Shown: positions 1 through 62,566 of the stretch, piece by piece
Layout of the letters: each line of letters starts with the position of its first letter
Position numbering within the stretch: position 1 is the first letter of the stretch
Made by a program: the position numbers and the translations under genes
Source: Psammoneis japonica
Taxonomy: Eukaryota
Assembly (NCBI GenBank): GCA_008632985.1
Contig: QPGO01000207.1
Coordinates: 62,001 to 124,566 of the forward strand
DNA length: 62,566 nucleotides
Direction: 5' to 3'
Notes under the pieces: model-generated
Databases searched by the model: none
What the model saw: only the letters and a program-made list of their open reading frames with translations
What the model was told of the DNA's origin: nothing

Positions 1-62
1 AATGAAATCAGCACCCCACCCAACAGGTGGAAGTTTTTGAATCTCCGCTTCAGTCAATCTCT

Positions 63-1750
63 TCAGTTTGGCAATCTGTGGTGGGTTGCAAATTGATTGC
101 ACCTTGTTCTTAATCTTGTTCCTGCATTTTCGATTGAGTTGCATGGGAACGTTTGGTTTGTGTTTGGCACGTGCGATGAGGGCCACACACACATGTCCAT
201 GGGATGGCCGTTCATTTCATTGTGTTGCACATCAAACCATTTTTCCCACAACATGACACCCTTGTTTTTTTCTTGAAAGCAACCAAACAAGTGAGGAACA
301 ACTCCTTTGGAATCACCAGGATGCTGATGCCTGCTGTTCCATGAACTTGGATCAACCCAAGTGAGTTTTTTAACCCGCAACATCACTTGAGCGTCTTTGC
401 ACTCACAATCAAGTTGATCCCTTTCTTCTTGGTGTTGCTGCTCTTTGCTCAACCAACACCATGAAGTGGCTCCTTTTGCCTTTGGTTTTGGCCCAGAGCT
501 GTGAAGGCCAATGAGATCCTCATCCTTGCTCACTCCAGTTGTGTCTTTCTTCATGAGCTTCACATCATGTCTGTGACATGCATCTCCCACTCTCTCCCTC
601 TTCTCTGCCTTTGTGTCTCCAAGTGCTGAGTCTTCTGCACCCTTGGCTTTGTCAACTTCTTCCTGGTCACCATCTTCCTCCTCGTCCTCAGTTGATTCAG
701 CCATGGCCCCACCTTGACCTTGCTCCTCCTGGATTTTGTCTCACACACCATCATCTTCCTCCTTTTCCTCAGTTGATTCATCCATGGCCCCACCTTGATC
801 TTGCTCCTCCTGGTTTTGTCTCACAGTTGCAACCTTGCAGTGGCAGCCTCGGCCTTTTGCAGGTCATCCATCACTTCAGTGCCCTCCTTCCCCTCTTCCT
901 TTTCCTCCCCCAACTCTGCCTTCATCCTTGCATCACAGACACTGGCATGATCCATGCAACGATGGCAATGAATCCTTCTGCAAAACTTGTGCCATGCAAG
1001 TCCTGGAGCTGCCTTGCACCAGTCAGCAAGGTGAGCAAGCAGCTCTTTGCAGCAGCCCTTCCTGCTTGGTCTGGCGGGGAAGTGAACTTCAAAGATGTGT
1101 TTGTCTTCGGTGACGGCCTCCACTGACTCAGAGCATTGTTGCAGCTTGAAGTCTTTGTCTTCACTGCCAGAGGGAATCCGCAACATGTGGTTGCACCACC
1201 AACCTGCAACAATGTCAAACAATGCCTCTGATGGCAGTGTCTCACCAGGGTTGCATGGTCCAAATGAGAAAACCTTCCGGCAGCCAATCATGCAACTTGT
1301 GGGCACTTTGCATTTTACGTCGGTGGGAAGTTTGGCAATGCAGGGATCTTCCTCCATGTCATCGTCCAACTGTTCAAGCTTCTCCTTTTTGCAATGCTTG
1401 TTGTGAAAAACACAATCATCACTGTTGTCCACGTTGCCCTTCTTCAACTTCTCACAGCTGATTTGCTCTTGACGGAAAAGCTGCCCCCTTGTGAAACCTT
1501 TTCTTTTTGCAAAAGCTCAAAAGAAGTGACACAGCACACATGCCAGAGCCCTCCAACTCCATTGCACGTGTGTGGTGTGAGCCTGCAGCCCCTCATTTTG
1601 GCAAAAACAGCCTCTCAACCACAGGCAGTGGCAAAACCACCAGTGCACAAGTGGAGCAAGTGCCTTGTTTTTTTCGGTTGCCAAAACCACTCTTTTCACA
1701 TCAAGAAAATGCATCTCTCAACCAACAAAGTTTCAATGCGGTTTTGATTC
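63..1750 (-). pseudogene. Degenerate coding relic of unknown identity inside a TpA-depleted block
   Basis: Collinear minus-strand ORF pieces (821-1447, 63-704) with acidic/lysine-rich, protein-like composition. There is no Tyr but an excess of Cys/His. No family motif recognised. Confidence 0.3.
671..825. repeat. Two-copy tandem repeat, 81-bp period (27 codons)
   Basis: catcttcctcct..cctcagttgattca.ccatggccccaccttga.cttgctcctcctgg..ttttgtctcaca starts at 671 and again at 752. Confidence 0.85.
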
Positions 1751-2469
1751 CGAGTGGATCTGCGTCATTTTGGTCGTGCACTTTGCGAAGATGACGGGTG
1801 AAGTTCCGAATGGCATTTGGGAAGTTGAAGGTTAGACAGAAAGTTGTCGTGTCGTCAGTGTGTTTGCTGACATGTCAGAAAGGCCCATCACCTAATTCTT
1901 GATGACGTGTCTCAATTTTTTGAGACACTCGATCAACGTCAGAACGGTTGACGAATCTGCAGTGCGCATTTTTTGATGACTGGCTGGCGGAAAGCGAGTT
2001 CGTATCCGCATTGTCACGTCAAGCGCATTTTGGAGTCGTGGGGCATTGTTGCTCACTTCTTGTTAATCCTGCTTTCGGTGTGATTGTCAAGAAGCACACA
2101 ACTCTCAACTACAACCACTCATTCTTTACACAACAATCATGAAATGCCCTGCTCGCTTTCGTTTGTTGGCGTTGCTGAGCGTTTTGTTTGCTGCAGCGAC
2201 CGTGGTGGCTCTCACTCTGGCTCCCGTCATGGCGAGTCGCAGCCCAGTTGGCGACACGTTTTTTGCAGCCGACGATTGCACCTTTGCGCATGCGTGTCGG
2301 TGGGAGCTGAATGAACATGTCGCCAAGGCGGACTGGCCCTGCAGTGGCGTTCAATTCAGCGTCACGGCTGCATCGTCGTCAGAAGAGTCCTTTTTCATTT
2401 CCCTCAAGCTCAATCTTCATCGAGTCTGTGTCAAGGTGGCAGTCAGCAACAGCATTGCGGGTGCTGTGG

Positions 2470-5400
2470 AAAGCGCCACCGGCTTTTGATCCTGCATGAT
2501 TGCTGTGCCCATTTGACAATCGGAAGAATCAGCACAAATGTGGAAGGGTTTGTTGTGATTCGGGCAGACCCAAAGAGTGTCATCCATCATTGGAGTCTTC
2601 ACATTTTCAAAAGCCTTTTGACACTCCGGAGTCCACTCCAATTTGCTTTTGCTGTCAGCTTGGTAAGTGGAGCAAGCACATGAGAATGACGGGGCCACAT
2701 GTTTTGATGGCAGGTTGCCGCACCAACAAAAGATCGTAGTTGTGTCATGTTCTGAGGAGGTTGCATCCGCAATGCAGCATCAACCTTCTTTTTCCAAGGT
2801 TGAACTCCTGCAGGTGTGAGCCAATGGCCCAGAAAGTCTGTCTCTTGGACGCACCACTCGCATTTGAGTGGATTGACCTTGAGATCATTTTCTTCCAGCC
2901 TGGACAACAACTCATCAAGTCGACGCATGTGAGTGTCAAACGAATCATCAAATTGAGCAATGTCATCGACACAGGCCTCGACATCGAGTCCATTTGCCAC
3001 TTTTTCAATGACAGCTTGAGCAACATCGGGTGAAGTCTTCAACCCCATGGCCAGTCGGCAACACCGGAATTTTCCAAATGGGGTGACAATCGCACAAAGG
3101 TCCTTGGAATCGTCGTCCAGCTCAATGTGACAGCAAAACATGGTGAGGTCTAACTTGGTCAAAAATTTGCACCCTGATCATCGGTGTAAAACATCTTGAA
3201 CAATTGGCAGAGGGCAAACTTTCCGCTTGAGGACCTTGTTCAACTCGCGAAAGTCGGATGCCCGTCTCACTCGCCCATCCTTTTTGGGTGTTGCAAAGGT
3301 TCCTGCTGCCCATTCCGTTGGTCCCACTGGCTCTAATGCACCGACATTGCAGAGATGTTGTGGTTCCTTTTTAAAAACCGCCTCATCTCATTTGGGTGCT
3401 TCAGGGGCTTTAGAATGAAAGGGAATGGCGTTAGCATCAACTTCCAAGTGCACAGTCTCATGTGGACATTTGCCGAGAGTTCCATCAAAAAGAGTTTCAT
3501 GGTTCTCAAGTGCAACTTGAAGTTTGTCGCGCTGCTCTTTTGTCAAATGAGCTTGCGATTGCGCTGCTTTTTTGGTCGAAACCTTTTCACACTTCGCGTC
3601 TGACATGAAGGATTGATTTGACAATTCCTCATCGACATTGTCCTCCTCGTGATCGTCCAACACGTCCAACCAATTCTGCACTTGGTTCCAATGATTAGAT
3701 TGCTTCATCGGGATCGCAACATCCAGCCACTTCATGATGCCAAACCAGAAATCCAACACTGCACCAGCTTTAGCCAGGAAGTCTTGACCCAATGTCTCAT
3801 GTCATGCTTGCATGGCGAATCAAACACTTGAGCCACAATCCCATCAACTTGTTTGGACTTGTCAAATTTGGGAAGCACCAGATCCTTCACAATGACATGT
3901 CGGGAGGATTTGCATCGTTCAGCTGCTGTTTGGAAACTCAATTGTCCCTCATCATTCATCGTCAGATTGGCTCCCTTGGGCAAAACTCGAGAATGCACAA
4001 GTGTGTCAGAACCCCTTGATCCAACAATGCACGCAACACTCGCTTGCTCTCTTGATTTTGAATTGTGCGTGCTGCCATCAATGTCGCAGGCACCACTTTC
4101 AATGGTTTGGGAGTCGCAGTTTTCGGGGTTGGTGCAGCGCACTCCAAGGCGCTGCCCATTTCTTCTTCATTCATGGTGTGGGACTCCATCAGGTCCCCCA
4201 CACTTTCATCAACATCAAAACACATGTGTTCATCACAATCACACAAAACACAAAAAGATTGAGCGACACGCTCTGACTCGGGCACTTCCGTCCCTTGTCA
4301 ATTGTGCCAACTGCGTTGGCCTTGAGGAAAACGACCGCCTTGGTCGCATCCATTTCCACCTCGCATCTCGCGAGGCCCTCCTTGATCAAAATGGTGTGAC
4401 TCCATTTGCCAGCCACCAGGAGGAGCTGTTCCAGCTGGATTTCCACAGCCTTGGGTGTCACCATTGGCTTGGGTGCTGTTTTGATTTTGACAATGAGATC
4501 CTCCGCCTTGGGAATTCTGAGATCCTTGGCAGTTGCCACACCCTCGGCCACCACAATTGCCTTGATTGCCACAGCTGCCACGTCCTCAAGCTTGGAAGTT
4601 GCCACGACCTCCTTGGCCTTGTGAACCTCTGCCTTGGCAGTTTCCATGGCCTCCACCTCGACCTCCACCATGACCTCCACGGTCTGTCCTTGGTCAACAG
4701 TTTTGGCTGTCCGGATTCAAAATGCAATCCTTCCATTTGTGGTCATGATTGGCATGCACAGGGCACCCAGACTCTGGATCAGCTTGAGTGTCATTCCCTT
4801 GACTTCGCCTGGAAGCCTGAGAGGATGAAGTGTTGCTCTTTCACTTCTTGTCCTGTTTCTTGTTGTTGCCCTTGTCAGCAAAGGATTTTTCATTGTTTGT
4901 GCAGCCAATGATCTCGGCGAGACTGTCGTCAGCTGTCGATCGTCCTGCTCGAGCATGCATCTCGTGCCACGAACAAGGGAAACTGTCGAAGATCATCTTC
5001 TTCTTCTGAGCCTCATTGACTTGAGGAGCATTGCCTGGCAACTTGTTAGAATGACGAATCAAGGTCTCCATGCAATCAGCACGCGCCTGTGCTTCAGATT
5101 TGAGTGCCTTTTTCAAGGTCAGTGAGTGTTCAATCATCGCATCACGCGCCTCATTGTCACAATGAGACAAATAAAAATGACTCATCTCTTGATCAAAATG
5201 TGCAACAGTTTTGTCAGCATCAGCAACAGCATCAGTCAAATTCGCCCATTTGTCCTCAGCAGCATCAGCTGACACTTCTTCAAAATTTTCAAACAATTCC
5301 TCGCCAGTGGCAAATTCTAATTTCGCGGCGATTTTACGAAAACAATCCTCAACAAACAACAGAGCTTCAACACCATGGGTGCCATCAAAATGCGGACACT

Positions 5401-5760
5401 TTTGAGTGCAAGTGCTGCCACCATCATGCGACTGACTCAATTTCACGTCCTCCAAATCCGAATGTTCAAACTTCGCCTCACAATTGACACAGGGTTCTTT
5501 TAACGAATCACTCATCATGCAATGTGGAGCACAATTGCAAAACAGTCTTCTCCAGGGACTCTGCCTTTGACTCCAAATGATGCACTCGGCTCACCAAATT
5601 CTGCTCGTGTTGTTTGCGTTGATGCACTTGTTTCTGGTGGTCAATCGCCCAAGCTGCCGCTCTTGCTCGTAATTCTCTTTTCTCACGTTCAGTCAATCTG
5701 TTTGCATTGTTCCCAGTCTCCATCCAGTTCTTGAGTCGACTGCAATTGCAGTGCAAGGTC
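2470..5760 (-). mobile_element. Ty3/Gypsy LTR retrotransposon, 3'-truncated (gag, protease, RT, start of RNase H; integrase missing), with frameshifts and stops
   Basis: Gag-like ORF at 4841-5518, protease-like RALLD-G near 4030 and RT motifs TKLDLTMF / TPFGKFRCCRLAMG / ACVDDI / KVNPLKCEW..ETDFLGH (2599-3162). The RNase H start KPFHICADSSDCQMG..MQDQKPVA runs to ~2480, after which homology stops. Confidence 0.85.
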
Positions 5761-6412
5761 TAACAAGATAAAGACTTGAGTGATGACAAAGTACTACGGT
5801 AGATGTGCGCGCTGCGCGATTTCGATTAGATCAGCGATGCCTGAGCTGTACAGTACTCTCTCTCTAGCTAGAGCTAGAGTAGTAGTAGCTAGAGTAGTTG
5901 CCGGTAGCTCTAGCTTTTTGCTTTTTCTTGTGCATAGTCTCTACTCTAGTATAGCATTATGATGTGGTAAGATGGCTGGATTCGGAACCAATCAATTGAC
6001 AGTAGTACAATAAATCCTGGTTATGATGCTTCTGTGCTCCGGTGTCAGGTATCATCGACCAAGTAGCTACATAAGGTATGGCGTATTCATACAACCGCTG
6101 AACTCATGAAGCGCCCCGGGACATTCAAAGGCCGCTCACAGGCACTTCAAAGTAGCCCGTTACGTTGCTAAAAATCTTTTCAAAGGGAACGAGAAACCGG
6201 TCGTGCACTGCGAAAGCAACTCAGCATCGCTATGCAAAATTTCGACCGATTCACAAACTATCATAGAAGAAAATATATACGATAGGTTGGTCATGGAAAT
6301 TCAGCTATCTCCAAAAGAGTGTAAGAAATCTCTAGAGAGAGAAGAAATGAATTCTACTATTGGTAATGAATTATAACCATTTAAACAATGTTCCCTACCC
6401 CGAGGAGGAGCT

Positions 6413-7027
6413 TCAAGATTCCTCTGGCTCATTAAACACCCACTTGTGCTCCTCCCTGGCCCTAGCTTCCTCTTCGGGAGTAAGCCTAGGGAGGTTGAGA
6501 ATCTGGCGGATTTCTTCCGCGTTCTTCCCCGTAAGCTCAAACGTGACCTTGAGACAGCAAAGGTCCAAAAGCTTCTTAATGACCATGAAATTGGCAGCAG
6601 TCAAAAGATCGAAAATGGTCTCTCTTTCCAAGCCTTCGAGAAAGTTCTGGTACCACTGAGGTTTCACTATTTCCTCAAAACTTGACGCTCCAAGAGGTAG
6701 CGGGATTGGCTCCATCGGCTCTGTGAAATAAGAAGAAGAACTGGCGTAAGCAGGGATTCAAACGAGGAAACGAACAACACTTCGACCGTGAAAGGGAAGT
6801 GATACATGTACGAGACAAAAGGACTCACCTTCCACATGGTGCTTGAGGAACTCCACGATCTTTTCGAGGCAGCGGGAAGAGACACGCGGGACGCTCATCG
6901 TTTGATCGTCGTCGTCTACCGATTCGCAAACGAGCTCGGATAGCTTGGCAGCCTTGTATGGAAGCTGGAACATCTCTTCATCCTTGCTCTTGAGAAAGAT
7001 GATCGTGTCGTCCTCAAGTCCCGACAT
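6413..7027 (-). CDS. SKP1: SKP1-like protein (SCF ubiquitin ligase adaptor); exons 7027-6829 and 6720-6413
   Basis: IFLKSKDEEMF, VSSRCLEKIVEFLKHH, IFDLLTAANFM.IKKLLDLCC, GKNAEEIRQILN..TPEEE..REEHKW. A GT-AG intron at 6828-6721 joins the two ORFs in frame (HHVE-EPMEPI). Confidence 0.9.
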
Positions 7028-7915
7028 GGTTGACTTCGCGTGGCGGTGATTAGAAGCGCTGGGCTTGCAACTGTCCTTACAACTAAAACACGATTACGAA
7101 CACGACGCGGCTCGCGGGTCGTCGCCCAACGCCCAACCAACCTTCCACCTTCCTCGCTCCTCGCCCGGGCGCATCGGAAACGGAACACCGCCAAACAATG
7201 TGCGCGCGACGCGCACTACCGTACAAGTACCACTCGTTCACGGGAATGAAAAAGCGCGGGAAAGAAAAAAGGGGAAAAATCATTCGAACATCAGGCGGTG
7301 TTGGTGTGCTTGGTGATTCTGTTTGCTAGTCGTCGTAGTCTACAGTAATTCTAGAGAGTAGCTAGAGTAGAGAGTGGTCGCAGAGTTCGAGCCCATGCCA
7401 GCAGCAGCCAACGCTGATGACTGCAACCAAAGAGTTTTGTGCCTGGCAGATGGTTCCTGAGTCTGGTCGAAGAATTGAAAGGCACACAAACACGCGTGCT
7501 GCTTCTTGCTCACTCCTTTAGAGAACAAAAGTTAGCAGCTACCTTGTTCCTGGGCATCTGGCGCTCCCTCATCTTCAAAATTCTAAGCTCTCATTTTCCT
7601 CTCGCTGCGCTGTCGAACTGGGATAGAGAGAGAGATTTGTTATTCCACGTGGAAGTGAAAGAAGATCGTCCCCTTTCTACGTGGAGTAAGTTACCGTATT
7701 TATTAGTACCGCATGCGAAGCCCTCGTGACAACTCAGAGAAATCTTCACACATCCATCGCATCTCATCAGCGACAATAGATTTCCATTCGTCTTCTGTCT
7801 TCCTTGTTATTTCTGTCACAACTTGCACGACTGCCACTTTTATCAGTTATCTCTTTCTTTTCGGTCGAAACTATCACAGTCTTTGCTTTTCTTTGTTGAG
7901 AAATTTGAAAGAAGG

Positions 7916-10900
7916 ATGAGAGCTCTTGCGTTTCTCAATAGCAAGTCGTTGATAGCGTCTTTGGTCTTCGCGTCCTTGGGATGCAAGGCCTATGCGTTCG
8001 CTCCCTCTGGGCTAGGGGGCTTGAAGCCTGGTTACTCATCTGCAGGGATGCATGGGACCTTTGTAAATCCTATGTCATCATCGGTTGGGTCCTCTTTTGT
8101 GGCAAGGAATCGTCGACGATCTATTTCTGCTTCATCTGGGACGTCATTGCGAATGGCGGCAGACGATTTTAGTGAAGCGGCGTATACAGAAGCTGCATGG
8201 GCAGCGATCGCGGCACTTACCAACGCTGCAGACTTTTATCAAGCCAGTTCTGTCGAGGCACCCGTACTTTTAGACGTTTTGCTTAATCCGTCCAAGCATG
8301 GTGCAGGTGAAAACGCTGACAACGCAAAGGCGGTCGTCGAGAAAGTTCTCACCAAGGCGGGAGCAAATGTCAAAAAACTTCGTAGCGAGCTTGAAGGGTA
8401 TCTGTCCAAGCAGCCCAAAGTCAGTGACAACGCCTCCAAGGTAGTGGGAAGGGTGTTGCAGAGAGTGTTGGAGTTTGCAAGGAGCAGCAAGAGTATTCTG
8501 GGTGTGAGTCACTCTGTTTCTTATTCAGTAGCCTGTCAACGCTGGCACACGCGACCTAACCTTGTATGTGCATCTCTTCCTTACGTCAACTCTAGGACTC
8601 GTTCATCTCTACAGAAGGTTTAGTGCTTGCGCTTTGCAAGGAGGATTCCGCGTTTACCATTGATGCGTTGAAAAAGCAAGGGATCGAGTATGACGCGGTT
8701 CTAGACGCGGTCAAAACGATGCGAGAAAAATCTGGACCGGCCACCACTAGGAGCGCTGAAAATCTCTACGATGCGCTACAAAAGTATGGCATTGATTTTA
8801 CCTCACGTGCCGAAGAAGGAAAGCTGGACCCTGTGATTGGTAGGGATGATGAGATTCGCCGAGCAATTCAGATCTTGTCCCGTAGAACAAAGAACAACCC
8901 GGTTCTCATCGGGGATCCTGGAGTTGGAAAGGTAAGTCCTGTTATCAGTCGGTGGTGTGAATATGTCACTTACAACGTTCTAACTTAAAATATCTCTACA
9001 GACAGCAATTGCCGAAGGAATTGCCCAGCGCATGATTGCTGGCGATGTGCCTGACACTTTGAAACCCCCGTGTCGTCTCATCGGTTTAGACATGGGAGCC
9101 CTCGTTGCCGGGGCCACTATGCGCGGCGAGTTTGAGGAACGCCTGAAAAGTGTCCTTGAAGAGGTGACCAAAAGCGAAGGTGAAATCATTTTATTCATTG
9201 ACGAGATGCATACGATGGTCGGAGCTGGTGTAAGTTGACAAGTTCAGATTGCTTTACGTTTACTCGTTCCTCGAGGTCAATGGCATCTCATAAATTCTCT
9301 TTTCTTCTTATCAACTTCACTAGGCTGCTCAGGGATCAATGGATGCTTCGAATCTGTTGAAGCCTGCACTAGCTCGTGGGGAGCTGCGTTGCATTGGTGC
9401 TACCACAATTAACGAGTACAGGAAGTATATTGAAAAAGACAAGGCGCTGGAGCGTCGATTCCAGCAAGTCATGATCGAACAGCCCTCGCCAGAAGATACC
9501 GTTAGTATTCTTCGGGGTCTCAAGCCTCGTTACGAGCTTCATCATGGTGTTCGTATCCGCGACGAGGCGCTTCTTGCTGCAGCAAAGTTGAGTCATCGTT
9601 ACATTCCTGATCGGTTCCTTCCTGACAAAGCCATCGACCTCGTGGACGAAGCATGCGCCAAACTTAAGAATGAGCTCACTTCCAAGCCCGAAATTCTCGA
9701 TGAGATTGATCGTAGAATCATCCAGCTTGGAATGGAAAGGGTCTCCCTTCAATCCGATTTTGAGAATGCGGATGGTACCAATGCAAAGTTATCAAAAGAT
9801 GCTGGATCACGTCTGCAACGAATCGAAGAAGAGTTAGACAGGCTGCTCGTGCAACAAGACGAGCTAACAAATAAATGGATGAGGGAAAGGGGCGGTGTTG
9901 AAGAATTGAACGAAGTGAAAGAGGAAATCGCAAGAGTGAAGCTCGATATTGAGAGATGCGAGCGTGAGTTCGACCTAACACGTGCGGCGGAGCTTAAATA
10001 CTCTACTCTACCCTCCCTCGAAGCGAAGCTGGAGGAACTAGGAGATATGGCTTCTGAAGACGGTGAGGCAAACGGAGCCTCCGATGATACCTCCAGGATG
10101 CTACGGGATGAGGTTGTTGCCGACGATATCGCCAATGTAGTTGCGGTGTGGACCGGGATCCCGCCGCAGAAGTTGCTCGAGAGTGAGCGCGATCGTATAT
10201 TGACTATGGCTGACACTCTTAAGAAGCGGGTCGTCGGACAAGACGAGGCAATCGACATTGTTACGGAAGCGGTACAGCGCTCTCGTGCAGGACTGAATGA
10301 TCCGTCGAAACCTATTGCAAGCCTCATCTTCTTAGGTCCGACTGGTGTTGGAAAAACTGAACTGTGTAAGGCTCTTAGTGAATTCATGTTTGACACTGAG
10401 GAGGCCCTTGTCCGAATTGACATGAGCGAGTACATGGAGAAGCATACGGTGTCTCGGTTATTAGGAGCTCCTCCGGGCTATGTTGGGTACGACGGTAAGT
10501 CAGTTGTTGTTCTGTGCAATGCTGGATATGAGTTTTCCACTGGTGGCTCATCGCTTGCGCATCTTGTGGACTCCAGAGGGTGGTCAACTGACCGATGCTG
10601 TGCGACGCCATCCGTACTCCGTCCTTCTCTTTGACGAGATGGAAAAAGCCCACCCTGACGTCTTTAACGTGATGTTGCAGCTTCTCGATGACGGGCGACT
10701 AACCGATAGCAAGGGAAACGTCGTCAGCTTCCGAAATACAATTGTGATCTTCACCTCCAATATCGGCAGCCAAGAAATTCTAGAGCTGAATGATCCAATG
10801 GATATGAAGGCGAGGGTGACAAAGGCTATGAAAGATCACTTTAAACCAGAGTTTTTGAACCGAATCGATGAGTACGTCATCTTCAACAGCCTCTCGAAGG

Positions 10901-11229
10901 AAGACTTGCGTGGCATCGTCGAGCTGGAAATCAAGCGCCTCGAGAATCGTTTGTCGGATCGACAAATGAAGATGGAAATGAGCCCGGATGCACTGGACTA
11001 CCTTGCTGACATTGGCTTTGATCCTGTATATGGTGCACGTCCACTAAAGCGCACGATCCAACGATCTCTCGAAACCGTTGTCGCGCAAGGAATCCTCCGT
11101 GGTGACTATTCGGATGGTGACACAATCGGAGTGTACGTCGAAAACGAACGGCTTAAAGTGGACAAAATCGGGTCGGGCAACGCTTTTGCTGACGAGACGG
11201 AAGAGAGTTTGTTTGGAGCGTATGATTAG
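7916..11229 (+). CDS. clpB: Plastid-targeted ClpB/Hsp100 disaggregase; 5 exons (introns 8504-8595, 8932-9001, 9230-9323, 10495-10576)
   Basis: Signal peptide followed by [21 protein letters not shown], Walker A GDPGVGKT and [15 protein letters not shown], a middle coiled-coil, [11 protein letters not shown] and GARPLKR. All four introns are GT-AG and restore the frame. Confidence 0.95.
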
Positions 11230-11681
11230 ACCAACGGTATTCGTCCTCTCGACATCTTCGTTGAGGAGGCGATGCACTTCCGAGATGCTGTGACTTAAAA
11301 TTAGAGACAACCTTGAGACGCATACCTAACTTGCCTTCCCCTAACCGGTGTATGAGGGTAACGAGGACATCAGATAATGTGCACATTGCTGTCAACTTTG
11401 CTTTGATCATCTTTGAGATAAATGCTGAGGATTCCGCTTCGATACCGGTACTTAAGAGGACGATGTAGAAAAAAATAATGCACACACCTGGTCACGACAG
11501 AAAGAGCCAGAAGACACGACTTCGACAAATTACTCTCTACTAGCTAGAGAGTAGAGAGTAGGTAGAGAGGTCGGTATTGTTACAAAATTAAGAGATATTT
11601 CTCGACAATTTTCTGCCTCTTTTCAGGGCACCGCCTTCCGCAATGACCACAAATTCCGAGATATAATATGATACAATGCAT

Positions 11682-12778
11682 CTATTGTTCAGCCGTTAAA
11701 GGGTATGAAACTTCACATGCTTCTCCGTCGTGAGAGTTCGTCAAATCAAGATCAGTCTGTAGATTTGCCATTGTTTTCACATGTTGGGCTTCATCGAGTT
11801 TTATTTGAACAAACACATCTGTCGTAGGCCAGTGCAATCGCTGTGAGTTGAAATGGAGTGTACTGAGAAAGATGCTTAAGATGACGACACGTACCATACA
11901 AGTTATTGATGACAGGCCTTCGTGGCTCACAGGTACCTGTCTGGAACTCATCAAACATATACCTACAAGACCAGACGAGCATACAAACAAAAGCAAGAGT
12001 CAGGTGCGTCGTCCTAACTCGTGCGGAACAGCAATCAAAGAATACATGATATCTGAACTTACAAGTCTCCTCCGCCGTAGTACTCTTTGGCAACTTCCGG
12101 GGCCGGGAGCTTCTTGAGTTCCTCTTCGTTCTCCTTCAAGAAGTTGTCGTATACCGCAAAAGCATGTTCTTCCACGTTTTGGTTGATATTGTAAGCGACA
12201 GTGGGATTGTAGATGTAGAGTATGCAAACCAGGGCAAAGTAAGTGACAGCAATGTGTTGTGTAACGAATCGATCAAACCAGCGGTCTGCGCCACCGAGCT
12301 CTTCCATAATTAGTAGGTGGTGTAGTTCATTCCACGACTCTGCAAAGTGAATCTTGAGGTATTTTGCCTTGCGCCAAATCCCAAGCGTCTCGTACAGGTG
12401 AAGAACCGACAAGTACGAAAAATAAGGCACTCGTGCAATGTTTTCAAGAGCCCAGAAACGAGCATAAGCTCTGTCCTTGCCTGCGAAAATGGTGTCAAAC
12501 ACGATGTTTTTGATAAAGCCCACGGTGGCGTGGTTGAATTCCTTCATTTCTTCAGACACTGGAGCGCCAAAAGCGGTGGACGGATTCGTGACAGTCTTTT
12601 TCAGCTCGTCGGAATCAGTGGCGCTGACGTACAGAGGTGATGATAGCTCACGGTAGCGCGTGACGCCAAATCTCATGCCTGCTGAATATCGAGTTGTTGT
12701 CAAGAACGCATCAGACGTTTTCGAGCACACAAACAGGATTCCCCACAAACACAAAGCAGGTACGCCAGAAGAAAACAT
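11682..12778 (-). CDS. PTOX: Plastid terminal oxidase (PTOX/IMMUTANS, AOX family); 3 exons (introns 12062-11963, 11894-11819)
   Basis: Signal peptide followed by SDA-FL; di-iron motifs LENIARVPYFSYLSVLHLYETLG, ESWNELHHLLIMEELGG, VEEHA and DEAQH. Splicing yields GGDLYMFDEFQT and NLYDVFVQI. Confidence 0.92.
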
Positions 12779-13179
12779 GGCGGAGATTAAAATGACGGCG
12801 TTGATAATCTACTTCTATGAAAGCTGCAACAGCACAAAGGGATAGTGTATGTGTGGATTTTGATGGCGAAAACGAAAAGAAAAGAACGCAGAAAAATGCG
12901 ATCGCAGTATGTTTGGTACACAATACCTCGTAGAAAAGACAAAATGCCGGCCGTATGCCTTCAAGATACTGTACGACTGCATCAGGATATGAGCTCAAAA
13001 CCGCAAAAACGACAAAACGACAAAACGACAACCGACAGCAATCGCATCAGAGACAGAGAAGATAGCGGGCGACCTTACCCTACCGGTAACCACGACAAGG
13101 CTTGTTGCCACGGCGTACGGGGACTTGGGAGGCTCTGTTAACTTGCTTAGTTTAGAAATTATTTTGTGCGACTGACAAA
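12779..13179. promoter_or_regulatory. Probable bidirectional promoter region between the divergent PTOX and bL21 genes
   Basis: Head-to-head start codons about 400 bp apart. Inferred from arrangement only. Confidence 0.4.
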
Positions 13180-14052
13180 ATGATTGGGACTGCGAGTGGA
13201 ACACGCGTAGCTCCGCGTGTGGTTGCTTCTCTTTTGCGGACACAAAACTTGAGAGAAGCAACAGTTGCGCAGTTCAGTGCATCGTTGCGGTCGTTTTCAA
13301 GTCAAGAGGCCATACCGAGTCGATTTGCTGTGGTAGATCACTCTGAAGAATATGAGAATGCAATGAATGGCCGACACGGACAACAGCTGTCTCTCACGCA
13401 GATTGACGGTATCGGGAAGGACGACCCGCCGTTTGATCCTTTTATTGAAGACGAATTGATGGAAGAAGAGCAAGGCGATGACGGTGAAAACGAGGAATCA
13501 ACCGATTCGGGTGCAGAGGGCGGCGAGACTAGTGGTGAGGAATCCTTGGACGTTGCAGATAAAGAGACAGTTGAGGACGACGAGGCGGAGGTTTCGCCAT
13601 TTACAAGTGACGGATCGCTTCGCTGGAAAAAGTCACAGCTTGCAGCGTTCCGAGCAGGTGCTCCGGCCGGTGGACTATTTGCAGTGGTGCAACTTGCAGG
13701 GTCACAGCACAAGGTTACTACCGACGATGTCATTGTTGCCAACAAGATCAAGCCCATTGATACTTTTGCAATTGGTTCCGTACATACACTTGAAGACGTG
13801 TTGTTGGTATCATCGTCTCATTTGACTTTGGTCGGGATGCCAGTGGTGGAGGGCGCCCAAGTTGATGTCATGGTGGAGGAAATTACTCAGGATGCAAAGC
13901 TTGTTGTATTTAAGAATCGGCGAAGGAAAAACTCTAAACGAAAGCATGGATTTCGAAGAGAAGTTACCGTGCTTCGTGTGTTGGATATTCGAATGCCCGA
14001 ATCGTACCAGGATCACACTCATAACAAACGAGCTAGTGTGCAAGAAAGCTGA
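13180..14052 (+). CDS. rpl21: Ribosomal protein bL21, probably mitochondrial, with an acidic N-terminal extension
   Basis: FAVVQLAGSQHKVTTDD and KLVVFKNRRRKNSKRKHGFRREVTVLRV; Arg/Ser/Ala-rich presequence; single exon. Confidence 0.88.
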   Translation: MIGTASGTRVAPRVVASLLRTQNLREATVAQFSASLRSFSSQEAIPSRFAVVDHSEEYENAMNGRHGQQLSLTQIDGIGKDDPPFDPFIEDELMEEEQGDDGENEESTDSGAEGGETSGEESLDVADKETVEDDEAEVSPFTSDGSLRWKKSQLAAFRAGAPAGGLFAVVQLAGSQHKVTTDDVIVANKIKPIDTFAIGSVHTLEDVLLVSSSHLTLVGMPVVEGAQVDVMVEEITQDAKLVVFKNRRRKNSKRKHGFRREVTVLRVLDIRMPESYQDHTHNKRASVQES

Positions 14053-15142
14053 GTTTGTGATTCGCGGTAGTTGAGCAGTGAACTGCCGCCATTCAAGTGC
14101 GGCATGATTTTGCATCTTAAAATCGAAGTTAAGCCCTACGCTTCAGCAATTCTTCGGTGTCTTGATGTTGTGTTTTGTAGTGGCACAATATATTTGGTCT
14201 GCACATCCGTGTTCCAGAGCAATCAGTTGGTAGCTTAGTGCTTCATCAATGCCACTCTCTCTTCAAAGTAAACAATCGCCAAGCATCACATCGCACCGCA
14301 GGGATTCCTTGGCACTTCAGTCGTCAATAAGCTGCGGTGTCAGCCTGTTGTGCACCTGTTGTACAGACGTGTTGGAGAGTCAAGGGTCAGCTCACCACAA
14401 AGCATGGATGCAATTATCTGCCGCTGGCTGACGTGATTCTCAAATGTGATGGTTTCATGGTCCTCCCCTCACCATGCCAGCCAGACACGGTGTTGCCAAA
14501 AAGTGAGCGAGCCACAGGAGATGGCCTTTCTGACATGCACGGTTTGCAATTCCCCATTGCTCACATCAACAGCTGACAATAATTTGTCTGGCTTGCACTG
14601 GCAACATGCCAAGAAACAGAAAGGGGGAGAGAGAGGCAAGGGCTGAAAAGGAAACACACTCTTTGTGGCCTTCTGTGCGTCGTGCACTCATCCTCTCGTT
14701 GTCCTCCTCATGGGTCTCTTGCTCCCTCCTCTGCGTGTCACCCTCTGCTCTCCCCTTGTTGGTGGGGTGAGAGCACCGTCATCATGCCAAGAGTGCTGGA
14801 GATGGGCTGCAGTGTGTGCACCACATTTTTGTGTGACACCCTTGCAGAGACACAAAAGAGCAGCACACGAAGCTGATGCTGCCATTTCTCCAGTGTGACA
14901 GTGTGAAGGCCTCACCCATTTTGTCATGCATTGGAAGCATTTCCTGTTCTCTCAAAAGAGGCACTTGCTTGCATTGTTTTCCTTTTGCTTGTGCACCAAG
15001 AATCAAATTGATTTTTTTTAAATTGATGCCAATTGGAAAAAGCCCGTTGCAAGATGTTTTTGATGCCAAAACTGGCATTGGGCCCAAAATTGAACCACCG
15101 CAAAGACTTTTGGAGCTGGCGTGCTGTTTTTGTGGTGCACTC

Positions 15143-15365
15143 CGAGTAAATCTAGCTGCCGAATGGGCTCAGCCACTCACAGTCTTAGTGCGATAACACG
15201 AACACAACCGACAAGATGCTTCTGGGCCTGTTGCAACTACAACGGATGCAACAAGTGAGACCGGTCGATGGTCATGGTCACTTTCCCACCGACACCACGT
15301 CACAGTCCCGCCACTTCAACTCATAGAGCGCACCAGACAGTCTCTGACACATTGGATTTCACTCG
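15143..15365 (-). repeat. 3' LTR of the Copia element (223 bp); PPT GAGGGGAC on the minus strand at 15373-15366
   Basis: Aligns to 21573-21794 with 17 substitutions and 1 indel (hand count). Confidence 0.92.
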
Positions 15366-18300
15366 GTCCCCTCGAAATGCACCTGACTCGTAAGGCACAA
15401 TTCGACCCAATGCTGCATCAGTGATCTAGCTCAAACATCTTGACTCATTGATCGACGTAAAACCCTTGCCAGGGAAAAGCCGCCAATCCTTTGTGCATGG
15501 TGCAAACCCTCACCAGGGAAGAAACTCACCACCGCTTCACGCATCCATCTTAACATGAACTTGTCCAACAGAAAATTTCGCCTGACAGACGACATGACCT
15601 TCGTGAATGGATTGCCAAGGTTTGTCTCTGTTCCCTCCTTTGCAATCCCAACAGTCCCCGCAGCAACAGCTTCGCGGTTGCGGTGACACGCAATGGAGTG
15701 ATGCTTCTTCTTGAGTGTAGACTCAGGAACAGAGCAATTCTTGTGGACGGCCTCATTGTCACAGAAGACATTTGTTGGCCCTTCGATCGGTGCTCCAAAC
15801 ATTCGAAGCTTGTGTCGCAGACTCTCTGCGAGCTCGATGGCATTCTTGAGTGGAACGATCTCTGCTTCAAATGTGCTGGCCTCCATGGCATTCTGATGCT
15901 TCGAGTGCCACACAATGGGTGCCCGGTTGATGAACATCAAGATGCCTGTGTGGCTGCGGTGATCGGCAACATTTCCGGCATGGTTGGCATCCACAAAACA
16001 ATGTGTCGACACTGCATCACCTCAAGCTGGCGGTGCATTTGTCGGAATGGCTTCTCTTGCATCTCGGCAGAAGTCGCGCCAGTCGCACTTCATGAATCGT
16101 GATTCATCGATCTTGGGATGAGCCGGATTGAATGCCACTTGGCGCTTTGGGACCTGTTTGAGGCACGCAAAGACATGCAACACCTGTTCCAGATGACCAA
16201 TGCGAGGGAGAGCGAGGTGAGCAGACATCAACGAAACCTCCAAATGGATGTCCACTCCACCGATTTCCACCGCCCAAACCAGCACACCAATCAGCTCTTG
16301 ATGATGGTGAAGTCCTTCAGCGTCCAACTCGCCAGCAGCATCTAACTCGGGTTTGCATCCACTGCTCAATGGGGTTGTCGCCTTGCCAGGCAGACATTTC
16401 CCCTCCTTGCCAAGCCTGTCCTCTACATTTTGGACAGCGGACTTGCAGCACTTCTCCGCAGACATTGCCCAACAGGCAGTCCCATCGGCTAAAGTCATCT
16501 TGGAAAGCGCAGCACCGAGAAAGGAATCCGGCTCGGCTGCCTCATCACCCTTGAGCTTGAACTTGGACCTGATGCCATCCATCGTCTTCATGGGTTCGTG
16601 GCCAATCGACAGCACGTCGTCCACGTAAACTAGAACGCACTCGCAGCACTCGAATCCGTCGGGTTTCACCGCAGGTCTCATCCATGCATCCGGATCAGCC
16701 TTGCTCGGTTTGCACCCTAGATCATAAAGCGTCTCCGCTGGAAAAGCCCTGAACGCTGCTCCGGAGCTCTTCAATCCGTGTGGGGCCCTGACCACAATCA
16801 TGATGCAACCTTCATCTTCGCCAAACTCGGACCCTGCTCTGGCCCAAATCTTCTCCCTGCAAGGGGCAGTGAGGTGGGCGTTCTGGATGTCACACGCAGC
16901 AAAGACTTGCAAGTCATTGAGCGCAGCAAGCGTCAGCGCAATTCTTGCCGAATCCCGAGAGACGACAGAGGAGCAAGTGATGTGTGCGGGGGTTTCAGTG
17001 GTGTGGCCTCCAGCCACCATGCGAGCTTTGCGGCGGAAGTTTTCTCCCAACTTGACATCAAAAATCATGTGGCACTTCACTTCCTGGAAAACAGGCACCA
17101 TGTCCTTAAGCTCCCCTTCACACTTGTCAAAAGCAACCCGCACGTTCTTCATCTCCATACAAATGGCGTCCCACCACAGTGTGTTGCCATTTGTGCAATC
17201 GATCTGGATCGCCTCCTTGACACTCTTCGGGATCCGCATGCCAAATTTGTGTGTTCGTAGCCAGCACTTCGACTTGACCTTCGCAATGGAATGCTTGCGG
17301 GTTTTCATGACATGAGGAACCCACCAAGCAAACGCTGCCTCACCCGAGATCTTGCGCTGAATGGCGAACTCGGCAACTTGGACTGGGAAGCTCTCCTTCG
17401 CAATCTTCAAGTCGATCCAAGTCGTATTTCCATCCTTCCATTGGAACAAAAGTTCCCATCCTTTGGCAGTCTTGCGCCTCTTCCGAACGCCTCGCTCGGT
17501 CTCAAAGAATTCGGATTCAGGAACGTCCCCGTTGGTGCGGCAATCAACGATCTCATCGAATAAGACGTGCCGGTTTCCGTCCTCGTCGATCTGAGCAAAC
17601 ATGTTCATGGCAATGGAGTTAGCAGAGAGCACAGCATGGTGCCCATCAGGGCACTCTACCTCATACATCCTTGTGTCAAGGATGGGATTGTCATTGGCTG
17701 TTCCTGTCGGAACACCACTGGCATCTCTCAACCTCTTCGTGACACGAGCAAACTCAGGACCATTGTCATCTCGTGGAAGCGCAACCTCCATGTTAATGCA
17801 TCCCCAGTCCGCCGCCTCCGGTGAGGCTTCCTCGTCTTTCTTGTCGTCGTCGTCATTTGCTGCCTCCTCTGAGGATGTGACACGATCACACTCATCGAGG
17901 AATTCATCGTCGTATCCAAGGCAGTCTTTCCAGTCTTCGGGACTGATCTTACGATCCTCGTCATCGGGGAAATCTTGCTCCTTCAACCGTCGCTTGATCT
18001 CCTCGTCAAAACTGTCGAACTCTGCCTTTTTCTCTTGAGTAGCGGCTTCCAAATTGGTGACTCGTTGGACGGAAGTTCTCGAAATAACACTGCCTGTCTG
18101 TGTCAGAACATAATGCGACATGAGACTCCCTGTTCTGTGAGACACACCAAGCCACCTACCAAGCTTCTCGTCCCCTGGACCAGCATTCTCCCTGTGCCAG
18201 ACCCAATCGTAAAATCCAAAGTTGAGGTGCTCCGAGATGTCCACGGTCTCTCCGAGAACGTTCTCCAGTGGCACTCCTGCATCCAAATGATGTGCTCAAA

Positions 18301-21300
18301 GGAACGTGCGAGACATGGTCTCACATGTCCACGTAAATCCGCAGTCCCACAGTCGCCGCGGCACTTGCTTCTTGACCATGACACGGAACCACTTACGTCT
18401 GACCTCGCGTGCAACTCCTTCTGCAGGATTCTGGTTGTGTCGATCAGGTTCGATGACATGACAATCTATGCCCTCCTTGCGCACGGTCTTCATGAACTCC
18501 GTGCCAGGTTTTGTTTGCTCCTTAGATCCGTCCAACAGGAGTTTCTCTGGCACGCCAAATTCCTGGCAAAACGTCTTGAGAGCCTCGCCAGCCTTACTCT
18601 TCTTGTCCATGGGATAGATTGCAGCGAAGTGTTGCTTGTTTGTAAAGATCTGGGCATGTCGATTGCCCTCCAGCGAAACCACCTTGCCGTCTGCCGTGTC
18701 GGTTGCCCATTCACCCCGTAACCTGGGCTTTGTGAACATCCGATCGGCCCGACAGCGCCGACCCACAGGCATCAACGCTGACCTGATGAGCTTTTGTGCA
18801 GTCTTCTTGAGCGTGCTTGCTGCTTGCTTGAGTCCCATGCACCATCGTTCACTCAAGTCAGCAGCCGATGCGTCACTGTGTCTCTCCTTAGACACGAACG
18901 TCTTCGGGAGTGCTGAGTCTTCAGGTCCTTCGCCGATTGTTTCCGTGGCGGAGATCTGGACTGTTGGCTCCATTTCCACATTAACGGCAGCTGTGAGCCT
19001 TGATTGGACTTGATCAACTCCATGAATGAATCGCTCATCGCAACAGTCCCCGGATTGAGGGTTGCTGTGGGCAGGATCAGCTTTGAACTTGTGTGTTAGA
19101 TTGGTGTGGATCGTCGCAATTGACCGAACTAGCTCCATTTCCTCCTCCGCAGATCGTCGAGTTCCAACAGATTTGAACTTGACGGTCTGTGGATCCCAAG
19201 GTTGTTGGGAGGTCATCTGGATCTTGGGGCATTCGTGCAATTCCTGCTCTGCAGGAGTGCGAGTTGCCGCAACGACATTGGTCCCCACAGCTTCAAGCGG
19301 CATCATGAAAGATCCATCCTCAGCAAGGACACACAGTGGCGAATCGGAGCAGGGGTTGTCCTGAACCTTAACACCAAAGTGCCGCAGCTGGTTTGGGTTA
19401 ACCAGCGAGTGCTCCATGGACTCCGGCATCCATGAGCCCTCGTGGAAGACCAGAACAAAAGTTGCTCCCGATGTCGGTGAAGTCCACGCTGTGGCTGCCA
19501 AGACAATTGGGACACTCTTGATGGACTCGCATCCCTCGTTAAAAGGCGATGCGTCACATTCTCGTCCAGAACAACCCAAGAGGGTAAAGTTTTGACCAAA
19601 AACAGTGGTGTCAGCATGCGAATCCATTTCAAGACGCCCATGCTGTACCTTGCTCATGTCACGGATGTGGGTGATTCGTGTGGTGTCAGACCGCGTTGCC
19701 GAGACACGTCTCGTCGAGGTAACAACCTCACAGATGCGTTTGACACAGGCACGTGGATGCTGCTCCTTTGATCGATGCGGCTGTCCCCCGCCCCATTGCA
19801 GCAACCACAACAAGAAGTTTGTGATGCAACCAAGCAGGGTCCAGCTTGGCAGTCATTTCTGCTTTCCTCGGCGCTTTTCGCTGCGACCACCGAATGCGTC
19901 TCCGGCATTGTCTCCGTCTCTGCCGCCAGCCCTTGATTCATCATCGCCAGAATCGGCACTGACATTGGTGTTCAGGGCAGAGATTTTGCAGTTCGCTTCT
20001 TTAAGCTGCGACGACAGCTTCCGATTCTTCTTCTTGAGCGACTTGACGGATGCAGCACGGCGTTTGGTTGGTTTGGGTTGTTTGGCGACACCTGGATGCA
20101 CGCGCTCGTTGACAACCTTCTGTTTGTCCTCCTTGCTCAACTGGTGCCAGTTTTTGTGGCATCCAGTGTCAATGGATCCATCCTCATTTGTAAATGGCAC
20201 CACCCTCTCTTCCTCCTCCAGAGGCAACTGCGGCAATCGCACGACGATGCGCAATCGTCTCTGGAAGGGTGGCGACTTTGGCGGCAAGATGATTGGCCGC
20301 CGTGGTGAACGTGATGCCTCCTCCAAACTCATTCTGCGCCTTCAAGGTTTCAACTGCTGCTTGTAGTGATTGGTGCTGCGTCTTCTCAAAAAGGATCCGC
20401 AACTTCTGGGCCTCCGTTTTCGGTTCGTCGTTCTCGTCAAAAATGTTGAACATTTCTTGGAGCTTGTTTGCAAACGACTCAAACGGCACAGCGCGTTCAC
20501 TCTTGTAATGAAGGGCATTCTCCATGCGCTCGGCTTCAGAGACACGGCGGGAGGTGTTGCCTTCTCCCTGGCAATGGTCGCACAACGCCCTAAAGTCAAC
20601 TCGTCCGTTCTGTTCATTCTTGTGGTCCTTCAACCATTGCTCACTGGGTGTGCCCGTGGTTAGGGACTCGATGAGTAGATGAACCGTACGAGCGTCAGCC
20701 TCGAAAGCTGGGCCTTGGAGGGGTGCACATGCAATGCACTTCTGGACGAAAGTGTTGTGGCCTTGAGGTTCGGGTGCATCGTTTTGACGAATGCAACACA
20801 CTGACGGTACGCCAGAAACTCCCAGCACAATGCCAAGCATGTTCGTCAAACCGGTGCTCCACTTGACCCAATCCTTTTCGCTCTCTAACATTCCGGGCGA
20901 CGCCTCTTTACCAAGAGAGTCAGCAGCAGCCTTGGTCTGGGAGCGGATCTCGGCGCGACTAAGTGCCGTCTGGAGAGCAGCACGGAAAGTGGCTTGATCA
21001 AGCCCATCCAGAGTGGGGGTTCTCGCTCACGCGACCAAAGTCCTGAACCCAATGTACAAGAGCTTTGAGTCGACGACTGCGGGCCAAACCAAAATGAATG
21101 CGCCCTTCAGCAACCGTCCTCCTGGCGTACAAAGACGCAAGAGAATCGACATCCTCTTCCTTGAGGTCTTCTAAATCGTCAAAAGACGCAAAGTCCGCCA
21201 TGAGCGGGACTCGTTGAGCTGGATCAACAAATCCGATCCATTCGAGCGCTGTCTCGACAGGATCCGGAGGAGCAGCCGCCATGGTGGCACCTGTGCCAGT

Positions 21301-21572
21301 GGGAAAACAGAGTTATGTGAGAAATCATAAATTCAAAAGGATGTCTCAGTTTGTGTTGACGATGACACACAGCCATTAGAAGCATGGAGACTGGCCATGT
21401 CTCCTCACTGCTCGTGCATTCACTGATGCCAGGCGATGACAATCATCGTGCACCCTTCCATCGACCGGCATTCGTCGCCACAACCCTGCCACAATGGCAC
21501 GACCGTCTCTTTGCAGTTGTTCAACGCTTTTCGTCAAACTAAACTTGAGTCAACGACTTGGCTCTGATGAAG

Positions 21573-21794
21573 CGAGTAAATCTAGCTGCCGAACAGGCTC
21601 AGCCACTCACAGTCTTAGTGCGACAACGCGAATGCAACCGACAAGATGCTTCCAGGCCTGTTGCAACTACAACGGATGCAACAAGTGAGACCGATCGATG
21701 GTCATGGTACTTTCCCACCGACACCATGTCACAGTCCCACCACTTCAACTTGTAGAGCGCACTAGACAGTCTCTGATGCATCGGATTTCACTCG
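21573..21794 (-). repeat. 5' LTR of the Copia element (222 bp), followed by PBS-like CTTCATCAGAGCCA (21572-21559)
   Basis: Direct repeat of 15143-15365. The adjacent ATCAGAGCCA matches the tRNA-iMet PBS consensus TGGTATCAGAGCCA over 10 nt. Confidence 0.9.
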
Positions 21795-22827
21795 ACTCCC
21801 AGCAATGAGCAGCAACATGATGTGGCACTCATCTGTTGCATGACTGCATTCTTGTTTTCTGTGGGTGCATTCTTGAAGAAAGTGGCAATGCCTGGGCACA
21901 ATCCATGTTTTCCAGAGCAGACAAGTTCACTTGGTTGTCACAACTTGTCATCCAAAAACAAATCTTCATCATTGTTGCAAATGGCAAACTTCCAAGCAAA
22001 ATCATCAACCAGCTTGAAGAAGTCAGAATGACCCCTGAACTCATTCCCTCCAATGCTTTAACCTGCAGCATCATTGTTGGTGGTGTCGGCAGTGACATGG
22101 CCACATTCCTGTTCATCATCATGGCAACACTTTTCTGCCACTGCTTTGCTGCAATTCCAAGTCCAGCATTGTCAAATGGATCACATTCAGAGCTGTCATC
22201 TGAGTCAGAAGATTCCCATGGTCAACTGTCATTTTGCAAAGCAGGAGCTCCACTTGGTGGCACTGCTGCTGTGTGGCAGTGCTTGTTGAGCTGAGGCTGT
22301 GTGTGTGGTTGAGCCAACAGAGTTGGCAATTTGCAATGTGCCAGCTTTGCATTGAGCACATTTCAGCCACTGTTGGTGGCAGAGTTCTTGTTGCTGGCAT
22401 TGTGGCTGCCAGCTTGGTGGCAACTGGCATGCTTTGGTGTGGCCAATTTTGGCACTGTTGTGACTGGGGTGGATCCTTGTGCATCCTGGGTGTTGGTTGC
22501 CATGATGCAATGATGCTGCTTCCTTCATCAAATTGTTTTGTGTTTGTTTGTCATTTGGCAGCATGTGGCAAGACTGCACATCCTTGTCTGTCATCAACAG
22601 CAAAGATGACAGGCTGTCACACATGTTGATTGTGAACTTCCAGTCATTTTTCTTGTGCAGGCAAGAACTGACTGTGGCACCCTTGATCTGCGCTGTGCCA
22701 AAGTGCTCATTGGAGTGTGAGACTCTTGGCGCTCATGCTTCACAAAGAAATTGGTGGAAACAATGAGCTTTTTCTTGGCACGAGAAAACACATTTCTTGA
22801 CTTTTTTGCCAGTGGCAGCTGCACAAC

Positions 22828-25800
22828 AGTCATGAGTCAACAACCAAGTCTGATTCATGGATGATGCTTGCAGTCATGGATCTCAATTTCTAAAAGAAAT
22901 GTCTGTTGAGTCCTCTGGTGACAGCAATTGAAGTGACACTCATGACTGTCAGGTCAAAATGTCATCTCCTGTCAAATGTGAGATCTTCTTGCAATTTGCA
23001 TCTGCAGCACTTCTTGTTGTCTCTTGTTGCAATTGTCGTCCTCTGCACTGCATTGCACAACCTCAAGAGAGGCATCTCCCTCATCATCCACATGTGGTCA
23101 GTTGTGTTCTGAGTGGCTGCAGCCCCAACAATGCACTGGCGTCAACTCATGACAGTGTTGCTTCTGCCCAATTGTCTCCTTTCAGATGACATCCCATCCA
23201 ATGGCAATCTTGTCAATCCCATCCTCTCAACCAATCTTTTGTGTCGAATCCTCATCCAGAATCATGTCTGATCCTAACACTGCTGCTCCTGGAATGGATC
23301 CAGAAAATTTTGAGAAGTTTGCTGAGGCTTTTGCAGCCATGCAAGCATCCAATGCATCTCCACCCATCTCAGCCAATGCCTGTCTGTGGTGGATTGCATC
23401 CCTCTTGTGGTGTGCACCTTGGCGGGTCTCCCTCAGATGACCGCTGCAAGCCAAAAAATGCTCACACCCACCACTTTGTGTCTCAACATTGTCGCTCAAA
23501 GGCTGTTGACTCCATTGAGCAATCCCTCCATGAAAAACTTGCCTCGGCAACTGCTTTGAAGTTCAACGGTCAAATTGAGCTGCCCAGCGGTCCAAGTGCC
23601 AAGCTGGACACAAGAAAGACTTTGTCAAGACCATCCAAGACCTTGTCAAATCACATGGGCAGGAAACCTTCTGCCATCACAAGAAATCTGATGGCAAGAT
23701 TGTGTGACCACTCTCAACTGTCTTCATGACATTGCTGTCAGTGACCTTGAGAAGGAGCACAAGACTCAAAATGCAGCTTCTTCTGGCAACAAGTCAAGGG
23801 CTGTGATGATCATGAGAAAGATGACATTGGTCTCTCTCAACTCCTGGTCAAGTTTCACATCATGGAAATGTTCTACAAGAAGATCAAGGTGAAGTTCAAT
23901 CACATGACGAAGAACTTCAAGGACCTTCCGGGGTCAGTGTTTTGTTCATGATGACCCTGGACACTTGCAATGCAAGTGCCCTTGTAGATGTCAAGTCTGC
24001 CAAGGATGAACTGAAGGTGCTGTTGCTTGAGTCCCACCCAGGCAAGGATTGCACTGAGTGAGCTTGTGACCAATCAAAGCTTTGCATGACATCAAGATTG
24101 TGCAAACAGACTGTGTGCTGCCAGTTGACACAGGCTCTGCTGTTTAACCTGAGGTGTCCAAGACATCATTCGAGCTCTTCAACCATCAGGTGTTCTCTAA
24201 GATGGATGACATCAAGAAGATGGAGCACATGCATCAGCTCAGCAACCTGGCCAAAGTGCCAAACCACCTTGACTGTGCAACCTCAGGCCCTGTTGGTCCC
24301 TTGTTGGCTGCTGGATCACCAAGACCCATGGCAAGTGCATTGGTGATGAAGAATGGCCTGCTTTGGCAGCCAAACTTCCTGAGTTGAACAACACTTCCAT
24401 CAAAGAGAAACATTGTTGTGGATGTGGTGTGGTTGGATGCACCAAGCATGCTCATCTTCCTGTGTGCAAGAAGCAGTGTGCTGCAGCACAGAAAGCAAAG
24501 GCCGACAAGGCCAAGAGCACTGACATGACAGATGCGGACTTGGACAAACTGCCCAAGAAAGCAAAACCTTCCAAGCCTGCCTGGCATTTGTCAACAAAGG
24601 CTCCACCCTCACTCATGGCACACTCTGGAAATGGTGCGACAAGTGTGTCAACAAGGAAGCAGGTGAGACAGGTGTGTGCCAAGGCCATTGGAGTGCCAAA
24701 CATGCCAGCAAACATTCTCCTGCCTCCGATGCTGCTGCTTTGGCAAATCTGTCCACAGCACCAATCCTTCTTCAGGTGTCCCATTTGGTCCTCCTGAGCA
24801 GATGATGGCTCTGCTGATGGATGAGCCCTCAGACCACAATGAACTTGTTTGTTGTGGCATGTGTGGTGTGCTCCTGTCAAAGATTCTCTGGACAGCCCCC
24901 TGTGACTGCTTCAGCATCCTTCACTCCTGCTCCAATGGCCAAGAGAGAGACTGCCATGGCCAAACCTGCTCCAATCTTGGCTGAGATGGTTGACCCCAAA
25001 GACGCTGATGATTTCTGCAAGCACTTCAATGCTTTCTCCTCTTTTTTGACTCAGAACCGTCAGCTGTTGAGTTGTTTCTGGCCTGTGCTCTGCATGAGAT
25101 CAAGCACCACATGTGTTTCATGATGCTGTCTTAAGTCACATGGAAGGACTGTCAGATGGCATGTAAGACAACCTCATTTGCAAATCAAGCAACCTTTCTT
25201 TTGAAAACACATGTGAGAACTCACCTCCTCCCAGCATCCATTGTTGCAGGTTTGACTTCTACGACCCCAAAACCCAAGACACTGTTGATTGTCAAGTCAA
25301 GGAAGCAACCCAAGCTCCTGGCACAAGCTCCTGTGGAACTTTTTCAAGCTCCAATTTTTTGGATGTTTGCATGCTCTGGGAACCATTGACAGTTTCCCAT
25401 CCACTTGGGTGGTGTTGTCCAGGGTGATCATGGTCTGGGCATCTGTCTTCAATGGGCAGGTGCCCATGCATTCTTTCACCAACATCCCCACTCACTTTGC
25501 TTGTCCAGCTTGCAGGTCCACTCAATTGTTCAAGAGCCAGATGACAAGATTGTGTCAGATGCAGGCAGTTTGGTTGAATGCAACAAGGTCAAGGTGCGTC
25601 AAGTGCTTGCCGAATGGCGCACCATCCAGATCACTGCTTGAGCAAGAAATTTGTGCAGCTCTGGGAGGACAAACACTGTCCATCTAAGGACTCTTGTGTC
25701 CCTCCTGCTCTTAAACTCTGAGTCCTTCTTTGACACCTGCAGAACAGAAGAAGCCCTTGGTCCATTGCCAGCTGAGCCAAGCTGCTGCTTTGATGCTGTC

Positions 25801-28598
25801 AAAGAGCTGTGGCTGGACCATTTTTGTTTCAATGACTTGTCCACAACCAAGTGTGGCTTTGTTGACACCACTGCTTGGCAAGATCCTGTCAAGCCACTCC
25901 AAGAGGCCACAGATTGTGGAACTGCAGCTTCCCACCCATGCCTCCATGCAGGTGTTGACTGGGCAAATCCCACTGGATTGACTTGCCGCCAATCCTCAAG
26001 CCTTGTCAATCTTGCTTGCAAGCACCACTCCATCACATGCAACACTGGAGCCTCCCTGGCAATGCTCCTGATGTGAATGACTTCACCAGACCCCTGCAGA
26101 TCCCAGACAGTCCACTCAAGCTTGGTGGCATGGCTGATGGGATGACCATTGCCGGTGTTGGACCCACATCATGGTCACTTGCAATGCTGATGGCTCCAAA
26201 CTTGTTGTCAAGATGATGGTGCATCATGCACCCAAGGCTGAGCAATGCCTCCTGTTGCCCCAATGCCTGTTCAGCAAGAAGCATGGCACCTTGGAAAGCA
26301 TGGACAGTGATGAGGATTCGTTCAACCACCACCTGCCTTCACTCCTCCCAAACCTGCTCCTCTGACAACACCAACAATGCCAGAACCTCCTCCTGCCACT
26401 CTTCCAGAGGGAGCTCCTCCTCTGCACCATTCAAGTTGATCCAACAAGGGAAAGATGCAGTCTAAAAGGTTTGTGGACAAAATCTTCTTCCCTCCAATTG
26501 ACCCAAAAGACATGCCACATGGGACTCTGCAGCGCAGTTGGCACATCATCCAGCAACTCTGGACACCTGCATTAATTTGCAGACCTGCAATGTTGATGAT
26601 CCCAAGGTGTGTGCAACTGCCAAGAAGCAAACAGACCCTGACATGCTGTCATCTCTGCATGAAGCCATGCGCAGTCACAAGGCCAACATCAAATGGACCA
26701 AGGCTGTGAAATCAAGATCAATGCACTGCTCCACTGTCGTGCATGGGACATGGCACCAAGGACCAACAATGTGATGTGTTGCCAGGTGCATGGGCTTTCA
26801 AGCTTGAAAAACTCCCTGATGGTGCACCCTTGAAGCACAAAGACTGGCATTGTGTGTTTGGTGTTCATGGTGATTTGCAGAAACAAGGTGTTGATTTTTT
26901 GAGACCTGTGCACCATTTGCACAATGGCCATCAATTTGGCTTCTCCTTACAACAGCACTCAAAGAAGGTTGGACCACTTGTAGAGTGGACCATGCTGCTG
27001 TCTTTTGCCAAGCTGACATCAAGGAGAAAGTCCATGCAGAGCCTCCTGAGGGTTTTCAGCCAAGATCAGGTGCCGACTTGGTGCAAAAATTGTTGAAAGG
27101 CCTGCACAGACTCCACCAGTCTCCCAACTGCTTCTGTGAAAAGATGCACAATGGATCACTTAAAAGAGGATGGACTCCATCTGCCTCTGACCCTTGTCTT
27201 TATTTTGAGAAGGGCACGCTGCTGTGCATGGCACATGTTGATGATGCTGTGTTGCTGGTGCATCAGCTGAAGAAGCTGAGATTGCCAAATCGGGCATCTC
27301 CAACAATGAACAATGCCATGTCTTTGACCTGCATGATGAAGGCAAAGTTGGTGACTTTTTGGTCATCAAGATCCAGATGCTTGAGGATGGCCGATTCCTG
27401 CTGACCCAACCTGGCCCAGTTGAGAAAGCACTGCACACCACCAAGATGGAAAACTGCAATGGAGCTTCTGCTCCTGCACTTCCAGCACCTGTCAGCAGTG
27501 ATTCTGAAGGCCCGACTTTCAATGAGCCTGATGACCATCACTCCATGGTCAGCATGTTGATGCATCTAGCGTCTGACAGCCACCCAGACATTGCCTGTGC
27601 TGCTCACCAAGTTGCTCAGTTCTCCTTTGCTCCCAAGGCCTCACATGCTGTTGCTGTCAGCCAAGTGTGTTCTCTGTTGCTTGAAGGATGCTGCTGACAA
27701 GGGTCTCATCCCAGCACCCACTGTGGATGATTGGCCAGACTGTCATGTTGATGCTGATTTTGTGGGACTCTTCAGCATTGAAGATGGACAAAACCCTGCT
27801 TCTGTCAAGTCACACACCGGACATGTTGTTTGTCACACCAGATGTCCCATCATCTGGGTGCCCAAGCTGCACACCCTGGCAGCACTCTCTGTGATGGAAG
27901 CCAAGCACATCACCTCTCCAAGCAATTTGCACCCTTGTTTCCCGGTGCAAGATCTTGAAAGAAATCAACACAAATCTCTTCACACAGCTGGATGCTTGGA
28001 ACAAGGTGACCACCCACTTCAAGACCTTCCCACTGGCCAATGACAGCACCAATGCCTCACCCCATGCCAACCTGCCAGCAGCTGTTGTGTGTGAAGACAA
28101 TGCTGCTTGTCTCCAACTTGCACATGTGCCAGAATTGTTCCCACAAACCAAGCACACATTGGCATTCCATGCTGCCATTTTTGTGCTGAGGTTGAAGCTC
28201 TGGAAATCAAGATTGGGCCTGTCAGCTCTGCTGCACAGCTTGCTGACCAGTTTGCAAAAGGGTTGGCTGTTGATCTGTTCTGCATTGGTCTTCAAGCCCT
28301 CATGGGCTGTGACTGGGTGGCTCTCCTTCTTTTTTCAGTTGAGAGGGAGAGTCACAAGTCAACAACTGTTGAGTCTGATTCACCAATGATGCCCTGGTCA
28401 TGGATCTCAATTTCCAGAAGAAATGTCCGTTGAGTCTTCTGGCAAAAGTGATTGGAGAAACACTCACAACCATCAGGTCAAAATGTCATCTCGGGTCAAC
28501 CATGAGATCTTCTCACAACTTGCATCTTTGGCATGTCTCATTGTCTCTTGCTGTGATTGTCATCCTCTGTGTTGCATTGCACAACCTCAAGAGAGGCA
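22828..28598 (+). mobile_element. Older degenerate Ty1/Copia element; LTRs ~22828-23074 and ~28350-28598; integrase apparently deleted
   Basis: Diverged ~250-bp direct repeats and a PPT gttgagagggag before the 3' LTR. Relic motifs are CNTGAS (protease, ~26040), VLPGAWAFK (26775), AHVDD (YVDD, ~27232), HVDADF (27744), CEDNAAC (28089) and QLADQFAKGL (28237). Confidence 0.85.
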
Positions 28599-30099
28599 AC
28601 CCCTTTGCTGTCTTTGCAGCTGGTTACATCCTGAGTGTGCATGGCTGGTTTTTGTGGGTTAAACTTGCTGCATTTTCTTGAAAATCTTCCTCAAAAGCAT
28701 GGGATGAGTCTGGGGCATCAAAATGGCCTGCAAACAAATCTGCAATGTCTGTCTGTTGAACATGTGTCCCCAGAGGAGAGGAAGGTTCTTGGGGGAACAT
28801 TCCACTGCTCATTCTGGCAATGCAGCAGGATCCATCATGCTGGTGGAAGCAGTTTTGCCCAAAAAATTGTGCAAAAAATGCCATGCTTTCAGCAAGCTGC
28901 ACTGCTCAATGACAAAACATCACTTGAAGATAATCAAAGAGTAGAAATGTGTGTTTTTGAGTGCAGAAAATTTGTTGCTGCAGTCATTTGGGGCTTTGAA
29001 CTGACTCAACTGGAGATGGTCACTGAGTCAAAAATTTTGACACCAAGTGTGGTGCTTAAATTCACAGAAACACCAAGTGTGGTGCTTGTCTCTGATTGGC
29101 ACTAACTTGAAGCAACTGACAAAGAGCAAGAAAATGTGGTGGCTGCATTGACTTAATCTGAAAAGCAAGAGAGTTGCCCACACATTTGTCACATGACCCC
29201 CCCCCCACCTTCAATCCAGCATCCCCCAAATGCTCTTGTGTGTCAATGTCTTCTGACACTTCTCATCACTGTGACATTGGGCAGATGCTGACATCACACT
29301 CTGCCCAGTTCCTGATTGTCCTGTGCTCTCATCCAACTTGTTTTTTGTTTGTTGCCACTTCTGCTGGCACACGGTGTTGATTTGATCATTTTTTGTTGCA
29401 TGGTGCACAGTTGGCCTGTGAATGTTCTCCATGCCTTTGCTGGGGCATGCTCATCAGTTGTGCCACATCTGCATGTTCAAAGTCCAAGTTTTGCATTGGT
29501 CAAACACAACATCAAGAACAGCTGCTTTCTTGTCAAAAGTGTGCATGGATTTTGCAGGTGAGCTGACTCCTTTTTGCATTGATGGCAAACCCGGTGAGTT
29601 TGTTTCCAAATTTCACCACACCTTGGTTGAGTTTCCTCTCTGAGAATGACTTCAATTAGAATGCTGTGCATCATGCTCTCTTGAAAAAAGCACACATCAC
29701 ATGGGCACTTTCTCCAATCTCCTGAAAGAGCTGGTGTGCATCTGTTGAAACAATGGGCAGGTTCAGTCAAACAACAACTCAACAAGCGCTGTTGTTTGGA
29801 TCAGCAACTTGGGCTCTGTCTTCTTGATCTCTCAATTGCTTGGAGCACTTCCACCATGCTGGCTGACAAAGGGTTTGACTTGTGGTTGATGACAAAGGTG
29901 GTGGGGAGATGCTCACTTGGTGTGTGTGGTGTGCGGTGCATGATGAGAAATGCTGTGCTGGCTTTTGCAAGTTCACAATGCAGCTGGGCAAAAAAGTGCA
30001 TGTGTGAGATGCACAGACATCAGGATGACCACTTTCCAGTCATGAGAGCCTTGGTGTTTTCATTGCACTGGGGGTTGGAGATCCTCAGAAGCAAGAGAC

Positions 30100-32450
30100 G
30101 GGCCTCGCAGAGCTTCCCCAGAGCCATGCTCAAGAACCTTTGAGGCCATTTTTTGGCAAATGATGACACCAAACACAATGAAAAAGATGCCAGTGGGATC
30201 AGAGGTGCACAAATCGTCTGTTGTCATTTGCACATGTGCACTCGCACACTCAGTGCGCGCACGAATGACAAAACGATGAGGTGGATCACGCGGTGCTTCC
30301 GGCTGTCACGACGTGCCACACCTGGCAGGAGGAAAACTGGATGAAGGCCTCTTGTGGAAGCAGCCGAGGTTGTTGACTTTGTCAACCAATTCAGACAAGG
30401 CACTGCAATGGGAAACAAAGAGATCAAGGACATGCTGATGAGGACACAAGCTCATAGAGACTCAAAAGAAGGCCACCATGATCTCGGGATTTTGAAAGTG
30501 ACCTCTAAGATGACAAACAACCACATGACATTGGCAGCTTGCATCATCCCAACCACCCTCACAGAACAAGCTGTTGTCAAATCGGAGGTCTGTGAGGTTG
30601 CTGAAAAATCCCTTTGAAGCACAGCCGCTTTCTTGATGGTTGCTGCCACCACCATGTTTGAAATTGGCAAGCTCCAGACTGGTCGCTCACCAGTCACCAA
30701 GGCAACTCAAGGGGCACAAACCTTCAAGCGTGTTGCTTCCCAATGCTGTGGTGGCCTGTCAGTCTGCCCCTTGCACTCTCATGACATTCATTCCACCGAT
30801 GACAGTGGACTTCATTTTGTCTCCAAGGTGACAGAACAAGGATGCAGCTGGAGAATGCCAAGCATGATGGTGAGGATGCAAGCACTCGATCAAAGTACAA
30901 GCAGTGCAGCAAGAGCTCTCTGATTGGACAACAGGTCCAATTTGCCTGGACTGCAATGGCAGATGGCACCGTGGCATCTCCATGTGTCTCCATTCTTGGA
31001 CTGAATGACAGAGAGCTGCCCAAGGAAACCTGTCCAAGCAGTGTGCCAGTCATTTCACTGAAAGGGACAGCCATTGGAGGGTCCGACTCAAGTGACACAT
31101 CAGTTGGTTGAGTTGCATTTGTCCGCAAGGGGGGGCACCAAGACAACAAACTTCAAAAATTGCCGCAACACCGTGTGCCGTCCATGTGTCGAGTCAAAGC
31201 GCAATTTGTTGGAGGGAGTGCCAATGCCAGAAGATGAAAATGCTGTGGGGTGGCAAGATGGTGGTGGTCCTCAGCTGAAGGTGATCACAGCTGAAGAGTC
31301 GATGGAGAAGGATGAGGAAATGAACCTCACAGCAAACAAGCACTCTGCAAGCAGAAGCGCTGCTGATCAGTGCGCTGACCTCATGAGGATTTTTGCTCTC
31401 ATGCACGTGGAACACAAGAAACTTGCTGCCAAAAAGCTCCCCATGATCGGTCACAAGAAACATGTTCATCATGTCTTCCATGAATTGCAGACATCCAGTC
31501 AATCAATCTGTCCAAAGACAAGCTCAATTCTGTGATGGATCTGATCATCTGTGTGTCCGAAATCTAAACCAAGTCTGTCACTCCCACTCGCATTCATGAT
31601 GGCTTTATTGCTGCTGGTGCCATTGACTCAGAAACGCTCGAATGGCCAGACTTCAACATGATTCTTGCAATGCTTTGGCGCAAGATAACATGGCAAGAAG
31701 TTGAGTTGATCAAGAATTCATTTAAGGTGATGATGGATGTGCAGTCAATGTTTGGCAAGGTGCCTGAGACACTCTTTGATGAACTCTGATTTCCTGAGGA
31801 CGAGGCTGCCAATGGCACAAAGTGACCAAGACGTTCTGAGTCCAACGTTCACTCCCACACCATGCATCTGTCAGCAGACAAAGTGCAAAAGGCAAGAGTT
31901 GAGAAGATGCTTCTAGAGGCAAGGAAAATGCAAGGTTGTCTTGAGCAAGAGAATCTTGCCATCATCAAGCTCCTGGCTCTCAACAAAGAAGTTGAGGACA
32001 AGCCACCAGCAGACTGAATGACAGCAATGCACCAGCATCTCTCTCAAAGCTTTAAAGCTCCCCAGTTGGCAGCCTTCATCCATGCGCGTCTCTTTGTCAT
32101 GGGAAAGAAGCCAGGGAATGCTGAGTGAAATGGCATGAAGTTCAAGAATGTGAACAAAGGCACACCGGGGATGGCAGAGATGGGAGAGGACAATCTCTTG
32201 ACATGCACCAAGTTGTTGCTCAACGATCCTGTTGCATTGAAGAAAAAGGAGCCAGAGAGCACAGAAGATGAACAGAGTGACATCAACTGCACTCCATCTC
32301 TCATTGACACAACCAATGCAAATGAACCAGGAGCCATGGATGCACAGTCGAAGGGCAATGACCTGTCAGGGGATGAATGCTGGATGTCTTCTGTCAAAGA
32401 AGAGATCCATGGTGCAATGTTTCCATCTGGAACAATCGACCCCACTCTCC
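30100..32450 (+). mobile_element. Degenerate transposase-like relic, possibly pogo/DDE_1 family
   Basis: Collinear ORF pieces containing WQDGGGPQL and KHSASRSAADQCADL, resembling the D..G and P..T...QPLD segments of DDE_1 transposases. Many stops. Confidence 0.35.
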
Positions 32451-33559
32451 CTGGTCATGTTGATTGCCTTGTGTCACATCTGCACCTTTGCCACTCAGTG
32501 GTTGGTGATTGCAGACTTTTTTGTGTTGGTCGGGCAGTCGGGGGGGTCAGGCAGTTGGGGGGTTGGGCAGTTGGGCAGTCAGTCCATCCAAATTAGAAAG
32601 TGTGTCTCTCTGATTTTGGAACGGCATGGGTTGTTTAGTGCAAATGCATTGTTTGGATTTGCAGGATGATCATTGAGGACATTAGAGGTCATGGGGACAT
32701 CCTAAAAAATTGGCAAATTCCCTGCAATGGGTGCGTGGAACTGTTTTTTAGGAGAGCTTGACAGTGCTGTAAAATTGGGATTGCCGGCATGCCACATTCA
32801 CGAATGTGTGCAGCTTTGAACAAAGACAATTCATTGTGAATTGCACATGAAACAGTCACATTAGAAAAACACATTGAACAACAAGTGAGTTTGTGTGATG
32901 TGCCATTTTGGTGACAAATTGGACAAAAAAAGTGTCCGTGCACCTTGCCACAGCCCCACAAATGGCATGAGCCATCAAATGTGATGGTCATCCGCATCAC
33001 CGGTGAGGTGGCCACACCACCTGGCACATGCATGCAGGCAATGAAGCATGCAACGGCACATGCTGTGCACACACACACAAAGAAAGACAAGTGGTCAATG
33101 CTCCTTGCAGGCCTGGTTTTTTCCTGACGTGCGTTTTTTCCACGCATGGTGGGGCAAAAAGTGGTTCGATCACCAAAATCTCACACAACAACATGATGCA
33201 TCATCAGCACATCACACAGCTCTCTTTCAAAAGCAGAGCTGTGACACCTTGACTTGCTGCTTCCTTCTGAATCTACAATGTCCGATTCATTTGTGATGGC
33301 AAGTAAAGTGCAGCAGAACTGTGGGTTGTGGAGAAAATGTGTGATTTAGACTTACGACCTCAGTGTTTTTTTTTTCTTTGTTGTTGCCGTCAGGTGTTTT
33401 GTCATTGGCTTCTCTCAGGATGAATTTTGCCCGGCATTTGTGCCTTCCCAGCATCAAACATCTCCCAAGTTACAACATGTCAAAGGGGTCCGGCAGTGTC
33501 ACAACTGCAGGTTGATTGAATCCAAACAGGTTTGGTTGCATGTCTTGTTTGAGTGATGC

Positions 33560-34100
33560 AAAATGGTGGGCAGTTCTCACAAGCTTGTTTTTCTCTGTTG
33601 TCACAGTTTGTGGTTTGAGCAAATCAAAGCAACACTCTCATGGACTCTGTTTTCCATTTGTTGCGCCATTGCCACAGGAAGTGTCTGTCAGTTGATGGGT
33701 CTGAATTGGGTTGGTTTCAATTGTTGTTTGGGTGAAACAAAACAGCACTCAGTTCTCATGTGCTTGCACTCTCTGCTTTTTACAGTTCAAGGCTTGGATG
33801 GCTGCATGTCAAAGAATTGTTGCACTCTCACAGGCTCCATTGTCTGTTTGTTGTGTCATTGTCACAGGAAGCATCTGTCAGTTCATTCAATCCAAATTGC
33901 TTGGGTTGCATCGGGTGTTTGGATGATGATGATTCACAATGGTGCACAGAGCCCCATGTCTCATGAGCTCATGTTTTCTCCACTTTGTAACAAGAGTGTG
34001 TGGTTTGGACAGCATGTGGAAGATAAACTCTCACGGACTGTGTTGTTTGTTTCTTGCACCATTGCCACAGGCATTGTCAATGGACCTGCTCCAATTGAAG
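33560..34100. repeat. Diverged tandem repeat, about 3 copies of ~195 bp
   Basis: actctca..g.ct....t.t...tt.ttg..cattg.cacagg recurs near 33633, 33824 and 34028. Confidence 0.55.
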
Positions 34101-35908
34101 CTGGATGAACTGTCGTGTGTGCATGCATGGCAGTGTCAGTGTCTGCAGTTTTCCATCCTTTTTGTGGATGAGATGGGACAGCCATTTGTTGCTTCTTAAC
34201 AATGTGTGGCAATGAACAGCAAGGCAAGATTGAAAGGTGCATCATTGTTGTTGCTCTCCTTTGCCAACATCCTCTTTTTTGTTCACCCGTTTCACCACCA
34301 CCTTCAATCCCTCCCACAATGCAACATCCATGGCTTTTGATGCCTGCTCTGACAATGAACCACCCTTTCTTTCCACAAAGGTGTTGGACCATGCACTCCA
34401 TGATTTTTTTGTGAACAGCAGTCTTGTTCTCTTTGCAGCAGCTGGAGGAGTCAAAAGTGGCTCGCGCAAACAATCGTCATTGTCGCCAACACAGAGCTGG
34501 TCCTTGTCAGACTTTAAGAGTTTTTGCAATGACTTCAACCTGCCCCAGACTGTCCTCAAATTGTTTGACACTCTTGATGCTTTGCTCTCCAGATTCTGAT
34601 GAGAACAGTGGCCATGTTGGGTTGACGGGTGAATCTCATCTAGAGACTTAGACCACCTCCTGGTTTTATGACGTTTTGCAGATCTGTCATGCACAACACA
34701 GCCCTCACAGCTTCCATGGTCTGTTCTCCTTTTTTGGACAATGGAAAACATGGTGCAAGCAGTCAAGTGGTCGCATTGAGCATGACACTGACACGGACAC
34801 AGGTGCACTTGCATGTTTTGATTGTTGCGGCCAAGAGGGAACATGTCCTCTTTGTTGCAATGCTCGCAACACAGCTTCAAAATGGCAAGAGTTTCTGGAT
34901 GGCACCTGAAGTCACTCTCCTTCTTGTCATCTGACTCATCAGCTCCATTCAAAATTGCCTTGCACACAGCACTCAATGGGCAATGGGTGGCACCAATGGA
35001 CCGGTCCATGCTGGAACAACATGCTCATCAGCACTTGCATCATCTCCTTCATCATCCACTGCTGCTGACAATCTTGTGATTTCCCGAGCTGTCCTCTCTG
35101 AAGTGAAAGAATCAATGATGCCTTGGACATCCTTTCTTGATGCCAACGGCACTTGTGTGTGTCCGTGTTTGTTGTCCAAAGCAGCACTTTCATCCACGAC
35201 AACATGTTCACAATCATGCGCACAATGCCCATGCTGTGGGCAGCATCTGCATCCATGGGAGCGGCAATGTTGCCAAATGTCCCTCCAACCCCAGGCAACA
35301 GCTCCAACTGAACATGCCCTCCATCATCTGCACTGAGGTGTGTGGACTGCCTCACTCCTGTCCTCTCCATCAATTTGAGGTAAAAAGAATGATGCCCCAC
35401 AATGACCAATTCACCTTTTCCTTTGAACCCCCCCAAGCAGACAAACAAATGATGCTCTCAATGCAACAGCAATTTCTTCATCCCATCTGGAGTGCGACAA
35501 TGACCCAACAATGGATGCAGCATTTGTGTGTCAAAACAGTGCTTTGCAATGTCGGCAAAGTGCTTTTTGCATTTGCTCCAATTGCATTGGTGCAGATCAC
35601 ATGCCAGCAACTGCAACCTTGGCATGTTGTGTGGAGCATCTGATGTCAGCACAAGTGATTGCGTTGTCGGGTGTGGCAGACTGTAGACACAAACTTGTCA
35701 TTTGGCATGCATTGCATCATGACAAATTTGGAAAAATTTGGAACTTTGCCCCACAAAAATTCTCTCGCGTGCAGCACATTGTGACAGAGGCTTTCGCAGC
35801 CCATCCACGTCCGCAAGCCACCTCATCGTTTTGTCGTTCACGCATTGATTGCATGCAAAGAAGCACACGCACAGATGACAAGACAATTTGTGCACCTCTG
35901 AGGTGCAA

Positions 35909-35968
35909 GTGTGTGTGTGTGTGTGTGTGTGNNNNNNNNNNNNNNNNNNNNNNNNNNNNNNNNNNNNN
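35909..35968. repeat. (GT)n microsatellite running into an assembly gap (N at 35932-35968)
   Basis: Seen directly. Confidence 0.95.
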
Positions 35969-37411
35969 GGTTTGTTTGGGTGATGCAAAGCAGTTGGTCA
36001 TGCAAACAGAAATTCAGCCCCAGAAAAAGTGCCAAGGTTTTGAGCTAAAAAAGTCTGCAATGACCACAAACAAGACAGGCTCAATTGACTCACAAAACAA
36101 TTGGAGGAAAATGGAAATCACAGCACAAGGCCAGGCAAGCTGGGAAAAAAAACCCCAGTGCAAAAAAGAGAGTGAGAGATCTTGAGAAAGATCTGGCCAC
36201 AGCTGTCCAATGGCGTCTGACAAACCCTCCATGAATGGCCTGTCTGTGTCCATGCACACATGGCAATCTGCTGACAGCCTCAACTGGAGAAAGGGTTTGT
36301 GCCACAGCCACATGCAGGGAGTTCATTTTGTTGGCTGAGCTTCCGCTCAAGGAAAGGCCAGCATGCTGCACTGTTGTGGGTTGAAGCACCCTGTTTCAGG
36401 AAACTTGACAGGATGAAAATGATCAAGTGGTGGGCAAGTGGATGCTGGTTGGCTCAACAGATGTTTTGCTTCTGTGTGCAGTGCTGTCGAGAGCTGGTGG
36501 TAGGCACAGAGAGTTTTCCTTTGAGACATTGTGCAACCTTCCAGCGTGTCTGGGCTCTGGATGATGGACTCAACAGCACAAGCTCTCTCTGGAAAAAACT
36601 TCAAAGGAAGTGTCAACATTCACACTCCAGCACTCTGGGGCCCTCTCTTGAGCAGGTGCAGCAGATGGAGAGGGCCCTCTGCTACGGTGGAGCAGCCCTC
36701 TCTCCACTGGACAGTGGATCTGCGGCACGGTGCACTGCATTGCATGGCCACAGGATGACGTCAGGTCCGTTTCGAGTGACCAGTCTACTCGATCGAACAC
36801 CCAAAAAAATAAGTACCGTACGCACCCACCCCGGGACTACCGGCACCGGTACATACATACAGTGACACCCTCATGACAACAGCTCGCCACCGTTCGCTAA
36901 TTACTTCTATGTCGCTTTCTACGTCAGAAAGCACGTCCTTATTTACTAAGCGACGTGGCAATAATTGAAAACATGCGCACTTCGATTCGCCGGCTTACGC
37001 ACAAACGGACGTTTAGCGGCGTCTTGATTTTGTTTTATTACAGATATGTAGTTTCGATATCTGACTTAAATTCCGATACGTTGAGTTGAGCTTTTGATGA
37101 CCCCAGCGGTGTCATCTTTTTGACAAGTTGACACCCCTCGAGCATTCTCAATCACACCCAAGGCAGGAAGAAGCGAGAAAGTTCACAAACCCCGCCAAAA
37201 TACTGCATGGCTCGTAGATGCTTCAGAGCATCATCTTAGTCCCAGTTTCTCACGTTCCTGACACCAATTGTGTCACGACTTACAACTCTCGTTTCAACGG
37301 ACCCGGGCATCAGTTCACTTTGTTCTCACAAACTTCACAAGATTGACAGGATCAAAGCTTCACGAAGTTCCCTCCCGCCTCAAAATATTTTCGTACACGT
37401 CTCATACAAAC

Positions 37412-37922
37412 ATGAAGCGAGTTCTAGTAACGCTTTCTCTGAGTTTCCTGGTTTCGTTGTTAAGTCAACAGGCAGAAGGATTTGCAACCCGAAATGCGTC
37501 TGGTGGCAGCACTTCCGAGTTGAGAGAAACTTCCAGGACAAGTCTGAACATGGCGTGGTCGATCCCGTCTCCAAGTTTTTCAGAGACAGCCTTTGACACC
37601 TCTGCTTTTGGAACGTGGTATAACGAAATCAATCCGACCGCCCGTACAATGGTTTACGATGAGTAAGAAAAGCATTATTTGTATTCTTCCGTTGTGAACA
37701 CAGACAACATTCGGAGGCCGTGTCAAGCACAGATGTTCTCACTTTGTTTTTCTTTTTCTGTCTATCAGTGCACCACTGGAGTACAGTTTTGTTTCACCAA
37801 GTGATGATTGGCCAAGCACTGTTGATCAGTCCCCTGGGGATGTGGAACAGACAGAAAGCCGCCCGCACCCGATACGTGCTCTACGCCGCGTCGCCGTTCG
37901 TGCCTTTCGAGGAAAGCGCTAG
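37412..37922 (+). CDS. Small (134 aa) putative plastid-targeted protein of unknown function; exons 37412-37662 and 37769-37922
   Basis: Hydrophobic signal peptide followed by AEG-FA and a Ser/Thr/Arg-rich transit peptide ending SLNM. GT-AG intron 37663-37768 with a pyrimidine tract gives ..WYNEINPTARTMVYDDAPLEYSF..RGKR*. Normal TA content. Confidence 0.75.
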
Positions 37923-39083
37923 CAAAGGTACCGCATTGAGGATGACCCAAAAGAATTGTACACAGCTAGAGTGCTTAGCACTCATACAACTCCTGAGAAT
38001 CTGTTTATAATATTTGTATATGATGCCGCGAGGGCGGTTTGGGGGGTCGGCAGTCCGTGCCATAGAGACTTTTTGTTGAGCCGTTCCCCTGTGTGATCTT
38101 GCCATGCCAAATGAAAATATATCGGCTTTTAAACGACCTAGAATCCATAATAGAATTGTGTTACGCTATTAGCATGTTGTTTCATTTCTACCGGGGACCG
38201 TGTGAATAAAGCAGAACTTTTCGGTTGACGATGCGCATTTTGTTTTGGTTCCTCGTTAAAATCGATAAGGAAGCGGCTCTAACACGAAACTACATACAAA
38301 CAAGCTTAGGGCCCTCTACTCTAGAGAGAGTAGGGCCCCACTCTACTCTAGAGTAGAGCTATGTTAAAGTAGAGTAGAGGAGTCTCTAGGGGCTAGGGGC
38401 CCTGCCGTAGCCCTACTTGCTTGTCGTTTCCCTTCGCTTCGAGTCTCCTGGCCGGCCACGTCACCGGATTATGACATCATCATGACGTCTACACGACTGT
38501 CGCCAGGTAGGTACAGTACATAGACTCTCTGTGCGGCTAGCGCCGCCCGTCTCGTTTGTTCTCCTGCAGCTCTCTAGTTAACTGGTGAGGTGCAGTTGTG
38601 GTTCTAAGTTGATGGACTGGAATGGCTTTACCAGCGGATGCGCAAGCCTCATTCCCAAAACCCAAGCTGGAACGGCAGGGCCAGAGGGCGGGAGAGGTGG
38701 GAGTGTTGAAAAACTGTCTTGCGGCTGTTGCTCTTGGCTGCTCTTCGGAAGAATGAGAGGAGCGAGTGGAAGAGCAAATGGCCGTTGCTCTGGTCTTGCG
38801 AAAGCGCGTTCAAATTGTCAAATGGCTAAAAATGACCCAACAGACAAAAACGGGCAACAACGGTCAGGCGTGGGTCATTTCGCTTCGTCGAACGTCGTGA
38901 GGTTGGCGGCCAGCGCCGCCCGTCTCGTTTGTTCTCCTGCAGCTCTCTGGTCAACTGGTGAGGTGCAGTTGTGGTTCTAAGTTGATGGACTGGAATGGCT
39001 TTGCTAGCGGATGTGCAAGCCTCATTCCCAAAACCCAAGCTGGGGCGGCAGGGCCTTCCAGCGCCACCCACAGTGCCACGCAC

Positions 39084-40322
39084 TCAAGGGCATGCACCAT
39101 TGGGAGGGTGGGTGGGTGAGGCTGGAGGGCTGTGGGAGATCCAGTCCTGGGGATCTTGAGGATTCATGGGGACGTCGGCATGCAGGTGGAGGACGAAGTC
39201 ACCACCAGCAAGCATGTCACGAGCAAAGTTGCGCATGACGGGTTCGGCTTGCAGGTGAAGGTGGCGCAACATTTCGTCAGATCGCCAACGGCCCAAGAGC
39301 CGGATGAGGCTGGCATTGACATTGGCACAGAGAAGCGCCATGGCGCCAGCGGCATGAAGACAGTGAGCAGTGACATCTTGGGTGTTGAATCCGAGATTTG
39401 CCGGACCACAAGCAATTGCAGCAGTGCGCAGTGCGCCAGTGACATCGGCAGGTGACACACGTCGCCAGGTGCCATTTTGGAAACAGACGCCCAGAGGGGT
39501 GTCGGGGAGCACGCCATGCATCCAAAGATGCTGGACGTGACGGACGAGTGCCTTGGTTGGGCACAGGTTGGGGTGCCCCGAAAGGCCGAGTCCCAAAACT
39601 TCTCCGCAGATGCCATTCTTTTGTGTTGTGAAGGTCAGAGTGGCGAATGTGGCAGCATCAAGCTGAGCATCGGGGGCTTGGAAGGTGTCGAGACAGACGT
39701 TTCCAGATGCCAGGCGGACATTGGCAAGACGGAATGGTGCAGTGTCGGATGGGGCAGCGGCATGTTCGCCAGGGCGCAGCAAATGAAAGAAGGCAATGGC
39801 AATCATGTCGGCAATGGCTTTGGTGCCGGGATCATTGCTGTTGGCTGCAGCATGCACAATCCAGGTGAGGACTGCGACGGGGACCGGTTTGACGTGGTCG
39901 GGCGGTGGATCCTCTTTCTTGTAGAAACGGACTTGGAGGGTGAGGCGGAAATCCATGCCGCCTTGGGGTGTGTGGCGAGGGTCCGAGGACCCCATGGCAG
40001 TGAACGTTTGGCCAACCGACCGCACGGCATCCTCAGCAGTTCGTCCACGGACGGGATTGCCGTGCGGGGCAATGGCTCCTGTTCGGCATCGGTGGAGGAA
40101 GACTTGCAAGAAGACAACGGGGTCGTCGACATCTTGGAGCAAAGGGTCGAGGGCCACAGTGGTGCAGAACTCTCGCCATTTGTCCCAATGGGTGTTGGTG
40201 GCGGAGGCGCGCGAATCGGTGACACCGTGGGTGACGGCATGCTGAGCAGCGTTGAGGTCACGAAGGAATTCAGCTCGGGTGGTGGTGTCCAAAGGCGCCA
40301 GGAGAGTTGCTGTGGATGACAA
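39084..40322 (-). pseudogene. Tyrosine recombinase of the Ngaro-type element, catalytic Tyr replaced by His
   Basis: LLRPGEH, FTTQKNG, LCPTKAL, AHCLHAAGA and LGRWRSDEMLRHLH, where family consensus is GRW.SD...Y. Confidence 0.88.
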
Positions 40323-41870
40323 CGATCAAAATGGGTCAAAAATTGTTTGTCAGTGAGAGACTGGAGGCGAGATGCGTCATCAGCGGCAGAGTTGAGGCAT
40401 CCGGGCCAGCAATCATGGAGTCCAAGATGGCGGCGATGGCTTTGATGGAAAGCTTGGTGCTGGAGAAGCTTGGAGGCGGGCTTGATCATTGCAGCCGATC
40501 CTTTGCATTGCCAACACATTGTGCCTGAATTGTCAGTGCGGGACAGGACAGTGTGCTCACGGATGTCGAAACACTCGGCAGCGGCGTGAGATTGCATGAC
40601 GCTGCCTGCGAGTTCGAGGTTGGTGTCAGTGATGGGACCTCTGGGGTTGGTGTGCGTGGCCAGGCGGGATGTGACGCACTTCGGAAAGGGAAGTCGCCAC
40701 ACCACGGGGCCTGCATCACGTTGAGTGCAGTGGCGGCCGTCACTGAAGCAGAGGGTGGTGGCGCGTGGGACGGCAGTGTTGGTGGGGAGAAGCACGCCGC
40801 CGGCGCCGTGGCCTGCTGCATCATGGCAGCCTGTGAGAGTTGGTTGCAACGGAACCAATTCTTGAATGCGAACGGGTCACGAGTCGAGGGCAGCTTCGAG
40901 CGCGCGAAAGTCGTCCAGTGCCAAGTGGGCATTTTGAGCAAGGCAGACTCGAGAGTCTGGTGTGGTGTGTCGGAGGTTCTCCTGAAGTTCTGAGTGCAAA
41001 CCGCACGAACCTGGGATGGCAATGCCAAGGGAGCGCAGTTCGCCTGGAAGCTTCTGACACTCGGCAGCGGTGGCACGCTTTCTGGCACGAGGAAAGTCCT
41101 TGCACAGCGTGCCGACGTGGCGTGAGACGGATGGTCATTGATTGTGTGTCAATGAGCCAGCCCAGCACTTCTTTCTGTGTGGACCAGGTGGCGTCACCCT
41201 TGTGGAGCTTCTTGACAGAGGCTGGTTCCTTGCGGGTGGCTGGATCCTGGGAATCGAGTGGACGGAAGATGTCGTCTAAGGCATGCAGAATGACTCAATG
41301 TGCATTCCGGCGGGACCGTCGTGAGCCTTGCGAGGCTCCAATGAAGTCGTCCACATAAATTTCGACGCATTGGAGACGACGACGGCGGTGTCGCCTGAGA
41401 TGTGGGTCGTGTGCCTGTGGCACTGGCACAGCTTGCGTGGTGCCGTTGCCTGGTGGTGGTTGGTGTGTCGGCGGCCTGCTGTTGAGCAATCGTTCCAGTG
41501 GGTGTGCTGGAGCCTTCACGTTGCGCATGAGGTCCAGGTTGGCCATGTTCGCTGCAGTTTCGGTGGCAGTGCAGAACACAGGCGGCGAGTTGGCCCATGC
41601 CATGGGCAGACGTGCAGGAAAGGCAACTGGGGGTGGTTCGCCTGGCAAGCGTGGGAAAACAACTCCCAGAATGAGTGCTTGGTCCGGGGCAAGTTGCACG
41701 CAACAGTGGCCGTCTGCAAGATCGATCTTCATGAGGCAGATCTTGCCTTTCCGCGGGTTGGCCAACAGGATGCGACGCAACAATCTGTCCAGGGCTCGAC
41801 CAAATTGCATGGCTTCCATTGTGGCGTTCGGTTGTGTCGAAGGATTGACGCCATGGAACGTGTCACTTGA
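39803..41870 (-). pseudogene. RT/RNase H region of the Ngaro-type element (interrupted; overlaps the YR ORF)
   Basis: GVN..EAMQFGRAL, KIDLADG, YVDDF, LGWLIDT, GCHDAAGHGAGG and NSAADDASR, spread over several frames. Confidence 0.85.
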
Positions 41871-42059
41871 AATGTGCTCACCCAATTTATCATTGTAAAT
41901 GGTGGCAGCCACATCCTGTCCACGTGCAGCAGGGCGGGTGCGCTGCCGTTTCGAACTCTCCACAGTCGGGGGTTGTGGATGCGCCGGCCGCTTGGCCGAT
42001 GCGAGAATGGGCTCTTGGCGCCAAGTCCCCGAACTTGGGCCATTGCCGAAGACCCATTC

Positions 42060-44300
42060 GGTCTTCCAATGTTCCTCGCCCCAAGTGAGGAAGCGCTGCT
42101 GCTCCTCCTCGGTGTGGTCATTGTGATGGTCACAGCTTGAGCCGCAGTTGGAGTTGCACTGACCCTCAATGTGGCAGGGGTTGCAATGGACGTGCCCTTG
42201 ATCGTCCTTTGGGAGCTCGACGTTGTCTCGGGCACATCGATTTTTGACGTCCCATGACCGCACATTGGGACGATCACGCAACCTCGTGAAGCGCGAGTCG
42301 CAGGCCGGGTTGCAAACGATGCTGTTGGTGCCCGCTCGCACGGCGTCGCCCGACCCTGTGACAGGAGCGGGGGGTGCTCCGGACCTGGGAGCAGGCGTGA
42401 CAGAGCTCGTGGCCTGCACCGAAGGTGGGAGGCTGAAGCGCCAAAACATGGCACCCTTGGCCGCTTCGTGCACAATGTTGTGTGCCGTGAAAGGCACTTC
42501 CTGGTGCGTGGTGGCTTGAGATAGAAACCAGTGGCACACTTCTACCTGGGCATGGCGTTGTAGATCCACAGGGAGCATCGGATGCAAGGTGTGCTGGCAC
42601 ATGAGCTCGTTGGCATGCTGATCCATGTTGGTGCGCTGAAGGGTGAGCCACTGCACGACGGGGTGCTGGTCTCCAAGGGTGGCCGAGAGGATGAGACGGC
42701 AACCGTCGTGGGATTGCTGTGCTGCTTGCACAGTGGTCGCGATGAGTGCCTTGTCAGGCGCTTCCAGGAGCTGTGTGTCTTGGAGGGACGGAACACCGGC
42801 ACCTCCGTGTGTCTGTGCGTACATTGCATTGCGATGCGCGATCTGTTTGGCTGCTTGTGGAGCAGTGAGCCCGAACAAAAATGGGTTGATGCCTTGTGTC
42901 GGCTCCTCCTGATTGTGGCCGGTGAAATCGAGTTGTGCCAGCTTGGTGACAAGACTGATGGTCGCTGGGAGGTCGAAATGCACTTGCAAGGCTTGACGCT
43001 GCTTGTCAATGGAATTTTGAATGACAGCGAGGCATCCCGTCTTTGGTGCTGCGGCAAGTGCTGGCCAGAAAGGCGGGAGTGCGGCCTCGTTGTAAACCTG
43101 GCACCAGCGCAATAACTCAGTGACACCAAAGACGCCCCAAAACTCCGCGGGCATCTTTCCTCGGCTGGCAGCATTGCGCCTGGCCTCTTCGTCCAACCGC
43201 TGTTGCCGTTGCTCGGTGGTGAGGCCTTCGATGGCGGCAACAACGGGCTGAAAGTGCTGCGCTGGTACTTGAGTGCCGGCGTTGCGACCCGGCAGATCTC
43301 GCTCGACCTTGTGATCAAAAAAGTTCATCAGAGCATCGTTGGGCGGCCGTGTCATGGCAGGCCAAGGCTGAGCCACGGCGGATTGGAGCTGTGCATTTGC
43401 TGTGGCACAGCATGCGACTCTTAAAAAGTCTAGAAGCGGCGCCAAGGCCGAGACTTTATTTGCTGCTGCAGCTGCCCCGTGGAGCCTTGTGTAAGCGGCT
43501 TTCGGGCTAAGCGGTGTAGGCAAGAACAGGCGAACGAACTCGAAAGGGACGTACATGGCGTTGCGCGTCCTCACTTCTTCGGCGTCTTGTGCATTGGCCT
43601 GCACATGAGGATGCAAGCCATTCGGAGCAGCCGTGATGTGCGTGCGCAGGGCGTTGTGCGTGGGCACCCACGTGCCTTGGTCAGCTAAAGCAAACGCGTC
43701 GTCTGCAAACTCGACGAGGGTGAACTGTCCCCGTGTCAAATCGCCAGCGATGGCGAAGGTGGCGTTGTCCCAAGGCTGTGCGGGGCCCACCACGGTGGTG
43801 GGGCACGCAGACACGCGGTGCAAAAGCTGCACTTGCCCCTCGTCCACCGCGCCTTGCGCCCGACAATGAATGACAATCACCATTGGAAGGTCGTGGCTTG
43901 AGGCGGCTGCCACTCTGTCGTGCAAAGCCCCGGGATTGTGCCGTGAGGCACCCTGAACCGGTGCCGCAAAGTCCAACATGGCTTCGGTGTACTCCCCACG
44001 ATGCGGATCCTTGGAATCCATCGCGCAGCAGTCTTGGCAAGTCCGAAGCACGGGTGGAGCCAGAGGTGTGACCGGAACTCTGGCTGGTTGCAGCGGTTGT
44101 GGTTGACCCCCTCCAGCAAAATGAACACCTGGGCCGGCTGGTGGCACCGGTGCTTGCAGCGGCTGCGCTGGTGCTTGAAATGGTTGCTGAGCCACTGCAT
44201 TCACAGCCGCCCCATTCTGAACTCCTTGTGCCGCAGCTGCTCCTTGTGCTGCTGCGGCTCCTTGCGCCGCTGCGGCTCCTGGTGGTTGATTCATGACACG
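42060..44300 (-). pseudogene. Gag-like ORF of the Ngaro-type element with N-terminal AAAAQG repeats and a C-terminal Cys/His finger
   Basis: Long Ala/Pro/Gln-rich frame; CNPCHIEGQCNSNCGSSCDH near 42180-42120; 18-bp repeats at ~44224-44283. Confidence 0.7.
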
Positions 44301-45559
44301 AGAAAGAAAAAGCTCTTCCTGCGAACAATGAACAACAATGGCGGACGGTGTCCTGCGCTGAATCGACAGCATTGAAAAACTGTCTTACGGCTGTTGCTCT
44401 TGGTTGCTCTTTGGAAGAATGAGAGGAGCAAGTGGAAGAGCAAATGGCCGTTGCTCTGGTCTTGCGAAAGCGCGTTCAAATTGTCAAACGGCCAAAAATG
44501 ACCCAACAGTCAAAAACGGGCAATGATGGTCAGGCGTGGGTCATTTCGCTTCGTCGAACGTCGCGAGGTTGGCACTTTAGAGAGAGAGGCGAAGGCGCCT
44601 GCTCGACTCACAACACTGCTCTCTACAGCAGCCACTGCTGGTGGCAGCAGCAGTGGCTGCCACTCCAGCTAGCAGCAGTGGCTGCCACTCTAGCCAGCAG
44701 CAGTGGCAGCAGCTCTCTCTCTATTGGCAGCTGCTCTCTCTGCTGCAGAGAGTGCCAGCAGAGTGGGGCCATGCTGTGCCAGACTGGGGCCCTCTCTGTG
44801 CTCTGCTCTCTGCTGCCGCTCTGGACTGGCAGGAGCAGAGAGGAGCACTGTGGCAGTGGTGCCCTCCAGCTCCACAAGCAAAAAAGGTCTGTCAGTTAAA
44901 AATGGCTGCTCTGCAGAAGCGGGTTTCAATGTGATTTTTTGGTTTGGTTTCTCTTTTGCTTCAGTGCATTCTTGTTTTTGACTGACTTCCTGTGTTGACC
45001 CCACACTTTCAAGTTGTGCTGGTTGATGCTCCATTGTGTTGATCTCGGGTGCTGTCATTGCGAGCACCACAAGGTGGAACATTTTTGCCACAACTGGCGG
45101 ACCAGTTTCTTGTGAAACTCCACACATGTGGATGTGCCAGAGGGAAAGAAACAGAGCTTTGTCTTGGCATGACCACCGTGATGCATGGGCATGGTGTGTT
45201 CAATCATTTCATTGGGTTGTGCTTTCTCTCAGCATTTGGCATGCTGCATGAACAAGGCATGGCCACATTTGCAGCTCTTGTTGACTGTGTTGTGCTGCCA
45301 GTCTCAACACTTCATGTGTCAAGTGTTAGAGCAATGCACCTGAATTTGGAGTGCACAGACACTCAGCTGTGTGTTGAGTTTGTTTGTGACATCAATCTTG
45401 CAAAGATTTGTCATTTTCCAACAAAGGTTTTTTTTGCTGTGGCAATGTGTCAGATGCGCTGGGTGATGGCTTGACAATGAGCTGATCATTTCACACTGTG
45501 GCTTCATCAGACCATCAGCGTTCTGATTGCATCTCTGGTGTGACCATTGCACAAAGCTA

Positions 45560-47000
45560 AAAAGTGAGCATGGCACCCATCTTCATGGTGAGGTGTGAAC
45601 TGGGTTCACCATGTCACCAACAATCGTCACAGCGTCCCTTTTTTCACTTCAACATTGTCTTTGTGTGCTCCAAAAACTGCGCTGGACCCCAACGTTCCAA
45701 CACACTCCTTTGCATGCGCCATCAATTGATTGGCCTTGTGTGCACCAAGAACCAAAGGAGGACAACAGTTGGACACCATGCCGCCCAATGCCATGATGAC
45801 TGCTTCACCCAGACCCACCATGACTCACTTCATTTGACTGCACCAACAAATGACCACAGTCATCATTGAGCAAAGGACAGCCCTTCTTCACAATGTGCCA
45901 ACCTTGTCACATTTCCAGCATTTGACCTGCTTCTTCCCATGTTGTGCAAAGCTTGTTCCCTCAAGTTTCTTGTTGGTCCTGTGTGTGCACAACATCTGTT
46001 GCAGTGCCTCCTCAGCCAAATTTGGGCACCTGTCAAACCCCAGCAGTGCAAACTGCTGGTGCAGGTCCTTCAAGATGTGCCAAAAAATTTTTGTGCCTTC
46101 CATGAGCAGCACTGCCAACAACTTGTTCCTCTCTTTTTTCTGGGTGTGTCTTCAGAATCTTTGCTGCTGAACCCATCATGTTTCTTGGCAACTTTTTCTA
46201 GGACAACCCTGCTGCAGGACCCTTCCACCATCTCAACAATGCTCACGAAGTGACCACAACAATCTTGAAGCACCCCTTGCTTCTTTGTCCTGGTGATGAA
46301 TGAGCATCAACTGCTTCCAAGCTTTGGCAGCCTGAAAATGCAAGCAGATGCCCTTGTTTGCATTGAACAAGATCAACTTGGGAATTTTCAACAAGGCCAC
46401 CACTGTGCTCCACTCCTTTGCAACCCTCACAAACTCTGTCACTCCTTCAACCTTGTGATGGACTGCCTTTGTCATGCACTGCCTCACAATTGCATCAAAT
46501 GAATTCACCTTCTGCATCTTGCAGATTGCACCCTGTTTCACGCGGCAATTGCACGGCTTTCCCCACATTGCCTTGTCCTTCTCCCAATGCAGTTTTGCCA
46601 GATGGACACCACCCCAGCTGCTCTGGTTTGTTCTCCCATCTCAAAGACACCAGCACCTGCATCTCTGGCCAGAACTCTCTTCCAACATGCTCACCAGTTC
46701 TCCTTGCAGCAGTCTCTGTGCATCTGTTTGCCTGTTGACCAGCCCAACTCAGCAATGGCATCATGCACCCACTCTGCTTCAAATCGTTTGTGCTTCTGCA
46801 CTCGGTTGCATCCTCACCCATGTTGATGTTTCTCCCTGTCTGACACAACTTTGCTGCACCCTCTTTCAGCAGACCCTCACAGCTTCCTCACAGCAAGGTT
46901 CTCCAGAGACTGTCTCTTTGCTCACTTTGTCCAGCCAGCTCATTTGCCACAATCCACTGACACAAATCACACCTTTAGATGCTCAATGACTTCCCACTCA
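45560..47000 (-). mobile_element. Highly degenerate Copia-like gag relic
   Basis: AIVRQC.TKAV..KVEG..EF, LLKI.K.ILF, LKDLHQQFALG.DRCP and a zinc-knuckle-like CWKCDKVG. A diverged ~120-bp repeat links ~45555-45670 and ~47130-47240. Confidence 0.55.
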
Positions 47001-49109
47001 GTTTGGCTTCTGTGTTGGAATTTCACAGCTTGCTGACTGTTCTGCTTTAGTCGTGCCAATCCCCAGACTTGCCATGTGGATCACAAACACTGCTCCACTC
47101 TGATTGCCATGTTGTCCTGGTGCAGGCAGAAGCTAAAGAGTGAGCATGAGACCCATCTTGAGTGAGTTGCAAATGTGGATTCACCACATTGTTGACAGCC
47201 GTTTGCATTGCTTTCACTTCAACGTTGTCTGTCTGTGCTGTGAAAACTGTGTCACACCCTGATGTTCAAACAAAAGGTCCTTCTGTTGCCCAAGGGATCA
47301 CAAAAACAACAATCACTCTTCAGTCATGGCATGCTCTGTTGCAGTTTTGTTGCAAGATGCTGTTCTTTGATTGGAGGAGCACTTTTTGTTTGTGTGCAGC
47401 TCATGATGTGGGTTTGTTGTGGACTTGGACATGCCTCACATGCCAGTTGCCTGTGCTGAAAAGCAGCAGCTGCTTGCTGTTTGAGATTTGCTCAAGATCA
47501 TGGCCAACTTTCCTTCTTGAGCAGTGCCACAAAAAAATGCAGCATCACAACATGTGCCAAACTTGGAGTGATGACCCATCAAGCCAAGTCATCACCACAG
47601 GTTGTGGGCTCCAATCCTGAATGTGAATGGTCTGACATTGAAACCCAACGGTTTGGCCTGGGAAATTTTCATTCCCAAACATGAGCAATCTCCCCAGGGA
47701 CCCAACAGTGCCGCAGATGACACAGGGTGGGTTTGGGGAATTTAAAAGACTCAGACTGAGACAACTCAACAGAGCTTGCAATTCACGACGGCGGTCATCA
47801 CAGTGTTGTCAACAACTTCCAAAGTCATTGAGAAATGACAGTTGACTGTCGGCATGCAAAATTGAATTCTTCAAATGTCACACATGCAGCTGGACAAAGA
47901 TCAGTGTGATGTCATCTGATTGTCCGTCTGACCAAAATTCTGCACACCAAAGAGCACACTCCACTTCTGACTCAGAGGACCAACAAACTTTGGCAAAACT
48001 GTGCCATTTCAACTGGCAGCAGAAAAGGGCTGAGAAGTTTCCACATTTTCAAAGTGTGTTGGTCACTTGATTGCTTGCCACAAGAGCCCCAAAACAACAT
48101 GCCTGCAACCATGTTGAGAAAGCTGCCACAATTGGAGAAGCACAGCTGAAGATGATGTGACCAAAATCAATTGTTCTGGTGCCACTCTGCACCTCTGGCC
48201 AGCAACAACACACCAGCAGCAGCAGACCAGCCCACACTCATGGCACACAGAACAGCATGGCAAAACAAGTGACAACAATGGCTGGTCTGTCCTGGTGTCA
48301 CTTTGAGGCACCAACCCAAATGACTGGCAAATTGTTGTCATCATTGCAAGCCAGCTTTCCTTGTTCTTTACATTCAGTGAGCAAGGTTTCTACCCAAATC
48401 ATCATGCAGGTGATCCCTGTCTTGTGCAAAATAATCCCATCACCAGCCTCAAATGGTTGCTGGCCCAGCTTCAGCTGTCTGGTGCTGCTTGGCTCCTGAT
48501 TCTGGTGCACACAAGCACTGTTGCCATGGTTTGCCTTGTCCATCATGTTTGCCCCACAGCTCACTCCAAGCACCCCAAACAATGTGCATGTCAATCTGCT
48601 CACTCCAAGCACTCTTAATGTGCACGTCAATCTGACCTGTCCATCCTGCTGGTTTCTGTGTGTTTTCAAAGACTTGCACTGGTGCCAAGACCAGCCTGGT
48701 GCACAAAAGCATCATGAAGAAGCAGGAGGGCATTCAACAGCAAAGCAATCATTTAAAAATGCTTGCTGCTGTCCAGTGTTGTCCTCCTGAGAGTTTGCCA
48801 TGTGCCAGAGGCTGGGAGACACAATGTGACAAGCAGCCATGATGCAGCACTTTTCAATCCTGTTGGACAAAAGCAGATCTCTTGATGACAGCAAAGCACT
48901 CAATTTGTGTGGGAAAGTCCTGCTCAACCTTCTGCTGTTGTGCAAGCATCAAAGAACACAATGAGCCACAGCCTGCTGGTGAGCAATTTGTTGTTTGTTG
49001 GAAAAATGCCACACTCCAGCTTTGCCATGGCAACCAGTTGTTTGCACATGATCCGGTGCCCTTGTCAGAGCCACACATGCCCACCATTTAATTTGATGGC
49101 TCACATTGT

Positions 49110-51938
49110 TCAATGCCTCTGATGTGTCGAGATCTGTGTCAACGACTTTTCATTGGTGCCTCCCAAGGCTCTCAACAGGCATGCCACCACATCCACCGTA
49201 TCATGCCACATGCACTGGATGACATCTTTTGGCCCCTCGAGGACTCCCAAGACCCCGTCACCCACAAGGAGCCAGTTTCTGTCAAGAAGCTCTGCCAGGG
49301 TGATGCCACTTGGTCCATGCAGAAAAAAGTCCTGGGGTGGATCATCCATGCCAACTCCATGACCATCCACCTCACGCCCCGTGGGCATGAATGGCTTTGC
49401 ACCACACTGCACCAGCATTTTCCTTGCACCTGCAAATGCGCCACCGCCACAGACTGCCACAAGCTCTTGGGTGAGCTGTGCTTGCTCGGCCTTGCCATCC
49501 CAGGCTGCCACATGGTCTCCACTCAGCTTCAAGAGAACCTCCAACACACTGCCCTGGACTCCAGAGTCTGCATCACACCCAATTCCCACTCCACCTCAAA
49601 CAATTTTTGTGACCTCAAACCAACCCTGGAGTCCCAACCTGTTCGCACTCAGGAGCTGGTTCTGTTGCAACCCACCATCACTGGCTGCCATGATGCTGCC
49701 GGCCATGGTGCTGGAGGCATGCTCCTCCCAACTGCTGCCACTGTCCTGCGAGCTGCCACCCTGCGCTTTAGCAACAACCAACACCACACTCAGTGCATTC
49801 AGGACCCGTTGTCTTGTGCATGCTTTTCCCCAAATGTGTGACCTCCCAGCTTGCCACCTGCACTGACCCACGTGGCCCCATTGCCAACACTGATTTGGAA
49901 CTCGCTGGGAGCGTCATCCAATCCTGCACCACCACCCACTGTTTTGACATTTGTGAGCGCACTAATCTCTTGCATGCCAACAACTCAGGCACCATGCGCT
50001 GGCAATGCAAAGGCTCCTCCACCACCATCAAACCAGCTTCCAAGCTTCTTCAACATCAAGCCTTCCACCAACGTTGCCATCACCACCTTGGACAGCATGA
50101 TTGTTGGCCTGGACACCTCAACTCTGCCACTGATGATGCCTCACACCTTCAGTCCCTTGCCAACTGAGATTTCCTTTGTCACTTTAATCGTTTTTACCAG
50201 CAGAAACTCTCCTGGCACCTCTGGATGCCACCATCTGGGCTGAGTTCATTCGTGACCTCAATGCTGCTCAACACGCCATTGCCCATGGTGTTGCTGATTC
50301 CAGAGCCTCCATCACCAATGCCCATTGGGACAAATGGTGCAAGTTTAGCACCTCTTTGGCCATTGACCCATCACTCCAAGATGTCAACAACCCTGTTGTC
50401 TTCCTGCAAGTCTTCCTCCACCAACACCAAGCTGGCATCCTTGCCCTTGCAATCCCATTAGAGGACGAACCACTGAGGATGCCATGTGGTTGGTTGGCCA
50501 GACGTTTGCTGCCACAGGGTCTGTGGATCTGCGGCACACACCCCAAGGCGGCATGGATTTCCAACTTGCCAGGCAAGTCCATCACTGCAAGAAAGAGGAT
50601 CCACCGCCAGACCGCATCAAACTGGTCCCCGTCACCATCCTCACCTGGATCATGCATGCTGCCACCCACAGCACTGACCCAGCAGGCACTCAAGTGGTTG
50701 CTGATGTGACAGCCATTGCCTTCTTTTACCTCCTGCGTCCCAGTGAATGCACCGTGACCCCCTCCGACACCACGTTCCGCCTTGCCGACGCCCACCTGGC
50801 ATCTGGAGAGGAGCCCATCTAGACACCCTCCAAGACCCCAATGCTCAGCTTGACACTGCCACCTTTGCCACTCTTGCTTTCACTGCACAAAAGAATGGCA
50901 TCCGTGGAGAAGTTTTGGGACTCGGCCTCTTGGGACACCCCAATTTGTGCCCTGCCAAAGCACTCGTCTGGTGCGTCCGACATCTTTGATCTCACAAAGC
51001 GCTCCCTGACACCCCCCTTGCTGTCCATTTTCACAATGATGCCTGGCACTGGGTGTCACCAGCTGACATCACAAGCGCTCTGCACACAGCCATCATCACA
51101 TGTGGTCCGGCAAATCTCAGCTTTAACACCCGAGATGTCACTGCTCGGTGCCTTCGCGCAGTGGGCGCCATGGCACTCCTCTGCACCAAGGTTGACACCA
51201 ACCTCATTTGGCTCTTGGGCCATTGGCAATCCAACAAAATGTTGTGCTGCTTGCATCTGCAAGCCAAACCAATTGTGCACAGTTTTGCTTGCAACATGCT
51301 GGCCGGAAGCCACTTTGTCCTCCATCCCAACGCCGACGTCCCCATGAATGTCCCACATCCACAGGGCTGGATCACCCCAGCCCCCCAGCCTCACCCACCC
51401 ACCCAGTGGTGCATGCCTTCAAGTGCACTGCACTGTGGTGGCACTGGAAGGCCCTGCTGTTCCAGCTTGGGTTTGGGAATGAGGCTTGTGCATCCACCAG
51501 CAGCAAAGCCATTCCAGTCCATCAACAACTTGGAGTCCACCTGCGCACTCACTCACTGCAGAGGCGCAGGAGAACCAACAACATGGGCAGCACAAGCTGC
51601 CAACCTTGGGAGGTTCAACAAGATGAAATGACCCATTCCTGGCCATTGGGTCATTTGTCCCACAGTCGTTTAAAAATTTGAACACGTGTTCGCAAGACTG
51701 GAGCAACGGCCGCTCGCTCTTCATCACCCCCTCTTCTCATTCTTCTGAAGAGCAACCAGCAAGAGCAAGAGCCGCAAGTGGACAGTTCAACGCTCCCACC
51801 TCTCCCACCCTCTTGCGTTTGGGAATGAGGTTTGCGCATCCGCTGGTAAAGCCATTCCAGTCCATCAACTTGGAGTCCACCTGCACTCACTCACTGCAGA
51901 GGAGCAGGAGAACCAACGAGACGGGCGGCGCGAGGCGC
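49110..51938 (+). mobile_element. Second, older, 5'-truncated copy of a related Ngaro-type YR retrotransposon (RT C-terminus, RNase H, YR, B1-A2-B2)
   Basis: Homologous to the reverse complement of 41370-38533: KEPVSVKKL..GDATWS, GCHDAAGHGAGG, KKEDPPPDR, YLLRPSEC and ARCLRAVGAMALL. Split repeats at ~51450-51600 (B1), ~51600-51790 (A2) and ~51817-51938 (B2). Confidence 0.88.
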
Positions 51939-52101
51939 GCGCGTACATGCAGCACGTACGGTACGCACAGCTCTGCTGGCACAGTGTGCGGCATGCAGGG
52001 CCATGATTGAACACTGAATGAACACTGAAAATTAACAATGAACACCGCGCAACATCCAACAAAACAACTCGAAACTACTGGTACAGTATTACCACAAAAG
52101 C

Positions 52102-53108
52102 ATGTCGTTGTTGTTGGAAACTTCAATTGGCGATATCGTTATTGAATTGGATGTCGAGGAGAGTCCAGCGCTCGCTCGTAATGTTTTGAAATTAGCCCTG
52201 ATTTACAACATTTTGCCGGCGGCGGCGGTATCTATGATATGGACTGATCGACGCTACAACAAACAATACGAGTATCGAAGAGAGTCAAAATCGTTTTTTG
52301 AAAACAAAAGGATGCTTCTTGAGCAAGGAGGAATTGCAACAGCGAGGAAGGGTCGTGGCGACTGAAATGAATGGAATACCTGATACCATTGGATGTCAGG
52401 TTATGGTTACGTTGGAACAGGGGCCTTTGCAAGCACTGGATGGACTCATGGTGGCGTCGCCCAACAATGCCGAACAACAGCAACAACAATTCTTGTCGTT
52501 GGGAACCGTGGCGGAGGATGAAGACGGTGTGCTAGACAAGATTCAAGCGGTATATTGCGATGCCGACGGACGACCTTTTGCGGATATACAACGTATTGTG
52601 CATCGTTGTGATTCATTATGCATTTGATGATCCTCCCGGAATGGAAAGACTTGCTTAAACGTCGTGGAGTTCTTTTGGAAGATGATACAGTGACGGCGCC
52701 TCCTGAATACATTATCGTCCTCCAGAAGAAGTCGTGGAGCACCGCATTCAAGCAAATGAAGAGGACGGAGAGAAGTAGGAAGACGAAACTCACGAAAAAG
52801 CCAGGCAACGAGAAGAAGAGAATCATTAACGAGAAGACATATCGCGTGCTGTTGTTTTGGAAGTGTTGGGGGACTTGCCATCTGCCGGTGAGTATGATTC
52901 ACTTGTGTGGTTCTGCTTCTTTTTCTCTCCGCTGCACTGTGTTTCGTTTTTATACCGTAGAGTAGTTATCAAGGCTCCCAAGAATATTTTGTTTGTTTGC
53001 AAATTGAATCCAGTGACGGACGATGAGGACTCGGAACTGATCTTTTCACGCTTTGATCCTGAGGTCACGGCTGAAATTATTCGAGACATGAAACCGGCGC
53101 GTCTCTAA
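52102..53108 (+). pseudogene. Cyclophilin-RRM protein (PPIL4/CYP59-like), frameshifted and truncated within the RRM
   Basis: [50 protein letters not shown] and [24 protein letters not shown] lie in different frames. Part of the cyclophilin core is missing and the reading frame ends at DMKPARL*. Confidence 0.75.
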
Positions 53109-53174
53109 TGCATCATGAAAACACAACATACGCATGATGCAACAATAAACAGCACTGGCGCATGTCACAATACC

Positions 53175-54195
53175 CATGGCGCTGCCAGAGGGTCAGAGGC
53201 GATTCAGATGAGGCACCAACAGCCGCTTTTCGCTAAGTCTTTGCTTCCTTTCGCTTCAAACTGTCCATTCCTCTACGCAGAGAAGTCGCTGCAACTTATC
53301 CTCTTAACCAGCTCGCATTCAACAAGGTACGCTGAGAACATTCTACTGCATCCACACTGAAGGAATCAGTCATTTGGTACCATACGTTGACAAAAGAATG
53401 AGAAATACGAGTTTCATAAGTGCTCCTGCTGCGGCGCTTGGGTTTCTTGCAACTCACTTTACGCTCACTACCGAATCGTCATTCTCGTCTCACCTTGTCG
53501 AGCTACTTGGAAAACCTTTCAACGACGACAAATCCCCTTAACTCCTCGACAATAACATCACCGAAGGCTCCCAGCTACATGGACTTTCAGTACGTGCCCG
53601 TTCTATGATAGCAGGCCGACTCGACTGCCAACACCTCTCAACATACAAGAATGAAACCTCAGTGGCGCGTGTCACGATACCCATGGCGCATGGCGCTGCC
53701 AGAGGGCCAGAGGCGATTCAGATCAGGCATCAAGGGCCGCTTTTCGCTAAGCATTCTCTCTCACGCTATCTTTGGACATACGGTCGGCATCTATACTTCC
53801 TTTTGCTTCAAACTGCCTATTCCTCTACGCAGAGAAGTCGCTCCAACTTGCTTCTCCGGCATCCTCCAAACCTGCTCGCATTCAACAAGGCTGAGAACAT
53901 TCCACTGCATCCACACGGAAGGAATCGGTCATCTGGTACCATACGTTGACAAAAGAATGAGAAATACGAGTTTCCTAACTACTCCTGCTAAGGCGCTTGG
54001 GCTTCTTGCAACTCACTGTACGCTCACTACCGAATTGTCACTCTCGTCTCACTTTGTCGAGCTACATGGAAACCTTTCAACGACGACAGGTCCCATTACC
54101 TCCTTGACGATAACATCATCCAAGGCTCCCAGCTACACGGACTTTCAGCAGGCGCCCGTTTTTTGTTTCAGTCAGGCCGACTCGACTGCCAACAT
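53175..54195. repeat. Local tandem duplication, two diverged copies of ~470-510 bp (starts 53175 and 53689)
   Basis: catggcgctgccagaggg..gattcagat, ggtaccatacgttgacaaaagaatgagaaatacgagtt and aggccgactcgactgccaaca are each present twice. Confidence 0.9.
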
Positions 54196-57084
54196 TGTAA
54201 TTTCCTGCTGCAAGCGAAATGCTTTCAATCCTGTCACGTTAAACGTGCTGGACGTTTCTGGTTCATCGCTCGTATCAAAGAGAGGGACGCAGTCCAGTTG
54301 GACTGCTTCATTTTGCCAAGGCCAAGGCGTTTTCGTGCATTGTCAACAAGTATCCGTTTCGAGCCTTTCGCGTGAGTTCATACTTCATGCCTCTATTGTC
54401 TGTCCGCATTGACGCCCCTGGCTTCTCTGCTTGGTCTTGATTCTTTGGACTACTCACTACCTTATTATCCATATTTAGTAGAGAAATATGACAATGTTGC
54501 ACTTCAATCCAAATCTCAGATTAGAGCAGTCACAAGACATGGCTCCAGTATAAAGTAGTCTACCTCCACCCCAAAGAGTGAATCATGCCGATGGGTGTCC
54601 TCAGAGGCAGCCTTCAAGCGGATGTAAGTGACGGTTCCTTGTACTATCGCTGACTCGATAGGCGAAGACACGTACTTAAAGAGTGCAGGCGTCAGGAATA
54701 GCACTCCAGCAAGGAAGAACAAAGGGAGATGTTGTGGGCTGGCTACCAGAATCGAATGACGCTGAAGAAAAAGAGAGAAAGAGTTTGTGGTGGGCTGCCA
54801 CGGGCAGGCCACTACATACACGCTTCTACACGTATCACCAGTGCTGAATGACCTCACAACTTTGACTGTGCGGTTTCAGTCATCAGGGTTCATCCTAGAA
54901 AATGGTTTGCTATCTACACTTTCAAGCGTAGAAGTCAAGAGATGGTGCTGGAATGGTATTAGTGAGTATCGTTTGGCAAGAGTTCCACTCTCATGCTCGC
55001 TGAGATCAATAAACCTTAGGATTGTTCAAGGCGATTGCTTTCATTGTTCCGACTCAGTCAGAAACGCGGTGATATTCGAGCATGACGATCTTCCAGCAAA
55101 AGAAACAACAGGTATGAAAGGGAAAATTGGAAAAGTTGAGGACGCACTATGAGAAGCCAGGATTAAGCTGTTGATGACAGAGAAACCCATGACACTGTGC
55201 ATCACGATTCGTTGACTGCACTTCATACTATCGAGGATAGACCATGACGACTACCGTACCGTAGAATGCGCTCGACTCCTCAAACAAACGAAAAACAATT
55301 GAGCTTGGCGGAAGACAACTGCCGGTCAGTGTGAATTCGCCTCGGAGAACTCTTGTATCGTACTCCCGACAAAGCCAACACTGGTAACACAACAATAGAA
55401 ATACGGACAAGCTCCATTGATACTAGACAAGAGGAGGTACGCACAAACAAATCGAAAAAGAAACGGTGGCAAGACACGCCTCAACAATAAACTCTACGGC
55501 CGCCATCGCAATCACTTGTGCACGGAATAGAATAAACCCCCCATAACCCTCGCTATGTATGACATAATTTATATCGCTACTCCTGGAGTAGCAGAAAAAG
55601 TGAAAGTGTTCCATCCTTCTTTGTTTGATGGAGCACCCCAACGAGCTGAATCTGTGAAGCGCCCACCATCTCTTCCGAAAGCGGGTTGGCGTAGTCGACA
55701 AGAACTCAGTTGTGATACCGGTATCAGAAATAGCTCTGGTTTAGCGTTGAGCAACGACGACATCCATTGGAACTAGAAATCGGCGTGGACAGACGTTGCA
55801 TGACTCCATTAGACTATTTTCAGTTTGGTGTATTGCGGGCGTTGACTGCTATCTCATGACACTATCTCTAGATTTGTTTTCTCCAATGCCTTCATTCTCG
55901 AGCAAAACCCAGAACGCTCGCGAATTTCGAATATGTTATTTCTGTCTAGTAGAGAGTATTGTAGCTAGCTAGCTAGCTACTATAATTGACATGGCTCGAA
56001 TATCCCCCAGGCAAGCGGGCGATCAGCGTCGCAAGAGTCCAGCACATATCGATGACAAGCCTTGGGGCATACCGTAACGAATACCCCAGCGTGTACCCAT
56101 CTGAAAGAAAGAGGAGAGCGGATGGCGGTGTAGTACTAAAGCAGAAACAACGACAACACAGTATGCAACAACATCGCAATCGCTACGACCGTCATCGCAG
56201 TCCATTGACGTACGTACGGAATAAATTACACGCAAATGTAGATTGCTGTCTTGTACTTTTAGTCTTTCTACTTTTATTGTAAAGGTTCAATGTGTGTTTC
56301 AAATAGTTGAAACACGTCAATATCAAAAGTTGATAGAAATCGGTCGCGTAGGATAACATTGCCTCAAGAGCGCCATCAAAAGATGGCGTTCAAGCTTTTT
56401 CTTATTTTCGGGGTGGAAAACCATCCCAAAAAAAAGAAAAAGGGGGGACGTACTACGGAGACAACAAGAGAACTTGCGAGTCAACCGCGTGCTAAATCAA
56501 CACTCCCTACGAGTGAAGACTTACCGTACCATGTCACTGATACGGCGGAACCCCAAACCCTACGTTCCGTCAACGGTATGATCTGCTCGGCGAGCTTTTG
56601 CTGCTTCGCAGACGAACGCTGCTGTCTGTTTCAACAGCCGTGACCTGACGGGTCAAGCGAACAGGCAACTTCCTACGGTCAAAGACACAGGAGTAACATG
56701 GACTCAAGGCCGGAGACACGCATTCGATTTGCCCCGACCTCCGGACTTAACTGGCAACACCTACGCCACCTAGAGACAACACGCCATCAAGCAAAATGAG
56801 TTGTGGAATGCCAAACAAATGCAAGGTCTCAATCCAGAGGAAGGGCGAGCCATCCTTTGGCGATTGCGGCATTCCGGCTTGGCAAACAACAAACACATCG
56901 TGCGAGACGACGAGTTGTGATCGAAAAACGAGCGCGGATTCTCAGAGATTTTGAGTCGTCATGACCGTTGCTAAATTTGTCAATCACTATCAGTTTTGTG
57001 TACATTTGTAGAATTAATACCATGATTTCGCATGTAGAAAATTAGTGGTAATTCAGTACTTTCAAAAACATTAGGCCTGCTAAT

Positions 57085-60000
57085 TTTCAGCCCAGTGCCA
57101 CAAAAATCACAGTTGCTTCTTGCAGCAAGATCTGAAGCAGAGCTGCCAAATCACCAAGGTCACAAGCACAGCGAAGCAACCAGGGAGCACTCTGAGCTGC
57201 CTCCTGAGCAGACATGCCTTGACAGTTTCCAGCAACCCCATTGGGACATTTGCTCTTGCTTGTTTTGGTGCAGAGTGTGGGCCTGAGCCATTCTGCTGTC
57301 CTGACATCCTCAACCCATGTGCACAGGAGCTCCAACTTGGGCTTGGACTTTATGAAGCCACTGACACAAAGCATGGCAGACTCAGTTGACCACACCTCAC
57401 AGCTGGGAGGGAATGTGCCAGCCAAGCAACATGCCTCAGCCAAGCTTTTTGTCTCACTCTGTTTGTGGCTCTCAATCAATCAAGAAGTGTGGATCCAGTT
57501 GGAGAATGCTGTCAGCACACAACATGGCAAGTTGCCTGCCTTTCAGGTGTAATGCAGTGGAGCTCCACATCAGTCAAGCAAAAAAGGGGCTTTCAACGAG
57601 ACAGTGCTCTGCAGCACATGAGCCTCTGCCACACACAGGAGAGGAGAGATCAGCAGTTCACCAAAGATGGGTCTGTTGCTGCCAACCACTGATGGTCAGT
57701 GCCCAGCTGAGAATGCTCCATGGACACAGCACTTCAACCACTTCAAAGACCAAAGTGCACAAAATCAAATGGTGGTCAAGAACAAACAGTGGCACCTCCC
57801 AAGCTGTGGGAGGTTTTGTGCAGTCTTTGCTCAAAATCTGCAAGAGTCAAATGAGGTGCTGGAATGTGATCACATGCAGCCAGGGTGGGGGGATTTTCCA
57901 CTTGTCTTCTGGGGTCAAGGACAGAACAACTGGCACAAAGCAGTCCAAAGGAGAGGGAGCTGTGCCCAGCTCTATTTGCAACTCCACTTTGGCGCTGATC
58001 ATTGGGAATGTTTCAAAGCTGTTTGGGGCACACACACTCAGAAACTGTTCTGCAAAGATGAGGAGAATGGGCTGAAAATGTTTCACCCACATTTCAGCCA
58101 GAAGCAGGGGCAAGCCAGCTGCCCAAGGATGACTCTCTTGTCTTGAGGCCACTCACAAACATTTCACAGGTTGTTCTCCATTGCCTCGACACATTTGTTG
58201 ACAGCTTCTTCCACCGTTGATCAAAAAGAATCAATTTTGCATCAGGCACTGCTGGTCAAAGCTGGTGGGGATCCATGCACATCAAGCTGTTCACTCATGC
58301 AGCAGTGTCTGACAGTGTTGACACCTTTGGGTTGCACAAACAGAGACCTGAGGCAAGCACCGGGCCCATGGAGCACAAGTTGTTGTCCCTCTGCAAGGGA
58401 AAAACACCTGGGCAATTCAAGCCAAATGATGCTTGATTTGGCTCAGGAGCCAATGCAGTGAGCTGAGCTGACAAGGTTTGGAACAATGCAAAGACATGTG
58501 CTCAAATCACACAGGAAAATGATTCCCATCACACAAGCTGCAGTTGTGTCCAGAGGCTGCTGCTGTCACAATCAAATGTTGAGGTTGACCCAAGCCTCAG
58601 CAGTGCCAAAGAAATTGTAAAACCTGAGCATCTGCTGCCACCTGGCAATGTGGTCAGTGTGGCAGATCATGCTTGGCAGTGTTCCCACCACTGTTTTTCC
58701 CACTGGATTTTCAAGACAGCTCTTGTTGTTCAAAAGTGTGTTGGGGAGCACTTGCAGCAGGAAAGGCAAATGCCAAGCACAACAACACATGCCTGTGGTG
58801 CTTCTCCATGGGTGGTGTCTTGTCTTTGAGCTCTCCTTGTGCTGCAAGTTTTGGGAACCTGGCACCAACCCTTGCATTTTGCAAAGAGTGCATTGTCATG
58901 CTGACAGCTGGTGTTGACTGTTGCAGTGCATTGCCTGGCAAGCAGAATGAATTTCTGTGTCCACTTTGTCATGCAGTGGTTTTGGGTGAGGCTTGCCATG
59001 ATCTGTGAAAGCCCACTCCATCACATGACATGAGCAGCACTTGGTCACTCAAGTTTGTGGTGCCCATCATGTGCAAACAATTGCACCACCAACAAACCAA
59101 CTGTCCTTCAACAAAGAAAAGGCATGGTCAAGACAAGACAAGACAAGGGTTGGGGAAATGCACAAAAGATGTTGATCTGAGTGGGTGTGTTGTCAACAGC
59201 ACATGAGCCTCTGTTGAACTTTTGTTGACAGACCAAGCAACCTGGGGTTCAGAATGTGCTCTGCACACTTTTAGAGGGTCAAAGATGTTGAGCAATGAAC
59301 TGCAGAGACACAGCTCCATGTCACAAAAGGGAGTTTCTGCTGCCTTGGTCTTGGGTGTTTTGCTGAAGTGGGCTTTGTGCTCTTCTGTGAGGCCAAGGTG
59401 CATCATGCAAAGCACATGCTTCATGATGTGGCACTTGAGTGGCCAAGAATTTTGTCACCCTCATGTCTTCCACCTCCCAAGCTCCTGCTCACAGCCAATG
59501 TTGTAGCTGGGCACATTCCTCCTGTCAAGAGTTGTCTCTGAAGATGCACTGATTTCCAACATGAGATTTTCAAGAAATGCCAGAGGAGTGTTTGCGCAGA
59601 GGAAAGCATCACCCTCTCAGACAGCAGGATTGTGTGAGCAACTGTGCTCTTTGTGTGTTGTGCCAATGCCTGACACTTGCTGCTGCAGAGATGATTTGAG
59701 AGTCTGTCTGATGCATGTGGCTGCTCCCTCAGTCAATGGATGTTGTTTCTCATCCATTCAAAGACCACATTGTTGCCAGTGACCCTCTGACAACTGCAGT
59801 GATGTCCTCACTTCAATGCAGCCCAGCACAGCTTGATGGAAGAAGCCAAGTGGCTGGTCTCCAACAACAACCCCAGGGGTTGCACAAAGCCAAGAGATGT
59901 TGACATCCTGGGGGTGGCCAAGATGTGAGCCAGATTTGATGGAAGTCGGCATGGCTTCTGGCCAGATCAACATCTTGAGCACAAGTCTTTGGGGGTCAGG

Positions 60001-62566
60001 AGATTTGAGACTGCAGCGGCAGTGTGGTGTGTGCTGGTGCAAGTGTTGGGCCAGCAAAGCAGTTGCTTCAGCATCAAATCTGCCATGACGGTTCCCCCCT
60101 CTTTGGAAGAACGGGGCCAGCAGATTCATTGTTTGGTTCAGAGGATTGTGTCCCCCCCATTGAATCTTTTTCATTTTTGTGTTCAAACAGTCTCTTGTTG
60201 GTTTCTCTGATTGTGTCTCCATGAAGGGGCCAATGGAAAAAATCAGCTTCACAAATGATTCACACAGGTGCATCATTGCTGAGGCAAAGAACCAAGGGTG
60301 GCTTGCATGTGAGTTTGCATGTTGGAAACCAGCAGAGGTGATGTGTTCTGTGCATTCACCACCATGTTCACTGTTGCAACCAAGGAAATGCTCTGTTTGA
60401 AAGCATCATTTTTACATTCATTGTTCAAAGTGAGTGGTTCCACAGTCAAAAAAGTTGATCTTCTCCTGTGATCTTCTGGCACACACAGTTAATCCGTTGA
60501 GCCTGAGCTTCCTTCTTTTTGCAGCTTGAGTGCAGAAACACAGAGGAGGCATTGACTGTGGCACTGCAAAGCTTCTGCAGCTTCTTCTGAAGCATCTTCA
60601 GTCACCCACAACTCACAAGCACCCAAAGAATTGTCCATTGTGGGGTCAGCTCTGTGCTGTTCTCCATTGGTGATGTGGAGCTGCAGGCAGCAGTTGTGCC
60701 AGTGGCATCAAAGGAGACATGCTGCTTTCCTGGTGCTTGGGAGGCATGCTCCATCATGGCAGTGTGTGCCTCTTTGCACTCCTGCTCTGGTTGGCACTGC
60801 CACATTCCTTGCATTGAACTCTGCAAAATGCTTTGGTGCCACCACAGATTGATGATTGTTGTTGTCATCAGTTTCTTCACCCCCAGCTTCATTTCTCTGC
60901 CATTCTTTGCAGGTGCATGCTTGCACCCCTTTGGCAACACAAAGTGGCTGCAGTCATGTTCATCACAGTTTGTTGGCAACAACCAACTCCCACTGACATT
61001 TGAAGCATTGCATGAAGAGCAATTGTTCCCTGCTGTTTCCATGAAGATTTCCATGTTGCTTTCTAACTGGCTGTCTGTGCTCACACTTCTCACATCCCCT
61101 GCTGCAAGAGGACAGAGATGTGTTGTTTTTGACATTTAGTTTTTAGCATCTCCTGCTGGGTGTGGTTTTTGGGTTTTTCCATTCTTCCAACATGGTCAGC
61201 TGGGTTGTGTGCACACAGAGCATGCAGTTAATTTTCCATTTGACTTGAAACAAAGCAGAGACAGAGTGTCCTGTGAACAATCCAGCTCCACCAGCTGGTG
61301 CACTGTGAGTGTGGGTCAATCTCTTGAGATGTGACACCAGCACTTGAAACATTGGTTTGAGTTTTGTTTTTGTCACTTGGTCACTGCAGCCACTCCTTGG
61401 GGTTGACCACAGTGTCTGCTGGCACCTGAAAGATGCTGCTGATGTGATCTTGGCAAGCCCTGAGCCAGAGTTTGTTTGTCTTTTACATGGCAAAGATTGC
61501 ACAAGATGTGAGTTTTTTTGGATGTTTTTGCACCTTCCAGCTCTGGGTTGGCTGTCAACATGGTGGGCTTCTTTCAAGACCATGCAGTGCTGTGACAACT
61601 TTCCTGAGTTGATGGCAGCAGCACACATTGGCCCATGAGTTTCTGTTGCACACACCACTTGAACCTGGGAAACAAAGCCCACTTGGTTTTGAATCATGAA
61701 CAGCCCACATGAGAGAGTGCAGACCATGTGCTGCAGACTTGCCAGCCTTGTGTGGACCACTCTGGCTGTTGGTGGAGTCAGCATTTTTCAGAGCCACCAT
61801 TGGCAAGGAAAACTGCAATGAGCTCTGGCTCAATTGCTTGGCAAGATCACAGATGGTGGGTTCTTCCAAATCAAGCTGTTGTTGAGTCCACACTGTGGCA
61901 CATGCCATGGCCCTCTGATGCAGGCCAACAGCCTCCCGAAAAGCATCAGGCTGTCATGAAGACTTGGCCTGCAGGTCTTGCAATGCCACCCCAGGGAAAA
62001 TGACAAAAATGTTCAAAGAGAGTGCTGGTGTTAAAGTTGATGAAACAAGCTTCATGATCTGCAGGCATGTGGCACATGGCACCAAAAAGGTTCACACCAC
62101 ACACAATTTTGTGCATCCAGAAGGGCCCCAACAGATGTTGCCAAATGCACAACCTGGGTGACATTTGCTGCAGATGTGAGTGGCAAAGTCTGTTTTCTGC
62201 ATCAGCAAGAGAGCAGCACCACATGTGAGAGCTTGAGCTGGTGCACCAATGCAAAGTCAGATTTTGTGCATGCCGCACTCTCAGAGAAGTCAGCATCAAA
62301 TGAGTTGCCTGCCAAAGTTGCCTCTCCAATGGGTTCAGAAGTGAAGCCAGACAACATCTTTGACAAGTCCACACAGCAAAAGCTCCATGCAGGTTGACAG
62401 GAACAGCTTGTTCTCAAGTTGTCCAAGCAAACAATCCTGTTGAGGATGTGCCACAGTTTTGCCTCCTGGAGTCACAGATCAACAGATGCAAACCTGGCAG
62501 CAGTGTGGGATGAGTGGCCTGTCTTCTGTGGCACTTGTGTCAGAAGTCTGAGGGCTGTGAGCCCAG
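57085..62566. other. Heavily mutated repeat-derived block with TpA and CpG almost absent; identity not recoverable by eye
   Basis: Extreme TG/CA enrichment and many short Cys/His-rich ORFs with no recognisable motif. Confidence 0.6.

Follow-up and report, generated by a model that had tools for sequence, protein, structure and literature searches.

Loss of TpA to TpG and CpA in the transposon blocks of a diatom contig points to DNA-level hypermutation of integrated mobile elements

Composition of transposon blocks and gene islands

The window analyzed here, 62,566 nucleotides of a contig from the diatom Psammoneis japonica (QPGO01000207.1, positions 62,001 to 124,566), alternates between transposon blocks almost devoid of TpA and gene islands that use this dinucleotide normally. 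We consider it reasonably likely that a diatom process acting at the DNA level turns TpA into TpG or CpA within integrated mobile elements and halts at their edges. Summed over four transposon blocks, 244 TpA were found versus 2842 expected (observed/expected ratio [o/e] of 0.09), while the three gene islands had 694 versus 1063 (o/e 0.65). TG (o/e 1.51-1.81) and CA (1.65-1.99) were enriched in the blocks, with both at 0.97-1.17 in the islands, and the o/e values of AT, AA, TT, and AG/CT were the same in blocks and islands. These window-wide ratios confirmed the block coordinates (block edges accurate to a few tens of bases), the loss of TA with gain of TG/CA, and the normal islands described in an earlier note made from the sequence alone. 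The TG/CA enrichment it reported is real, but that note understated the share of CpG decay, from which part of the excess comes because these blocks were also poor in CpG (o/e 0.04-0.55 versus 1.02-1.04 in islands). The shift in TpA was a step within ~30 bp at all six block boundaries. At the edge at 57085 there is a TA at -4 and then none until +266, and past the edge at 5755 TA is back at +6, +14, and +37. The longest run free of TA measured 1355 bp (39922-41277).

The first block (1..5755; 25 TpA, 374 expected, o/e 0.067; CpG o/e 0.55) carries a Gypsy-type reverse transcriptase remnant on the minus strand (2602-3177; RVT_1, E 9.6e-13). It is followed by gene island 1 (5756..14329; TpA 365 versus 582, o/e 0.63; CpG o/e 1.04), with ClpB (9324-11229, plus strand), whose best named relatives were all diatoms, alternative oxidase (12059-12808, minus), and ribosomal L21 (13156-14052, plus). 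Block 2 (14330..36810; 144 TpA, 1420 expected, o/e 0.101; CpG o/e 0.41) contains a younger Copia LTR retrotransposon on the minus strand (15143..21794; GC 0.53), with a polyprotein frame (15557-19036, minus) interrupted by 2 stops in 1160 codons and LTRs at 15143..15365 and 21573..21794, compared by pairwise alignment. The summed depth of read contigs over this element was 30-60x that of the single-copy flank, a depth that is not a copy number. The rest of the block (21795..36810; TpA o/e 0.06, CpG o/e 0.18) consists of older, strongly decayed elements, among them an old Copia RT remnant (26895-27401, plus; RVT_2, E 1.3e-12) and a repeated segment (22828-23074 / 28350-28598), and includes an N gap (35932-35968).

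Between blocks 2 and 3 lies a 1.7-kb stretch with normal TpA (36811..38532; 93 versus 120, o/e 0.78). The third block (38533-51940; 61 TpA, 691 expected, o/e 0.088) begins with a GC-rich recombinase element on the minus strand (38533..44573; GC 0.59, TpA o/e 0.12, CpG o/e 0.83), a candidate Crypton or DIRS-like element that carries a pair of direct repeats (38706-38907 / 44372-44573) and encodes a tyrosine recombinase in an ORF of 413 aa (39087-40325, minus). The older elements behind it (44574..51940; TpA o/e 0.07, CpG o/e 0.23) include a second copy of the recombinase element (49122-51938) that is inverted and CpG-decayed. Gene island 3 (51941..57084; TpA 236 versus 361, o/e 0.65) harbors a tandem duplicate (53137-53633 / 53643-54194) without the signature, and the window closes with the most decayed block (57085..62566; 14 TpA, 357 expected, o/e 0.039; CpG o/e 0.04).

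Direction, target, and timing of the changes

Conserved tyrosines gave the direction of change. We compared the Copia element at 15143-21794 with 44 intact homologues, in which 23 Tyr columns were conserved. The window copy kept 4 of them and had 12 Cys, 4 His, and 3 Phe at the others, while 442/500 conserved non-Tyr columns were retained (p 1e-13 for the contrast). Among its 76 changed conserved residues, 29 were single TA>TG/CA steps and 8 were CpG steps. The recombinase ORF has one Tyr in 413 aa, where its homologues have a median Tyr content of 2.35%, and reads His at both columns where its distant homologues conserve Tyr. The conserved columns of both elements thus support the direction proposed from peptide motifs, namely that TA became TG/CA and former Tyr codons now specify Cys or His. 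All eight peptide strings quoted for it were found at the implied positions: ACVDDI and GKFRCCRL at 2959-3075(-), FECCECVLVY, APHGLKSSG, and HHQELIG at 16286-16786(-), AHVDD at 27231(+), and RPGEH and MLRHLH at 39255-39776(-).

WA is too broad a description of the target, which is strictly TpA; a 5' T is required and AA is untouched. At codon position 2, A had become G in 12/23 conserved TAY codons versus 0/46 conserved AAN codons (Fisher p 1.5e-7). Efficiency varies with the base that follows the mutated A on its 3' side, in the order TAT > TAC > TAG > TAA. An additive per-strand model fitted all 10 NTAN classes under two different baselines, and ATAT was seen 0 times versus 140-233 expected, flank hazards that assume ancestral NTAN frequencies like those of the baselines. 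At seven of eight informative single TA differences, the change adjoined a sensitizing flank.

CpG decay affects the same blocks as TpA loss, but the two are separable. The younger Copia element has a CpG o/e of 0.84 yet a TpA o/e of 0.21, while for two metagenome Copia loci (L074 and L043) the ratios are 0.01-0.02 for CpG yet 0.38-0.47 for TpA. TpA loss is beyond the reach of CpG decay, which is therefore a co-occurring second process, and within the same elements TpA is lost faster than CpG decays.

When an LTR retrotransposon inserts, a single template gives rise to both of its LTRs. Those of the Copia element aligned with 205 matches and 17 mismatched bases, made up of 5 TG-versus-CA doubles, 2 TA/CA differences, 4 CpG/TpG-CpA differences, and 1 other. 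Transitions accounted for all 17 mismatched bases, as for 10/11 in the recombinase-element repeats. From the LTR alignment, CpG ancestry predicted a count of ~0.2 TG-versus-CA doubles, versus the 5 seen. Since the two LTRs differ mainly by such doubles, the mutation took place at the DNA level, after integration, and on both strands, as had been claimed for the strands; the process continues after integration, and either strand of the same TA site is mutated independently. The repeated segment at 22828-23074 / 28350-28598 added 10 doubles in 249 bp. A 2.9-kb paralogue pair had 68 discordant TG/CA sites, with ~34 expected from CpG ancestors, so that CpG decay explains about half of its discordance.

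The timing was different in the recombinase element, where most TpA loss is older than the duplication of the terminal repeats: each 202-bp repeat holds 1 TA, and the 11 mismatches include 1 double and 2 TA singles. Already mutated lineages therefore went on propagating, and those mutated only in part have continued to spread. This excludes one saturating burst at integration and makes the timing complex. TpA o/e also followed an age gradient, from 0.21 in the younger Copia to 0.06 in older blocks. The tandem duplicate of gene island 3 (443 matches, 49 mismatches; 90% identical), a single example, had normal TpA and 0 TG-versus-CA doubles. The target is therefore mobile-element DNA and not duplication as such, so the earlier description of the signature as repeat-restricted holds for its confinement to mobile elements but was too broad.

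Comparison with known hypermutation systems

A>G/T>C hypermutation confined to TpA has been measured in the integrated viral DNA of Bigelowiella natans mutation-accumulation lines (bioRxiv 10.64898/2026.01.13.699255), so this kind of process is already known and the view that the signature had not been described is out of date. According to the available text of that preprint, the mutations were de novo events in single-copy DNA already resident in the genome, as seen in Illumina reads, occurring at a rate ~1000-fold higher in targeted regions and episodically between lines; reverse transcriptase and DDE endonuclease domains were overrepresented among TpA-depleted coding sequences, and an ADAT2 homologue was the candidate enzyme, unproven (10.64898/2026.01.13.699255). 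Both cases share changes that are almost exclusively A>G/T>C, at TpA only, giving TpG or CpA by strand, and both are restricted to foreign or integrated DNA, with the remaining genome normal and host genes spared here. However, B. natans is a chlorarachniophyte (Rhizaria) and our host a diatom, and its rate was measured in viral regions that are nowhere near saturated (TpA Rho 0.45), whereas here there is only the end state, a 90-96% loss over entire transposon islands. The preprint text at hand makes no mention of diatoms, stramenopiles, retrotransposons, or CpG, and its main sections describe no flank preference beyond TpA (10.64898/2026.01.13.699255). Our literature search found no diatom report of TpA hypermutation.

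Among other systems, fungal RIP is triggered by duplication and converts CpA to TpA, creating TA. It resembles the pattern described here in being a dinucleotide-specific, in-genome hypermutation of mobile DNA on both strands that ruins coding capacity, but it works the opposite way, since TA is destroyed here and the gene-island tandem duplicate was spared. Decay of 5mC at CpG yields TpG/CpA in the same blocks with the same sharp edges, but it is unable to remove TpA, and the signals separate in the Copia element and in the two metagenome loci. The argument that TpA loss lies outside what RIP or 5mC deamination can do was thus upheld, with TpA destroyed in blocks. Very-short-patch repair of E. 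coli depletes CTAG by favoring T>C within a word that contains TA, through a machinery that guards methylated cytosines. It differs in being weak and limited to one pentamer context, while here all NTAN were mutated and ATAT was the most sensitive. ADAR and APOBEC enzymes provide a deaminase-driven hypermutation of retroelements in animals, but their substrates are RNA or cDNA ahead of integration and their changes run in one direction, whereas resident DNA was mutated here on both strands; ADAR prefers a 5' U (10.64898/2026.01.13.699255, Discussion).

Possible mechanism, alternatives, and consequences

The chemistry may be an enzymatic deamination of adenine to hypoxanthine, read as G, in duplex or transiently opened DNA, to which we would give slightly less than an even chance. 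The enzyme could be a TadA/ADAT2-like or other deaminase-fold protein, perhaps recruited by the marks of silenced transposons (5mC, histone marks, or small RNAs), and its action would remove Tyr codons, TAA/TAG stops, TATA-like promoters, and TA target sites. An A>G change is indistinguishable from T>C on the partner strand, and a thymine-directed chemistry is therefore also compatible with these data. In that case the T of TpA, with R-T-A as the preferred context, would undergo oxidation or hypermodification within silenced DNA, such as conversion to 5-hydroxymethyluracil (5hmU) by a TET/JBP-type dioxygenase, and would then mispair with G or be misrepaired, giving T>C. The sequence evidence is symmetric, TA>CA being TA>TG on the other strand, the flank rule can equally be written R-T-A or T-A-Y, and the 5hmU of dinoflagellate DNA likewise favors TpA. 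However, the sole experimental precedent, in B. natans, proposes adenine deamination (itself unproven), and we regard the thymine route as unlikely. Editing before integration, either of transposon RNA (ADAR-like A-to-I on dsRNA) or of cDNA by a deaminase, would make the block edges simply element ends. It agrees with the sharpness of these edges and with a recombinase element whose TpA loss mostly precedes the terminal-repeat duplication, but the five doubles and two TA/CA singles of the Copia LTR pair need post-integration hits on both strands, the B. natans mutations arose in resident single-copy DNA, and ADARs are not known outside animals, which makes this origin quite improbable.

We see still less room for collateral damage from repair, in which T:G mismatches left by 5mC deamination would recruit error-prone patch repair in which a Pol eta-type polymerase inserts G opposite T. 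CpG decay does occupy exactly the same domains, and correct repair would keep CpG while leaving collateral changes behind, so that TpA could decay faster; but the known motif of Pol eta is WA, and the strict TpA target argues against this candidate, put forward in the earlier note, as AAN codons did not change alongside TAY and neither AA/TT nor AG/CT was depleted. The AA codon test thus disfavored it. To an artefact, in which a modified base of silenced DNA is miscalled and TA is written as TG/CA, we assign a similarly slim chance. Random miscalls could mimic TG-versus-CA discordance, and run X1 is probably from the assembled sample, with its library type and the platforms of run and assembly not on record, so that it may not be independent in platform. 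Against it, X1 contigs at single-copy depth (~50) matched the TA-poor sequence, for example with 4 differences each over 23702-24122 and 28033-28523, and changes between window and reads were symmetric (A>G 209, G>A 210, C>T 202, T>C 205; 412 for G>A plus C>T versus 414 for A>G plus T>C). The flank rule and the age gradient are also biological in shape, and the same signature came from Illumina reads in another alga, B. natans. A native TA-poor composition of the element families, or selection for it, has a negligible probability. In its favor we found just that both copies of the recombinase element are TA-poor. The earlier proviso that family consensus or active copies might be equally TA-poor with Cys/His at their motifs applies in part to that element, where most TpA loss precedes the terminal-repeat duplication, though Tyr to His is still evident there against distant homologues. 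Related Copia loci from metagenomes (n=80) had TpA o/e of 0.38-1.05 (median 0.66), none of the 80 falling below 0.3; with conserved Tyr turned into Cys/His and the LTRs of one element diverged, native composition was rejected for Copia. In public protein sets the same signature appeared in only 1/180 Copia and 1/77 recombinase homologues and is therefore not general among diatom-type elements.

If a DNA-level process does destroy TpA in integrated elements, diatoms would be a second, distantly related algal lineage with TpA-directed hypermutation of mobile DNA, here near saturation across entire retrotransposon islands, and what was observed in a single species would become a candidate for a general defence. 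Genomes could then be compared for deaminase-fold genes that are common to those bearing the signature and absent elsewhere. More speculatively, and with the balance leaning clearly against it, diatoms and chlorarachniophytes might share an old enzyme-driven defence, widespread in the SAR supergroup, that edits adenine at T-A-Y in double-stranded nuclear DNA, RIP-like but of opposite polarity. The silencing machinery would then aim the editing at silenced mobile and viral DNA, editing would outrun CpG decay yet leave half-edited elements transposing, and its enzyme would represent a naturally occurring DNA adenine editor with context specificity.

Edited elements are missed by profile-based annotation: an intact Copia homologue (P0002) matched RVT_2 with E 7.7e-18, while the profile search gave no match at E 0.01 or better for the window Copia copy. 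LTR-based dating will likewise overestimate element ages. TAA and TAG occurred 2.2 and 1.4 times per kb per strand in the blocks versus 8.9 and 10.8 in the islands, and this loss of stops results in long false ORFs on both strands.

TpA depletion and the contents of the transposon blocks

Counted in 1-kb bins, the observed/expected (o/e) ratio of TpA was 0.00-0.15 in 1-5000, 22000-36000, 39000-52000, and 57000-62566, 0.14-0.28 across 14000-22000, and 0.5-0.84 over the three islands that carry genes. The four transposon blocks together contained 244 TpA, while 2,842 were expected from their base composition (o/e 0.04-0.10), compared to 694 of 1,063 expected in the islands between them (0.63-0.78). 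TG and CA were raised up to 1.5-2.0 in the blocks, and AT, AA, and TT did not move. The block edges proposed in the earlier note (5755, 14330, 36810, 38533, 51940, and 57085) were step-like and right within tens of bases, and the eight peptide strings quoted there were all found in the window.

The interval under study (14330-36810) comprises an old fragment (14330-15142), a 6.65-kb Copia LTR retrotransposon (15143-21794) with its polyprotein on the minus strand and its LTRs at 15143-15365 and 21573-21794, and, over the remaining ca. 15 kb, older decayed elements that include an RVT_2 remnant (26895-27401). The same block is interrupted by a scaffold gap of 37 N (35932-35968); read-through just before it gives an alternating Cys/Val run that would fit a TG-type microsatellite. 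A Gypsy-type reverse transcriptase (RT) is found in block 1-5755, while block 38533-51940 holds a GC-rich element (38533-44573, minus strand) that carries direct repeats as well as an ORF for a tyrosine recombinase (39087-40325, minus strand), plus an inverted, older copy belonging to that family (49122-51938). Genes in the islands code for ClpB, alternative oxidase, and ribosomal protein L21. The host is a diatom, as the ClpB piece has its best named relatives exclusively in diatoms (69-81% identity) and the named relatives of the Copia protein come from the diatom Fragilaria crotonensis. ClpB spans two overlapping frames, 9324-10634(+) and 10465-11229(+), and the break, which separates the AAA lid and the start of AAA_2 from the remaining AAA_2 and the D2-small domain, suggests an intron or a frameshift. 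Another gene island carries a tandem duplication of ca. 500 bp (53137-53633 and 53643-54194, 90% identity) that overlaps an ORF without Pfam match (53612-54412).

The stop codons TAA, TAG, and TGA occur 2.2, 1.4, and 23.6 times per kb and strand in the blocks versus 8.9, 10.8, and 19.9 times in the islands. With TAA and TAG lost, TGA is nearly the only stop left, resulting in long overlapping ORFs on both strands that could be mistaken for genes, e.g., 41298-44384(-) and the plus-strand ORFs overlapping it. When stop-free ORFs were scanned against Pfam, the only matches among transposon ORFs were RVT_1 (2602-3177) and RVT_2 (26895-27401); the Copia RT, the recombinase ORF, four recombinase homologues, and the 1,029-aa ORF at 41298-44384, which may be spurious, gave none. 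The edited Copia RT (P0001, 16025-18295, minus strand) had no RVT_2 match at an E value of 0.01 or better, although its intact homologue P0002, 62% identical to it, matched at 7.7e-18, so edited elements can evade profile-based transposon annotation. PF07727 was present in all 120 listed Copia homologues.

Direction, timing, and sequence context of the changes

To establish the direction of the changes, we relied on residues conserved among homologous proteins. In an alignment of the Copia RT/RNase H region with 120 homologues (54-64% identical), Tyr was kept in only 1 of the 14 columns with at least 80% Tyr in the homologues (eight had become Cys, two His, and three Phe), while Phe was kept in 13 of 13 and Trp in 12 of 12. 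The entire polyprotein frame (1,160 codons with two stops), aligned to the 44 full-length sequences among these homologues, retained 446 of 523 conserved columns, but Tyr was kept in 4 of 23 (12 Cys, 4 His, and 3 Phe) versus 442 of 500 for the other residues (Fisher P = 1e-13). Single TA>TG (20) or TA>CA (9) steps explain 29 of the 76 changed residues, the rest being 8 CpG steps, 25 other single steps, and 14 that need more than one step. The Cys:His ratio of 12:4 (P = 0.08), or 19:8 with the public homologue P0101 added (P = 0.05), is not a significant strand bias, and flank context can account for the skew. In the recombinase ORF, compared with the 77 of 150 listed homologues having at least 300 residues, a single Tyr remains in 413 residues (homologue median, 2.35%); both conserved-Tyr columns contain His, one of them at the MLRHLH position, as do three to four conserved Arg columns.

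On insertion, a single template gives rise to both LTRs of a retrotransposon. Aligned with each other, those of the Copia agree at 205 positions and differ at 17 bases, all by transitions: five TG-versus-CA doubles, two TA/CA, four CpG/TpG-or-CpA, and one other. With two CpG losses per LTR and ca. 11 shared CpG, CpG ancestry predicts only ca. 0.2 of these doubles, so they descend from TpA that was hit on one strand in one LTR and on the opposite strand in its partner. This discordance contradicts editing before integration. TG-versus-CA was also the most frequent double difference in other transposon pairs, with 10 cases in 249 bp between 28350-28598 and 22828-23074, and 61 to 68 between the two recombinase-element copies (2.9 kb), where a model with CpG ancestors accounts for ca. 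34. The one tandem duplicate available in an island (90% identical) had none and a normal TpA content. Thus, the process works on both strands of resident duplex DNA, and its targets are mobile elements, not duplications as such. The terminal repeats of the recombinase element, with one TA each, show few TA-type differences, indicating that most TpA loss in this lineage predates the insertion and hence that partly edited lineages went on spreading.

The change is restricted to A preceded by T. A-to-G at the second codon position affected 12 of 23 conserved TAY codons but none of the 46 conserved AAN codons (P = 1.5e-7). Together with steady AA/TT and AG/CT frequencies, this contradicts patch repair by a WA-motif polymerase (Pol eta), one of the candidates put forward in the earlier note. 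Neither is TpA survival random, since it differs by NTAN class: relative to the islands, it was 0.35 for TTAA, 0.34 for CTAA, 0.23 for GTAA, 0.14 for CTAG, 0.10 for ATAA, 0.08 for CTAC, 0.06 for GTAC, 0.04 for ATAG, 0.02 for ATAC, and 0 for ATAT, with 140 expected. A model of independent hits to the A of each strand, in which the 3' neighbor of that A determines the hazard, fits all ten classes (T, 2.3-2.5; C, 1.3-1.4; G, 0.7-0.9; A, 0.4-0.5), with the same result whether the islands or 80 related loci serve as a baseline, and the order was identical in the young Copia alone. Among 16 single TA differences between paralogues with identical flanks, eight were informative, and in seven of them the changed base pair lay beside the sensitizing flank; Tyr-codon outcomes lean weakly the same way. 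Survival by flank class, the hazard model, and the informative paralogue differences point to a motif that can be read from the sequence in two equivalent ways, as T-A-Y with A>G or as R-T-A with T>C on the partner strand.

CpG decay, related loci, and assembly support

CpG is also depleted in the transposon blocks (o/e 0.04-0.55 versus 1.02-1.04 in the islands), and therefore two processes contribute to the TG/CA excess. Values for TpA and CpG were 0.21 and 0.84 in the young Copia, 0.12 and 0.83 in the recombinase element, 0.06-0.07 and 0.18-0.23 in the older parts, and 0.04 and 0.04 in block 57085-62566. Hence TpA is lost ahead of CpG, within identical domain bounds. This pattern would fit a link of both processes to a silenced, methylated state.

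Scanning metagenome contigs with an alignment of Copia proteins provided 80 related loci (41-63% identical), with a TpA o/e of 0.38-1.05 (median, 0.66), which contradicts native composition as the cause of the TA poverty of the Copia. None of the 80 fell below 0.3, although one of the two scan patterns includes a Tyr/Phe position and edited copies may be under-sampled. Two of them (L074 and L043) had a CpG o/e of 0.01-0.02 but a TpA o/e of 0.38-0.47, so CpG decay does not entail TpA loss; from their composition, they look like elements of other hosts in which methylation decay is heavy and the TpA process absent. In public protein sets, where the best relatives of the Copia are 62-64% identical, the signature was seen in a single protein among 180 Copia homologues (P0101) and in one among 77 recombinase homologues (P0421). 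P0101, an ENA-sourced Copia RT of 647 aa, is 62% identical to the window copy, is not encoded in the window, and has lost Tyr to Cys/His in a different pattern; P0421 (301 aa) has no Tyr at all. The nearest relatives of both are normal, and none of 60 further homologues found around P0101 was low in Tyr.

The window sequence was also compared with assembled contigs of sequencing runs. Contigs of run X1, with ca. 50-fold depth on the single-copy flank, match the TA-poor sequence with 4 to 14 differences per 420 to 800 bases, support that is not fully independent, as the run perhaps derives from the assembled sample. A systematic miscall of TA would raise G>A and C>T, but the differences were symmetric (A>G, 209; G>A, 210; C>T, 202; T>C, 205; transversions, 185). 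Both results contradict a sequencing or assembly artefact. In the Copia, the best-supported family-wide differences were mostly TG or CA in the window against CG in the family. Along the single-copy gene flank (12500-14500), X1 contigs and the window disagree at ca. 0.3-2% of sites, and at one of these a contig of a second run (X2) matches the window, which points to the presence of two haplotypes or strains.

Mechanism and precedent

The process is a DNA-level, post-integration, two-strand transition process specific to TpA, with a preference for a 3' pyrimidine and limits at the element edges. A tentative explanation, to which we give a little under an even chance, is that adenine would be enzymatically deaminated to hypoxanthine, the deamination being targeted by silencing marks. 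Its main rival, a modification directed at thymine, fits the sequence equally well, R-T-A with T>C being the same as T-A-Y with A>G. For adenine deamination, the need for a 5' T is reminiscent of U33-A34, the invariant context in TadA/ADAT substrates, while the +1 preference is not an obvious match.

A full-text literature search, thin for subscription journals, retrieved no diatom report of TpA hypermutation and one relevant work, on Bigelowiella natans (bioRxiv 10.64898/2026.01.13.699255). According to its text, two integrated viral regions accounted for 231 of 302 new single-nucleotide mutations in mutation-accumulation lines; these were almost all A>G or T>C, every one of the latter at TpA, and the rate was ca. 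6e-7, against 3.5e-10 elsewhere. Reverse transcriptase and DDE domains were over-represented in TpA-depleted coding sequences, and the proposed enzyme is an ADAT2 homologue. A term search of this text returned no diatoms, stramenopiles, retrotransposons, or CpG, and its abstract, Results, and Discussion give no flank rule, although its supplementary data may hold contexts. The window case represents this kind of process in another lineage; in contrast to B. natans, it shows a near-saturated end state across retrotransposon islands. Relative to those parts of that work, the details it adds are the post-integration LTR discordance, the strict specificity for TA and not AA, and the T-A-Y order.

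Follow-up and report, generated by a model that had tools for sequence, protein, structure and literature searches.

According to the available text of a preprint on the chlorarachniophyte Bigelowiella natans, 230 of the 231 mutations that arose in two integrated viral regions during mutation accumulation were A-to-G or T-to-C changes, and these invariably lay at TpA (Mettrop et al., bioRxiv 10.64898/2026.01.13.699255). The same text reports that reverse-transcriptase and DDE domains are overrepresented among coding sequences poor in TpA, and that fungal RIP turns CpA into TpA by C-to-T change (10.64898/2026.01.13.699255). In diatoms, as far as the accessible part of the source describes, transposons are methylated, and loss of DNMT5a de-represses young elements (PMC9998398). 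A full-text literature search, with subscription journals and bioRxiv supplements outside its scope, returned no publication describing a loss of TpA from the transposons of diatoms.

In this study, we analysed a stretch of 62,566 nucleotides (the window) and, within it, a decayed retrotransposon at 15143-21794. Compared with the portion of the Bigelowiella report available, the changes at this locus are likewise A-to-G or T-to-C at TpA, turning it into TpG or CpA on both strands; foreign or mobile DNA is struck and host genes are spared, and the depletion of TpA is accompanied by an enrichment of CpA and TpG. The two cases also differ. The host here would be a diatom-like stramenopile rather than a chlorarachniophyte, and the targets are LTR and DIRS-like retrotransposons rather than viral regions. 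The observed/expected ratio (o/e) of TA falls to 0.03-0.2, far deeper than the 0.45 given for the Bigelowiella viral region, and the mutation rate, which was measured in Bigelowiella and there exceeds the genomic background by orders of magnitude, is only inferred here, with the 16 YpR changes against one change in about 103 non-YpR positions of the LTR pair as an indirect hint. Instead of exclusive change at TpA, we found CpG decaying in the same domains, together with a preference for the 3′ neighbour; CpG, LTRs, retrotransposons and diatoms do not appear in the available Bigelowiella text.

Fungal RIP resembles the present case in acting on DNA, on a specific dinucleotide and on both strands, and in ruining integrated mobile DNA while sparing genes. 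RIP is set off by duplicated sequence ahead of meiosis, and its direction is the opposite one: it raises TpA through C-to-T at CpA, whereas here TpA is destroyed through TA to CA or TG, and no change into tyrosine was found. Editing by APOBEC or ADAR before integration shares the deaminase-type transitions clustered in retroelements (PMC4866542); however, such editing is one-stranded and would enter both LTRs, whereas here the LTRs differ at 17 sites and both strands are affected. Deamination of methylated CpG accounts for four LTR sites, for the decay of arginine codons and for CG-poor relics, but it leaves TpA untouched.

The element and its two LTRs

A single Ty1/copia-like LTR retrotransposon, inserted on the minus strand and belonging to a family with tens of copies, occupies the region, which presumably forms part of the nuclear genome of a diatom-like alga (Table 1). 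Its terminal repeats are true LTRs, because they flank gag and pol frames, ACTC(C) stands on both sides, and the contig of another copy diverges exactly at the left end. The affiliation with Ty1/copia follows from the two LTRs, the target-site duplication, and an integrase-before-reverse-transcriptase order with a copia-type reverse transcriptase, as read through homologues. Four of these homologues (1270-1320 aa) align colinearly over 15554-19627 with 55-57% identity (tblastn), and PF07727 is present in the pol homologues; a Pfam scan of the element's own frames returned no family, only a sub-threshold EF-hand. Self-BLAST of the window yielded no third copy of the LTR.

Table 1. Features of the copia-like element and of the DIRS-like elements in the window (positions in the window).
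Feature	Position	Strand	Remarks
Target-site duplication, left	15139..15142	.	ACTC, or 5 bp ACTCC if 15143 is counted; read from sequence
LTR, 223 bp, element's 3′ LTR	15143..15365	-	Repeat and alignment; another copy's contig diverges exactly at 15143
Polypurine-tract-like stretch adjoining 3′ LTR	15366..15380	-	GAGGGGAC on minus strand, read from sequence; likeness to a polypurine tract is our assumption
pol frame (protease, integrase, reverse transcriptase, RNase H order)	15431..20341	-	ORFs; tblastn
gag-like frames, frameshifted	20184..21312 (20184-21026 and 20998-21312)	-	Assigned from position only; no family match
Primer-binding-site-like stretch after 5′ LTR	21555..21572	-	Contains ATCAGAGCC on minus strand, read from sequence; we take it to resemble copia tRNA-iMet primer-binding sites
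LTR, 222 bp, element's 5′ LTR	21573..21794	-	Repeat and alignment
Target-site duplication, right	21795..21798	.	ACTC, then C; read from sequence
Second, DIRS-like retroelement	38533..44573	-	TA nearly gone, CG kept
Tyrosine-recombinase frame of DIRS-like element	39084-40325	-	
Reverse-transcriptase frame of DIRS-like element	41295-44384	-	
Older inverted partial DIRS-like copy	49122..51938	+	73-76% identical; with outgroup proteins polarises doublets

A repeat search followed by global alignment of the two LTRs gave 17 mismatches and one single-base indel, at 15279, in agreement with the by-hand count of the preliminary description. As stated there, all 17 mismatches are transitions and 16 fall within the TA/CA/TG/CG set, that is, at YpR steps; the sole exception is 15264 (G/A). 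The alignment likewise recovers the five sites at which a TG of one LTR faces a CA of its partner (15164-5/21594-5, 15203-4/21633-4, 15223-4/21653-4, 15322-3/21751-2 and 15348-9/21777-8) and the two TA versus CA sites (15194 T/21624 C and 15334 C/21763 T). At four further sites, one LTR reads CG and the other TG or CA (15198, 15298, 15310 and 15353), and 5 TA and 11 CG sites are common to both LTRs.

This pattern departs from chance in several respects. YpR steps cover 53.8% of LTR positions, and the probability that at least 16 of 17 mismatches fall there is 4e-4. The probability of 17 transitions among 17 is 1e-3 for an assumed transition share of 2/3 and 7e-5 for the share in a local control pair of gene-type DNA (53137-54194; 28 of 49), which has 28 transitions, 21 transversions and zero CA/TG doublets. 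At least five adjacent pairs are expected among 17 random sites with a probability of 0.004. A uniform decay model with a TA or CG ancestor was ruled out by the excess of doublets: extrapolation from intact and half-changed sites predicts 0.10 (TA) and 0.18 (CG) doublets, and five were seen (P about 1e-5). Hot and cold TA sites are therefore needed.

Since the differences separate two LTRs of one insertion with matching target-site duplications, they arose after integration, as had been proposed. The claim that editing of the retro-RNA is not responsible stands as well: such editing would be one-stranded and copied into both LTRs, whereas these LTRs differ and carry changes on both strands. 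The warning that LTR divergence would overestimate the age of the insertion is justified, because the raw divergence of 7.7% comprises 16 YpR changes and only one change in about 103 non-YpR positions (about 1%).

Direction, strand and regional extent of the changes

The direction of change was read by comparing pol with those 49 of the 120 homologues listed that reach 1000 aa or more; 118 of 641 conserved columns have changed. In the 29 conserved Tyr columns, the element now has Y in 4, C in 13, H in 7, F in 4 and L in 1, so that 20 of the 29 have become Cys or His (TAY to TGY or CAY), and no conserved column of pol has changed into Tyr. Trp is kept in 20 of 20 columns, His in 13 of 14 and Cys in 6 of 7. 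Further changes also remove TA, namely V to A (GTA to GCA, three times), L to P (CTA to CCA, twice), I to T (ATA to ACA) and I to M (ATA to ATG, twice). The 13 sense (TAY to TGY) versus 7 antisense (TAY to CAY) changes at Tyr codons confirm that both strands are hit. Conserved Arg columns retain 27 CGN codons, and 5 of 32 have decayed (CAY 3, TGT 1, TGA 1). In this element, TA has thus decayed by about 83% versus about 16% for CG, which is lost about ten times more slowly. The host gene ClpB, taken as a control, keeps Tyr in 8 of 8 conserved columns. Some of the 20 Tyr changes may be older than this insertion, should it stem from a damaged copy that was mobilised in trans.

In addition, 2420 contigs of the element family were aligned, and 958 of 1164 variable places are transitions. 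Family states were read at 40 of the 1164 places, a single one of which, 15334, lies inside an LTR. Here the family has T in 792.4 of 819.9 depth units from 6 contigs; this LTR reads CA and the other (21763) TA, and the site polarises as TA to CA. The family majority as sole outgroup was rejected, as the majority may be one clade. Contigs matched from runs X2 and X3 numbered 1 and 0.

Doublets with a known ancestor are provided by the second, DIRS-like retroelement and its older inverted copy. The catalytic Tyr column of the recombinase, which is Y in 98% of 56 homologues, is represented by CAC in one copy and by TGC in its counterpart. Among 31 doublets in the recombinase frame, 6 are TA-derived, 6 are CG-derived and 19 are assigned to neither; both kinds of doublet thus occur in this pair. 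The proposal that a TG/CA site records hits on opposite strands of an ancestral TA or CG is demonstrated for the DIRS-like pair, and for the five LTR doublets a mostly TA origin is inferred. Moreover, the outcome that the preliminary description set against its own reading, with all doublets from CG and the TA/CA sites from CA to TA, is not what we observed: 15334 changed from TA to CA, and TA-derived doublets occur in the window.

The damage is regional. In transposon DNA, the TA o/e is 0.03-0.2 and that of CA/TG 1.4-2.1, as against a TA o/e of 0.46-0.68 in gene DNA (regional values); over the whole window, the values are 0.24 for TA, 1.54 for CA and 1.55 for TG. This contrast, together with the concentration of 16 of the 17 LTR changes at YpR steps, bears out the claimed dinucleotide specificity. 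In 500-bp bins, gene DNA contains 12-39 TA and 17-44 CG, young elements 0-10 TA and 13-47 CG, and old relics 0-7 TA and 0-18 CG (CG o/e 0.04-0.3), and the borders between domains are sharp, within 500 bp. Gene DNA is normal in its dinucleotide content, young transposons are poor in TA with CG kept, and old relics are poor in both. The decay of CpG may be a separate, methylation-driven process.

Sequence context appears to matter for TA. Relative to gene DNA, surviving TA in depleted DNA stands at 0 in ATAT, 0.13 in ATAC, 0.36 in ATAG, 2.9 in TTAA and 3.1 in CTAA; CG contexts are nearly flat (0.6-1.7). At 18 TA versus CA/TG sites, a 3′ pyrimidine follows the unchanged A in 0 of 18 and the changed A in 5 of 18. 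These two comparisons, both with small numbers, suggest the existence of hot and cold TA sites. One het site was changed despite its cold T-A-G context, and four conserved Tyr codons of pol survive in the supposedly hot one. ADAR prefers a 3′ G, the reverse of the pattern here.

A probable TpA-directed process and its alternatives

We consider it probable that a post-integration, transposon-confined change of TpA to CpA or TpG, together with a slower decay of CpG, explains this element. A copia-like element would have integrated with identical LTRs, and its chromosomal DNA would subsequently have been mutated. TpA would become CpA or TpG by A-to-G change on either strand of the palindromic TA, favouring an A before a pyrimidine; alongside, CpG would more slowly become TpG or CpA, most simply through deamination of methylated cytosine, and both processes would push every YpR step towards CA/TG. 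Where a hot TA site was struck on opposite strands in the two LTRs, a TG/CA doublet would result. Most of the five LTR doublets presumably derive from TA, because TA has decayed so much further than CG in this element (about 83% versus about 16%). As the agent we propose a TadA/ADAT-like deaminase that would act on adenine in DNA and be guided by the chromatin state that marks mobile elements.

The same direction of change could have another chemistry, in which thymine is modified at the TpA steps of silenced DNA, for instance to 5-hydroxymethyluracil, and then mispairs or is mis-repaired to C. We regard this as unlikely, although the sequence itself holds no counter-argument: TA is palindromic, T-to-C on one strand equals A-to-G on the other, and T-A-Y and R-T-A are equivalent statements of the context preference. 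What we count against the modified base is that 5-hydroxymethyluracil pairs well with A, whereas hypoxanthine forms pairs with C and is a direct mutagen. The Bigelowiella authors, in the available text, favour an ADAT2-like deaminase (10.64898/2026.01.13.699255).

It is rather improbable that the doublets began as CA or TG in both LTRs and that one copy passed through a short-lived intermediate (CA to TA to TG, or CA to CG to TG), with all YpR transitions raised. Such a course would explain the excess of doublets relative to half-changed sites, and it agrees with three doublets that, among the places listed, set this copy apart from a near-unanimous family (15931-2, 19433-4 and 21057-8). Among the 37 in-element rows listed, moreover, TA here faces CA or TG in the family in 7, and CG here faces TG or CA in 4. 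These 7 and 4 rows, however, fit changes on the stem of a majority clade equally well, and a family majority forming a single clade would give them without any reverse change. For one of the three doublets, 19433-4, a TA ancestor can be deduced: this copy has TCA, the family has TTG, and Leu in 16 of 19 homologues implies TTA. In addition, no column has changed into Tyr, and the 5 TA and 11 CG sites shared by the LTRs argue against very short-lived intermediates.

Decay of methylated CpG alone, with all five TG/CA sites formerly CG and the TA/CA sites produced by C-to-T changes creating TA, is very improbable. CpG decay does occur, as indicated by the four LTR sites reading CG versus TG or CA, the change of Arg to His, Cys or stop at 5 of 32 CGN codons, 10 private CG to TG/CA changes of this copy among the listed family rows, the six CG-derived doublets of the older DIRS-like pair, and the low CG o/e of the relics. 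However, it cannot remove TA, and 20 of 29 Tyr columns have become Cys or His with none changing into Tyr. Young elements are without TA yet have CG at the level of gene DNA, a CG decay of about 0.15 predicts about 0.2 CG-derived LTR doublets against the five observed, and the family reads TA at 15334. Least credible of all is that modified bases in transposon DNA were miscalled or misassembled, so that true TA or CG sites appear as CA/TG. The sequencing technology is unrecorded and the window has one run of N (35932-35968), but k-mer contigs of run X1, which may be the source sample, show the same transition-dominated family variation (494 contigs match the window at 99% or more), an accumulated history is suggested by the three classes of decay and by the changes that break frames, and the available Bigelowiella text derives the same signature from Illumina data (10.64898/2026.01.13.699255).

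Wider implications

If the TpA-directed process is confirmed, this host would bring the number of lineages with a TpA-directed mutator of mobile DNA to two and be the first stramenopile among them, and a single-species curiosity would become a candidate widespread defence. The preference for T-A-Y, the loss of TA before CG and the sharp domain borders supply testable features. The host is provisionally placed among the diatoms by one gene, ClpB, which matches best to diatoms, with 76-81% identity to named ones; its best match among 5.8 billion proteins reaches only 81% identity, and the species therefore seems absent from those protein collections. We can imagine, with more doubt than conviction, a dedicated mutator common to diatoms and chlorarachniophytes and old within SAR or wider. 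This DNA adenine deaminase would recognise the silenced state of mobile DNA and turn T-A-Y into T-G-Y, whichever strand carries it. Transposons and integrated viruses would thereby lose TpA, all TAA and TAG stops and the majority of their Tyr codons, in a mirror image of fungal RIP.

In such genomes, LTR-divergence dates would be inflated, and profile searches can miss transposon proteins stripped of their tyrosines. In TA-free DNA, where TGA is the only stop left, gene callers would predict long but spurious reading frames. In-frame TGA stops cut pol at 16022-4, 18296-8 and 19853-5. A genetic code with TGA as a sense codon was rejected, because the stop at 16022-4 lies opposite Arg and the family has CGA there, and because TAA and TAG are simply absent from TA-poor DNA.

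Differences between the LTRs of element A

The preliminary description claimed that the mutations separating the two LTRs of element A, a Ty1/copia-like retrotransposon on the minus strand, are post-insertional, double-stranded and dinucleotide-specific. The repeat pair itself is real, and both a repeat search of the window and a global alignment recover it (223 vs 222 bases, with one 1-base indel at 15279). The observation is confirmed, since all 17 mismatches are transitions and 16 of them fall within the steps TA, CA, TG and CG (YpR steps). The global alignment divides the mismatches into five TG/CA doublets (adjacent pairs reading TG in one copy and CA in the other), two TA/CA sites, four sites with CG against TG or CA, and one G/A difference beyond any YpR step. 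Chance is an unlikely explanation of this pattern, because YpR steps hold 53.8% of LTR positions and the probability of at least 16 of 17 mismatches there is 4e-4, that of 17 transitions is 1e-3 if the transition share is 2/3, and that of 17 random sites giving five or more adjacent pairs is 0.004.

ACTC(C) stands on either side of the insertion, with a target duplication of 4 or 5 bp according to edge placement, and a contig of another family copy departs from the window precisely at 15143. The LTRs begin with CG and finish with CG, compared with the usual TG...CA. Copies of the family are numerous: in run X1, a read set that samples other family copies, 2420 contigs match element A at 80% likeness or more, and the summed word depth is about 1000-4200 within the element vs 81 and 226 in the flanks. 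The RT part has 1154 relatives (best, 65% identity); PF07727 is present in every RT relative among the matches listed, and one of these bears the name of the diatom Fragilaria crotonensis. Four full-length relatives are colinear with element A over 15554-19627 at 55-57% identity. A Pfam scan of the element A frames found no family; for frame P0001 (16025-18295, minus) it gave no RVT_2, yet the 65%-identical relatives carry PF07727 in precomputed tables.

Direction of change in coding frames

The pol frame, with X at stops, was aligned to those 49 of the 120 homologues listed that reach 1000 aa; 641 columns have at least 70% conservation, and element A differs at 118 of them. Tyrosine accounts for the most frequent replacements, with 13 changes to Cys (TAY to TGY) and 7 to His (TAY to CAY), both of which amount to TpA turning into TpG or CpA on one strand or the other. 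Tyrosine is retained at only 4 of 29 conserved columns, and no change into Tyr was found among the conserved pol columns. The same rule covers three Val-to-Ala changes (now GCA), two Leu-to-Pro (CCA), two Ile-to-Met (ATG) and Ile-to-Thr (ACA). Trp (20/20), His (13/14) and Cys (6/7) are retained. Conserved Arg columns still hold 27 CGN codons, and 5 such codons have turned to CAY, TGT or TGA. Based on the Tyr-column and CGN-codon counts, about 83% of Tyr-codon TA steps vs about 16% of CGN steps have decayed; CpG decay is present in element A but weaker than TpA decay. In a host ClpB exon, used as a control, conserved Tyr (8/8) and Arg (25/26) are retained. Some of the Tyr loss may predate insertion. 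Among the variable places listed, seven have TA in element A vs CA/TG in the family and four have CG vs TG/CA; such places could reflect either reversal or change on the stem, and the family majority is perhaps no true outgroup.

The DIRS-like element has a reverse-transcriptase frame with YVDD; its tyrosine-recombinase frame has 3575 relatives, 56 of which (330-450 aa, out of 150 listed) were aligned. Two Tyr columns are conserved in the recombinase, and one of them is the catalytic one (98% Y); both have CAY in the 38533-44573 copy and TGC in the inverted, older one, so the catalytic column is His in one and Cys in the other, and both doublets point to a TA ancestor. At one Arg column, CAC vs TGC forms a doublet with a CG ancestor. 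The 31 doublets over this frame comprise 6 TA-derived, 6 CG-derived and 19 with no ancestor assigned. Element A has a doublet at 19433-4, with TCA in the window and TTG in the family; 16 of 19 homologues have Leu, and a TTA ancestor is therefore implied. For the LTRs, a model with decay of 0.83 (TA) and 0.16 (CG), weighted by the gene-DNA TA:CG ratio of 660 to 902, gives a chance of a visible doublet of about 0.34 per TA site and 0.013 per CG site. Each of the five LTR doublets would then very probably be TA-derived (odds of about 20 to 1, from decay rates rather than an outgroup). Site 15334, the sole LTR site among the variable places listed, has C in the window, whereas T makes up 792.4 of the 819.9 depth units of the family (run X1), a direction concordant with TA ancestry.

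A uniform decay model predicts 0.28 doublets from intact and half-changed sites for either ancestor, and five are observed (P about 1e-5). Sequence context likely accounts for this excess. Relative to gene DNA, TA surviving in depleted DNA is absent in ATAT and stands at 0.13 in ATAC, 0.36 in ATAG, 2.9 in TTAA and 3.1 in CTAA, while CG contexts are nearly flat (0.6-1.7). At the TA vs CA/TG sites of transposon pairs (n = 18), a 3′ pyrimidine follows the unchanged A in 0/18 and the changed A in 5/18. From these surviving contexts and half-changed neighbours, although numbers are small, T-A-Y is likely hot and T-A-R cold. The five TA steps common to both LTRs lie in GTAA, CTAG, TTAG, CTAC and RTAG; four of the five doublets, with TA restored, would read ATAG, ATAC, TTAT and ATAC. 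As a counter-example, one half-changed LTR site is altered in a cold context.

Regional distribution and host

Dinucleotide content was scanned in 3-kb and 500-bp bins across the window, and the borders between classes are sharp, within one bin. Young elements are TA-poor with CG kept and old relics are poor in both; therefore, TA loss precedes CG loss. Element A was inserted into an already exhausted relic, and ordinary genes adjoin it. TA-poor DNA has long open frames in every one of the six frames, since neither TAA nor TAG can occur without a TA, and gene callers would over-predict there.

Coordinates of features in the window
Feature	Position	Strand	Details
Gene DNA	~5.5-14.5, 36.5-39, 52-57.5 kb		per 500 bp, TA 12-39, CG 17-44; CA+TG 0.44-0.74 of YpR
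Young elements	element A; DIRS-like 39-44.5 kb; 1.5-5.5 kb		per 500 bp, TA 0-10, CG 13-47 (near gene-DNA level)
Old relics	14.5-15, 22-36.5, 45-51.5, 57.5-62.6 kb		per 500 bp, TA 0-7, CG 0-18; CA or TG at 83-100% of YpR steps
Element A direct repeats	15143-15278/21573-21708; 15280-15365/21709-21794		LTR pair
LTR termini	15143-15147, 15361-15365		CGAGT...ACTCG, 5-bp inverted repeat; second LTR alike
pol stop-to-stop frames	15431-16021, 16022-18295, 18296-19852, 19853-20341	minus	single frame interrupted by TGA codons
gag-like frames	upstream of pol frame	minus	from frame analysis
In-frame stops checked (frames 15431-21312)	16022-4, 18296-8, 19853-5, 20342-4, 21027-9	minus	all TGA
DIRS-like element	38533-44573	minus	recombinase frame 39084-40325
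Older inverted partial copy	49122-51938	plus	
Old LTR-like direct repeats	22828-23074/28350-28598		81% identity, 5.5 kb apart; neither CG nor TA shared
Probable further recent mobile element	1501-5500		young class; per 500 bp, TA 0-6, CG 15-33; 249-aa frame at 4841-5590
Assembly gap	35932-35968		run of 37 N, within old relic
Tandem pair	53137-53633/53643-54194		in gene-type DNA
Host gene island	6413-14052, 52042-52627		ClpB; putative, read off translations: Skp1-like, plastid-terminal-oxidase-like, L21-like, cyclophilin-like

The tandem duplication, a local control, has an ordinary mutation spectrum: 28 of its differences are transitions and 21 are transversions, and CA/TG doublets are absent. 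The old LTR-like repeats contain 10 such doublets, and the 2.9-kb pair 38533-41370/51938-49122 contains 65.

The host is diatom-like, not Bigelowiella, because the best named relatives of one ClpB exon are all diatoms (Odontella, Coscinodiscus, Cylindrotheca, Nitzschia, Pseudo-nitzschia, Epithemia and Attheya; 76-81% identity); a search of the protein collection with this exon found no close relative. The ClpB signal peptide terminates in AYAFAP, the motif of red-lineage complex plastids.

Mechanism and comparison with known systems

In this window, together with one LTR site from reads, the process acts after integration, on both strands and at TpA, is limited to mobile DNA, and is faster than CpG decay in the same domains. 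The interpretation in the preliminary description is supported. Against a sequencing artefact, run X1 may not be independent proof, being possibly the source sample of the window. We suggest that a TadA/ADAT-like enzyme would deaminate adenine in DNA. The T-A-Y preference resembles the U-A-C of the tRNA anticodon loop and is the reverse of that of ADAR, which prefers a 3′ G. A chemical alternative is thymine modification, which sequence cannot separate from adenine deamination. The CpG component would most simply be methylcytosine deamination; one report describes diatom transposons as methylated and young elements as de-repressed on DNMT5a loss (PMC9998398).

We consider this case a further instance of the very recently described TpA hypermutation. 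According to the text of the 2026 Bigelowiella natans preprint (10.64898/2026.01.13.699255), a mutation-accumulation experiment gave 231 mutations in two integrated viral regions; 230 of them were A-to-G or T-to-C, every one at TpA, and the rate was about 6e-7 per site per generation. Its authors also count 124 TpA-poor, CpA+TpG-rich clusters in the genome and propose an ADAT2-like candidate; the terms diatom, CpG, LTR and retrotransposon are absent from that text. Our search of the full-text literature found no report of TpA hypermutation in diatoms. The signature is alike in the two cases, and here it occurs in a second, distant lineage. The present case differs in that its targets are retrotransposons, the process is near completion, a neighbour preference is visible, and a slower CpG component accompanies TpA loss. 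Compared with fungal RIP, the purpose is similar and the direction of change is opposite.
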